This document shows positions 1-64,000 of a stretch of 64,000 nucleotides of DNA, piece after piece (the first letter of the stretch is position 1; every line of letters begins with the position of its first letter). The notes beneath the pieces are model-generated. The model did not search any database and was not told the DNA's origin. It worked only from the letters and a program-made list of their open reading frames with translations. Position numbers and translations under genes: made by a program. The stretch is from positions 100,688,001 to 100,752,000 of the forward strand of contig OX597820.1 in assembly GCA_951406725.2 (NCBI GenBank). The letters run 5' to 3'. The DNA comes from Octopus vulgaris. Taxonomy: Eukaryota.

Positions 1-38
1 ATTATTATTACAGACACACACAAACAAACACATGTAAA

Positions 39-365
39 GGTGTATGGCAGAGTGGTTAGAGTGTTGGGCTCACAATCATGAGGTAGTGAATTCAATTTCT
101 GGACCAGGCTATAAGTTGTGTTCTTGAGCAAGACACTTTATTTCACATTGCTCCAGTTTACTCAGCTGTAGAAATAAGTTGCAGCATCACTGGTGCCAAA
201 CTATATCGGCCTTTGCCTTTCCTTTGGATAACATCATTGGCATGGAAAGAAGAGGCTGGTATGCATGGGTGAGTTCTGGCCTTCCATAAACAACCTTGCC
301 TAGACTTGTATCTTGGTGGAGAACTTTCTAGGTGCAATCTCATGGTCATTCATGACTAAAGGGGG
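39..365 (+). mobile_element. tRNA-derived SINE (family E in this report), degenerate
   Basis: A-box/B-box-like head, then TTGAGCAAGACACTTTATTTCACATTGCTCCAG. Related copies at 57868-58100(+), 18720-19035(-), 32620-32775(-) and 33070-33820(-). Confidence 0.75.
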
Positions 366-572
366 TTTTCATTGTTTACATCATAAGAACTTATAAATTT
401 TGAGAGATGTGAAATAATTCTTTTAGGAACAGTGAAACTTGAAGCAGATAAAGCTCTAAACAATAGAATGTAAATGATGGGTTAAGAAACCTTTGTGGAG
501 AGAAAAAGTCAAAGGCTGTTTGTGGAACATGAACCACATCTCCTGTAAAGATGACAGACATGCTACATATAT

Positions 573-783
573 TGGTTCAAATTTTGGCACAAGGCTAACA
601 ATTTTGAGGGAATAGGTGAGTCAATTACATTAATCCCAGTGCCCAACTGGTACTTATTTTATTGACCATGAAAGAATAGAAGGCAAAATCAACCTTGGTG
701 GAATTTGAACGCAGAGCATATGGGTAGACGAAATGCTGCTAAGCATTTTGCCTGGTGTGCTAACAGTTCTGCCAGCTCACCAC
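573..783 (-). mobile_element. SINE family B (GAGCTGGCAGAA...TTTGCCTTTCATCC...AAGTACCAG)
   Basis: Reverse-complement match to copies at 12264-12468, 31716-31940 and 58117-58343. Confidence 0.75.
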
Positions 784-2130
784 TTTACATATTCAATATA
801 TATTACATATGACTTGTATGTAACATGGCTGAAATCATGGCCATTTGGTAAAGTTTGTTTCACAATCATGTGGTTCTAGGTTCAATCCCATTGGGAGCAT
901 TTCAGACATCTAGTATAACCTTGCATAGACAAAAATATAACATTATTTTTCTTGAACTTTCTATACTCTAAAAAACACACTGTTTCATTTTTTGCTCAGT
1001 TTACTATTAATGAATGTAAAAGAAAATCAGCCATACAAACTTATCAGATGTACAAACTTATCTATATAAACATTTTTCAATTTTCTTATCTAAATTTCTT
1101 AAATCAACACATAGTTAAGGTTGATAAATATATTTCTTAGAAAATATTTATGTTACACTTTATGTCAAAAGTCCACTTCTCAAATAATTATACATATATA
1201 TTCAGAAATTTTCTTTCTTTTTGACCAAATTAAGAAGAGAAATATTCTATTCATAAAAAAAAAAAAAAAAAAAAAAAAAAACGTGTCTTTCCTGTTAGCA
1301 TTAATCAAAATGTTTATAAATTTTCACAATGTTATGAGAGTCATAAAGTTTTAATTATATTGATTTGTTTCACTTTGATACCAATCCATCTGAAACTATC
1401 TCTGATGTTAAGATACAAACTTACTAGTTAAAGTAATTAAAAATTAAAAATTTCATTGATACTTCCTGTTAATTTAAATTTCAAACAACATTTTAGAAAT
1501 GATAAAGTTATTTTATTAAATTCTTCATTATTTTCAAAATTAACAAAAAAAATAAACAAACAAAAAAAACAGACATTGTATTTTAGCAAAAATATAGTAC
1601 AAAAACGGTTAAGAAGAATCTTCTGAAGGAAAGGATTATGTTAACTTAATAATAATTGGATTTATTTTCAATCTCTGTTTTTACTGAAAATACACATGTC
1701 ACACAACATTCTAATATTTCAAATGAAGAATCTGAAGAGACATGTAGAAAAAAGTGAAACCTTTGTAAAGAATCAAATAAAGATTGCAGGACATAAAGAC
1801 AATAATGGTGCCAACAACATGGAATAGTCACATCCAGTACATTGCAAATCTGGATTCGTTGTTAATCTTCTAGAGGTCTCACAGTATATTTTGGGTACCA
1901 TTACATGCACGATTCTTCCATTATGATGTGGTTTTTGTTATTAGTAAACACATTAATTGTTGCTTTATTGACATTTAGGCCTTAAACTATAGATCATTCT
2001 TTCAGGACTGTTTGATTGATTTCCAGGAAATCGTAAATGTGATAAATTCACAAACAACTATTTATTTAAAAAATTAAAAGGAAAATTCACTAGCTCTTTC
2101 ATATTTAGAAACCCAAAAGATAATACTTGC

Positions 2131-2273
2131 CTTCTTTATAATCTTCTTGACAATGGGAGCATCAGGAGCATAAGGTATAACCCCTAACATGACAGATTTT
2201 ATCACATTTTTCCATAAAAAGCGAGCTAAGGGATTATCCTCAAGAGATTTCATAACATCTTTATAGAAATCAG
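2131..2273 (-). CDS. ABCA1: ABCA1-like coding exon 9 (SDFYKDVMKSLEDNPLARFLWKNVIKSVMLGVIPYAPDAPIVKKIIKK)
   Basis: atttcag|CT acceptor. Clear similarity to ABCA1 [38 protein letters not shown]. Ends AAG|GCAAGT (GC donor), phase 0. Confidence 0.92.
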
Positions 2274-3502
2274 CTGAAATAGAATTATACATTGAGATAA
2301 CATTTTCAAATCAAATAAATTTTCAACTAATTAAGACATATTTTAGAGAAAATTTTGAAATTTCTCTAGATTTGTACTTATAACCAATAAAAGTCTCTTG
2401 TTTGTAATAATTATTTCTTTTGCTAAGTATAGTCAAATAAAATTATTATTAGTCAAAGTTTTAAAGGAGAGAGAGTATAACTTAGATAATTTAGATTGGT
2501 TTTGGCCATTATTGGCCCAGGCCATGACTAACTCACAACAGATTTGATTCAAGTCTTGGACATAAGGAGAGAAAGTTCTTCTCTGCATAGATTTAATTTC
2601 AGAATGATTAATTGTAATTGTAATTATGAACATGTAAGAGGTCAAAATGGTGAAAAATATAATGCTTTATAGTATTTAATCTGAATACCAAACAAAATAC
2701 AATAAAAACATCTATTCTATAATTATATTCTTTTCACTATCTTCATGACTTCTCTTTTGCAATATCAGAAATGTTTCTTATAGTTTGCACAATACAAAAC
2801 CGTAAATTATAACAGCAAATTAAAATGAGTAACAATTCTTTTGTTTACTTCAATATTGAAAAAAGTCTTGTAAAGATAAAAGAATATTTTCACAAGTAAT
2901 TATTACATGTTTTAAAACAGATTAGATTTAATAAATCAATATGCATAAGTAAAAGTATGTGTGTGTGTGTGTGTGTGCATGCATATATTGCTTTTCCTTC
3001 AGTATAATTTATATTTCATATTTTTATAGGTAAGATATTATTTGAAATCCTTGATAATGCAAAAGATTTTGAGTCAATAATGATTTTTTTCAACAAACTG
3101 AAAGCGAAAACCTTTATCTGCAATGGACTGAACCGATTCCACTTTGCAACTTATAGCATTAAAATGGATCAAGAGTAAAAACAACCTTGGTAAGAGATTT
3201 GATTTCAGAACGGATGTAAAAATCTAAATATTGACCCCACCCAAATCAGAATGGAATAAGGATGCTAAATAATAATAATGATGATGAAATATGCTCAACA
3301 AAATTGAAAATATGTAGGAGGACAAGACTACATAATGTGAAGCAACTATGCCTAGTTATTCTATTGTTTCTATGAATCCTTTCCTATTTAATCAACATTT
3401 CTATTAAAAAATTAATGAAACACGACAAGAGAAAAAAACCCTAAAAAGTAAATATGTTTCTCTAATAAGAATGTCATAGCAAAGTAATGTTACTTTACTT
3501 AC

Positions 3503-3776
3503 ATACTGTATCATCCAGTTCATCTAAATTCTTTTCCACAGATGGCCGGCTCCTGTAATCCTGCAACCTTTGTGCTATTTTTGACTGCTGGTAGCCAGAA
3601 AACTCTACAGAAGTATTTCGACCACAGAATATGTTACTAATGCTGTTAAGAATAGCAGTAGAATTAACAGAACCATTTGTAAAAGACTGTGGATTAAAAT
3701 TCCTCATTTGATCACTTATGTCATTCCAATTGGTAAAAACTTTTCCTAAATATTCCATCTTCTGAATACTCTTCCA
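3503..3776 (-). CDS. ABCA1: ABCA1-like coding exon 8 (WKSIQKMEYLGKVFTNWNDISDQM...SNIFCGR...DDTV)
   Basis: tctttctcag| acceptor and T|GTAAGT donor; 274 nt, phase 0 to 1. S-x-I-x-C-G corresponds to ABCA1 SRIVCGH. Confidence 0.9.
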
Positions 3777-4319
3777 CTGAGAAAGAAAAATAGAATGATA
3801 TGATGCAATTAAACTTTATTTCATCTGAAATGAAATGGTTTATCTCAAAGAATTTAAAATTAAGAATATGTAAAATAGTAATAGATAACAGGGACACAAC
3901 AGTAACTTTAAACTCACTCATACCATTATCATACTTTTATTTACTCATAAACATATAAAGGTTGCGCGTGCGCATGCATTTCTGTTTCCCCAAGCATTTT
4001 GGATTAAAGAAAGGAAAACTGTCTATTCAGCAGAGTAAAACTCACAGCTCTCCAAATAGAATCCAGTGGAAACTATGAACTCAATACTGGAAATTAAAAA
4101 GAACAATTATCAGATTTACAATGGTCCGGCATTGAACTAGACCAGGTATATGTTACATATTCTGGTTATGGGGTCAGCACATCTACAAAATATAGACCTA
4201 CCAGATGGTTGTTCATTGTCAAATTAACTTAGCCAACTGCAGCATTCAGATGTTTAAAGATAATAAAAACAGAAATTTAATTTGTACTTTTTTCTTCTAA
4301 TTTTCTAAATATTTATTTG

Positions 4320-4866
4320 CTGTGTATCGAACCAAATTCGGTGACTGGCACCCATGCCAACCTCCCTTCATTGGACACTAAACTCTGCTTACGAAGACCT
4401 GCTGGGGCAAGTGAAATCAAAATTGAACCAAATTTGATGGCTGGCACCCGTGCCAGTGGATCACTAACAGCTCCATCCGAGCGGTAACACTGCCAGAGCA
4501 GCTGTCTGGCTTCTGCGCACCATTTGAGCATGATCATTACCAGCATCACCTTACTGGCACGTGAACAAAACATTCGAGCGAGGTCATTGCCAGTGCTGCT
4601 AGACTGACTCCTAAGCAGGTGGCACGTAAAAAACACCATTTCGAGCATGACCATTGCCAGTACTACCAGACTGGCCCTCGGGTCAGTGACACGTAAAAGC
4701 ACCCACTACACTATCGGAGTGGTTGGCATTAGAAAGGGCATCCAGCTGTAGAAACTCTGCCAGATCAGATTGGAGACTGGCGTAGCCATTAGGTTTGTCA
4801 GTTCTCACTCAAATCGTCCAACCCATGCCAGCATGGAAAGTGGACGTTAAATGAATGAATGATGAT
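4320..4866 (+). mobile_element. (GAT)n-tailed SINE-like retroposon (family C) with internal ~62-bp tandem units
   Basis: GGTTGGCATTAGAAAGGGCATCCAGCTGTAGAAAC core and CCCATGCCAGCATGGAAA..GGACGTTAAA(TGA)n tail. Many copies in the window. Confidence 0.8.
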
Positions 4867-5058
4867 GGGAGAAAGGAATGAATAATAAAATCTGGTTTCT
4901 CAGATACAGTACTAAGATGTTATACTGAAGTTTATTCTAATAATTAAGAATGTAAAATATATATTATGGAAAATTATAATTAATGTAAATGTAAATTCAT
5001 TATAAATAAAGAAAAAGAACATTTTTTTATATGCTGAATAGTGATAAATTCAACTTAC

Positions 5059-5142
5059 AAAATCTTCAATTAGGACCAAATTCCGCACCAAACCTTTCAA
5101 GTCTAAGGTCTGATGAGTATTTTGCTTTGCATATTTCTCAAA
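5059..5142 (-). CDS. ABCA1: ABCA1-like coding exon 7 (FEKYAKQNTHQTLDLKGLVRNLVLIEDF)
   Basis: tatttcag| acceptor and TTT|GTAAGT donor; 84 nt, phase 0 to 0. Confidence 0.8.
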
Positions 5143-5262
5143 CTGAAATACAAAATTGTGCACCATATTCAACATAATCATGTTCATAAGCAAATAAACA
5201 GAAACTGTTGTAAACATAATGATTTTTAAAGATGGTAGAGCACAGAAGAAAAAGAGACACAC

Positions 5263-6325
5263 TTACACACACACACATATATATACACATACATATATAC
5301 ACATACATATATACACACACATATATACACACACATATATACACATACATATATACACATACATATATACACACACATATATACACATACATATATACAC
5401 ATACATATATACACATACATATATACACATACATATATACACATACATATATACACATACATATATACACATACATATATACACACACATATATACACAC
5501 ACATATATACACATACATATATACACATACATATATACACATACATATATACACATACATATATACACACACACATATATACACACATATACACATACAT
5601 ATATATACATACATATATACACATACATATATACACATACATATATACACACACATATACACATACATATATACACATACATATATACACATACATATAT
5701 ACACATACATATATACACACATATATACACATACATATATACACACACATATACACATACATATATACACATACATATATACACACACATATATACACAC
5801 ACATATATACACACACATATATACACACACATATATATACACATACATATATACACATACATATATACACATACATATATACACATACATATATACACAC
5901 ACATATATACACACACATATACACATACATATATACACATACATATATACACACACATATATACACACACATATATATACACATACATATATACACATAC
6001 ATATATACACATACATATATACACATACATATATACACATACATATATACACATACATATATACACATACATATATACACACACATATATACACATACAT
6101 ATATACACATACATATATACACACACATATACACATACATATATACACATACATATATACACATACATATATACACATACATATATACACATACATATAT
6201 ACACATACATATATACACACACATATATACACATACATATATACACATACATATATACACACACATATATACACATACATATATACACATAAATACACAT
6301 ACATATATACACATACATATATACA
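5263..6325. repeat. ~1.06-kb compound micro/minisatellite, 14-bp unit ACATACATATATAC
   Basis: Read directly from the sequence. It generates the spurious 350-390 aa Y/T/H/I and C/V/Y/M ORFs. Confidence 0.97.
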
Positions 6326-6559
6326 AATCGAAAATTCAAAGTAACAAATAACAAAACAACAAAAGTGAAAAGGATGTACACATGGAATGTATTAGCTTCA
6401 CACATAGTATAAGATGGGAAAAAAAGTGGGTGTATAATGTTTCAAGAATGGCTTTTTGTCAGAAAGAGGAAAGAGGAAAGGCCCGGAGAAGGAAAAAATA
6501 GTCCAAGAAAAGCACATGTGGTTACATGACTGAAGTATCATAACGTAACATACATACAT

Positions 6560-6624
<65 letters not shown>

Positions 6625-7431
6625 ATGATGACTGTCTCGTCTTGTCAGATGATATCCATCTCACATTCAGCCTGTTTGATCAGATTTACTTTCTCGTGCA
6701 TGGATATAACTTTTCACACCATAGAACTTTATAGAATACAAAACAGATCAAGAAATGAAATGATAGCGAGACATTTTTATGTCATTGGATTTAAGTGATG
6801 AAAACTAGTACAACACTTTTGCCAGTGTCTCAGTCGCCATAAGAGAATCCAGTGACAAGCATTGCAAGACAACTGGTACTATTTCGACAGCAAGTTTTGT
6901 CAGAGCATCTTTCTCTTAGAAGAGTTGCCTTTCCCATAGCTTTGTCAAAAATAACAGGAGCTCCTTCTACCCTTGGAAAATCTATTTAACATATATAAGA
7001 GAGTTTAACAGGTACAACCATTCCAAGTCACAACAGACCTAGGAGGAATAGTAATGAAGTGGTGACTCAGTGCTGAGCACAACTCCAGAACTCCCATACT
7101 GGAGCCTCACCACAAAATGCAGTTTTATGCCAGACCCATATACTATATATATATATGCAAGTGTGTATATAATATGCCATTTCTATGTGATATTTAAATA
7201 CCATTTGTGTGAAGCTTTTTCTGGTCAGGCACATCACAGTGCTTAGTCATCATAAAATACCTTCAAGATTTCTAGCCATTGGTTTAAACATTCCTTATGT
7301 GAGAACAAAATGGAGATAAATCACACTTCAGCATTGCTGGTGTCCTCTTCTGAGTTTTTCAGTTCTATCTTTTGGTTCCAGCAATGCATCATATTACAGT
7401 GTACAGTTCAATGTAAAAGGTACAGAAAAGG

Positions 7432-8718
7432 GAATCATTCAAGAATATAGGTTTGAGCATTAATTAGTCCAAGACTGGAATTGCTGTAGATCAAAATTTA
7501 TCCATATCTCATTCTTGAAATAAAGAAAAGAAGGTCTCTGAAGAAAAATTATGAATGAAGTAGAGATGAGAATTCTGAATTAAAAAGTCTTGCAAATGAG
7601 ATGTTGATTTCTACTGAAACTCATCTTGACATATAATTTGATGCCTATAGAATGAGCAGTACTGGGAAGTCTTAAAATCCTTAATTATTTTTAAATTGTC
7701 TATATCTGGTTCATATATTCTAATTGTTTTATGTTCAAACTGGTCAGATCCAGCGTCTCACACCTACCCTACAGTGTAATTTCAAAAATCAAAATCATAT
7801 CATTAAAATTTCAAAGCTATAAGATAATGCATGATAAATTCAAAACAATGAGAATAAATAAGCATTGCACTGGACAGAGTATTCTGAATGTTAAAAGTTA
7901 AACACTAATGAACACTATGTCCCCAAAACTGTTGTCCAAAATGATGCTAAAAACAGAATAAATACTAACAGTAGTAATTGGTAGTGTTTTTCAGAATCTC
8001 AGAGGAAGCTGCTGCTTCAGTTAAACAAACTGTGATCTATTTTCTGAACTTTCTTTGTTGATACTCATTTCTTTTATTCTAACCGCATACATTTTTAAAC
8101 AACAATCACTAACATGGTTCGATAATTGTTATATTTGTAGAGTACTTCAGGTATACAAATGCAACATCACCAGTACCAAAGCTGCTACTACGACACCAAC
8201 TTCAGCTTTTTCACTGAATGTAAGAGTCACTAATAATGAACCCTTGTTACATTATCCATTTTTATGATGAAAACATCGGAGCTATCTAGTTCTTACTGTC
8301 TTCAACAAATATGAGAAAACCACTTTTTGAAAATCCATTTTCCAAGCTGGCATAAATAGCAACAGAACAATAAATAATGTTCAGATCTGAAGGTTTTCTC
8401 AGCTTTCAAAATTATATAGAGTCCTTAGATTTTTATGCTGGATTATTATCTTCAACCAGGATCTTCGTTCGAGGATTGCTTCCCAGTACTGCTCATTCTA
8501 TAGGCATCAAATTATATGTCAAGATGAGTTTCAGTAGAAACTGACATCTCATTTGCAAGACTTTTTAATTCAGAATTCTCATCTCTACTTCATTCATAAT
8601 TTTTCTTCAGAGACCTTCTTTTTTTTATTTCAAGAATGAGATATGGATAAATTCTGATCTACAGCAATTCCAGTCTTGGACTAATTAATGCTCAAACCAA
8701 TATATTCTTGAATGATTC
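7432..8718. repeat. Long inverted repeat: arms 7432-7669 and 8479-8718 (~238 bp, near-identical), spacer ~810 bp
   Basis: GAATCATTCAAGAATATA...GTACTGGGAAG is the reverse complement of CTTCCCAGTAC...TATTCTTGAATGATTC, with few mismatches. Confidence 0.92.
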
Positions 8719-9464
8719 ACTTTCATGATATCCTACTTAAACTTCTTTTTCACTACTGCAAACACATCGTCAATTACTTAAACAGATACAAAATCAATCA
8801 TGTACATGCATCAGAATACCAATCAAGTTCCTATTTGCATCATGCTAGAGAAATAAAGTATTGTCACAAACATTCAATTTATTCGGTACTTGATGGCTCT
8901 TTTGTAACATGGGTAAGACGCACCATTTAACTTGCAGAGATATCTCTTCAGCTTCCAAACATGCAATTTTGGATAAATATCAGAAAGTGACTTAATCATT
9001 TGCCAGTGTGTAAAATATTTTTGTAAGTTTGTCTTAAATGTTTATGTAATTTTCCAATTTTTACTTAGCCTTTGTTTCGCACATTCTGTGTAATATAAGG
9101 CTTTCTTTTCAAAAGTCCCAAGTTACTCTGGTTATTAAAGAAAAATTTAGGAATGTGTATCATGTATGATGCATGAACACCAGAGAAATATGTCTTGTAT
9201 ATCCCATGGGATACTCGGGACAAGTAATGGGTTAAAGGAATTCACTTGCATCAGTATCGTGTTGTGTGAAAATAGGGAAAGGAAATCAAGAGTCTGCATA
9301 CACTAATCATAATATTACAACTGCATAGGTTTTTAGACATTTTATGAATTTTATTTTAAGATCACCTGAATTTTCCTCATAATCTCATGCATCAACACAG
9401 ACCTTCATCTCCCCCATGAATAAAAGGAAATGAAATTCTTCTGGCTTAATTTTAATTTACTTAC

Positions 9465-9743
9465 TTCTTCAATAAAAGATATCCAGCTGAAATTATCTTG
9501 AAAATCTTTAACTAACATTAATGCCTGCTTTTGAGTAAGGTTCTGACATAACTCTTTCTGAACTTGAATTGCAGCTGAAGGATCTTGAAAAGTTAATATG
9601 TTTGTTAACATGCTTCCATTACAAATGGAATTATAAATCATCTGGACATTGCTTGGATTTTGTAGAATGCCGGCCCTTTGGGTCAAAACATTCTGGACAT
9701 CATTCATCCATTTAACTGTTCCAATATCTTCTCTGTCAGAAAT
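9465..9743 (-). CDS. ABCA1: ABCA1-like coding exon 6 (ISDREDIGTVKW...NSICNGSMLTNIL...ELCQNL...FSWISFIEE)
   Basis: ttgcag| acceptor and GAA|GTAAGT donor; 279 nt, phase 0 to 0. Carries a C...LC cysteine pair as in ABCA extracellular domain 1. Confidence 0.88.
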
Positions 9744-9984
9744 CTGCAAGCAAAGAAAAAAAAAACAAAAAAATACTTATTTGGTCCTCTTTAAAAACAT
9801 ACAGCATTCTAGAGTCAAGTTTCTGCAGGTATACACATTCATAGATGGCTCAGTAATTCATTAAATAATTTCTGATCATTTGTAGTGGAATTTTTCCTTA
9901 AACCTTTCACTTGCACTTTTATTTCTTGTCTTATATGTTAAATTGTTGAACAATTCTTAATTTATTAACTAGACAACTGGATTT

Positions 9985-10210
9985 TATTTTTATGATGGAA
10001 ACTTTGGGTTAGAATCACAACTGGAAGGAGACCTAGGAGTAGACTAAGAACAAGGTGTTGGATAATAACCAGTCTCAGTTAGTCATGCTTGAAAATTCAA
10101 CCAGAAAGTCTACTGATGGTTGCTTCTCATAGAACCCTATGGACGAAGAGCTTGAGGACTCTACTCCCACAACCCTCCCAAGAATAGTGGATGGAGAGGA
10201 TGGATAGATG
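9985..10210 (+). mobile_element. RTE-clade LINE 3' fragment
   Basis: Degenerate GRRPRSRLRTRCW (the G-x-R-x-R-G-R-P-R-x-R-W motif) followed by a ...CCCACAACCC...(GATG)n-type tail. Confidence 0.55.
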
Positions 10211-11899
10211 TACATTCAGGTAAAGGTCTTAAATTTGTGAAGAATAAGGCACTGTTATGCCTTTCTCAGTGATATTACTAACATAGTTACTACTGGGAAT
10301 CAAATTTCAGTGAGACTTAACTTGCTAGGAGTTTACTTCTCTCTACAGTTCTTGGCACAGTTTCTGGTTATGAAGTAATTAACAAACATTGTCTTTAGTA
10401 GAAATTAAAGGCAGCAAACAGGCAGAGTTTTATGGTATTGGAAGAACATGTGTGGCACTTGTTCTAATTCACTGCATCTTGAGTTCAAATCTTGTCAAGA
10501 TCAACTATGCCTTTCATCTTTTCAGGCTCAATAAAAGAAATAATACTATCAATCTACAGTGGCAAATTGACAGAACTGTTAAAGGGTCAGGTGAGATGCT
10601 TGTCAGTATCTGCTCCAGTTCTTTGCATTCTGACTGCAACACCTTCAATGACTCTGGTGCCAAACTATATTGGTCCAAGTTGGTGGGCTTTCTTATGAAT
10701 AAACATGGGTGATGTGGAGAGGGGAGACTTGCATGCATTGGCAACTACTTATCTTCCTCAAAAAATCTTACACAGGCCTACACATCATATGCAGATGTAT
10801 AACCAATACTGACCCTACATTAGAAATTAAGTCTTAGAGTTACAAGAGAAGATAACTTTTGCAATTGGATTAGTCACTGTTTCATGTTGGTGAAGCTTTC
10901 ACTATTTATTATCATTTATCTATTTTATTCTATACTTTTTCTTTTTTTTTTCCACTAAACAACTTTTAACTTCATGCACCAAATCTGAAAACTTACTTTT
11001 GGGAAAATACAATTGCTTTGTGTTGCTTTATTATAAACTATAAAATGTAACATTAATGCTGTTCCAGTGGGAATCAGTGCAATAAGCAGATACTAACAGA
11101 CAAATAAAACTGAGTTTCTGATTCCATTTGCCAAAATATAAGCATCACCACAGATAATTGGCTCCATATCATAAGTAATGTTCAGTTTTATTCCATTGAA
11201 TTATGCTCATTTTAGGCTCACTTTGCCACAGTCTGAATTGATCCACTATCCTCTGTGTGCAATTATCTTCAGTATTGCATTAATGAACTTGAAAGCTGAG
11301 ATTTTTTTTTTTTTTACAATATTTCTTTTTCATAACTCTATTAATATTTTCCACATACAAACGTTATGTTTTATGAGCATACTAATTGCAATGATAATAA
11401 TTAAACTGCAATACTTTAATTATAGCTTTTATCTTGCTATTCTTATTCTGAAAAGTTAATTACTCCCAACTCCATAATAAGAAACATTTATTATTCCTTG
11501 TACATTGGAAAGAATACTGTTATTATTCAGTTATATCGTTATAGATACATGTTATTTTGCTAATAAGACTATTTCAGCAAAAAATATGCAATAGCTTGTC
11601 TTTTCTAAATATTGTCTAACGTTCTTGAAAATTTAAATTTCATGAGGTGAGAAATTTTAGTCTTTTTTTTATCAGTTACTTTGGAAATTATAAATTGGTA
11701 AGTTTGAAAACAGAAAGAAAAGACTAAATAAATATTACAACTGAAATCTAAAATCAAGCAAAACTAGAACTATTCATTGATTCATATTTGAACACCAGTC
11801 TTCACTGAATTCTAAGATAAGTTTTAATTTCAGCTTTAGTTTATGAAAACATTTGTTTTAATAGTTTCTTTTTTATCAATTTGGAATTACAAAAGGAAA

Positions 11900-12750
11900 A
11901 AAATAACACTGATCTTTTATTGATCCAAATAATTATTGTTGATATTATTTCATATATGCACAGTGATATAAAACATGTTCTAAGCAGATATATGGCAAAA
12001 ATATAATTGTTGTTGATATTTCACAAGCTCAGTGATGCAAACTATGTTTTAATACATATTTCATAAGCTCAGTGATATAAAGACACCTCAAAAGTAAATA
12101 GACACCTCTCATTATAATGTTTTCACCTTTTTGGACACTATTCATTAGTAGAATGCCCAAATGATGCCATTGAAAACAGCACAAGATATGTCTACTAAAT
12201 ACTACATTAGGTATTTAAATGCATCAAATGTCATTATTGCTTCTCAATATAAATCTTTAAATTAGGTGGTGAGCTGGCTGAATTGTTAGCATGCTGGGTG
12301 AAATGCTAAGCAGAATTCCATTTGTCCTTATATTCTGGGTTCAAATTCCACTGAGGTTGACTTTGCTTTTCATCCTATCGGGGTCAACAAAATAAGTACC
12401 AGTTGAGCACTGGGATCAATTTGGTTCCTCCCCAAAACTGCTGGCCTTGTGCCAAATTTGAAACTAATAAACCCTATAAAATAAAAAATAAGGTGGCCAC
12501 TCACTTTTGAGATATCTGTGTACAACACTTGTTTTAATCAGAATATATGAAGAAAGCATATTTATTCTTGATATTATTACATATGCACAGTCATATAAAA
12601 CATATATTTTAATAAGTTCTGTGATATAAAACATTTGTTTTAATCATATATATGAAGAAAACGTAATTATTACTGTTGATATCACTTCATAAACTAAGTG
12701 ATATATGACATTCGTTTTCATCAAATTTATGAAGAAAGTATCAGTATTTA
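11900..12750. repeat. Diverged ~60-70-bp AT-rich tandem repeats (..TGATATT..CAGTGATATAAAACA..) interrupted by a family B SINE at 12264-12468
   Basis: The motif cagtgatataaaaca and variants recur on both sides of the SINE. Confidence 0.6.
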
Positions 12751-15216
12751 TTGATACAAATGTGAAAAGAAGATTAGTTTTCATGTTAAATGGAAAGTTT
12801 TCATGATTTCACATAAAAGGGGGAAAGCCACCATATGGTCTTCAATGTATTGAACTTGACACGTCTTAATCTTATTTGCAAAATCTATGGCTTTAACAGG
12901 GATCTTATTGACTACTTTTGACAGGAAGCAACTTGAGCCATAGGAAAAATATCAGTGTTTTCTGCCAGCTTAAGCAGTCCAATAACTAACAAGACAAGAG
13001 GTTCTATAAAACTGCTTAAGTATCCTCAACCCACTAAAAAAAAATCAATAAAATAGCTCCTTAGTAATCTTTTCGGTTCTTATGGGTAAGGAATGAGAAA
13101 TTCAATACTCTGCTAGAATCCTTTTGATTTGTTTTCTACATTTACCAAATGTTTATTTATCAAGTTTAAGGGAAATCAATTGAGAAAATCTATTGAACTA
13201 AATGTATGAGGTCTACATTGAAATACTAATGATTTAACATTAGTTTGACTTAAAATGAAACAGAAAAAGTAAGCTTTATTCTTTTTCTTCTTTTTTTCTT
13301 CTTTCAAACTAATGTTCTTTCATATAAACTTGAGTTAACAAGAGGTGAGTAAAAGCTATTTCAATAATTGGCAATTCTGTAGAACCTAGAAATAAATACT
13401 ACCATTCTATTTTAAGTCAATAACCATTTACACTAGAATTAAGTTGTTTGTAATAATAAAATTATAACAGTTACTTTAGTTAAAAGAGAAAATTTTAAAT
13501 AGTTGGAAATGAAGTTGTGGTGGAAGGCAATGGTGATGATGAATCTGATGACTCTAAAATTTGGTAAATTATCATTGAAATCTTTGATTGTATTAAGTAC
13601 GGCCATTTCTGCTCAGTTGCAAACTAGATACCTGCATGATTTGGTTAACTGCATAATTTTAAACAACAAACCATTTAGCATCAAATCTATATAAAATTGA
13701 TCAGTTAATATGCAAATAACATCACTTTCGGTTAATTGCATAAATTCATTTCCCTGAATGAAATGCAGCATAAATTTGAACCATTATATGGTTTGATGTC
13801 CATTTCAAGGTTCAGCACAAGCTTTTGATAGGGTCTCTTATATCAGACAGGTCAAAGGATAGAGGCCAGATTAATATGGACCACTTCTTTCCAGGGGTAA
13901 AAATGGGTTTGTGTAAGAGTAGGGCCAACACCTCCTACCTAGCAAGAAAAAAAAATTTTCAGAGGCACCAATGACATTCAAACCATTAAGAACTGAAAGA
14001 AGAAGGCCTTACAACCCAAAATCAAGAAGAGTGGAGAAAAGTCATCGATGGCCTATGCTTCATTAGGATCAAAGGGGTTTTAATAATATGATTTGATGTG
14101 AATAAAGTAATTTTAGACGTTTCTGTTTTCATGAGTTAAATAACAGTTGTCAAAAACACATGTCTACAGAAATATGATTATTAAAATCAAATGTATGCAA
14201 GCTATTATTATCATTTGAATGCATTAAAGACTCCAAAGTATTTTTAGCTCATTTTTGTAGAATAAAGTTCGTCATTAAATAAGTCTTCATTGTAAAAAAA
14301 TACAAGTTCTGTATCAAAAGATGACTGGATGTCATTTTCATATTTTCCTAATTAACTACATTAGCCTGTAATTGTCCAATTAGATATTTCTTAATCTGCA
14401 GGACCCTAGTTCTTTTATCATCATAAATTTCAAAGTAAGTGAAAGTTATTGCCAGAAAGTATGAATCTAGTTGAGTATGGTTTGCTGAAGAATGTCAAAC
14501 CTCAGAAGAGATGCATCAAATGATAGCCCTGCAGATACATATCAATATAAAAAAAAAATGATTGTTTGGATTGGATAGAACATCATCATCATCAGCAGCA
14601 GCAGCAGCATTTAATTAGGTATCACCTTATGATGTTAGAAAATTCCATCACATATCAGGCATCATTTTCAACTTCTGTACTTTCCTTGAGACAGACACAG
14701 ATTTGGAAGCAAAATATTTTACTTCCAAATCTGTCTCATCTTTAACTTAAATCATTTGAGTTACATTCTCTCATAATTTATGCCAAGTTCCGTAATTATA
14801 ATCCTCATAATCCTCCACAAGTAAGAATTCAGTATTTACAGCCATCAGGCCATATCAGATTCTTATAGGTGCAAAATCAGTTAAGGTCCTCATGCTAAAA
14901 TGAGTGGTAAATGAATCAGCTGACTGGCTTGCTTATTTTCTAAACTTTGTACTATTGTAATAAATGCAGAATTCCAAGAAACTTGATCCTATGTCATCTA
15001 TTGTACCACAAACATATTATTTATTGTACAACATATATATTATTCATTGTGCCACAAATATATCTTCTATAATCACCACTTAACTCCTTGTGGTATTTTT
15101 TAACATAATCATTAAAGTTCCCAAAGTTTTTCTTTTACTTGGTTCCATAACACGAACACATATTCACACTTAGAAGATATTAGAATTAAAGTAACTTTGT
15201 ACTTTACAAAACTTAC

Positions 15217-15356
15217 CATTTTAACAAAAGCCATGAGATTAATGGATGCATTCTGTAACTCTGCAAGAGCTGAAGGAGTGATGTTAATTCTCTGCTCACG
15301 AACTGTACGCTGTATTTTCCCAGGATCAATTAAAAAGTTACTGACCTGAAGACTAC
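15217..15356 (-). CDS. ABCA1: ABCA1-like coding exon 5 (GSLQVSNFLIDPGKIQRTVREQRINITPSALAELQNASINLMAFVKM)
   Basis: ttttctgaatttag| acceptor and ATG|GTAAGT donor; 140 nt, phase 1 to 0, open frame. Resembles ABCA1 LKLQDFLVD. Confidence 0.88.
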
Positions 15357-15395
15357 CTAAATTCAGAAAAAGAGTAGAAAATAAATATAACTATA

Positions 15396-15677
15396 TCTAT
15401 ATATATATAAATAGGTGCGTGTATTTTTCCCTTGTTTACAATTAACACAGAAAAAATAGATAAACAGTTACCAGGGCAGCAAAAAAATCACATGGTTAGC
15501 GAGATAATCTACTATAATAATACTCTTGTGTTTATGAATAAGAAAGAAAGGGATGATAGATGAATAAGGAAGGAAGGGGTAATATCATATTTTTTCATAG
15601 CTCCCATGGTTACTGAGATAATCTTTGAAACATGTGTCGGAAGTAAAAGAATTTGAATAACATCTGCGTTTAAGTCC

Positions 15678-15728
<51 letters not shown>

Positions 15729-16281
15729 TATATACATACATATAAATTTGACATGGGCGATTCTTTCTTGTCTTGGGATTCACAGTCAAATGGCAGGGTG
15801 GAATTGTGTGAAAAATTACACAGATGTGTAGAATGATCCGGTGCTGAAGCTGGGCTTTGTATTTTTTCATAGCTCCCATGGTTACCGAGATAATCTACTA
15901 TAATAATACTCTTGAGTTTACGAATGAGAAAGGAAGGGGTGAGCATTTCAACTCTGTGTGAATATGTGTGTGTATGTAAAAGGGAGGTATATGAATGTGT
16001 GTGTGTGTGTGAGTGTGTGTATTTGTGGTGTGCGTGTGCAATGGAAGTGGGATGGTTCATCTTTGTTCACTTAGTATTTGGGTTTATTTTTTGATTTGGT
16101 TGAATCTTGCTTGTTTGTTTTTTTTTTGTTGGTCAGTTATTTTTAGCATTTTGACAGACAAAAGTCATTCTAAAATTGTTTTTTAACGTAAGTGTGCCCA
16201 AACAAGTTGAATGCTTACACAGAGCAGGTTTTACAGCCACATCATCCAAATCAACTGGGTGAAACCAGGCTTAGCTGCTAG
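15396..16281 (+). mobile_element. Non-autonomous Helitron
   Basis: 5' end A|TCTATATATATATAAA. 3' hairpin CTGG-gtgaaa-CCAG followed by CTAG|T. No TSD. Internal repeats of CATGGTTACCGAGATAATCT. Confidence 0.72.
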
Positions 16282-16379
16282 TATATATATATATATATAT
16301 ATGAATACACATAAATATTATATGTGTGAGGCTATGAGAGTATATGTGTGTGTGTGTGTATATATATATATGTGTGTGT

Positions 16380-16761
16380 GGAGGCGCAATGGCCCAGTGG
16401 TTAGGGCAGCGAACTCGCGGTCATAGGATCGCGGTTTTGATTCCCAGACCGGGCGTTGTTAGTGTTTATTGAGTGAAAACACCTAAAGCTCAACGAGGCT
16501 CCGGCAGGGATGGTGGTGATCCCTGCTGTACTCTTTCACCACAACTTTCTCTCACTCTTACTTCTTGCTTCTGTTGTATCTGTATTTCAAAGGGCCGGCC
16601 TTGTCACTCTCTGTGTCACGCTGAATATCCCCAAGAACTACGTTAAGGGTACACGTGTCTGTGGAGTGCTCAGCCACTTACACGCTAATTTCACGAGCAG
16701 GCTGTTCCGTTGATTCGGATCAACCAGAACCCTCGTCGTCGTAACCGACGGAGTGCTTCCA
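16380..16761 (+). mobile_element. Full-length tRNA-derived SINE (family D), young copy
   Basis: Head GGAGGCGCAATGGCCCAGTGGTTAGGGCAG...GTTTTGATTCCC (A/B boxes), CpG-rich, flanked by (TG)/(TA) repeats. Confidence 0.85.
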
Positions 16762-16845
16762 TATATATGTATATATAGTAGTTCTCTTAGTAGTTCTTGC
16801 AGTTTCTGCAAGAGGCATAGTATCTCTTATATTTACTTTACCTAT

Positions 16846-17201
16846 TCTCTTTTTACTTGTTTCAGTCATTTGACTGCGGCCATGCTGGAGCACCGCCTTT
16901 AGTCGAGCAAATCGACCCCGGGACTTATTCTTTGTAAGCCCAGTACTTATTCTATCGGTCTCTTTTGCCGAACCGCTAAGTGACGGGGACAAACACAGAC
17001 ACACAAACACACACATACATATATATATACATATATACGACAGGCTTCTTTCAGTTTCCGTCTACCAAATCCACTCACAAGGCATTGGTGGGCCTGGGGC
17101 TATAGCAGAAGACACTTGCCCAAGATGCCACGCAGTGGGACTGAACTCGGAACCATGTGGTTGGTTAGCAAGCTACTTACCACAAAGCCACTCCTGCGCC
17201 T
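16846..17201 (-). mobile_element. tRNA-derived SINE (family A)
   Basis: Minus strand AGGCGCAGGAGTGGCTTTGTGGTAAG...GAGTTCAGTCCC...GACTGAAACAAGTAAAAAGAG. Multiple copies in the window. Confidence 0.88.
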
Positions 17202-17334
17202 ATATATATATATATACGAGAATTTGTGCTGTAATTAGCTAAAACAGTGGGAAAATTGTTTCAATTCCTTCAAATATATTTTGAAAGTTGATGAAACTAA
17301 TCTAACTGGAAGAGAATGTCAAAAAAGAATTTTT

Positions 17335-17695
17335 ATATCAAGAACCTTGTGGAGGACTCTTGCAGTTCCAAGCAATGATGATTTTGTAGATGTTCTATCT
17401 TCATATTTGTTCCAAACTTTTGGAGCCGTGTTGGTAGTTGAGCAGTGATACTTCCAAAGGCACCAACCACTTTTGGTATGATGTCCACCTTCTTCATTGC
17501 CCACAACCTGCATATTTCCTACTTCAATTCATCATATCATATCAATTATCAGGCATGATTTTTTTTTTTCTTTTCTGTTCATTACAATAACGTCAAGTTT
17601 TTTATGTTTAATCTGATGGTCATTCTGAATCAGTTCATGCCACAGGATTTTTGAAATTTCCATTCTCAGTAACTCTTTCTGTGATTTGGTATGCT
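17335..17695 (-). mobile_element. R4/Dong-clade LINE 3' fragment (restriction-like endonuclease domain), decayed
   Basis: Translates to KILWHELIQNDHQIKHKKLDVIV..CLIID, EICRLWAMKKVDIIPKVVGAFG and KSSLLGTARVLHKVL. Adjoins a (TAA)n/(TAG)n tract. Confidence 0.8.
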
Positions 17696-18115
17696 ACTAC
17701 TACTACTACTACTACTATTACGATTATTATTATTATTATTAACCTCAAATGTTTACGGTAATTATTTCATGAAGTCATTATTAATTAATAGAGCTCTTAA
17801 ACTAGGTGCACTGACAGGATTGAATAAAAAATATCCTTCCTTAACTGATAAATGCACCTTCTCGTTTAAAACACCCTAGTGTTAAAGTTCTGTTTTTTTT
17901 TTCCATTCAATCTATGAAGGACATTTTTTTTAGTCTTTTTTAGGAGAGGCAGTTATAATTGTTCTAGATTGTTTTAATTTTAGCATATCATTACTATACA
18001 TCTAATAAGCCGATCTGCCAGCTTTTTATTCTGGATTGAAGGAGACGATGTTGGCAATTAACATGTGATGTAAAGACAAGGAAACACACACACACACAGA
18101 TACTCATGCATATAT

Positions 18116-18403
18116 ATCACCGTGACCGACCAGACTATCAGATGTTGCTACACATCGCTGGTCACAATGCGCTTCGCATTGTTTTAGCCTTCAAATGATG
18201 CCACCCCGCTGGCTAAGCGAGCAGGCCAACAGAAGAAAGAGTGAGAGAAAACTGTGGTGAAAGAGTACAGCAGGGATCGCCACCACCCCCTGCCGGAGCC
18301 TCGTGGAGCTTTAGGTGTTTTCGCTCAATAAACACTCACAACGTCCGATCTGGGAATTGAAACCGTGAGTCCACTGCCCTAACCACTGGGCCATTGCGCC
18401 TCC
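18116..18403 (-). mobile_element. SINE with a family D head but a different 3' tail
   Basis: 18235-18403 is a reverse-complement match to 16380-16560. The tail ...GCTAAAACAATGCGAAGCGCATTGTGACCAG... also occurs at 52545-52660. Confidence 0.8.
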
Positions 18404-19771
18404 ACACACATATATATATATATTACCATCATCTTTTTTTTAATTTATCATTATCATTGCATGACTACATTGGGGTAGAGTTTTTTTTATTACAATTGAA
18501 TACCTCAATATCAACCTTTATCTGTTTCCATGCAAGGTAATGGTTGCCCATGACCAGACATGTTTTCTACTGGAGAAGGGAAATGAATGGTGCTCATTTA
18601 TGACAATAACATGATGTCAAGACAAGGACATACAAACACGTATATATTTGTATGTACATATACAAAATGAGCTTCTTTCAGTTTCCCTCTGCCATATCAA
18701 TATATTAAAAAAAAAAAAAAGCACTCTGTCAGTTTCGACAATGAGGGTTCCAGTTAATCTAGTCAATGGACAGCTGGCTCATGAAATTAATATGCAAGTG
18801 GTTGAGCACTTCACAGACGTGTACTCTTAATGTAGTTCTCAGAAGAATTCAGTTTAACACAAAAAGAGACAAAGCTGATCTTTTGAATTACAGGTACAAC
18901 ATTTTTGCCAGCTAAGCAGACAGGAGCAATGAGAAATAAAGTGTCATGCTCAAGGACACAAGGCACTACTGAGAATCGAACTCATGGCATTACGATTGTG
19001 AACCAGATATTCTAACCACTAAGCCATACCCTTTCACCATACCAAGATAAAGATATACATGCACACCATTCAGATAGATACATACATACACATGTGTGCG
19101 TGCACGCATACACACAGACATACACACAAAACAAGCTTCTTCAATTTCACTCACAGAGTACTGGCTATAACAGAAACACACAAGTCAACAGCATCCATAC
19201 AGTGGGACCAAACCCCAAATCAGAAGATTCCAAATTGAACTACTCAAGCACACACCCATGCCTACATCTAATATTCGATTACACCAAAAACACTGCGAAA
19301 CTATGTGCAAAGGGATGGTCATGGCTAGAATAACCTTAACCAGAGGTTTATTTGATCGGCATTAACCTGGAAGTAAGCAACAACAGGAAAATCTATATCA
19401 ACAGGAATTAATGAAATAATGTATTGTGCAAAGCTAATAAATATTCTTGTCCACCACGCATGTAAGTGTAATTATTATCTTGCAAAATAGCTCTAACTAA
19501 AGCAAAACTTCACAGGTCACTAAACATTTGCACCCACTCAATTGTGGGTTTTGATCAAATGAAGCAATGTATGACTCACATAGTACTGAATTTTCTTAAG
19601 TAGTCACCAACCTAATTACTAAGTGGATTTAAAGCAGATTAACTTATATAATCAAATGGTGATAGATATTTGAACATGAAGGTGCAACAAATATGTTACA
19701 TTTGTTTAAATTATTTATGAAAGTACAAAACTGAATCATATATATATATATGTATGTATATATATATATAG

Positions 19772-19808
<37 letters not shown>

Positions 19809-19909
19809 GACACATATACATACACATACATATATATATACACACATAGATATACATACATACATACATATATATATACACACATAGATATACATACATA
19901 CACATAGAT

Positions 19910-19959
<50 letters not shown>

Positions 19960-20574
19960 GTACATATACATATATATATATATATGTACATATACATAAA
20001 TGTATATGCAAATAAACAGATGTATGTATACATATACATGAGCATATACACACACACACACATTGGTATCAAACAGACTGAAACAAGTAAAAGAGTAGAT
20101 ACTATGAATTAGGGCTTTAATGAGGATAATCAGGTTAATAGTGGCATAATAATGATGATTTCACTTGGTTTGACAGGTCTTCATAAGCACAGCATATTGC
20201 AAATGATTGAAGGGTGCTTTTAACGGGCCAGTTACATGACACTGGCATCGGTCATGACTATGATCTCACTTGGCTTGGGCGGTCTTCTTAAGCACAGCAT
20301 ATATCCAAAGGTCTTGGTCATTTGTCATTGCCTTTGTGAGGCCTAATGTTCAAAGATCGTGCTTCACCATCTAATCTCATGTCTTCCTGGGTCTACTTCT
20401 TCCACAGGTTCCCTCTACCATTAGAGTGTGACACTTTTTTCACACAGTTGTCCTCATCCATATGCATCACATGACCATACCAGTGCAGTCATCTCTCTTG
20501 AACACCACATTTGATGTCCAACTTTTTTTTCAGGATGCTTACACTCTATCATACATTACACATTACACATTGCA

Positions 20575-22062
20575 CTTCTGGACCAGCTACAGGCCTACAG
20601 AACTATTCTTAACAGTGTACACCAACGCAAGGGACGAGTCTTCTTCCTGGATGCTCCTGGAGGGACAGGAAAAACATTTATTATGAAGCTTCTCTTTGCA
20701 GAAGTTACGCAGTATCAGGACATTGCAGTAGCTGTGGATTCCTCTGGGTTTGCAGCTACTTTGTTACCTTGTGGTAGGACAGCACACTTGACTTTTAAAC
20801 TCCCTTTCAATTTAGCAGCATCCAAAATGCCTTCATGCAACATCAGCAAAAGCTTAGATCAGGGGCAGGTACTTAAAAGGTGTCATCTAATCGTCTGGGA
20901 TGAGTGCACTGTGGCTCACAAGGGAGCTTTGGAAGCATTAGATAGAGCCCTGAAAGACATCTGAGACTGCCAGGCTCCAATGGGAGGTGTAATGTTTCAG
21001 TTGTCAGGTGATTTCAGGCAAACTCTTCCTGTCATTCCGAAAGGCACTAAAGCAGATGAGGTCCAAGCATGCCTAAAGTCCTCTACCCTGTGACATCATG
21101 TAATGACCCTCAGTCTTACCACCAACATGAGAGCTCAGTTACATGGCGACCAAATGTCTGCAAAGTTTGCACAGGACGTTTTGACACTTGGTGATGGCAA
21201 GGTGCCTCTCAATGCTGCAGGAGAAATGGAAGTATAGTTATTTTCCTCTGTTGTTAATTCTGTGGATGAGCTCAAACACAAAGTCTTTCCCAACTTCACA
21301 GAAAACTACCAAAATCACATTTAGCTGTGTGAAAGCGAAATATTAGCTCCAAAAAATATTGCTGTTAAAAAAATAAATCAACAGCTAATGCATTCTCTTC
21401 CTGGCACTATTCACACTTACAAGACTGTTGATACAATTCCAGATAAAAATGAAGTGGTGAACTATCCTCCCAAATTTCTCAATTCGTTGGAGCCTCCTGG
21501 ACTACCTCCTCACATATTAGCACTTAAAGTTGGAACTCTTGTAATGCTACTCTGCAGCCTGGAACCACCAAGACATTGCAATGGAACACAACTGGTGATA
21601 AAGAAAATGATGTCACAAGTTATCGAGGCTATCATTCTTTCTGGGTGTAGAAAAGGTGATGACATCTTAATTCCAAGAATTCTTCTTACTCCATCAGGAA
21701 CAGAAATTCCATTTACATTCAGAAGACTGCAATTTCCCCTTTGTGTCAGTTTTGCCACGTCCATTAACAAATCTCAGGGTCAAACCCTCTCTATGGCTGA
21801 TCTTCTCTTGGAAGATCCCTGCTTCTCATATGGACAACTGTATGTTGGCTGCTCAAGAGTGAGAAGCAAAAGAAACCTCTTGGCATGCACTCCACAAGGA
21901 AAAACAAGGAACATTGTTTACAACGAGGAGTACTTGGGGTCAATTCATTCGACTACAGGCAATGCTCCAGTAACACCACAGTCAAATGTTTTAAACAAGT
22001 AAAAGATAAGAATAAACAAATATGCCATTTCACTCCTGAGCAATGCCAGGTATCTCTGCTAG
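20575..22062 (+). mobile_element. 5'-truncated autonomous-type Helitron with an intact 3' terminus
   Basis: The helicase remnant is followed by hairpin CCTG-agcaatgc-CAGG (22035-22050) and CTAG|T at 22059-22063. Confidence 0.85.
20581..21930 (+). pseudogene. Helitron Rep/Hel PIF1-type helicase domain, inactivated
   Basis: One frame contains FFLDAPGGTGKT (Walker A), IVWDECT (Walker B), GDFRQTLPV, LTTNMR, RHCNGTQL, QFPL..SFA.SINKSQGQTL and GQLYVGCSRV. In-frame stops at ~20962, 21091, 21235 and 21322. Confidence 0.95.
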
Positions 22063-22079
22063 TTTTATATATATATAAC

Positions 22080-23240
22080 TTATTCCTCCTGTATGTGTGC
22101 ATTTTTATAAGAGAAAAATATGTTATAATTGAAGTAGAAAAAAGATCGATTTCATTCTTGAATGTAATGATAGTAATGGCAAATGAAGTTATTGAAGTAT
22201 TCGTGTTGCATTAAGAGTGAATATTTCTTTATAAACAATGCTTTTTGTTTTATTTCAGGTTGCATAAACAAAAAGATTTGGTTTTGCTCCCACAAGTGAT
22301 GCTCCTACATAAAGTTTCAAGTCTGAATCAGGGTGAGACTACCACTACAGATTTAGATTTATTCTGCCTGTATTTGTATATTTTATAAGAGAAAACCATG
22401 TAATAATTGAAGTAGGAAAAAGATGGATTTCATATACGAATTTCTGTTCGTTTATTATATGACAATAATAAATGAGTTGTATGCGTCATTTTATTTATCA
22501 ATACAGTAATGGCAATTATATAATGCAGTTCATTTAAATAGGCAATTTAGTCATTCTTGAATGTAATGATAGTAATAGCAAATTAAGTTATTGAAGTATT
22601 CATGTTGTATTAAGAGTGAATTTTTCTTTATAAACAATGTTTTTTTGTTTTATTTCATGGTGCATAAGCAAAAAAGATTTGTTTTTGCACCTACACATGA
22701 TACTCCCACATAAAGCTGACCATGTGAAAAGCATGGTTCTTAAAAACATGTAATAATTGAAGAAGGAGAATTGAAAGATTCAGGTTTGAATGTGAATGAA
22801 GGTAGAAAAATAGCTATATCATATAGAAGAATAGCTTAACGGAATGCAGGTGGCAGTGCGATGGCACTGAGAAGGCCACAGGTCAAGTAGAACACCCATT
22901 TGTCATGGTTTCTTTTGACATTTGAATAGGCTGTATGGCCAAGGAGAATTGAAAGATTCAGTTTTGAATCTGAACCAAGGTGAGATTATTCCTACAGATT
23001 TAGATTTACTCCTCCTGTATGTGTGCAATTTATAAGAGAAAACGTAATAATTGAAATAGAAAAAAAAGATCAATGTCATACACATTAAGTTACTGAAGTA
23101 TTCATGTTGCATTAAAAGAGAATATTTCTTTATAAACAATGTTTTTTTTTTTTGTTTTATTTTGGGGTGCACAAGCAAAAAGATTTGCTTTTGCTTCCAC
23201 ACATGATGCTCCTATATAAAGTGGGCCATGTAAAAACATG
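22080..23240. repeat. Three diverged ~240-300-bp direct repeats
   Basis: Blocks like CCTGTATGTGTGCA..TAAGAGAAAA, GAAGTATTCATGTTG..TTTATAAACAATG and AAAAGATTTG recur near 22085, 22365/22550 and 23010. Confidence 0.8.
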
Positions 23241-23760
23241 GTTTTTCAAGTTGCAACCCAGCAACTTTTAGTGTTTGGCTCTGAGTTTTATTAATGCTCA
23301 TGGCAAAAGAAATTGGGATAGGAAACTGTAACAGCTTAAATTGGAATGGTATGCAAGGAATGAAGACAGTGTCACTTTTACCACAAACAGTGAGAATATA
23401 TGCCTCAATGCAGAAGGTGAGGGGAAAGAGAGAGAGAGAGAGGAAGAGAGATTTTCATTAACAATGTGTAAAAACATCAAGGTGATAACATTAAAATGTT
23501 ACAAATATAACAAATACCAAACGTTACATTGTTTAACCCTGCAGCATTCAGATTGCTTCATCAAACATCATATTTATTGACATGATTTTGAATTAATCAA
23601 TAATCTTGCAGCTTCAATATTTCAATGACATAATTACTTATGTTTAAAATAGCATTGTAGGGTAGGCATAAGAGGCCAGATTTGGTCAGTTTGAACTAAA
23701 TGCTACAGGGTTCAACAATGTTGAAAGACGTTAATGTACTATTATTACAATATCACATAC

Positions 23761-23894
23761 CTTGAACGTTTCCATCTTCAAGAAGATGATACAAACCTTC
23801 CAGAATTCGGTAGGTTTCTAGTGATCTTAAAAACATTTCCTGGTAACTTGAATTTTTTATGATAATTTGCACATCCTTTACAATTTTGGTTAAC
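23761..23894 (-). CDS. ABCA1: ABCA1-like coding exon 4 (LTKIVKDVQIIIKNSSYQEMFLRSLETYRILEGLYHLLEDGNVQ)
   Basis: ggacag|G acceptor and CAAG|GTATGT donor; 134 nt, phase 2 to 1, compatible with both neighbours. Confidence 0.85.
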
Positions 23895-25156
23895 CTGTCC
23901 GTAAAACCAGTAAACCTTTTTAATAAAGCTTTAAGCAACAAAAAATACAATAATCTTAAACTCTCTTTTATTTTCTGTCATCAATTAGTTAAAAAATTTT
24001 TTGTGCATGTCACTCCCATTTGTATTATGTGTGTACATCCTTCAAACCTCATTCTTCAACTATCATCCTTAGAGTTCATAACACTGATATATCAATGGCA
24101 ATACTAGGCATGCACAGGCAGTAGCACCAATAAAGCAGTATGGTGTCACTGAGTGCAGCATGTGTTTCATTAAGTGTGTTCTGGCTCTCTTTTGATTATT
24201 TGTGTTCTGGCTCTCTCTTTTAATCAACAAATCAAGACGTTTGTTATATCCAAAAGTAAGACAAAATATCTGTACCTAGTCCAATTGTTCTGGCAGCATG
24301 TTCTTGTAAAAATAGGGAGAAATTTGACAACAGAACAAGCTCTGATGTGTGAAAATGAGCCTGGGTCATGAGGATCAAAATGTAAGAGCCAGAAGCTATA
24401 AATTGCCAGTCAAGCATTTGACATATTGGATAAATTCAGTAATTAATCACTGAAAATGATGTGGATTACCCAGATAGGGACTTGGAATCTGCTTCTGACA
24501 ATGACAGGTATAGTGAAGTAAGTGAAGGGAGTGATAGTAAAAATGATTCAGATTAACGAAACCTTGATGTGAAAAGTGGGTATAGCACTAGAAAATTGAA
24601 TGCCAGCAAAGACAATTCAGACACCATCAGCACAGGTCCAGTTGATGCTTCAAATTGTGGGCCCAAAAACATTCCAGACAGCATAAATGGTGAGTTTGTA
24701 AATATATTTCTGAATGATAAATTTTGGGAAAACCCCATTATGACAGCCTTGCTTCTAATCAATGTCAGAACCAGGCACAAATGGCTCAAGAGCCCATGTA
24801 CAGGATTACATAGCACCAAGGAGGTCAGGGATCAAAGGGTTAATATTCACGTAATTTTTCAACTCTATTATATCCAGATAGATGAAATTAAAAAAAAAAT
24901 TTTTTTAATTATTATCTATATTGTAAATATAAAAGAAATTTCAACTGTAGCCATTTTTATGAACATTTTCAAAGATAAGAAATCACATCCCTACCCAAGT
25001 GTGACCCTTTTTCAGCTAAGACATTTTGAAGCAAAAGTAAGAGCTGTTAAGAAGCTATGCGTTACTTACCAAACTATTCACATTCTGCAGACACGCAGAC
25101 ATATATACACATACACATATACATATATATACACACATATACATATATATACACAC

Positions 25157-25191
<35 letters not shown>

Positions 25192-25309
25192 TATATATGC
25201 ATAGATATGCACATATATATATATATATATTTAAATATACATAGATATACACACACACATATATATGCATATATATATATATGCGTATCTATGTATATAT
25301 ACATAGATA

Positions 25310-25365
<56 letters not shown>

Positions 25366-25463
25366 GATATGCATATATATATGCATATAACTATACACAC
25401 ACACACAAACCATATACAATATTTCATTTCGAAATAAAGATAACAATTAGGTTTCATGCTTAC

Positions 25464-25605
25464 GTTGACTGATTAAAGTTGTCAATGATACCAGGTAATT
25501 CTCCAGAAGTAATGTTCTTATGGCAATTATTGCTTATTGTACACACATATGTCTGAACAAAAGGTAATAGTCCAGCTGAAGGCAATGCACGACCATCAAA
25601 ATGAC
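25464..25605 (-). CDS. ABCA1: ABCA1-like coding exon 3 (CHFDGRALPSAGLLPFVQTYVCTISNNCHKNITSGELPGIIDNFNQST)
   Basis: ttttccag| acceptor and AC|GTAAGC donor; 142 nt, phase 1 to 2. Matches the ABCA1 motif CHF..AMPSAG.LP.VQ...C..NN.C....GE.PG...NFN.S. Missed by the ORF track. Confidence 0.96.
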
Positions 25606-25648
25606 CTGGAAAAGAAAACAAAACAATAATCATTTAAGAGTAAGAAAT

Positions 25649-25740
25649 GTAACGGTAACCCATAGTAAAATATCTCTGTAAAATATTGTAACGGTAACCC
25701 ACAGAAACGTAACGGTAACCCACAGTAAAATGTCTCTGTA
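25649..25740. repeat. Short tandem repeat, 3 x GTAACGGTAACCCA
   Basis: Read directly; lies 44-135 nt upstream of the coding exon 3 acceptor. Confidence 0.85.
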
Positions 25741-26785
25741 TAGTGTAACTAAAGCATCAACCAGGTGAAAATTTTCACTGTCAACTAGGATTTGAAACTC
25801 TATATTGCAAATATACGGAACAGTCGTATAATACAGTGCACTTGATTTATTTTAGAAATAAGTCTTGCACATATAACACAAACTGATCTGGGCCATTTAA
25901 GAGTTGAATTGGCCAATTTTTGATGATGCATTAAGAAGCAACAAATATTCAGTGAGAAATGACTTTCTGTGGAAAAAAAAAAAAATCGGGCTGTGGGCGA
26001 AGAACAGTCATCATTTGATATGCTGTGTATCATATCTTGTATATGCTGCAGATATTTTATTGTATATCATACTTGTATATGCTGCAGATATTTTATTGTT
26101 CCTTTGAGCTGAGAATTTTATTCTTCCATCTAAATTTACCAAGACATAAACAACAGGTACCAAATATTCTGGAAAATATATATATGCAATACACAAGTTT
26201 CTTATCCATAAATTTTCATAAATCTCTCACTTTTAAAACTGAGGTTAATAACGTGTCTTCTGCTTTCTGACATTATTGATTTTAAATATATTTAGGAAAG
26301 ATTTAAAAATAGGAGGTTTTAAAGTTAACATGATAGCCAACTGGCCTAAATACGTAAATATCAAGAGCTGAAATTGCATAATGAAATATAATCTTAAACA
26401 ATAAGGTAGTGCATAGCCAGACAAATCTATTTAATTCTCTCTTAGCTGCTTTCATTAGCTAAGCAATGTTAGAATAGCAAATATAGATGTAAAACAATTT
26501 CAAGATATCTAATTTAGTCTTTTCCAAGCATACTCATTAATATCAAATAATGCCTCATATCAGTATATATATGTGTGCATAGGTATAGGTGTGGGTATGT
26601 CCTTGTCTTAACATTGCCATGGAGAAATATCACCTCATTTGGAAAGTGGTGAGGGTTAGTATCAAGAATGGTGTCTGATTGTAGAAAATTGCCTCAATAA
26701 ATTCTGTCCAACTAACCCATACTAGCATGGAAAAATAGCCATTAAGATTATGATTAATCTGCATCATTACAATATACATTCTTAA

Positions 26786-27063
26786 GCCAGCCTCGCCTGG
26801 CCCCCGTGCCGGTGGCACGTAAAAAGCACCATCCAATCGTGGCTGTTTGCCAGCCTCGTCTGGCACCTGTGCCGGTGGCACATAAAAAGCAACCACTACA
26901 CTCACGGAGTGGTTGGCATTAGGAAGGGCATCCAGCCATAGAAACATTGCCAGATCAGACTGGGCCTGGTGCAGCCTTCTGGCTTCCCAGACACCAGTTG
27001 AACCGTCCAAAACATGCTAGCATGGAAAGCAGACGCTAAACGATGATGATGATGATGATGATG
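26786..27063 (+). mobile_element. Family C (GAT)n-tailed retroposon, 5'-truncated; a second decayed copy at 27190-27390
   Basis: Same core and tail as 4320-4866 and 35760-36222. Confidence 0.85.
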
Positions 27064-27440
27064 AAAGTTTGATAATAGGGTATAAAAGTATTTTCAACAA
27101 AGAGGCAGACAGTAAATGTAACTGATATGATTAAGACGAATATTAACATAATATTTTCTAATTATTCTGAGGCAAGATAATAGACATTATGACACTGCCA
27201 TTGTAGGTGCCACTTAAAAAGCATCCAGTCACAGTATAAAGTAGTTGGTGTTTGGAAGGGCATCCAGTTGTAAAAACCATGCCAAAACTGACGGAGAAGT
27301 ATGGTGCAATCTTCTGCTTGGCCAGCTCCTGTCAAACCATTCAACTCACGCCAGCATTGAAGGCAGACATTAAACGATGACGATGATGACTACCCTAAAA
27401 TGTTAGTTACATAGGAAAAGTGAACGCTTAATAATAAATA

Positions 27441-28080
27441 TGTTAGGGGGGCTAGAGGCTTCATTGAAAAGAAAATGACAATGCTTTTCAAAAGAAGATT
27501 TGTTTTTTCTAGCCCCGAGCTGTGTAAACTAATAAGGAGAGTACAGGAGGCAGTCGAAAAAGCCAGCTTCTATATATGGCTGAAGCGGGAAGACCGAAAA
27601 TGGCTTGAAAGTCATAAACACGCCGACAGGAAATAACATCATTAGGGGAGACAAGCTGACTGAATCAGTTTCGCTGACTGACAGGTGACGGTCGTTTAGA
27701 AAACGCACGGGCTAAAACTACGCGCCTTCACTAGTCAGTTAAGGTGAGACAGTGTCACATGACAACTTGCTGGGGCTGCCTGCTGGAGCCTATGCGGCAG
27801 GTATTTAAAGGGAAAAATTTGACAAGACAGTCAGTCACCGGCTGACACTCGCTGACGATACATCGAAGAGGCCAGGGAACAGAAGAAAGAAGAAGAAAGA
27901 AGACATGCACTCAACACCAGAGCTGAAGACACCTCCGAAAGGAAGGGGGCCCCGCCACGTCAAAACGGTAGAGGAGTAGGGGCCGAAACCGGACGTGGTT
28001 CCTCCTGATGATGTCTTGAGCTAGCTGGATCCTATAAAGGAGCTGTTGTGGCAGCAGACCACGAAACACGGTTGTAATTC
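27441..28080 (+). mobile_element. LTR-like GC/CpG-rich segment (possible solo LTR); 3' end undefined
   Basis: Abrupt composition shift starting at TGTTAGG, with a TATA-like TATTTAAA near 27802. No TSD identified. Confidence 0.4.
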
Positions 28081-28806
28081 CTTCCTATGTTGGCCATTTT
28101 GGAAACAATGCCTCCAACGAAAGGAACAACCAGTAATTGTAAGAGACAGAACACCCAGCATGTTGAGAGAGTCACCTTTAAATGCTTTTTCACAGTGAAT
28201 CCAGCAAACAAACAAAATACATACACTAAGTATGTGCAATTGATAATGTTTACAACACTAGCACTGCTTTAATTCATTATTGAATTTAATCTTGCATGTG
28301 CATCATCATGGCACATCAGCAAATGGCTCTTACACTATTTGTCTATAGCCATAGACTACTGGTAATCCAGTTCGTCCCCAGTTTGATTCAGGTAAGTGAT
28401 GTTGGTAAGCCGCAAAGGTGGCAAAATATTGGTATTCATCATTCCTGAGTTTGATTGGAGGTAAGTTATTTCACTTGTCTATGACTTTCAGGTGTTTTAA
28501 CACCCAGCATGTTGAGGGAGTCGTCCCCAAGCACTATACTGCAACGAACTGGTGAACAAACAAAACACTTACATTGGTTATATGCAATCAATAATGTATG
28601 CAACACTAATGCTGCTTTTAATTCATTATTGAATATATACACACACAACCACCCACACAACCACACGCACACATACTCTCTCACACACACACACACATAC
28701 ACACAAATGTCTATAGTTGCAAAATGAAATACTGAGTTCTTGCCAACAATAATGCCTGAATCAGTTGCCAGGGATGGATGGGTAGATGGATACATACATA
28801 TATATG

Positions 28807-28840
<34 letters not shown>

Positions 28841-28859
28841 GTTAGATAGATAGATAGAC

Positions 28860-28909
<50 letters not shown>

Positions 28910-30328
28910 CACATATAAATGTTTTGAGCTGGTTTCAAAAGGTTAAGGGAATGTTAGATAAATTGCAGGATAAATTACAATTCTATCACTGTAATATTAT
29001 CAAGACATCTAGTGCTTATTCCAGATTGCTAAGAAAACTGACACATGTAGAATTAAGAATACTGCTTGAATACACAACTAACAATATGCAATAAATTTAA
29101 ACGCAAGGTTACTACAAAACAGTAATTCAATAGTCAACATTTCACTTGATCCTAGTTCAATAGTCAATCAATATAACGTCTACCCCCAAAAAACAATATT
29201 GGTTATAAGGGGGTTTAAAAAAAAAGGCTTCTGTATTATCCGTTACACATTTCGGAAGTATATATGAACTGAAAAGAAAAGATTTTAAATATTGCTGAAA
29301 ATAGGTAAAACCTGAAATCTGAGGAAACTACTGATAGACATATCTTGAAATTTCTAGAAGACTACCAACTGAAAGCAATAGTTGACCTGTGTCTAAACAA
29401 ATATAATGGTCAGAATAAGTTCAGTGATTGCTTCGTGAGATAAAGGAACTCACACATACATGACCAGCGTGTTATACAAAGGAGCCTGTTATTTTGACCA
29501 ATTGAATTGAAAATAGTAAAACAATAAAATCTGAAGAAACTTAGTGATGCTCTGTATCAGCAAATGATAAAACAAAGACTTCAAATAGTGGAATGATTAA
29601 GTTTTATACCACAAGGAAGATAGGAATACTAGCATTTCATGTAGAATCCTTCATCAAAGACTGATGAACTGGCTAACAGGGTTGGAGGATAAATAAATTG
29701 TAAGAGGAAACTGAAGATAGGTAACTGAAGGTAAGTTATTAATAGAGAAATGACTGCCAGTACCTAGGAAGAGTGTGTGGTGTGTGCGCAATTCGAATAT
29801 AAAGGCACCTAGCTTCTCTTCCTCGTGATGGAGACCCTTCAGTGGTAACTAATCCTTCGACACAGCCCCGACCCGAACACTAAAGATAGCAGCTGCTCAC
29901 CCAAACCTTAGCGACGTCTTCACACGTCTTGACACCGTGACGACCCACGTTGAAAAGATCGAATTGACCGTTGCCTGCACACGCCTGACAGCTTCCCCTT
30001 CCGGATGCCCCAGCTTCCAGTCAACGCACCCAGCTGCTGACGTCATCCCACAGAGTGCTCATGTAGTCCAACAATGAATAGACAACAAATACAGTAGAAG
30101 TTCACACAAGGTAGAGTTAGATCAGTTCAGGTCACCACTGCAGCATGTTGCTGTATCCACCATTTTCCAGTATCTGCTCAGGTTGTCCTGGGAGGTCCTC
30201 CAAGCAATGTCCCAGTCAATTCCCCTCTACATGAAATACTTCCTCATCTGCCATGACTATGAGGCATATGGCAGACTAACACAAACTCTCACCCCAGCTG
30301 GAGTAAGGTGGTAAAATATAAATATCTC

Positions 30329-30559
30329 CTAACTCTTTTGATACCAAACTGCCTGAGACCACCCTTAGTTTCAATGTTAAAAATTTCCAGTTTTGAAGTC
30401 ATCCAAATTAAACCTTACATCAAAAGTTCATGGTAATTTATATTCCAAACTTGAACTTAATAAATACTACTAAGTTTTACTAAATTCTTCATTATTTTCA
30501 AAATTAATTAAAACAAAATTAATGTATTTCAATGAAAATATGGGAACAAAAGGGTTGAA
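30329..30559. mobile_element. TTAA/piggyBac-type MITE; related copies at ~1370-1612, 39445-39675 and 45620-45790
   Basis: Ends resemble TTAACCCTTT...AAAGGGTTAA. Shared internal TAAATTCTTCATTATTTTCAAAATTAA. Confidence 0.6.
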
Positions 30560-30682
30560 CCATAAAAGATTCCTTAATACCAGTGCTTACTATTGTTTTC
30601 CTGTGGAAGAGATGCTAATCTATCCCAAATTAACATCCACATTAGAAAGATGAACTAAGGAGTATAGGAATCATGTCATCAC

Positions 30683-30957
30683 CACCATCATTTAATGTCC
30701 ATTGTCCAAGCTGGCATGGGTTGGACGGTTTGATCAGAGCTGGCAAGCCGGGGAGCTGCACCAGATTCCAGTCTGATTTGGCATTGTTTCTACAGCTGGA
30801 TGATCTTCCTAATGCCAATCACTTTACAGAGTGTGCTGGATGCTTTTACATGGCACTGCACAGGCACTTTTACGTAACACTGCATAGGTGCTTTTACATG
30901 GCACTGCACAGGCACTTTTACGTAACACTGCACAGGTGCTTTTACATGGCATCACAT
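30683..30957 (-). mobile_element. Family C retroposon with a ~24-bp tandem array
   Basis: Reverse complement of the family C tail plus ~5 x TGCTTTTACATGGCACTGCACAGG-like units. Confidence 0.75.
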
Positions 30958-31715
30958 GCTGTGTACTTAACAAATATATAATAAAATCCCTTTAGTGAAA
31001 TCAAACTCAATAATCTACACACTCTGCAATTTTTCTACCAGAGATTGGTTTGAAATCAAACTTTAGAGATGCTTATTTCATGCAACCAATAGCATTAGCA
31101 AAGACAAAAAATTAAAATATATATGGAATGCATGAGCTGAGAATAATCTATTGCTCTCACAAGAACCTAACAGCTGCATTAAGTGCAAGCTAGTTGAAAA
31201 TGCAACCAGATATAAGTAACAGTGGTTACTGCATGAAATATGGATCAATGATAGTTCTTAGGTGAAAGAGTTCTGTGAGACAGTAAAAGAGAATTCACAC
31301 AGTAAAGTAAATATTGATTTATCTCTATATTGTAAAACCAGATTTTAAATTAAGAAACGGTTAACCATTTTTATCTCAGTATATTACTGGTACAAGTGTT
31401 TGCAGACTCTACAGAGGTGAAAAGCATTGAAGATATCAAATTAAATGTTGTAAACCAATGAATATTTCAACTCAGTAACACAATTACCTGCCCTCTGTTC
31501 CAACCTTCCATCCATTTTCTCTGTCCACCATTCAGAAGGGTGAGGTATAAAGTCCTCAGGTGCCTTTTTCATAGAGGTCCTATCAGAAGTAACTGTGATT
31601 ACATTTTTCAGTTGGATTCCCAAGCATGACCAGCTGAGACTAAGGATATTATCCAACTATCTCATTGGTAATCCATGAATGAGATTGTTGGATTATCTGC
31701 CCTCGTGTTTAATAA

Positions 31716-31940
31716 CACTGGCAGAATCATTAGCATGCCGGGCAAAATGCTCAGTGGTATTTCGTCAGCCGTTACGTTCTGAGTTCAAATTCTGCCGAGG
31801 TCGACTTTGCTTTCATCCTTTCAGGGTTGATTAAATAAGTACCAGTTACGCACTGGGGTTGATATAATCAACTTAATCCGTTTGTCTGTCCTTGTTTGTC
31901 CTCTCTGTGTTTAGCCCCTTGTGGGTAGTAAAGAAATAGG
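31716..31940 (+). mobile_element. SINE family B
   Basis: Close match to 58117-58343. Confidence 0.85.
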
Positions 31941-32202
31941 TTATTTACACTGATACAAGCTCATGCATTTGCAGAATAGAATATTCTCAACTGACCCTAT
32001 AAAAGTACTTGTTGGGTTCTTATTTTATAGAGCTCATAAATATGAAATGAAAAGGCAATCTCTGCTGAATGTTAAGTCAGAACCAGCATCAATAATATTA
32101 ATATGCCAATTTGTTCTTTTTGTATGTACCTGTCATGGTGTCGCACTTACTTCAAAGAAGAAGTGAGTGACAAAGCAAAGAGAGAGGAGGACAGAGAGAA
32201 AG

Positions 32203-32421
32203 AGAGAATGAAAGAGGCAGTGAGTTGTGACAGCATTCGTTTCATGTTTTTAAATGTTTCAGAAAGGAAGTAAGATAGAGAGAGAAAGAGAGTGAAAGAG
32301 ACAGTGAGTGGTGACAGCCTTCATTTTGTGTTTTTAAATGTTTCAGAGAGGAAGTAAGAGAGAGAGAGAGAGCATGAAAGAGACAGTGAGTGGTGACAGC
32401 GTTTTGTGTTTTTAAATGTTT
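32203..32421. repeat. ~80-bp tandem repeat x3 (GAAAGAGACAGTGAGTGGTGACAGC..TTTTTAAATGTTT)
   Basis: Read directly from the sequence. Confidence 0.85.
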
Positions 32422-33177
32422 ATCACCTCGCAAAAAAAGTAGGTACATAGAGACATACACACATTATTAAATTAAAAGCGGGAAAAAGGAGGGACACAGA
32501 GGAAGTGAAAGAGAACAAGAGAAAGTGAGAGACACAGTAGATACATAGATCCAAAGAAAAGCTGATACATAGACACAGCAAATATCGGATGTCACTTTCA
32601 CTTTTCATTACCACACAAGGATAAAATTAACTTGCAAGTAACTGAGTACTCCACAGACATGCATATCATTAATGTAGTTCTCAGGGAGAATCAGCCTCAC
32701 GCAGAGTATGACAAGGCTGGTCCCTTAGAATTACAGCTACAACTCATTTTGGTCAGCTGAGTGGACTGGAGCAAGATAAACCTTCAAGTGGTCAGAAGAA
32801 AATGAAAAAATAGATCCTTTATAGGGGCAGGAAACTCGTTTTAGTCGCTAGGGTCACTATGGGTGTTAATCCGCTCCTAAAGTGGCATTTGTAGGTCTCA
32901 CAGATCTGGAGGCAAAGCCTCCAGATAAACTCTGATGCACAGGCTGTTATGAAACTGAGCATGAGTCGAGGGCAATTACACGTCGGAATAGCAATTATTT
33001 CGTCTTAGCTTTCACTGATTATAATAAACACATGACATGTGGAACATTTCCTTTTCAATCACTCTTCTTGAAAATGGCACTCCATCAGTTACGATGATGA
33101 GGCTCCTGTTTATCTGATCAATGACCAGCCTGCTCATAAAATTAACGTGCAAGTGGCTGAGTACTACACAGACATAC

Positions 33178-33597
33178 TCTTTTTTATTCTTTTACTTGTT
33201 TCAGTCATTTGACGACGGCCATGCTAGAGCACCGCCTTTAGTCGAGCAACTCAACCCTGGGACTTATTCTTTGTAAGCCCAGTACTTATTCTATCAGTCT
33301 CTTTTGCCGAACTGCTAAGTGACGGGGACGTAAACACACCAGCACTGGTTGTCAAGCAATGCTAGGGGGACAAACACAGACACACAAACACACACACATA
33401 CACATATATATATATATATATATACAAATATACGACAGGCTTCTTTCAGTTTCCGTCTACCAAATCCACTCACAAGGCATTGGTTGGCCCAGGGGTATAG
33501 CAAAAGACACTTGCCCAAGATGCCACGCAGTGGGACTGAACCCGGAACCATGTGGTTAGTTAGCAAGCTACTTACCACACAGCCACTCCTGCACCTA
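33178..33597 (-). mobile_element. Full-length family A SINE nested inside an older family E SINE (33070-33820)
   Basis: The host SINE sequence resumes (GTTCTCAGGGAGATTCAG) right after the inserted copy. Confidence 0.85.
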
Positions 33598-34343
33598 TGC
33601 ATACCATAAGTTAGTTCTCAGGGAGATTCAGCCTCACACAGAACGTAACAAGGCTGGTCCCTTTGAATTACAGCTGCAACTCATTTTTGCCAGCTGAGTG
33701 GACTGCAGCAAGATGAAGTAGAGTACTTCTCTCAATAACACAGCAGGCCGCAGGGAATAGTACTCATGACTTTATAATCGTGGGCCAAATACCCTTAACC
33801 ACTGAGCCTCGCACCTTCAGCCTCTTAACCATTGAGAAAAGGAATGAAGCAATAGAGACAGAGAAAAAAAAGCCTCAGTCATTTACAATCACAATTAGAC
33901 TGAAATATGATTGATCTTTTCTAGCTTCTTTACTTTTAACAATGAAGAAGAGGGAAAGACACTTGGTAATGAATAGAGGGTAAGTCTTTCAGGTGTTTAC
34001 ATTTTTATTCTGGGAGTTCTAGAACAATCGACTGTTAGTTCTCTCTTCTTTCCCCCACCACCAGTATTTATCCGCCTTCTTTTATAGTTCTTCATGTCTT
34101 TTAGTAGGTGGGGAAAGACCATGTTTTTCTCAGGTACGTTTAATGTTTTCTCTAAAACTACAAAGAAACATCCCTCTCCTTTTGTTTTTTGATTTTTTGG
34201 CATATAAAAACTAATGCAAATTTTGAACAGAGTATAGCTGTGAAAAGAGCCCAGAAAAATGGGTAATACGCCATACAAAATGGGTGTGGGAGAAAAGTTA
34301 CCAACAGGTGGCTGCACAAAATTCAACTCTATACTTTAAAGAG

Positions 34344-34416
34344 TGTCTTCTACTATAGCCTTGGGCCAACCAAAGCCTCGCGAGTGAATTTGGTAGACAG
34401 AAACTGAAGGAAGCCT

Positions 34417-34455
<39 letters not shown>

Positions 34456-34667
34456 TTTATGTGTGTTTGTGTGTGTCTGTGTTTGTCCTCCCCCACCATT
34501 GTTTGACAACCGATGTTGGTGTGTTTGCTTCCTTGTAACTTAGTTGTTCAGAAGAGACTGATAGAAGCACCAAGCTTACAGGGAATAAGTCCAGGGGCCG
34601 ATTTCTTTGACTAAAGGGTGGTACTCCAGCATGGCCACTATCAAATGACTGAAACAAGTAAAAGAAT
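34344..34667 (+). mobile_element. Family A SINE, 5'-truncated
   Basis: Matches 33178-33597 in the opposite orientation. Confidence 0.8.
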
Positions 34668-35759
34668 ACCAGAAGAATGTTCTGTACCACTAAACCAAGA
34701 AGGTTCTTTGAATATGTACGATGTATTTTAAGGATAAATAGTAATTCTGTTTACATTTGCATAACTGAGATATTTTGGTTGGATTATGTAGTTTCTATAA
34801 TCTGTAACTGTCAAAATATAGAAGCATTTCTCATGGCACTAGCATACAATTTACATATGCTTACATTTTTTATGTTTTCCGTGAACTTTTCACGGGTCCA
34901 GCTTGTGAATATAAATATTGAGATGCATATATTTCATTGCTCTCACATTTCCACCACCATCACCTCTCATAAGAAGAAAACTATTAAAGATCAGCAATTT
35001 AAACTATCATTCAGTCATTAAAAACAAAATTAAGACAAACATTGAAGTTGCAATAATCATAGGCATTTATCGTGTGGTAATCATTATAATAATTAAAAAT
35101 ATATAATTTCTTTCCCTTTCACTTAATAAACATTCAAATATTCTCAAAATAACATAAAGCACTGAAGCAATAATAATAACGATATTTAAATCAACTTCAT
35201 GCAGACACACTACATTACATCAATTAGCAAAACTATTTTCTCAGAGCGTATGCATAATTAAGATAAAAGTGAAATTTAGTCGGTTATTTTCAACATCGTT
35301 GGACTTCTCTAGTGTGTAGAAGATTTACCAAATTAACAATAAATTGGTCGTTTACATGAACTACAATAATTCCTGCCAATTTTTAATGATTGAGCCAGCA
35401 CCAAAGATAAATTGTTCACTGAAACATAATCTATCACAAAGTTTTGGCAATGTTCTTCAAAGATAGTTAGATATGATAAGGATTTGTGAAATCACAATTA
35501 GTTCTTGAAAATGATACATTTATGGTCATTTAATTATCAATTATTCACCAGGTTTAATCAGGACCAAATCAATACATCCTAATCAATTTTCAGACATGTT
35601 ATTTCAATGTTGTAAGTTCAGAAATGAAGTAATAGATCTTTTTGGAAAGAGAATTCCATCATATATATATGTCATATATAAGTGTGCACATATGTCCTGG
35701 GTTTGACTTTCAACTGCATCAATGAGTGGGGTTCTAGTTTGTGAGTTCCAGAATTTAGA

Positions 35760-36189
35760 GGAATCAAATCAAATCAAACCAAATCAAAATAGATGAACAT
35801 CAATGGAATTTGTATCCTTGTGGTACCAGTGCCGGTGGCACATAAGAAAACCATCCGAACGTGACCGTAGCCAGTACCGCATCAACTGGCCTCCGTGCTG
35901 AGGGCACATAAATACACCATCCGAGCGTGGCCGTCTGCCAGCCTCGTCTGGCACCTGTGTCAGTGGCACATAAAAACACCATCCGAGCGTGGCCGTCTGC
36001 CAGCCTCGTCTGGCACCTGTGTTGGTGGCACATAAAATCACCCACTACACTATCGGAGTGGTTGGCGTTAGGAAGGGCATCCAGCTGTAGAAACACTGCC
36101 AGATCTGACTGGCCTGGTGCAGCCTTCGAGCTTGCCAGACCCCAGTTGAACCGTCCAACCCATGCTAGCATGGAAAGCGGACGTTAAAC

Positions 36190-36222
<33 letters not shown>
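35760..36222 (+). mobile_element. Family C retroposon with about four 62-bp internal units
   Basis: GGCAC(A/G)TAAA recurs at 35903, 35965 and 36027; (GAT)n tail. Confidence 0.88.
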
Positions 36223-36223
<1 letters not shown>

Positions 36224-37585
36224 TGGGACCATCTCTTAACTACTATTGTTCCCAGATCAACTCGGACCTGAAACAGTAGCATCTACCAGGGTCTCAGCTA
36301 TAAGTTAAGTAGCGTGTAAATAAAAACAAGGAGTGAGAAATTCCTAGCTGTCATTACAGTATTGTTGTAGTGAAAATGGTACACTCCTTCCCACATGACA
36401 AAGTGGTATGAACAAGCCACTATAAAGTCACACAGTCAGTCATTGTCGGAAATCAGTATTAGTAGAGTCGTTGTATGAGTTCTCAGCTGGAGTCAGTGTC
36501 AGTTATATGATACATACGAGTTTGAGTTACCATCAAAGTAGACATTTCAAAGTCATTCTCTCGGGGAGCTATCAGCAAGAGCATGATAGACAAGCCAAAG
36601 ATAATAAGATGTGGAATACTGCCACAAAATAATAGTGGTGATAATATTACAGCGCCGACAACAACATACAAGTGGACAAGGATCCACATTATAACAAGCA
36701 TCCTACTAGATGAGGGGCACTCTCATGCAAAATCCAGTTTCACATGATTACTGGTCTGTCACTAGATTCTAATCACATGGACTCAGACAATGGTACTCAT
36801 GCTGTACAAGCATCTATTACAGTAATTCACTGGCATACAGATGTCTCTTTATGGTGACCTCATCTGTCATTTGTCATTCTGTCTACTGAAAGTCCTATAG
36901 CAATGGAAGTGTGGTGACACACACAGTCCAAAGCAGCTGAAAGTACACAATTACAAAGTAGCAACATAGAATAATTATATGAGACATTATGGATGGAAAG
37001 TGAGAAATGCCACTGACAACAAGGAAGCACAAGGCAATGGTAATCATCTGTGAAAATGGAGTGGTCGCTATACACATTTTGTGAATCTGGACACCTAGCA
37101 TGTGATATTAAATGTAGCTGAAGTTATGAAGAGTCTTTTGCTTTGTTTTCTTTTTCTTCTTCAATCAGATAATATCACCTACAAAGTTAGGTATGATTAC
37201 TATTATTTCTCTTCAACATCCTAGCCATTAATTAATAATTTATTCATATTCTTGGAATTAATTCTTATCTTCATATCACACTAGGATAAGATATGCAATA
37301 TGCAACACTAAGGAGGTCAGAATAACACTGAAACATGTACTTTCCTTACTTACTGGGAAAATGATAATAACATATTATTGACTAACAACATTTTTCTTCA
37401 CCAAATATCACATATTTATTTCTAGTTAACTTTTTAATGGTCTGTTCATTAAATATACTAGCATTAACTGTTCCATTAATAAAAGCAACCTAATTCTGTT
37501 CACTACTAAGTAACACAAAAAGTACCAACAAAACAATAACAGCAACATAGATGTCAAAGTTCATTTAAAACAGATAGATAAATAC

Positions 37586-37809
37586 ATTCTGTTGTGTCTG
37601 GGGAGAGTCATTCTCTTTTAGTGCCTTATTATTTAACACTCACCGGTAAAATTTCCACTTATTTCTTATTTTTATTTTCTAAAATTTTCGTTGCGTCTTG
37701 CAACCTTTTCAATTGAAAATAAAAATAAGAAATAAGTGGAAATTTTACCGTGAGTGTGTTAAATAATAAGGCACTAAAAGAGAATGACTCTCCCCAGACA
37801 CAACAGAAT
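37586..37809. mobile_element. Fold-back element with ~94-bp inverted arms and a hammerhead-like spacer (Penelope-like derivative)
   Basis: Arms 37586-37679 and 37715-37809. The spacer on the minus strand reads TTGAAAA-GGTTGC-aagac-GCAAC-GAAA-ATTT-TA. Confidence 0.7.
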
Positions 37810-39729
37810 ATGCTTCAACACATGAACTCATATAAAGAATCTTGCAAACCAAATCCAAAAACGAAAGATAAATACATGTTATTTGGGAAATTAAGGAATT
37901 TAGAATTTGATACATTAGGCTCAAATCCTAACACTGAGATTGATGATATTCAATTTCATAATGCTAATGCTGTTTTTAGAAGAGGAGAACAAGTAGTGCC
38001 CCATAATCTTTGCAGGCCATCACAGATTGGTGAGATTGATGCAGCTGAACCATTTGCAGGCAACATTTGGATATATAGAGAAAATGTGGGCATGTAGAAA
38101 ACAGTTGTTCATGCTTGCACCAAAATGAATTCTACTAAGGGTATAAGTGATGATATTAAACCTAAAAGTATATCCTGCTTACTACCTATGTCTGCCTAAG
38201 GGCTAGGTTGAATAACTGGATTCATTGTTCCAGGTATGCTTTGCATCGGTCAAGAGGAGGACCATACTGCATACTCTGACATGGAATATGGTAAGGAATG
38301 CAATGTTGTATTCTCAATATAATCCTCTTCATTTCAATATAAGCCTGTTTTTTCTTCTTTTTCTTTTCTTTTTTTTTTTTTTTTTTTTTTTTGTAAGCCA
38401 GAGTCTGAGGCCAACCTGATTGTCACAAAAGAGACAAGCAAGTTGCTTAAGATCAGAGATTCTCAACCATCTTTTTGCTTATGGAGACCTTTGATTTCTA
38501 TTTTATTCTACTGCACAGCCATCCCTACCCTGTTACAAAAAAAATTTTCATATTTTTATAATTATATATCATTAGAAATTGTATTAAAAAAATTGCTAAA
38601 ATATTTGTATATTGTAGAAGTACAACCAATTTATTACTCATATGCTTTAACAACAAAATCTTATATGGACCCTGTAGGGTCACACAGACCCTGGCTGAGA
38701 ACCACTGCTTTAGACGTAACATAACAGCTACCGCTTCCTTCCTCTTATCTCAGGTGGTGTGCATTCCAGTAGAGTATTTGGGAGCTAACAAGGATCTTGT
38801 TCTCTCAATTTTAATGCATTTTCAATGTTCAAAAGAACAGTGCTCTTAGAGCTTGCTGGGATTATGCTCCAGTATTTTCAAGTACTTATTCAAAACAATG
38901 AGAGTGTTACAATTCAGCATCTAACCTCCACCCCCTGAACATTGGGCACTGTCTGATGAGATCGCTTCTTCCTCATCATGGCTACAGCTACCAAATATGA
39001 ATGAAAGGAAAGCATCTTTTAATATGTAATCATTTTCCACAGTGCCTGCATACTGAATCATTAACCATTGCACACAACTGTTACTCCCAAGAATATTAAC
39101 CTTCTGAAATGTTCTTCCTGTTCCTCACTTATTATCTGCAAGTGTCATGTCAGCTTACAGCTGTTTAAGCTGAAGACTAACTGGTGCAGCACCAGTAAAG
39201 GAGGGCCTGTGATAAGATTGCAGCACAGCTCATTCCTCCTGACTAAACTATAAAAAGAAATGTCATTAAAAATATTTGTGTTCATTTAAAATTTCATTCT
39301 AACTAGTTTAAGTTAAATTATATCAAAATTCTTCTTTTTTTTTTTTTCTAAACTTAAATGGCAATTCCTCTAAATTTCAAAGTATGCCAAAGTCGTGTTT
39401 GTTTTCAAGCTATCCATTGTATATTTTATTGAATTCTTCCTTTTAATCCTTTTATTACCAAATTTCTATTGAAATGCACTACTTTTGTTTTAATTAATCT
39501 TGAAACTAATGATGAAGAATTTAGTAAAATAATTTTGGCATTATTAATCTTTGGTTTGGACCATAAATCATCGTGAAGTTTCGAAGGAAGATTTTGATTT
39601 AAACCACTTTAACATATGATGTTTGTATCATAGAACCAGAGGGAATTTCAGGTGGGCAGGTATCAAAAAGGTTAATCAATCTAGAATATTACATGACATC
39701 AAAATGTAAAAACTGAATGGATTACTTAC

Positions 39730-39826
39730 ATTCTTCCTTTTGTTTAATGAGATCTGGCCGCGTCTTGACAGCAACAAGTATTAGAAAAAGGCATAATGGC
39801 CAGATGATTTCCACACCAGCTCGGGA
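39730..39826 (-). CDS. ABCA1: ABCA1-like coding exon 2, TM1 (SRAGVEIIWPLCLFLILVAVKTRPDLIKQKEE)
   Basis: ttttccag| acceptor and T|GTAAGT donor; 97 nt, phase 0 to 1. E-x-x-W-P-L-x-x-F-L-I-L is the ABCA TM1 motif. Confidence 0.95.
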
Positions 39827-42167
39827 CTGGAAAATAGCAATAAAACATGTTATTGCAATAAGCAGAACAACTTTTTAGTTTAAGGTCATTTAATTTGTAT
39901 AAACAAGAGACTGGGCCAATTTTGATACAATCCAATCCATTATATTAATAGTGCTTCCTTTATTAAATAAATTCCAGTCAAAATATAACAGAATACAGCA
40001 ACTACAAAATATCAGGTAGTCTGTTAAGTAGGAGTTTCATAAAACCCAGAGATAGCCTTGTACCTTCAACCTGCAAGAAATAGCAATCAAATCTTCATGT
40101 TCATCACAACATGCCACCATCTTAAAAACAGGACACATTATACAACGTACATCAGAAGGCACAGTAACACACACAAAAAAAAAGATATAGAATGGTCATG
40201 ACTGGAATTCTTTCATCATGTTCAAAGATGTGGCAAAACCTATAAGAAAATAAACATCAACCCTTTAGCATTTGAACTACCTGCTTTATATCCAATTTGG
40301 CCATATCCCACCTCCAACACCTACCCTACTATGTCATTCTAAAAATAAACAATCACATCACTGAAATTTCGAAGCTATGAGATAAGGCATTATTAATTGA
40401 AAACAATGTGAATAAATAAGCATTACATTTGACAGAATAATCTGAATGCTAAAGGATTAATTCTACAACCAAAGAAGAAAGTTAGATATAAATCTCCTAA
40501 TTTGCAGTACCTAATTATCTTAAGGGACAATGGGATAGTGAATATAAGCATATGACAAGTAGTAGAAAAACTAATACGGGGAATATCCTTGATGTATAAT
40601 TGGGAAAATGATTAGCCAAACACATTTTTGTGTATTTGATATGTTACTGTTTAAACAAGTTATAACCTCCAAATGCTGCTATACACTCTCTACACATGCT
40701 TAATAGCATACATAGATCCTAAAATTATATTCCCATCAATGAAAATTTACCATATACCCTTAACCAAAGTACTTCTAACACCTGAGCCCTTCATCTATCA
40801 AAACTCAACAATACCTCCCACCAAAATATGTTTCCACTGTCTACAAATAGAAAAAGAATCCCACAATAAATCACCACTATCAACCTTTCAGAAACTATTA
40901 CTTTGAAGCTTACATCTATAAGCCCTTAATATCCATGATATCATCCCTGTTCATGCAACTGATTTCTACTGAGTTTCTCACCTCTTCTATACCCAACAGC
41001 ATCTTGACTTCTCAATACTCTAATTCACTTAATTAGATTAGCTTAGGCTAATTTAAACTAGTTCAGTCTAATCCTGGATCAAACCCTAGGCCTCCTCCCC
41101 ACTTCATAACTATTACAATCTTAATAATTATTTTCCACTGTGGGCAATAATGATTCTACGCTAAGCCATATGTTAGCTATGGGAGCCTCAGATATACACC
41201 TATCTGGGTATAGATCTATATCATAGGGGCATATGAATGCACACATACATAGCTATTAGACGTGATTTTATACTGAACTTCATCAATAGCAAAGCATGAG
41301 AGTATACATGTATGTGTGGACTTGTAGTTCTGTCTTGCTATACTTCATTTCATGATATATGCTACATCATTTGTAAATATGACAATTATAATGTACTTAT
41401 ATATATTAATCGAAAGCATTTCCATATTTTTGTAGTGATTATTAAGATATTGTAGTGATTCGAATATCCCAAAACAAAATCTGCATAGGTTGGGGCTATG
41501 TTGGTTCTCATCATGGTTCCAGCATTTTGTGGACAATTAACACGAAGCATGAAATAGGAGAGTGAATTTTAATCTTTAGATGATTAATTCCTTTCTTAGG
41601 CATTATGGTAATTCACATGCAAAATTTTGGGGGCAGAATTTTATAATGTCTATTATATAATTGTGAGTAATGTTTGTAAAAATATTTCACGATATACCAA
41701 AGAAATTCAGCTTCAGGTGCATGCATGGCTGTGTGGTAAGCAGCTTGCTTCCCAACCAGATGGCTCCAGGTTCAGTCCCACTGCATGGCACCTTGGACAT
41801 GTATTTTCTGCTGTAGTCTTGGGCCAACCAAAGCTTTGTGAGTGGATTTGGTAGATGGAAATTGAATGAAGCCCGTTCCGTTCCGTTCCATTCCTTCCGT
41901 CCGTCAGTCCGTCCGTCCGTCCACCCACCCACCCATCCATCCATCTGTGTGCAGGTGTGAGAGGCTAGATCTGGCTGATTTGAATATAAAACTTGTAAAA
42001 TATTTTGGCCAGATACAGCCAGTTTCAAGACTAAAGGGTTAAATTAATGAAGGGAGTGCAGAATTCTTTTATCTATGCTAAAAGAGAATATGCAATGCAA
42101 AAAGTTAAAAACTACAATCAACAGAAAGAAATGCAAAAGATTGACTGTATTTACGTATGTAAAAATT

Positions 42168-43161
42168 TGTAGAAACAACCGTGCAAAGGAGAGGTGACGA
42201 TGAATGGCTCCTTTAATACATCACACGGTCGATTACAATATATACGAAAAGAATAAATGAGTATGAGTGCCAGCAGGAAAAGTGTGAGACACAACTGGTA
42301 GAATGTTAAAGAAAAGATTTTATTGATAGATTAATATGTGTGTCTGTGTGTGCGTCATATATGCATAATAATAATAATAACAATATACAGGCCGTCATGT
42401 ATACAAAGTGTGTATGTAGAAACATGGATGTATGCGTGTGCGATAAGTACAGAGCATTGAAAGAGTCTATAATAGGATGCTAGAAGAATGTTTAGACACA
42501 AGGATGAATAAACACCAGTTCATAGCCAAGGTGCACGATGGTGAAGTGCTGTAACAAGAAGTTGAGGTGAAGAAGCAGAGCCTGTGCGGTACATGTACGA
42601 AGTGGTGGCTACAATGCTGCTGCCGGGTTACTTGGTACAGAAGATTCTCGCAGGTTGTGTTTGCTGTTAACCAAGGTGAAGTAATTCACGAACAGTGTTG
42701 AGATGAACCTGTGCGACGGTTGCTGTGTACATAGAGGGATGTTAATGACGTTAAGATGAAGGCGACGGAGATGGAGATTGCTATATGCTGTTGGTCGAAT
42801 GTTGAGTCTCCATTGTGGCTGCTGGTGTTGTTGCTGGAACTGGTTGTGTCCTGTGTGGTCAGTGGCTCAACCTAAAAAGGTCTGGAACTGACTGACTTCG
42901 TCTTGGTGTTGAAGCTAGCATTTTATAGCAAACTATCGGCTCACCGGAGTATTTGGAAGAGACTGTCTCTCATGACTTTATCAGAAGGCTGCGATTGGTT
43001 GGGTTGTACATTGGTGCATAATAAAGCAAGAGACAAACTGCACCAACACCAACCAATCAGAGTAGTGGACACAACAGGGTCCAAGTGGCAGAAGGGTAGC
43101 TGTTATTTACTATGTCCGTATTCATGTATATATAATAAAGAGAGAGAGACAGTCCACTACA
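42168..43161 (-). mobile_element. Probable solo LTR (~1 kb)
   Basis: TGTAG...CTACA ends. On the minus strand, CCAAT-like boxes precede TATAAAA (~42920) and then AATAAA (~42318). CpG-richer than flanks. TSD not found. Confidence 0.5.
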
Positions 43162-43196
43162 GATAAATCAATGGATTAACATCTATATTCCTATTT

Positions 43197-43357
43197 ATCA
43201 TCATCATCGTTTAGCATCCGCTTTCCATGCTGGCATGGGTTGGACGGTTCAACTGGGGTCTGGGAAGCCAGGAGGCTGCACCAGGCCCAGTCTGATCTGG
43301 CAATGTTTCTATGGCTGGATGCCCTTCCTAATGCCAGTGTACCCTTCCTAACGCCAA
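43197..43357 (-). mobile_element. Family C retroposon 3' fragment
   Basis: Reverse complement of the family C tail. Confidence 0.8.
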
Positions 43358-43682
43358 TATATGTTATATATGTTATTATTAATTGAAGAATGTTAAATAT
43401 TTAATTTATTACTATTAACAACAATTTATTACTATTAACAACAGTCATTAACCCTGTTAATGTGAATTAACATTCTAGTTGTGAATTTATACAACCATTA
43501 ATAAATACAAAGCCATGATTATCATGAAAGAGGTGAAACCATTTGCAAAGATTAAAAGGATTTTATGATGGCTACATGAACATTTCATTTTTATTATAAA
43601 GTTTCATCATAAAGATATCAATGCATATTCCTTTTTGGATTCTTTTTAATGTTATATGATGCATGTGAAATTTACTTTCTCA

Positions 43683-43720
<38 letters not shown>

Positions 43721-45796
43721 ACATGCATACATGTGTAAGTATGTGCATTATTTTGCTGTTATCAAGAAATTTTTTCTTGCTAATTTTAAGTCACTGGCTA
43801 TTATATTTTAATAGAAATTTTATTCCACCAAAATTTCTAACAAAAGCAAAGGAAATTACTTCTACCCATTATGTCATAGAATTCTCACTCCTTTACCGGC
43901 AACCACCATGTTAGCAATTCCACAATTTGGTTCAAGATAGCCAATAAGACAATCAGCCTTATTTAGAAGTCATGACTGCCTCACCACTCAATACTGATCT
44001 GTCTAAATGATCAGATAATTATGTATTTCTAAAACTTTTAGCAATACAAACCTAGATTAAATTCTAACTAAATATACAAGTATGCATATGTGTGTGTGTA
44101 TGTATATGCACTTTATATATGGATATGTATAAAACATAAAGAATACAAAATGCCCACTGCCAACTCTTTGCCATCTTTGTACCCGCCTGTTTCACATGAG
44201 GATTAGACTTTTCATCAACATCAACATGAACAAACCATTCAATCAAGAGGAAAGTGAATTTCTCAGACACAGGAATGAGTAGAAGATGGTGTATATAAAT
44301 ATTTATATACACTTATTCATTAGCAACAGAGGTGTATTAATACCGAGAGGTAATATTTATCCCCACTTAAATATTGCCTCTGTCGCTAATAAATATTTTT
44401 TAATAGGTGAACTGGCTAATTGCAACATCAGCACCTGTTGTGGCACTGTTATTCTACGAATTGCTGGCAAGGAGATGAGTTGCTGCTATCTCTAGCAGTC
44501 AAGTGTCTATCATTGATAAGACTAAAGAAGGTCAAAATCATGTGACCTAGTGGTCTTTGGGGTGAAGGTAGCAGGGATTTATCTCCTTGCTAGCGATAAA
44601 AGCATATGTGCATTTTGCACCAAAAACAACTAATGTGAGAGTGTCCCTCATGGTGTCTACCACATTACAGTTTGTTCTAACAGAACATCCATTTTTAAGA
44701 GATAAAAAAAAAATTAACATATATGCCGGTACGGAAAACAAACACTAAATGATGATGATGATGATAGTTATGTTTCTTCTCCACAGAATTAATAGTTCAA
44801 AAATTTGTAATCTTATTAACATACACACACATACACACACACATATAATAGACAAGCACGGCTACAGTTAAGAAGTTTGCTTCCCAGTCACATGATTTCA
44901 AGCTCTGTGTGTGTGTGTGTGTGTGTGTATATGGCTGTGAGTGTATGTTTTTGTCTCCTTGTCTTGACAGCATGTGATAGTTTGTAAATGAAGCAGGGTC
45001 GTTCATTTCTAATATTCTATGAGAATATGTCTGGCCATGGGGAAATATCACTTTACTTGGAAACAGGTGAGGGTTGACATTAGGATAGTCATCCATCCAC
45101 AGAAAATCTGCCTCAATAAAAAATCATATCCAACCCGTGCTAGCATGAAAAACTGGACATTAAAACGATGTATGAAAGTATTTAACAACTGAAGTCTACA
45201 TCAATTACTAACAAAAACAAAAAATAAATTATTATTGGCTCTAAGTATTAGGAAAAAATCAGATATTCCACCACGAGTCAGCAATTGCTTCAGTCCTAAG
45301 CAGTTCTTACTATTTGCTAATCCTAAGCTTGGATTTATCATTCTTTTTCATACCTGAACATAGGTCATCAAATCCAGTTGAAATTATAAGATTTTCATGC
45401 ATTAATCAATTACAAACAACAGCCTTTATCCTCCAACTGTATCATTGTTGTTTATATATTGTGGGGGGAAAACGGTGGCTAATGTCAATAATTTATCAGA
45501 CAAGCTGTGATATTAATAGATCAAGGAATCATATCTTGTAACCACCAGTACATCATATATACTGGTGGTTACAATATGTGAGCCATTTTATGGTACCTAG
45601 CTTACAACATACTTTTGTTATCACATTTCTTTTGAAATTCACTGTTTTCTTCCAATTAATTTCAAAAACATTGAAGAATACAGTAAAATAACTGCATCAA
45701 TATTAAATTGATGTTTGGAATGTAAATTAATAAGAAATTTCAATAGGAAGTTATAATTCAGATCACCTTTAAAATGTTTATTTACAATGTATATTC

Positions 45797-46017
45797 TCTC
45801 TTTTCTCTCTTTTACTTGTTTCAGTCATTTGACTGCAGCCATGCTGGAGCACCGCCTTTATTTGAGCAAACCAACCCCAGGACTTATTCTTTGAAAGCTT
45901 AGTGCTTATTCTATCAGTCTCTTTTGCCGAACTGCTAAGTTACAGGGACATAAACACACCAGCATCGGTTGTCAAGTGATGTTGGGGGTGACAAACAGAC
46001 ACACAAATATACACACG

Positions 46018-46058
<41 letters not shown>

Positions 46059-46215
46059 CGGGCTTCTTTCAGTTTCCATCTACCAAATCCACTCACAAGC
46101 CTTTGGTCAGCCCGAGACTATAGTAGAAGACACTTGCCCAAGGTGCCACGCAGTGGGGCTGAACCTGGAACCATGTGATTCGTAAGCAAGATACTTACCA
46201 CACAGCCACTCCTAC
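45797..46215 (-). mobile_element. Family A SINE
   Basis: Matches 33178-33597. Confidence 0.85.
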
Positions 46216-47433
46216 TTTATTGAACATAGAGGAATGAAAATCAAAATCAGCCATTGCTAGATTTTAAATCAGAACACAAAGGTGTGACACTGACATTTTG
46301 TCCAGTGTTTCATTATTTCTAGCCTCTACAAACATTAACAGTGGAATAATGCAGCAGCATTAGGTTATATATTTGAAAAGGATGTATTTACTCAAATTAA
46401 TACAGTGTGTGCCTGGTACTTCAAAGGATTCGAAGTCAACCTTGAAACAAATGTGACTTGAATTTAGATATTTAGTCTGACCTTATCATTTCTTCCACTC
46501 CACCTCTCCAGACCAGTATGAATTATAACAAGTACCATGTTGGATATGGTTAGTATATAAAATTTGTTCAATAAAGCATGATTGTAATTCAAGAGGAGGA
46601 GCAAGTTCAAACATTTTGAGCAGAGTCTTTCTTCAAAGAATTGTAAAGTATTTCTCATTTCTTTGAGGAAGGACTCTGCTCAAAATGTTTTCTAGATGAA
46701 AGACTCTCTCTCCCTGAATTACTCAAAAGCCAGAACAGACTTCTCTACAAAGAAATGATTTTATAATTTATTTTTCAATACAGACTGTCACTAATTTCTT
46801 CAGATTAGTTCTTATGTTTACTTGTCAACTATAAGTGTTAAATTAGTTACTCTTTCAGTAAAATTGATTTCTAGTCATCTTACATATTGAAGACAACAAT
46901 GATTATAATAGAGTCCCAAATTATGCTGAAATATTGTACACAAACCATTTTAAACAATCAGGTTACTTCTGTATTTGCCTGGTATGCTAATACTATATCA
47001 TGGCATTCCAAATTTAGTTTGCAGGAGAGTTCTTAATTTTAAATTGATTAGCAACATCTTCTTGAGCAAATTATTAAAGTAGTTTTCAAGATATTTTTTC
47101 TAAGATTTGGTCATCATCTTTTTAAAATATATTACATTTACCGTCAACCAAGTAGACAGTAAACAACAAAACATGCAGCAATCTGTCTGCTTAGTCTGCT
47201 TCTGTTCACTGCAGTGTGTATGTTTTTATTCAATAATTAATATAAGTGAGGGGAAGAGAAATAAAAAGATTATTACTAGCATTCATATAACTAAGTTGGA
47301 AAATTTTGTCTCAGACAATTCATAATATATTAAACTGAGATGAGATTGCAAATTTCGTTTACCTAGAGCTCAGAGTATCAATTAAATGCAATGAATATAC
47401 ACAAAGAATATTATAATGACAGCAAAAAAAGTA

Positions 47434-47757
47434 CATTATCTACTTTATTTACATTCGACAGATATTTGTCCTCATCTTGTTTGTTGTTAACACGTTTTGG
47501 CTGATATACCCTCCAGCCTTCTTCAGATGTCTTGGGAAAATTTCAAACCTGGGTTCTCATTCCTAAGGTATTTTTCGATGTAATTATTATTATTATTATT
47601 ATTGTTGTTATTGTTCAGGTCACTGCTTTGAATCGAACTTGGAATCTTGGGGTTAGTAGCCCACGCTCTTAACCACTACGCCATGGGCATATGCATAGTG
47701 GTTAAGAGTAAATGTAAATAATGTACATAATTCCTTATCTCTTAAATATAGAACTGT
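47434..47757 (-). mobile_element. tRNA-headed, hammerhead-like fold-back retroelement with a 13-bp TSD
   Basis: TSD AGCAAAAAAAGTA (47421-47433) / AGCAACAAAAGTA (47758-47770). Minus-strand TGGCGTAGTGG A box and AGTTCGATTC B box. CTGAAGA-AGGCTG..CAGCC-aAAAC core. Central palindrome 47666-47708. Confidence 0.75.
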
Positions 47758-48038
47758 AGCAACAAAAGTATTTTGACAGCTTTATTTCCATTTTTATTTA
47801 TGCAAGAGTTTATCTTATATGAGTATTGGTTTAAGTTACATTAGTGTAACTAAATGGACAACATTCACCTCACCATCAAAGCAACCTGCCCCACAACATC
47901 TCTTTGCTATCCCTCATACTTCAACTCTTCCACATTGATTATACTGTGTAACAAATTTTTATTCTTTTTTTTTGTCTTTGGTCAGTAAGTGTTATTTCCT
48001 ATTTACTTCTAACTAGAAATCAAAGAAAATGACTACTA

Positions 48039-48353
48039 TTCCATTCAAACTTTGCTTTTGTGACCTCGCCACCAATGTTCTGAGACTGACCTATTTTCCA
48101 TTACATTTCAGACAGATTCAGAGCTGAGTTGCTGAAGCAGAAATATCACTATAGCAAATATTCTGCTCAATACCTCAGATGTGCTTGCCAGTTGCTTCGC
48201 CTTAACCGCTTGAGCATGTCCCTAAGTGGCTGACAATATATGCATCTCTGATCATGAGCAGGAGTAGAGTTGGGAGGGGTGCCTCATAGCCATGTATTGA
48301 GAGGCTTTAATTTAGTATTTGGATAAATGTAACAAAAGCAAAGTTTGAAGGAA
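48039..48353. mobile_element. MITE-like element with ~25-bp inverted ends
   Basis: TTCCATTCAAACTTTGCTTTTGTGAC ... GTAACAAAAGCAAAGTTTGAAGGAA. Confidence 0.55.
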
Positions 48354-48918
48354 ATATTAGCAATTTAGGAATTTAGGAATTAACAGTTGCTACACAACAA
48401 CAAAAATCATGTTACGCAGTATTACTCTTATCAGACAACTCTATTAGGTATGACCCTCTATAAATCTCAATCAAAATAAATAACCCCAAAATCCATTTGA
48501 TTCAGTTACTGTACAGAGAACAAATTCTCCCAGCAATTTGGTCCTTTGCTAGTAAGTTCTCAGTTAATCTGCAAAATCCCTTACTATGCTATTTCTCAAC
48601 TAAGGTATCTCTGAAAGTCGCTCTCAACAAATAAACTCACTACCTTTACTCCCCATTTTGCTTCCAAGTCCACAATGCGCACAAAAGAAATCTTTCCGAA
48701 TTTTCTTACTCAGCTCCACCTTCCACACCACCAAATGTAAATGCTTCTTTGGTCACTCCAACCCAACAAGGATACCAAGACTGAGGCATTCCAGCTGAAC
48801 ATTAAACATACCAACTTTACCTCCATCTAATTGATAAAAACAGGTTTGATGATTCAAATAGGAAAAATAGAAATCAAAACAGGAGTGTATATATATATAT
48901 ATACATACAAATATATAT

Positions 48919-49279
48919 AAGCAATAATAAATCTCTGAACGAGGTATAGACAGTAACTGCACGACAATGTGAAGTATATTTGCCATCTCAATATGGCTAA
49001 CCACTAAGGGTGGATGTTACTGTAGCTTGTAGCCCCAGGAGAACATCTCCTCCAGCTGGCTATTGACATACTTTCTGTGCCCTATCAGTATTAGCAAAGG
49101 GAGGTCATCCTTCCCTCGTCAACCTAAGTGACTGCAGTTTCTGGGTATTGACCCGTCATCAGCGCACGACAATCACTGGTTTTCTATGGAAAGGTCCCAA
49201 TGCAAATATTTATATCCTTTTTCCAGTGACTTTTCGTCACTGATCTTGAAAAAGTGTATACAAGCAATAATAAATCTCT
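48919..49279 (-). mobile_element. 343-bp hammerhead-containing unit with terminal direct redundancy (retrozyme or Penelope pLTR-like)
   Basis: AAGCAATAATAAATCTCT at 48919-48936 and 49262-49279; (TA)n tracts nearby on both sides. Confidence 0.6.
49118..49170 (-). ncRNA. Minimal type I hammerhead ribozyme motif
   Basis: CTGATGA-c-GGG-tcaata-CCC-a-GAAA-C-TGCA-G-TC. Complete catalytic core, palindromic stem III (ACTGCAGT), GUC triplet. Stem I is weak. Confidence 0.6.
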
Positions 49280-49328
49280 AAAACAAGTAAAAGATAAAGC
49301 ATAAATATATATATATATATACATATAT

Positions 49329-49797
49329 TCAAAATAAGCAACAAGGATATCCAGAGGTAGTGCTGTATGATCATTTCATGCAACTCCATTTAATTGAACA
49401 ATGCAAACATTACATCAATTTAAAATGTAGAGCAATCTTCAGCTGATAAACTAGTCTGTAAATTAAAACTAAACATTCTCCCACCACCACTAGTAAATCT
49501 GAATAACAAAAATAATCAGTGATAAGCAGTGTCTTTTTCGAAAAAATCTCAGTTACAACTGTGATGTTGTTGATAAAACATGTTCTTTGTCTTATCTATT
49601 TATCCTTTTGGTGATTTTGAATAAAAAGAAACTTATACAAATGAGTCCTTCCAATTTAACTAAATTCTATATTTTTTAGGCAACTGAAGATTGCTCTACA
49701 TCTTAAATTGATGTAATGTTTGCATTGTTCAATTAAATGGAGTTGCATGAAACAATCGTACTGCATTACCTCTGGATATCCTTGTTGCTTATTTTGA
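49329..49797. mobile_element. Fold-back element with 114-bp inverted arms, each carrying a hammerhead-like motif with a long stem II
   Basis: Arms 49329-49442 and 49684-49797, no indels. Plus strand: CTGAAGA (49684)...GAAAC-aatc-GTA (49749-49760). Confidence 0.7.
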
Positions 49798-50177
49798 TTA
49801 TAATCATGCCATTTTGAATTATATGGATAATACCATACTAAATTCTGGTGCCTTTAACTTATGTACCATATTCATCTGAATCTATATATATATATATATC
49901 TTTGTGTGTGTGTGTATGTGTGTGTGTGTGTGTTATTAATATTAAGCAGAAGTAAGAGTAACTCAAGAGCCAGGAGTTTCGTGCTAACACACAAAACTCT
50001 TGGCCCTTGAGTCACTGTTGCTTCTGTTAAATATTAGCAAAAACATTAACAAATAAGAATATTCTAAATTCAGACCCCCATCCAGGTTTGACTTTATATA
50101 ATATCCACCCCACCCACCACACAGTGGGAAAAAAAGAAAGTAAGGAAATCGATTTGAACTGTTTTTTTTCAGTCTAT

Positions 50178-50307
50178 TTCCCAACAACATGGTTCTGGGC
50201 TTAGTCCCACTGCATGGCACCTTGGCCAAGCGTCTTTTACTATAGCCTTGGGCTGACCAAAGCCTTGTGAGTAAATCTGGTAGAAGGAAACTGAAAGAAA
50301 CCTACTA

Positions 50308-50338
<31 letters not shown>

Positions 50339-50562
50339 ATGTATGTCTGTATGTGTGTGTCTTTGTGCTTGTCCCACACCACCACTTGACAAATGGTGTT
50401 GGTGTGTTTATATCGAAGTAATTTAGCAGTTTGGCAAAAGACAATGATAGAATAAGTACCAAGCTTTAAAAAATAAGTACTAAGGTCGATTGATTCTACT
50501 AAAATTCTTCAAGTGGTGCCCCAGCATGGCCACAGTTTAATGACTGAAACAAGTAAAAGATA
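50178..50562 (+). mobile_element. Family A SINE
   Basis: Matches other family A copies. Confidence 0.8.
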
Positions 50563-50689
50563 AAGCATAAAAGATACTCCCTGAATTTTGGGCCTTGTGC
50601 CTAGAGTAGAAAAGAATATTGAAGAAGAGAAAGAAAACGGAAATAGGAAAGCTTCTGACAGATAAGTATTCATCTTCTTATACAGCCTG

Positions 50690-51192
50690 AGGCTGACTCA
50701 ACATGGAGGCCTATATCAAGTGCCTGGTGGAGGTAGTGCTGCCCTGGGTCAAGAGGATGGCTGTTGGAAGACTCTATATCTGGCAACATGACTCTGCAAC
50801 ATGCCACACAGTCATGGCTGTCAGACAATTTCTGCAACCACATCACCCTTAACATCTGGCCACATAACTCCCCACGCCTTGATTATTATGTGTGGGGTGC
50901 AGTTGGGTGAGAGACCAACAAAACTCTTTGCAACAGTAAAGATGAACTGAAGGCAAGGATAATGGCAACATTCACCAACTTAAATAAGGAGACCATCCAG
51001 AAGAGTTGCAGGAGATTCTGAAGTTGCCTGGAAGCCATAGTTGAAGCCAATGGCAATTTTATTGAATAAATTTACTCACTAGTATTTCAAGATATTTTAA
51101 AGTAATTTTGGTAAATATATTTGTTAAAATGAGATGTCAGTGTTATTTTCATTTTTGCATAATTTAGACAACAGTTTATTCACAGCACCCTG
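50690..51192 (+). mobile_element. Tc1/mariner (DD37D/maT-like) transposase 3' fragment with right TIR
   Basis: YIKCLVEVVLPWV..YIWQHDSATCH..IWPHNSP..LDYYVWGAV with frameshifts; ends GCACCCTG|TA. Confidence 0.8.
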
Positions 51193-51572
51193 TATATATT
51201 TCAATTGCTGCTAAGACACTAAGTACAGTCAACAGTGACACACATATAAATAAGAATGTTATAAAAGAAAGATATGACAGTATCGATAGATTTGTCCAAC
51301 ACACATTTTGCCTTCTACAAAGATAATGTTCTTGACAGGCAGCCATGTACTTAAGATTACTTATTACTCACTCAGTTATATGCACTCATCTGATTTATTA
51401 GCCAACAAGTGACATGCTACCAACAGTAGACAAAACTTCTTAAAATTGCATGCAATCATCATAAAATAAAAAAGAACAACATATTGAACAGTGAAGTTTT
51501 AAACCTATGTCTCAAAAAAAAAAAAGACAGAATGGTCATAACTGGAACTTATTTGATCATAAGTCTGTGGCT

Positions 51573-51817
51573 TAACCCTTTGCTTGTCTTGTGCATCACA
51601 TGTGACATGTAGGACATATTTCCCTGTGCATCATATACGATACACATTCTTAATTTTTTCTTTTACTTTTTTCAACAACTATAGTAACTTGGGACTTATG
51701 AGAAGAAAGCTTTATATTACACAGAACATATGAAACAAGGTCTAACTAAAAGTCTGAAAACAAGCATGGATGATTAGAATAAAGTTATGAAAATGCTTTG
51801 GACAAGGAAAAGGTTAA
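51573..51817. mobile_element. TTAA-flanked MITE (piggyBac-type)
   Basis: TTAACCCTTTGCTTGTC ... GACAAGGAAAAGGTTAA inverted ends. Confidence 0.6.
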
Positions 51818-51903
51818 CAACAATTCATGTATATCAATAGATAGTGAAAAATAAAAATCAATGATATTGAAAATTACAAATGACTTCTGAAAGTTTTACT
51901 TAC

Positions 51904-51969
51904 TAAATTTCTCTTATGTAAAGTTAAGTTCTTCCATGTCAATATAGTTAAATGTCTGAAAGATTCCAT
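51904..51969 (-). CDS. ABCA1: ABCA1/ABCA4-like transporter, first coding exon (MESFRHLTILTWKNLTLHKRNL); the exon including 5'UTR spans 51904-52006
   Basis: ATG at 51967-51969. The ABCA N-terminal motif L-x-W-K-N-x-T-x-x-x-R is present. 66 coding nt, as I recall for human ABCA1 exon 2. Donor TTA|GTAAGT; upstream acceptor ttttgcag|A. Confidence 0.93.
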
Positions 51970-51984
51970 CACAGAATTCTTTGT

Positions 51985-51993
51985 CTATATCAT
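51985..51993 (-). promoter_or_regulatory. Minimal uORF (ATG ATA TAG) 15 nt upstream of the ABCA start codon
   Basis: Read directly within the spliced 5'UTR part of the first coding exon. Confidence 0.6.
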
Positions 51994-52086
51994 ACTGAGA
52001 AAATGTCTGCAAAAGAGAAAAAGAAAATAACATATAAATTATGAGGAATGAATGTGGATTTGTGTGAGTATGAATACATACATATT

Positions 52087-52132
<46 letters not shown>

Positions 52133-52836
52133 GTTCCAACTAGAGTATCCATGTATCTCCTCCATAGCAAGACACCTATCTCTATCCCGCTTTAAATAAA
52201 TTTTAACCTCTCATCAACTGGTACAAACCCATCACCTCACTACTAGCCAACCCACCTTAGAAGTCGTTGAGCTAGTCTTTCTCTTGTAAATTACTTAATG
52301 ACCCCACAAAAAAAAGCACCCATTACATTCTGTAAAGTATGGCATTAGGAAGGGCATCCTACCATAGAAAACTGTGCCAAATCAGTCAACAGAGCTCAGC
52401 ACAATCTGCCGACTAGCCAGCTCCTGTGAAATCATTCAACCCATGCCAGCATGGAAAATGAATATTAAATGATGACAATGATGATGATGTGGAGAAGGAG
52501 GGGCTGGGGGAGGCAGAGAAGCTAGAGGAGGAGGAGGTGGATGTATCACTGTATTGACTAGACTATCAGATGTTAAATAACACTGGTCACAATGTACTTC
52601 CTTGCAATGTTGTAGCTTTCAAATGATGCCACCCCTCTGGCTTGGCGGACAAGCCAACAATTCATTTTGAACAGAATGCCAATCTGTTGTAGAATTACCC
52701 ATTTACAGCCGGGTGGACTAGAGTAATGTAAAATGAAACGTTTTGCTCATGAACACAATGCACTGTTGATCTGGGAATTGACACCACGATCTTGCAATTA
52801 TGAATGCCACACCCAAACCACTAGGCCATTCACCTT

Positions 52837-52880
<44 letters not shown>

Positions 52881-52941
52881 TGTACAGTGATTTATGTTGG
52901 ATGAATGAGAGAGGAGTGCTCAATACGTATTGTATAAAATA

Positions 52942-53160
52942 TCGTGGCCGTTGCCAGCCTCGCCTGGCACCTGTGCCGGTGGCACGTAAAAAGCACCCAC
53001 TACGCTCACGGAGTGGTTGGTGTTAGGAAAGGCATCCAGCTGTAGAAACACTGCCAGATCAGACTGGAGCCTGGTGCAGCCTTCTGGCTTCCCAGATCCC
53101 CGGTCGAACCGTCCAACCCATGCTAGCATAGAAAACGGACATTAAACGATGATGATGATG
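52942..53160 (+). mobile_element. Family C retroposon, young 5'-truncated copy
   Basis: Near-identical to 26850-27063 and 36000-36222. Confidence 0.88.
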
Positions 53161-54428
53161 CATTTTTTTATTGCAGTTGAATCTCTAATTGTTAAACAAA
53201 CTCAATTTCAATACAAATACTCTCTCTCTCTCTGTTTGTGAGAGAGAGAGAAAGAGAGAGAAATTATAAGCACAGTCATGGCTCTGTGGTTGAGAAGCTC
53301 ACTTCCCACACTCTGCACAAATGTCTTCAACTATATTCCCAGGCTGACCAATCAGTCATGCACCCACACAAAGTACTGCTGTTAAACAGAGTAATTTCAT
53401 TTCATTTAATTATCCAAAGTTGTTCAGTATGAGAATATTTTTCAAATCTACTTTTAGATGCAACCCTTCCCATAGTTACCATAACAACATGATATTTAAC
53501 ATAAGTTACAGATTTCCCTACGACAGTTTGCAGTTTAGGTTACTGGATGAATTTCATAAAAACATGGTACAAAATTTACCAAAGGCAGTGGATGCTAATA
53601 GAAAGTAGCCTAGATTAAAATTTTGTAAGTACATAGGTGCAGGCATCGCTGTGTGGTTAACAGGTTCACTTCCCATGTATGTAGTTTCAGATCTAGCTCA
53701 GTTCCAAAACCATGTGGTTGGGAGATGGAAATTTCTTCGGTACACTCTCAGCAAGTTGCTTCCACTGTAGTCCTTGGTCAACCAAAGCCTTGTAAGTGGC
53801 TTTACTAGATGGAAGACGTTTTCCACGCTGGCATGAATTAGATGGTTTGACTGAAGCTGGTAAGCCAGAGAACTGCATCTGTTTTGGCTTGGTTCCTACA
53901 GCTGGCGGCCCTTCCTAGCACCAACCACTCTGCACAGTGTACTGGGTGTCTTTTATGTCACTGGAATGAGTGCCTTTTACATGTCACCAGCATGGTTGCC
54001 TTTTGAGTGTCACCAACACACCGGCACTGGCCATGACTATGATTTAACTTGGTTTGACATATTTTCATGTTTTCTCATGTGTGTGTATGTGTGAGTGTGT
54101 GTGTGTGAGTGAGTGTGTGTGTGTGGTGTGTGTGAGTGTGTGTGTGTGTGTGTGTGAGTGAGTGTGTGTGTGTGTGAGTGTGTGTGTGTGTGTATGGAGG
54201 GAGAAGTGGGAGTGCATGTGTGTGTACTTGAGTATGCATGTGTGTATTCTTGTTTTGACATTGTTTGGTAGTTGTGAACAAGCAACACCATCATACAAGT
54301 AATATCATTCACTTCCAATCATTATTCATTTAAAGATTTATCCACCCTTTAATGCTTTTTCTTTGATTTTCTACTCTTCTGCAAAATTTGGAGTTTGTTT
54401 TCCTTATTTGCATCACACACACACGCGT

Positions 54429-54489
<61 letters not shown>

Positions 54490-56664
54490 CAAGTATATAT
54501 ATTCTTTTACTGGATTGAGTCATTGGCCTGCAGCCATGCTGGGGCACTACCTTGGAGTATTTTAATTGATCATATCAATCCCAGCATATACTGATATGTC
54601 TGCTACTCTTTTTGTCAAACCACTAAGTTCTGGTCAACCTGAGAGATAATACCAGAAGATACTCATCCAAAAAACCATAAAATGAGCCAAACTTGAAATC
54701 ACATGGCACTAAACCGAATTTCTTAAACATATAACCATAATAGTTTCGACATGATTTTTTAAAATTTTTACCCTTGAACAAAGCCACATATTTCTAAGGA
54801 AGGAGTAGAAATGATTAAGTTAATACCAGCATAATGTTTGGTGCTGATTTCAATTATGTGGATGAAAATTTTAGCTCAGATTGTTGAAGAAGAAAACTTG
54901 AGTCTTGCATTCTACTATTTCTAATGTTTTACCAACTTTTCTGAAATTACATATATTAAATCCTTTAATCTAACTAATAATTCTTCTTGGATTTCTTTAT
55001 TGGAGTTTTTAGATTTGTTAGACACAAAATGCTAAGTTAAAACATACATGCCCTTTTTCATGGCATAAGTGTCATATGTAAAGGCTTAACTCAAAGGAGC
55101 TCCATATCTTCCTTTGCAACCAAAAAAGATAGATCCATATTTTTGAAGTATAAATTCATACTTAGTATTAATAAAATGATTCATGATAAAAATCTAATAA
55201 ATAAAAAAAAGGAAAAGGCCAACCAGATAAAACAACTGTCGTGTGAGATAAGAACTATAAATTGTGTACTAAATGTAACAGATGCACGAAATTGGCTAAT
55301 ATATCATAAAGAATGTCTACTAATGTTAAAATACAAAATTAAATACCAATATTCTTAAGGAATTGACCAAACTCTAGAAATTTTAGAAATTTGAAAATAC
55401 ACGCCATAATACTTCAATTTTTCAAAATTGCATGACTTCATTTCAGTGAATGGTTATTGATTAGTTCATTCAAATTATAAAAGCTTTCATTGTGTAAGTT
55501 AGATAATTATTTGAAATGATGAATTCTTGAATAAAATTTCAAAGTTCATTTCACAAATTCAAAACTTATCTTATATGTTAAAGGAAATATGATAATTAAA
55601 ATGCCATAAATTCAATTAATTAAAGGTTAAAAATAATTGATGAGACTTCTGCAAAATGTTTAAGTTAAAGTCACTGAGAAAAGAATCTATACTGGTGACA
55701 ATCAATGTTCTCTTTTTTTTTTTTAAATGAATGATGCGCACAAAAATGTTTTAGTGCAAAATTTTCTACATATGAAAAAAATATGCATATAGAATATCTG
55801 AGTGAATGTAGGGTTGGAAGAATGAAGATAATTTTGGTAAATATACTTCAAACTATTAAAAATTGTATCAACTTGATTTTTTTCTTTTTAATAAGTACAT
55901 CATATTTAAATTTTTTATTTTAAAAAATATCTCATGAACTCAGCAACTCTTTTTAACAAACACATTTGCATTCTGGAGTGTAGTTTAGTTCCCTTTCAGT
56001 ATTGGTTGCATAACATTACAGATGAATAGTTTAGAAATAAACCTTAAAATAGAGAGAAAATAAGAGAGAAAGATGGATGGAGAGAGTGTGCATGAGTGTG
56101 TGTGCATGTGTGTCTGTGAGTGAGAGTGTGTATATGCATGCATGTATACACAACACCAACTTCAGGCTGATTGGGTTGCATGCTTTCAATTAGATGCCCT
56201 AAGCTAGGGAAACTTTAAAATAGTATTTAAATCTAGAATGTGGACTTAAGTAACCTTTGTCTATTAAGAATATGTCTAAATTTCTGCAATAATGCATATT
56301 TTCAATATTTATATCTTTAAATAAGTGCACAAATGGCAGACTTCATGGGATACTAGACAGTTAACTAAGAGGTTGGAGATACATACTTTATCACTGGTAT
56401 TATATTGGTATTATCTGAGTTCAATATCTGCTGAAAGTAAGAAGTATATACAAAACCAGCACCTTATTCTGGGAGGGGTTGGATTACTTGTTTTTGTTTA
56501 AATCCCTGAAAACAGGTTATAGGATTAGGTTTTAGCCCCACATTTAAATAGTGCAATGCTTATTGCCAGGTTTTACTTTGCCTATCATCCCTGTAAAGTT
56601 AATAAAGGGTGTAGTAAACACCTTCTCTACAGAAGTCATACATTTGCCAAAATGGATAACCATT

Positions 56665-56879
56665 TAACCCTTAAGCATTCAGAGACTCTGCTGAATGTAA
56701 TGCTTATGTATTGACAGTGTTTTAAATTAATCCTGCATTATCTCATAGCTTTGGAATTTTGATGGTGTGATTGTTTATTTTTAGAAATACATTGTAGGGT
56801 AAGTTTGAGAGATCAAATCTGGCCAGTTTGAACATAAAACAAGTAGAATGCTTGGCTGGTTTAAATGCTAAAGAGTTAA
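56665..56879. mobile_element. TTAA-type MITE; related copies at ~7700-7902, 23533-23715, 40258-40460 and 41955-42043
   Basis: TTAACCCTTAAGCATTCAGA ... AATGCTAAAGAGTTAA ends; shared CATTGTAGGGTA.G..TGAGAG..CAGATCTGGCCAGTTTGAAC body. Confidence 0.7.
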
Positions 56880-57058
56880 ATAAAGAGGAGAGGTAACAGA
56901 GGACCATACCACTGCTAAATTGTACTTTTGTATCAGCCTTCATAGTTAAGAGGGTATCTCATAATAGTTTTATTGTAGTTTATTAATGAGCCAATCACTG
57001 TAAAGGTAAATACAGTTGTGTCATTATAATCATCAAAAATTTAAAAGCTATAAATATA

Positions 57059-57276
57059 TAAGGAGGTTCTGAAAAGTTCTTGGCTTAAAGATATCATGAA
57101 AGACCTGGTTGGAGGCCCAAACTTCTGAGTTCTTTTACAGGGCTAAGAAAAACTGAAGGACCACTGCAATAAGTGTGTGAATCTGGGAGGGGAATATGTT
57201 GAAAAATATCATAATTAACCAATCCTCCTGTATTTTCTTCTATCCAAAGTCAGGAACTTTTCAGCACCCCCTTGTA
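57059..57276. mobile_element. mariner-derived MITE
   Basis: Inverted ends AGGAGGTTCTGAAAAGTTCTTGGCTT / AAAGTCAGGAACTTTTCAGCACCCCCTTG, TA-flanked. Confidence 0.75.
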
Positions 57277-58116
57277 CAAGTAGCCTCAGAAAATTCAAGT
57301 CCATAATGTTACCTTATTTGTAAACATGTCAGGTTGGTGTCAAGAAGAGCATCCAGCCATAGAAAAACCCACCGCAACAAATTCCACCCAACCTGTGCAA
57401 ATATTGTGATGATAAAGACGATAGTTTAAATCCTAGATAAACCTACACACACTTCTGTTGTTGGCAATTGTAGCAAAAACATAATTGTTGCCTTTCAACA
57501 ATATCTTGCACAAGAACTTTTGTAGCTAATTGACTCAACTATGAACTCTGTACATCTGTCACCTTGTTAATCAAAAGTTTCTTGTGTGACTACTTCAGTG
57601 CATTGTTGGCAATACAAAAAGCTCTCTATAACATACACATTGAATCCACTTTTCTTACAACAACAGTAATTTCTGACTTAGTAGTCATAAAAACTGTATG
57701 ACTCATATTTATGGTCTCTTGTAAATAAAGTTAAAAATATACTTGACTGTCATGCTTCAATGGTAAACAAGTTTTAAAAGGTAATATTTACAAAATAACA
57801 ATGACATTGCAGAAGTGTTATGTTAGCCCATTTACACAAAAACTCTTACATAACATATACTTTTTTAATAGCTGAGCAGGCTGTGTGTTGTGTTCTTGAA
57901 CAAGATACTTTATTTTACACTGCTCCAGTTCACTTGCTGTACAAGTGAGTTGCAACATCACTGGTGCCAAGCTGTATTGGCCTGTGCCTTTCCCTTGGAT
58001 ACCACAGTTGTGTGGAGAGGGGAGGCTGGCATGCATAGGCAGCTGCTGGTCTTCCAAAAACAACCTTGCCCAGACATTCTGAACATAAGCATCATACAAG
58101 CCTTTATTCTTTGTTA

Positions 58117-58343
58117 TCGAGCTGGCAGAAACGTTAGCGCGCCGGGCGAAATGCTTAGCAGTTTTTCGTCTGTCATTACGTTCTGAGTTCAAATTCCACT
58201 GAGGTCGACTTTGCCTTTCATCCTTTCGGGGTCGATAAATAAAGTACCAGTTACGCACTGGGGTCGATGTAATCGACTTAATCCCTTTGTCTATCCTTGT
58301 TTGTCCCCTCTATGTTTAACCCTTTGAGGGTATTAAAGAAATA
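58117..58343 (+). mobile_element. SINE family B, young copy
   Basis: GAGCTGGCAGAAACGTTAGC..GAGTTCAAATTCC (B box)..GGGGTCGATAAA..AAGAAATA. Confidence 0.88.
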
Positions 58344-58595
58344 TATCAACAGAGAAAAAGGAGCAGCTTCCTAAACTTTTTCTAGTCCATCCTTACCCTA
58401 CCTACTATGCTTTCACAGCACTCATCTCTATTACTAATTAAGCTACCACTGTAACAGTATCAATCACTTTAATTAAGTGCCTGGGTAAGGTAAAGAATTC
58501 CTTACCATTTCTATTATTTCAGTACAACACTTATATTTGAAATTGCTTCATCACAAAGCACCTTTTGCATTTATTTATATTTATCTATCGATCAA

Positions 58596-58631
<36 letters not shown>

Positions 58632-58935
58632 TTTCTGTCTATCTACACAAAATTTCCATGCCCACACAAATAACCCAAATAAATACCCAAACTTTCCATC
58701 ACTCTCTTACAAACACACACACACGCATACATACATACATACATACATACATACATACATACATACATACAAACATATACAAGCACCTACATATACACAT
58801 ACAAACATCTATATATTAAGACAAACTGTTATATTTGCCCATCCACTCCATGCATGCACAACCCCACTTATACTCACACAAACACACACAGACTCTCTCT
58901 TCCCCCCTTTTTTCTCTCCATCTCTCTTCCTCTCT

Positions 58936-58981
<46 letters not shown>

Positions 58982-59385
58982 CACACACACACATGCACAC
59001 ACACAAACATTTAAATTTGTATTTCTATAGTTAATCTCTGAGAATACAGGACTCTAATCAAAAGATTACTTGTAGAAAGAATGTATCTGAATCATACACA
59101 CATTTCAGCTGTTCACAATATTTTACAGTATTACTGCTTTTAAAAATCGGTTTCCTCTCACTACCATCTATTTGTATGTATGTATGGCCTCTAGAAACAA
59201 GTTATTATATCCAGAGAATATGTATTGTATGCTTGTGTTTATGTTTCAACATATATACCTTATTTTTAATTTCTAGTGTTTAATGCTATAGAGTCAATTT
59301 GTTCAACTAAAACCCACAAGGTGCCCCACTGCCCAGCATAGTTGCAGCTCAATGACCGAAACAAGTAAAGGATAAAAGATATACG

Positions 59386-59431
<46 letters not shown>

Positions 59432-59435
<4 letters not shown>

Positions 59436-59592
59436 TGCAAGCATGGCTGCATGATAAGAAGCTTGCTTCTCAACCACATGGTCCTGGGTTCAATCTCACA
59501 GTGTGGAACCTTGGACAGGTGTCTTCTACTATGGTGTCAGGCCAACCAAAGCCTTGTAAGTGGATTCAGTAGAAGGAAACTGAAAGAAGCCC

Positions 59593-59646
<54 letters not shown>

Positions 59647-59875
59647 CATGTATGTGTGTGTGTGTGTCTTTGTGTCTGCATTTGTCCCCCCACCATCACT
59701 TGTCAACTGCTGTTAGTGTGTTTACGTCCCTGTGACTTAGCAATTCAGCAAAAGAGTTCTATAGAATAAGTACTAGGATAACAAAGAATAAGTTTGAAGT
59801 TGATTTCTTTGATTAAAAACCCTTTAAGGCGATGCTCCAGCAAGGCCACAATCTGACTGAAACTAGTAAAAGAAT
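59432..59875 (+). mobile_element. Family A SINE
   Basis: Full head to tail, with an expanded internal (TA)n. Confidence 0.8.
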
Positions 59876-59937
<62 letters not shown>

Positions 59938-60379
59938 CACGAAAAATGTAAAATAAATCTTTAGTTAACACATAACTTTCACCACAATTCATAAGTGTAA
60001 AGAAAGTAGTTCTTTTTTTTTCTGTGGACAGACAAAATAAAAATCTGACTCTTTCTAGTCTTCTTAGACCTTCATCAAAGAATGTATACTCCCTATCTCT
60101 CCACAGAAACAGGAGTAGCTTTTAGTTATTTAAACTAACTAGGGCTCAATCACAATGAACAGTCTAATCTGTAATTCACTTCACAGTATTTTTGATAAAG
60201 AAAACCAGACACATCTATATATACACACACATACACACACACACACACACATATATTTCAATACAAAGCAAATAATTCTTGAGAAAAATAATTCACAAAC
60301 AAATAACTTTTAAATAAGAGGTTTGACTGTTATTTCCAGCAGGTAGACATACTTAGTATGTCCTTTGATTAATTTTAAT

Positions 60380-60411
<32 letters not shown>

Positions 60412-60425
60412 TTTATATATATATT

Positions 60426-61681
60426 CAGGGTTGGACAAAATAATGGAAACACCTTAAAATTTCAAATAAATTAGGATCGCATTTGGCAGTAATTACAGCT
60501 TGAATTCAATGAGGTATGGACTTGTACAAAAGTTGAATTGTTTCCAAAGGAATTTTTGTCCAATCTTCAGCTAAAACAGTCTCTAGTTCTTGTAGTGATG
60601 ATGGTGGAGGATACCAACTCCTTACTTGTTTTTCTAAAATAGGCCATAAATGTTCCATGATATTGAAACCTGGGGACTGTGGTGGCCAGATAAGATGTTC
60701 AACTTCACTAGAATGTTCCTCATATCGTTCAGTAACAACTTTAGCTGTGTGAATTGGTGCATTATCATCCTGAAAGATTGTGTTTCTCTCTGGAAACAGT
60801 TCCGCAACCATAGCATGAATTTGATCAGATAAAATGCTTAAATAGTCTTGACTATTAATTCTGCCATGAAGGGAAACCATTGGGCCAGTGGATTTCCAAG
60901 ATATAGCCCCACCCCAGATCATCATAGATCCTCCTCCATGTTTAACAGTTGGAAGAAGGCAGTCTGGGTCAAATACTTCTTTTGGCTTTCACAAACTTAT
61001 ACTCAGCTGGTGGTTGGAAATAAGGTAAAGGATGACTAGCCCAAGTAAATAACATTCTTCCACTGTTTTAAGGACCAATTCTGTAGATTTTTACTCCACT
61101 CTAAATGTTTTGCAACATTTGTTTTTGAAAGTCGTGGTTTTCTGATTGCATCCCTCCCATGAAATCCAGCTTTGTGCAGCTCCCAGTGAACAGTTTTTCT
61201 AGAAACTGGGTTCTCAAGGTAGTCATTAAACTCTGCAGTAATTTTGGGAGCTGTACTTTTGTGATCTTTTCTAACATTTTGCATAAGAGTCTGACGGTCC
61301 CTATCTGAAAGTTTTGGTTTTCTTCCAGAGTTTTGTTTCAATGAGGAGGTTTTTCCCTCTTTCTCAAAGGCTGTCATTACTTTTAAGACTACTTCTTGAT
61401 ACACCAAACATTTCGGGTGTTTTTGTTACACTAGCACCTGCCATATGAGCACCAACAATTTGACCTCTTTGAAAGGCCAATAGATTTGTCATTTTAATGA
61501 ATTTTAATTACCTTTTTCTGATGATATTTGAAAAGAAACAGCAATTTTAGCAAAACGTATTAAGCAACACTAATAATAAATCAAAAAACCTTAAAAATAA
61601 ACAAGCTTTGACAGTTTTATAGTAATTTCAAAATTATGATACTATGATGCTAGGTGTTTCTAATATTTTATACAACCCCTG
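60426..61681 (-). mobile_element. Full-length Tc1-family (DD34E) transposon with a pseudogenised transposase
   Basis: TIRs CAGGGTTGGACAAAATAATGGAAACACCT / AGGTGTTTCTAATATTTTATACAACCCCTG|TA. Protein fragments FQRGQIVGAH, SGRKPKLS, MIWGGAIS, FQDDNAPIH and WPPQSPGFNIMEHLW, with frameshifts. Confidence 0.93.
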
Positions 61682-61682
61682 T

Positions 61683-61728
<46 letters not shown>

Positions 61729-61835
61729 CACACACACATATATATATATATATATACATATATGTAGGTCCCGGGTTGATTCGGGGTTAACCACAGTAAA
61801 TAAGGTACTCAATACATAGCAGAGTAAAATTAATT

Positions 61836-61968
61836 TATTATATAGAAGGAGCTTCTACAGGACTAGAACTGTTTCATTCAAGAGAAATCTTCAGGAAGCT
61901 CAGGGCTTCCTGAAGATTTCTCTTGAATGAAACAGTTCTAGTCCTGTAGAAGCTCCTTCTATATAATA
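61836..61968. repeat. Perfect 64-bp inverted repeat with a 5-nt loop
   Basis: 61836-61899 is the exact reverse complement of 61905-61968. Confidence 0.97.
61905..61953 (+). ncRNA. Type I hammerhead ribozyme motif; an identical inverted copy lies on the minus strand at 61851-61899
   Basis: Stem I GCTTC/GAAGC, CTGAAGA, stem II t-TTC-tctt-GAA-t, GAAA, stem III CAG/CTG, GUA cleavage triplet. Confidence 0.72.
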
Positions 61969-61988
61969 TATATACATATATATATATG

Positions 61989-62054
<66 letters not shown>

Positions 62055-62206
62055 CACATATATATACATATATACACACATACATACATATATATGCATA
62101 TATATATGTATCTATATACATATGTATACACACACACATATATATATATACATATGTATACACACTCACATACACATACACATATATATGCATATATACA
62201 TATGTA

Positions 62207-63258
62207 TTAGGTTGTTCCGAAAATTATGGACGCTCTAATTTTGTGCTTTGAAACGCAATTTTATCATAGTACTTTAATTATATTTTAGGAGAATTTCGAC
62301 ATATTTAATAATTGATGTATGCTCTTTAATAATTTTCTACGTATTTCTGACAGAAAACATTTTTGAAGCATAAGTGCCCTTAATTATGAACATGACAAAA
62401 AAGGACCTTCACTTACTTTCCTTTTTTGTTCAAGCTTGGGCACAATGCCTCCCAAACTACTGCCAATATCAACAGAGCATGGGGAGAGGAGTCCACAAAT
62501 GATCACACAGTACAAAGGTGGTTTCAGAAATTCCATAGTGATGAGAGCCTTGAAGATGAAGAAGGTAGAGGGCGGTCCTCTGGTCTTGACAATGAACAAC
62601 TGAAAGCAACTGTTGAACAAAACCCACGTCAAAGTGACAGGGAAATGTCTCAGGCACTTGGTGTCAGTATTGCAATAGTCTCACGCAATCTGCAGAAGGT
62701 GAAAAAGCTTGATAAATGGGTACTGCATGAGCTCAATGAAAATCAAAATGTTTGGCATTTTGAAGTGTGCTCAATGCTCTTTCTGCGAAGCATCAATTAT
62801 CCTTTTCTTGACCGAATAGTCACTTGTGATGAAAAGTGGGTCCTTTATGATAACCGTAAATGATCAGGTCAATGACTTGATTGTGAGGAGTCCCCCAAAC
62901 ATTTCGCAAATCCAGAGTTGCATCAGCAAAAGATTATGGTGACTATCTGGTGGTCTGGTGACTAATTGGTGTTGTCCATTACAGCTTTCTGGAAGCCAAT
63001 CAGAGCATTACAGCAGAGGTTTACAGCAATCAACTCGCTGAAATGCATGCTCAATTGCAAAAAATGAGACCTGCATTGGTGAATCGGCATGGCCCAATTC
63101 TGCTCCACAATAACGCAAAGACACATATTGCAAAAATGATGCTGCAGAAACTCACAGACTTGAGATATAAGACTTTAACCATATCCTCCTGATTTTTCAC
63201 CCACTGACTACCATTTTTTAAAGCATTTAAACATGTTTTTAAATGATAAAACTTTCAG
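62207..63258 (+). mobile_element. mariner (DD34D) transposon, 3'-truncated, transposase pseudogene
   Basis: TA|TTAGGTTG TIR. Motifs FKLGHNA..TANIN.AWG, WVLHEL, IVTCDEKWVLYDN and PYPPDFSPTDYHFF, with stops and frameshifts. Confidence 0.92.
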
Positions 63259-63478
63259 TGTATATATATAAATATATATATATATATTAAACTCTGTTGG
63301 ACTTTTGGATTTTACTCAAAGGATATTGGAATACTACACATATATACCATTATGCCTATAAAACAGATTTATGAACTCAATAACCATACATATCTTACAT
63401 CTATTTTCTTTCCTCCACCTCACTCTCTATTTGTATCACATCGAAAATAACTATGACTTAATTTTTCCTCTCACACCA

Positions 63479-63528
63479 TCTCTGATGAAGGGATATTATT
63501 AATTAATATCCTAGAAACAGCTGTAAGA
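63479..63528 (+). ncRNA. Minimal type I hammerhead motif within a Penelope-pLTR-like segment (~63290-63596)
   Basis: TCT-CTGATGA-a-GGGATATTA-ttaat-TAATATCCT-a-GAAA-C-AGCT-G-TA-AGA: 9-bp stem II, palindromic stem III, 3-bp stem I. Confidence 0.68.
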
Positions 63529-63633
63529 CCTTCAATCTATAAATGCTCTAATATCTATACAGCCTTGGTTATTTTATCTCATTATGCAAAAAGTCATATA
63601 TACACACACATATATATATATATACATATATAT

Positions 63634-63686
<53 letters not shown>

Positions 63687-63904
63687 CATACATATATATA
63701 TATACATATATATATACATACATATATACATATATATATACATACATATATATATATATATACATACATATACATACATATATACAAACATATACATACA
63801 TGTATATCTACATACATATATATACATACATACATAGCGTCCAATAATACTTTATTTGTTCCACATCCTCGCGTTGTTGTCTTTTTGTTTTCTTGTTTGG
63901 ATTA

Positions 63905-63949
<45 letters not shown>

Positions 63950-64000
63950 ATATACATACATGTGAGTCGTCTAAAAGACCATAAGTCAGGGAAAAGGTGC

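What the first reader, a model, noticed from the sequence alone, without database searches (positions are those of the whole stretch)
29627..63528. About nine unrelated short elements carrying hammerhead-ribozyme motifs, mostly sense to the ABCA gene
Seen: CUGANGA-stem II-GAAA-short quasi-palindromic stem III-UH motifs with intact cores at 49118-49170(-), 61851-61899(-)/61905-61953(+) and 63479-63528(+). Degenerate versions lie at 29627-29660(-), 37680-37714(-), 46609-46690, 47457-47530(-), 49360-49445(-)/49681-49765(+) and 60041-60083(-). Their flanks show no evident similarity to each other, none encodes RT or GIY-YIG, and several are fold-backs or sit in (TA)n. Known: minimal type I hammerheads with palindromic stem III mark Penelope-like elements and animal non-LTR retrozymes, and cleave best as dimers. 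Inference: several non-autonomous ribozyme-bearing retroelement families have radiated in this genome, and copies on the minus strand could cut or circularise intronic RNA.
Basis: partly seen in the sequence, partly recalled or inferred. Interest (0 to 1): 0.8.

Follow-up and report, generated by a model that had tools for sequence, protein, structure and literature searches.

The report
Decayed Penelope-type hammerhead retroelement ends
Six of the nine listed spots in this octopus-like genome hold real hammerhead-ribozyme motifs, likely left by Penelope-type jumping genes and their non-coding parasites, a known arrangement, and the copies inside the ABCA gene are broken or predicted to fold shut, so they likely do not cut its RNA.

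Summary
Partly confirmed; a known kind. Six of nine spots are real hammerhead-bearing insertions (37.7, 47.5, 49.1, 49.4/49.7, 61.9, 63.5 kb). 60.0 kb is a likely decayed one. 29.6 and 46.6 kb are unconfirmed. A full descriptor finds 4 motifs against 0.21 in shuffles. Rfam finds none.

Public runs show multi-copy families. Relatives of 47.5 kb restore the broken core. 49.1 kb is one 343-nt unit of a head-to-tail repeat with a 6-bp helix I, and this copy has lost that helix's 3' strand. Three of the six are head-to-head fold-backs with a tail on one arm, two of them in (TA)n and one with a 12-nt target duplication: the published Penelope footprint. No RT or GIY-YIG lies in the window.

This scan noted such elements many times on other pieces of this genome.

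The parts
37588..37865 (.). Fold-back insertion: arms 37586-37679 and 37715-37809, 56-nt tail on the right arm (37810-37865), flanked by a 12-nt direct repeat (37576-37587, 37866-37877), a likely target-site duplication
   Evidence: such a repeat at 16 of 3000 random places
37682..37712 (-). Minimal hammerhead with U3-A8 core, one extra base before a 5-bp helix II (G10.1-C11.1) and 4-nt palindrome; it forms the loop of the fold-back
   Evidence: copy number not tested
47435..47731 (-). tRNA-headed element of a very abundant family, with a short inverted arm at its 5' end (47696-47708) that runs on into a second copy of the 3' end (from 47711, + strand); right boundary not fixed
47620..47688 (-). 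tRNA-like head with A-box-like (47683-47673) and B-box-like (47638-47630) words
   Evidence: read from sequence, box consensus recalled; ARAGORN calls no tRNA
47488..47526 (-). Decayed minimal hammerhead: G12 changed to A and 3 nt lost at the cleavage site; relatives have the intact core and a 5-bp helix I
   Evidence: loose end at 47493 in run X1, 249 contigs; change at 47527 in 4 of 4 runs
48919..49279 (-). One unit (period 343 nt, 18-nt terminal redundancy) of a head-to-tail non-coding repeat of retrozyme type, next to (TA)n
49118..49175 (-). Type I hammerhead (C3 at 49162) lacking 10 nt that hold the 3' strand of helix I; relatives have a 6-bp helix I
49324..49881 (.). Head-to-head insertion between two (TA)n runs: arms 49324-49445(-) and 49681-49802(+), about 80-nt tail on the right arm; each arm has an intact core, long helix II, 6-nt palindrome and a damaged helix I, with different lesions in the two arms
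60041..60083 (-). Likely decayed hammerhead of the same build as 63482 (U3.G8, 5-bp helix II, no palindrome)
   Evidence: loose descriptor only; copy number not tested
61766..61967 (.). Head-to-head insertion in (TA)n: 139-nt palindrome 61833-61971 at 96% with a complete type I hammerhead in each arm (C3 at 61894 - and 61910 +; hairpin helix III), about 67-nt tail on the left arm
   Evidence: copy number not tested
63290..63595 (+). Single insertion between (TA)n runs, next to a mariner remnant, with a complete type I hammerhead (C3 63482, H17 63525; 9-bp helix II, 8-nt palindrome, 3-bp helix I)
   Evidence: copy number not tested
46609..46690 (.). 82-nt imperfect palindrome with core-like words but no GAAA; possible very old relic, not confirmed
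29627..29660 (-). Core-like words without helices; not confirmed
51904..51969 (-). First coding exon (66 nt) of the ABCA-like host gene; next exons 39826-39730 (97 nt) and 25605-25464 (142 nt) splice in frame
   Evidence: the name ABCA rests on recalled motifs, no database hit named it

Best explanation
Six of the nine spots are short insertions that carry hammerhead motifs, likely the 3' ends of several Penelope-like retroelement families plus at least one retrozyme-type tandem repeat, and the copies in this window are predicted to be inert. Inferred mechanism: a Penelope reverse transcriptase and GIY-YIG endonuclease made elsewhere in the genome nick AT-rich DNA, often (TA)n, and copy the element RNA from its 3' end. 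Copying stops early and often leaves a second, inverted arm. Because the hammerhead lies within about 100 nt of the 3' end, it is the part that survives, which gives many short, unrelated, non-coding, fold-back pieces. In the parent elements the ribozyme would process tandem RNA as a dimer through the palindromic helix III (from the literature, not tested). After insertion the copies decay: two have lost needed bases (shown against relatives), two are paired off by their own inverted arm (predicted), two are lone dimer-type motifs.
For: SHOWN. Motif counts far above shuffles. Multi-copy families for 47.5, 49.1 and 49.4/49.7 kb in 4 of 4 runs, with many opposite-strand joints. Relatives restore the hammerhead at 47.5 kb and at 49.1 kb, where a loose end behind 49131 is listed for 4 of 4 runs and two subfamilies differ by a G-C / A-U change on both sides of helix I. 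Head-to-tail continuation behind 49279 in runs X5 (20 contigs) and X13 (3), and a joint 49277 to 48940 in X5. Inverted arm plus one-sided tail at 37.7, 49.5 and 61.9 kb; (TA)n at 49.1, 49.5, 61.9 and 63.5 kb; 12-nt flanking repeat at 37.7 kb. OTHER ANIMALS. Of 126 motifs with the 47.5-kb build in 119 metagenome loci, 99 lie at most 119 nt behind a hit to RT/GIY-YIG proteins on the same strand and 1 before one; 34 of 119 loci have an inverted copy of the 3' end. PREDICTED. Forcing helix I in the 61.9-kb insert costs 76-79 kcal/mol on either strand; in the 49.5-kb insert 11 of 11 core bases pair with the other arm. LITERATURE. Same footprint in PMC8557442 and PMC3846280; lone minimal motifs showed no cleavage in PMC4209133.
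Against: No coding Penelope sequence is linked to any of these copies: none in the window, and no genome was held to look further. The metagenome test used one motif build, is dominated by one family, and its protein queries came from the same loci. Rfam reports no hammerhead. No hammerhead fold beats shuffled energy except 37.7 kb. Family status of 37.7, 60.0, 61.9 and 63.5 kb was not tested. My advance prediction of about 6 missing bases 5' of the 49.1-kb core was wrong; the loss is 10 nt on the 3' side. Family readings come from loose-end consensus lines with agreement 0.65-0.98, not from whole aligned copies. Inertness is a folding prediction only.
Confidence: 0.8

Rival explanations
1. 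The sense-strand copies are active ribozymes that cut or circularise ABCA intron RNA.
For: Four confirmed motifs lie on the gene's strand inside coding introns 1 and 2 (37.7, 47.5, 49.1, 49.4 kb). The isolated minus arm at 61.9 kb folds into helices I-III on its own, helix I probability about 0.7, and could matter if an upstream 5' UTR intron covers it.
Against: 47.5 kb lacks GAAA and 49.1 kb lacks a helix I strand. In both pairs the antisense arm is transcribed first and pairs with the core. 37.7 kb has a 4-nt palindrome with no stable duplex (+2.2 kcal/mol) and no partner. Strand bias p = 0.22. A circle needs two matching motifs in tandem; none exist.
Confidence: 0.05
2. All the real elements are non-autonomous families in their own right (retrozymes, a tRNA-headed SINE-like element), not cut-off ends of coding Penelope elements.
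For: 49.1 kb is a tandem non-coding unit. 47.5 kb has a tRNA-like head and no ORF. No PLE protein trace upstream of any motif, including 190 nt at 63.3 kb and 235 nt at 49.5 kb.
Against: Arms are too short to reach an ORF in most cases. In other animals 54 of 66 motifs with 400 nt or more upstream lead into PLE protein. Only Penelope/Poseidon-like queries were used. An earlier scan note (e1-9599414, unchecked) reads a tRNA-headed element of this genome as the end of a coding PLE.
Confidence: 0.2
3. The weak spots (29.6, 46.6, 60.0 kb) are chance matches or unrelated hairpins, so 'about nine' is six.
For: Shuffles give 5.7 loose and 19 core-only matches per window. 46.6 kb is single-copy at 80%. 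29.6 kb has no helix II.
Against: 60.0 kb repeats the build of 63.5 kb. The two core lesions at 46.6 kb are the changes expected from CpG decay of a minimal motif, and it is a head-to-head fold-back like the others (inference).
Confidence: 0.45
4. The ribozyme fold or its cut site sets where the inverted arm begins, so the junctions are a footprint of hammerhead action during insertion.
For: At 37.7 kb the right arm starts at the first base after the cut site; at 46.6, 49.5 and 61.9 kb an arm starts within about 11 nt of the core. In other animals arm starts avoid the core-to-cut span (3 of 23, p = 0.013).
Against: All tests were made after seeing the data. No excess of starts 0-11 nt before the core (4 of 23, p = 0.36); 5' ends spread widely; of six starts near the cut site only about one is exact, the rest scatter by up to 5 nt. 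Short arms must end near the motif because it lies near the 3' end.
Confidence: 0.1

Closest known systems
Minimal hammerheads of metazoan Penelope-like elements (Cervera and de la Pena 2014, PMC4209133; read parts 1-2 of 4)
   Same: Type I order, extra base between positions 9 and 10.1, G10.1-C11.1, palindromic 15.2-16.2, U3-A8 variant, mostly lone motifs, pairs on opposite strands 100-700 bp apart, many families per genome. 37.7 kb and the 47.5-kb family fit closely.
   Different: 49.1, 49.5, 60.0, 61.9 and 63.5 kb have an extra base on both sides of helix II (C.A, U.U or A.A) and a 6-nt palindrome or a hairpin; no link to a PLE ORF shown here.
Insertion structure of EN+ Penelope-like elements (PMC8557442 and PMC3846280; passages read)
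   Same: 5' truncation, adjacent inverted copy in head-to-head orientation, tail on one arm, (TA)n or AT-rich targets, target duplication of about 10 bp.
   Different: Tails here are about 45-80 nt against 30-40 nt described; no RT-EN ORF present.
Animal non-LTR retrozymes (PMC7229834, passages and section 14; bioRxiv 10.64898/2026.07.22.740005, parts 1-3 of 5)
   Same: The 49.1-kb family: about 350-nt non-coding head-to-tail unit with a 6-bp helix I type I hammerhead, like the 350-390-bp mussel units; monomers are common; PLE origin already proposed.
   Different: This copy is a damaged monomer; no circular RNA shown; a cephalopod example was not found in my searches.

Membership tests
Type I hammerhead ribozyme | Core CUGANGA (or U3-A8), GAAA, UH in type I order | tested here: met
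   Met at 37.7, 49.1, 49.4, 49.7, 61.9 (both arms), 63.5 kb; not met at 47.5 (met in relatives), 46.6, 60.0, 29.6 kb
Type I hammerhead ribozyme | Helices I and II, and helix III or a palindrome for dimers | tested here: inconclusive
   All present at 37.7, 61.9, 63.5 kb; helix I absent at 49.1 kb and damaged at 49.4/49.7 kb
Type I hammerhead ribozyme | Covariation among copies | tested here: inconclusive
   One two-sided change in helix I of the 49.1-kb family, read from variant rows and loose ends; no alignment of whole copies
Type I hammerhead ribozyme | Match to an Rfam hammerhead model | tested here: not met
Type I hammerhead ribozyme | Self-cleavage | not testable with these tools
   needs an assay
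Penelope minimal hammerhead (PMC4209133) | Extra base at 9/10.1, G10.1-C11.1, palindromic 15.2-16.2 | tested here: met
   37.7 kb and the 47.5-kb family; the other elements have a different helix II base
EN+ Penelope-like element | ORF with RT and GIY-YIG endonuclease | tested here: not met
   None in the window; so these are at most truncated ends or passengers; rest of genome not held
EN+ Penelope-like element | Inverted 5'-truncated arm with a tail on one arm | tested here: met
   37.7, 49.5, 61.9 kb; opposite-strand joints in the 47.5 and 49.1-kb families; not seen at 63.5 kb
EN+ Penelope-like element | Microsatellite target or short target duplication | tested here: met
   (TA)n at 49.1, 49.5, 61.9, 63.5 kb; 12-nt repeat at 37.7 kb; none found at 47.5, 46.6, 60.0 kb
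Animal non-LTR retrozyme | Non-coding head-to-tail unit of a few hundred nt with a type I hammerhead | tested here: met
   49.1-kb family only; tandem form listed for 2 of 4 runs
Animal non-LTR retrozyme | Two or more complete hammerheads in tandem in the copy | tested here: not met
   window copy is 1.05 units
Animal non-LTR retrozyme | Expressed circular RNA | not testable with these tools
   no run on record as RNA; contigs cannot show it

The most novel reading that the evidence does not exclude
The inverted arms of Penelope-type insertions begin at the hammerhead's cut site or at its helix I, because reverse transcriptase runs off the cleaved RNA or the new cDNA snaps back on helix I. The 37.7-kb fold-back, with a minimal ribozyme as its loop and an arm starting at the first base after the cut, would then be a genomic record of what these poorly cleaving ribozymes do during insertion.
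Probability: 0.1. Interest if true: 0.6.

Novelty: new member of a known kind. Interest (0 to 1): 0.2.

Why it matters
Modest. It extends Penelope-type minimal hammerheads and a retrozyme-type repeat to an octopus-like genome, where my searches found no paper on them (the 2026 Octopus vulgaris repeat annotation has 0 occurrences of hammerhead, ribozyme or retrozyme in its main text). At six insertions in 64 kb they may make up part of the unclassified cephalopod repeats, and the motif could help classify them. It gives no sign of ribozyme control of the ABCA gene. The role of the ribozyme in Penelope elements is still open (PMC8557442), and junction mapping in such families could test it.

Tried and rejected
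Whole genome: not held, so no genome-wide consensus or copy counts. Rfam: no hammerhead hit in four scans; the mir-3199 match at 61.9 kb only reflects the palindrome. Naming the host gene by search failed; exons were found with recalled motifs. No RNA holder listed; family pieces in runs guessed to be RNA say nothing on expression. Sequence look-ups of five elements in earlier scan notes found nothing, nor did the near and word look-ups, so I cannot equate these families with earlier ones. A 63.5-kb-type pattern found 0 matches in viral contigs. The window had no BLAST hit in the 119 metagenome loci, so these are analogues, not relatives. A possible endonuclease tail read by eye at 63295-63375 got no support and is dropped. 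Predicted 6-nt loss 5' of the 49.1-kb core: wrong. Hot spot of arm starts just before the core: not supported in other animals. Lunse et al. (dimer cleavage) was not held and is known to me only through review passages. Summed contig depths were not used as copy numbers. Supplements were not read; those of the retrozyme preprint and of PMC4209133 and PMC8557442 may list cephalopod motifs and bear on the claim that none is in print.


Full report
SETTING. The window is 34.6% GC animal DNA rich in (TA)n and short repeats. Earlier scan notes call the genome octopus; I did not test the species. A minus-strand gene has in-frame exons at 51969-51904, 39826-39730 and 25605-25464 (66, 97, 142 nt) and further exon-like frames below 10 kb. 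Its likeness to ABCA1 is from my recall; searches did not name it. So the 29.6 and 37.7-kb spots lie in coding intron 2, the 46.6-49.8-kb spots in coding intron 1, and 60.0, 61.9 and 63.5 kb upstream of the start codon, inside or outside the transcript (unknown).

IS IT THERE. The quoted motifs are at the quoted places. A strict type I descriptor gives 3 loci against 0.1 in 60 shuffles; with one mismatch 5 against 1.4, within the shuffle range. On 300 shuffles a full-fold descriptor gives 4 against 0.21, one without helix I gives 7 against 0.17, a loose one 15 against 5.7 and core words alone 34 against 19.1. The descriptors were post hoc and pairs count twice, but the excess for well-formed motifs is large. 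Core words alone are common by chance, so degenerate spots need other evidence. Rfam reports no hammerhead.

FAMILY EVIDENCE. Contigs of four public runs laid on 46070-49895 cover 46187-47469 with one long contig each, which puts the 46.6-kb palindrome in single-copy DNA at 80% likeness, while 47.35-47.86 kb and 48.9-49.9 kb draw very many contigs. At 47.5 kb the loose end behind 47493 (run X1, 249 contigs, agreement 0.77) and a change at 47527 in 4 of 4 runs show that relatives have GAAA, a CG palindrome and a 5-bp helix I; the window copy has G12 to A and a 3-nt loss. At 49.1 kb I predicted a 6-nt loss 5' of the core and tandem joints. The first was wrong: relatives carry 10 more bases 3' of the cut site, listed for 4 of 4 runs, giving a 6-bp helix I with one two-sided change between subfamilies. 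The second was right: contigs read on from 49279 into the sequence at 48937 (X5, 20 contigs; X13, 3; not listed for X2 and X19), a head-to-tail unit of 343 nt here and about 353 nt with the loss counted. That is a retrozyme-type unit. At 49.4/49.7 kb the two arms carry different lesions in the palindrome and in helix I that complement each other, pointing to a complete ancestor (inference).

GEOMETRY. 37.7, 49.5 and 61.9 kb are head-to-head insertions with a 56-80-nt tail on one arm; 49.1, 49.5, 61.9 and 63.5 kb touch (TA)n; 37.7 kb has a 12-nt flanking repeat, seen at 16 of 3000 random places. PMC8557442 and PMC3846280 (passages) describe this footprint for endonuclease-bearing Penelope-like elements. 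99 of 126 lie at most 119 nt behind a hit to proteins of which 7 of 11 tested matched GIY-YIG or RVT_1 at E up to 0.01 (one above the curated cut-off), and 1 lies before such a hit; 34 of 119 loci have an inverted 3' end. One family dominates this set and the queries came from it. The window itself holds no such protein trace.

MECHANISM. Shown: motifs, families for three elements, lesions, geometry. Inferred: mobilisation by Penelope proteins in trans or as truncated ends, with the hammerhead surviving because it lies near the 3' end. From the literature: these motifs work as dimers and cleave weakly; a lone minimal motif showed no cleavage (PMC4209133); 8 of 9 Xenopus dimers did not cleave (preprint). 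The 8-nt palindromes at 63.5 and 49.1 kb form self-duplexes of -11.1 kcal/mol, that at 37.7 kb none.

THE CUTTING IDEA. Strand bias is 5 of 6, p = 0.22. Inside the gene, 47.5 and 49.1 kb are broken, the 49.4-kb core pairs with the opposite arm at 11 of 11 positions in the predicted fold, and 37.7 kb is a lone dimer-type motif. At 61.9 kb the hairpin beats the ribozyme fold by 76-79 kcal/mol on either strand, although the isolated minus arm folds correctly. 63.5 kb is on the other strand. No tandem pair exists to make a circle. These are predictions, not assays.

NOVELTY. Minimal hammerheads scattered as lone motifs and opposite-strand pairs, the U3-A8 variant, and retrozymes as Penelope derivatives are all published. 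I found no paper on octopus hammerheads (5 papers, 4 listed, titles seen, one read in passages), but supplements were not read. This scan has 778 notes in this genome that fit the look-up; the 8 shown describe the same kinds of element; they are unchecked leads, not support. The one bolder reading, that arm junctions mark the ribozyme's cut site or helix I, has weak and mixed support and gets 0.1. Verdict: new members of a known kind, interest 0.2.

Noticed in passing
   Followed up: partly
window 7427-7669 and 8479-8723: 245-nt inverted repeat at 96.7% identity, 810 nt apart, inside the ABCA-like gene; no hammerhead or simple-repeat ends seen. It would form a long double-stranded RNA in the transcript.
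   Followed up: partly
window 20515-21999 (+): PIF1 helicase remnant, likely a Helitron piece.
   Followed up: partly
window 60509-61507 (-) and 62396-63189 (+): Broken Tc1 and mariner transposase genes flanking the 61.9-kb insertion.
   Followed up: partly
window 5271-6325: 76 copies of a 14-nt minisatellite, 92% matches.
   Followed up: no
window 29760-30000: G+C-richer stretch just upstream of the unconfirmed 29.6-kb motif that looks like part of another repeat; no Pfam hit.
   Followed up: no
window 46609-46690, 47498, 49367-49374, 49753-49758: Lesions in the decayed motifs fall on CpG sites (C11.1-G12 and the palindrome centre), which may be the usual way these motifs die (inference).
   Followed up: partly
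L004, L005, L021, L046, L062, L063: Short inverted arms in other animals start within about 5-7 nt of the hammerhead cut site in these six loci, but not at one fixed base.
   Followed up: partly
L074:1503-3161 (-): 553-residue RT plus GIY-YIG frame ending 82 nt before a minimal hammerhead.
   Followed up: partly
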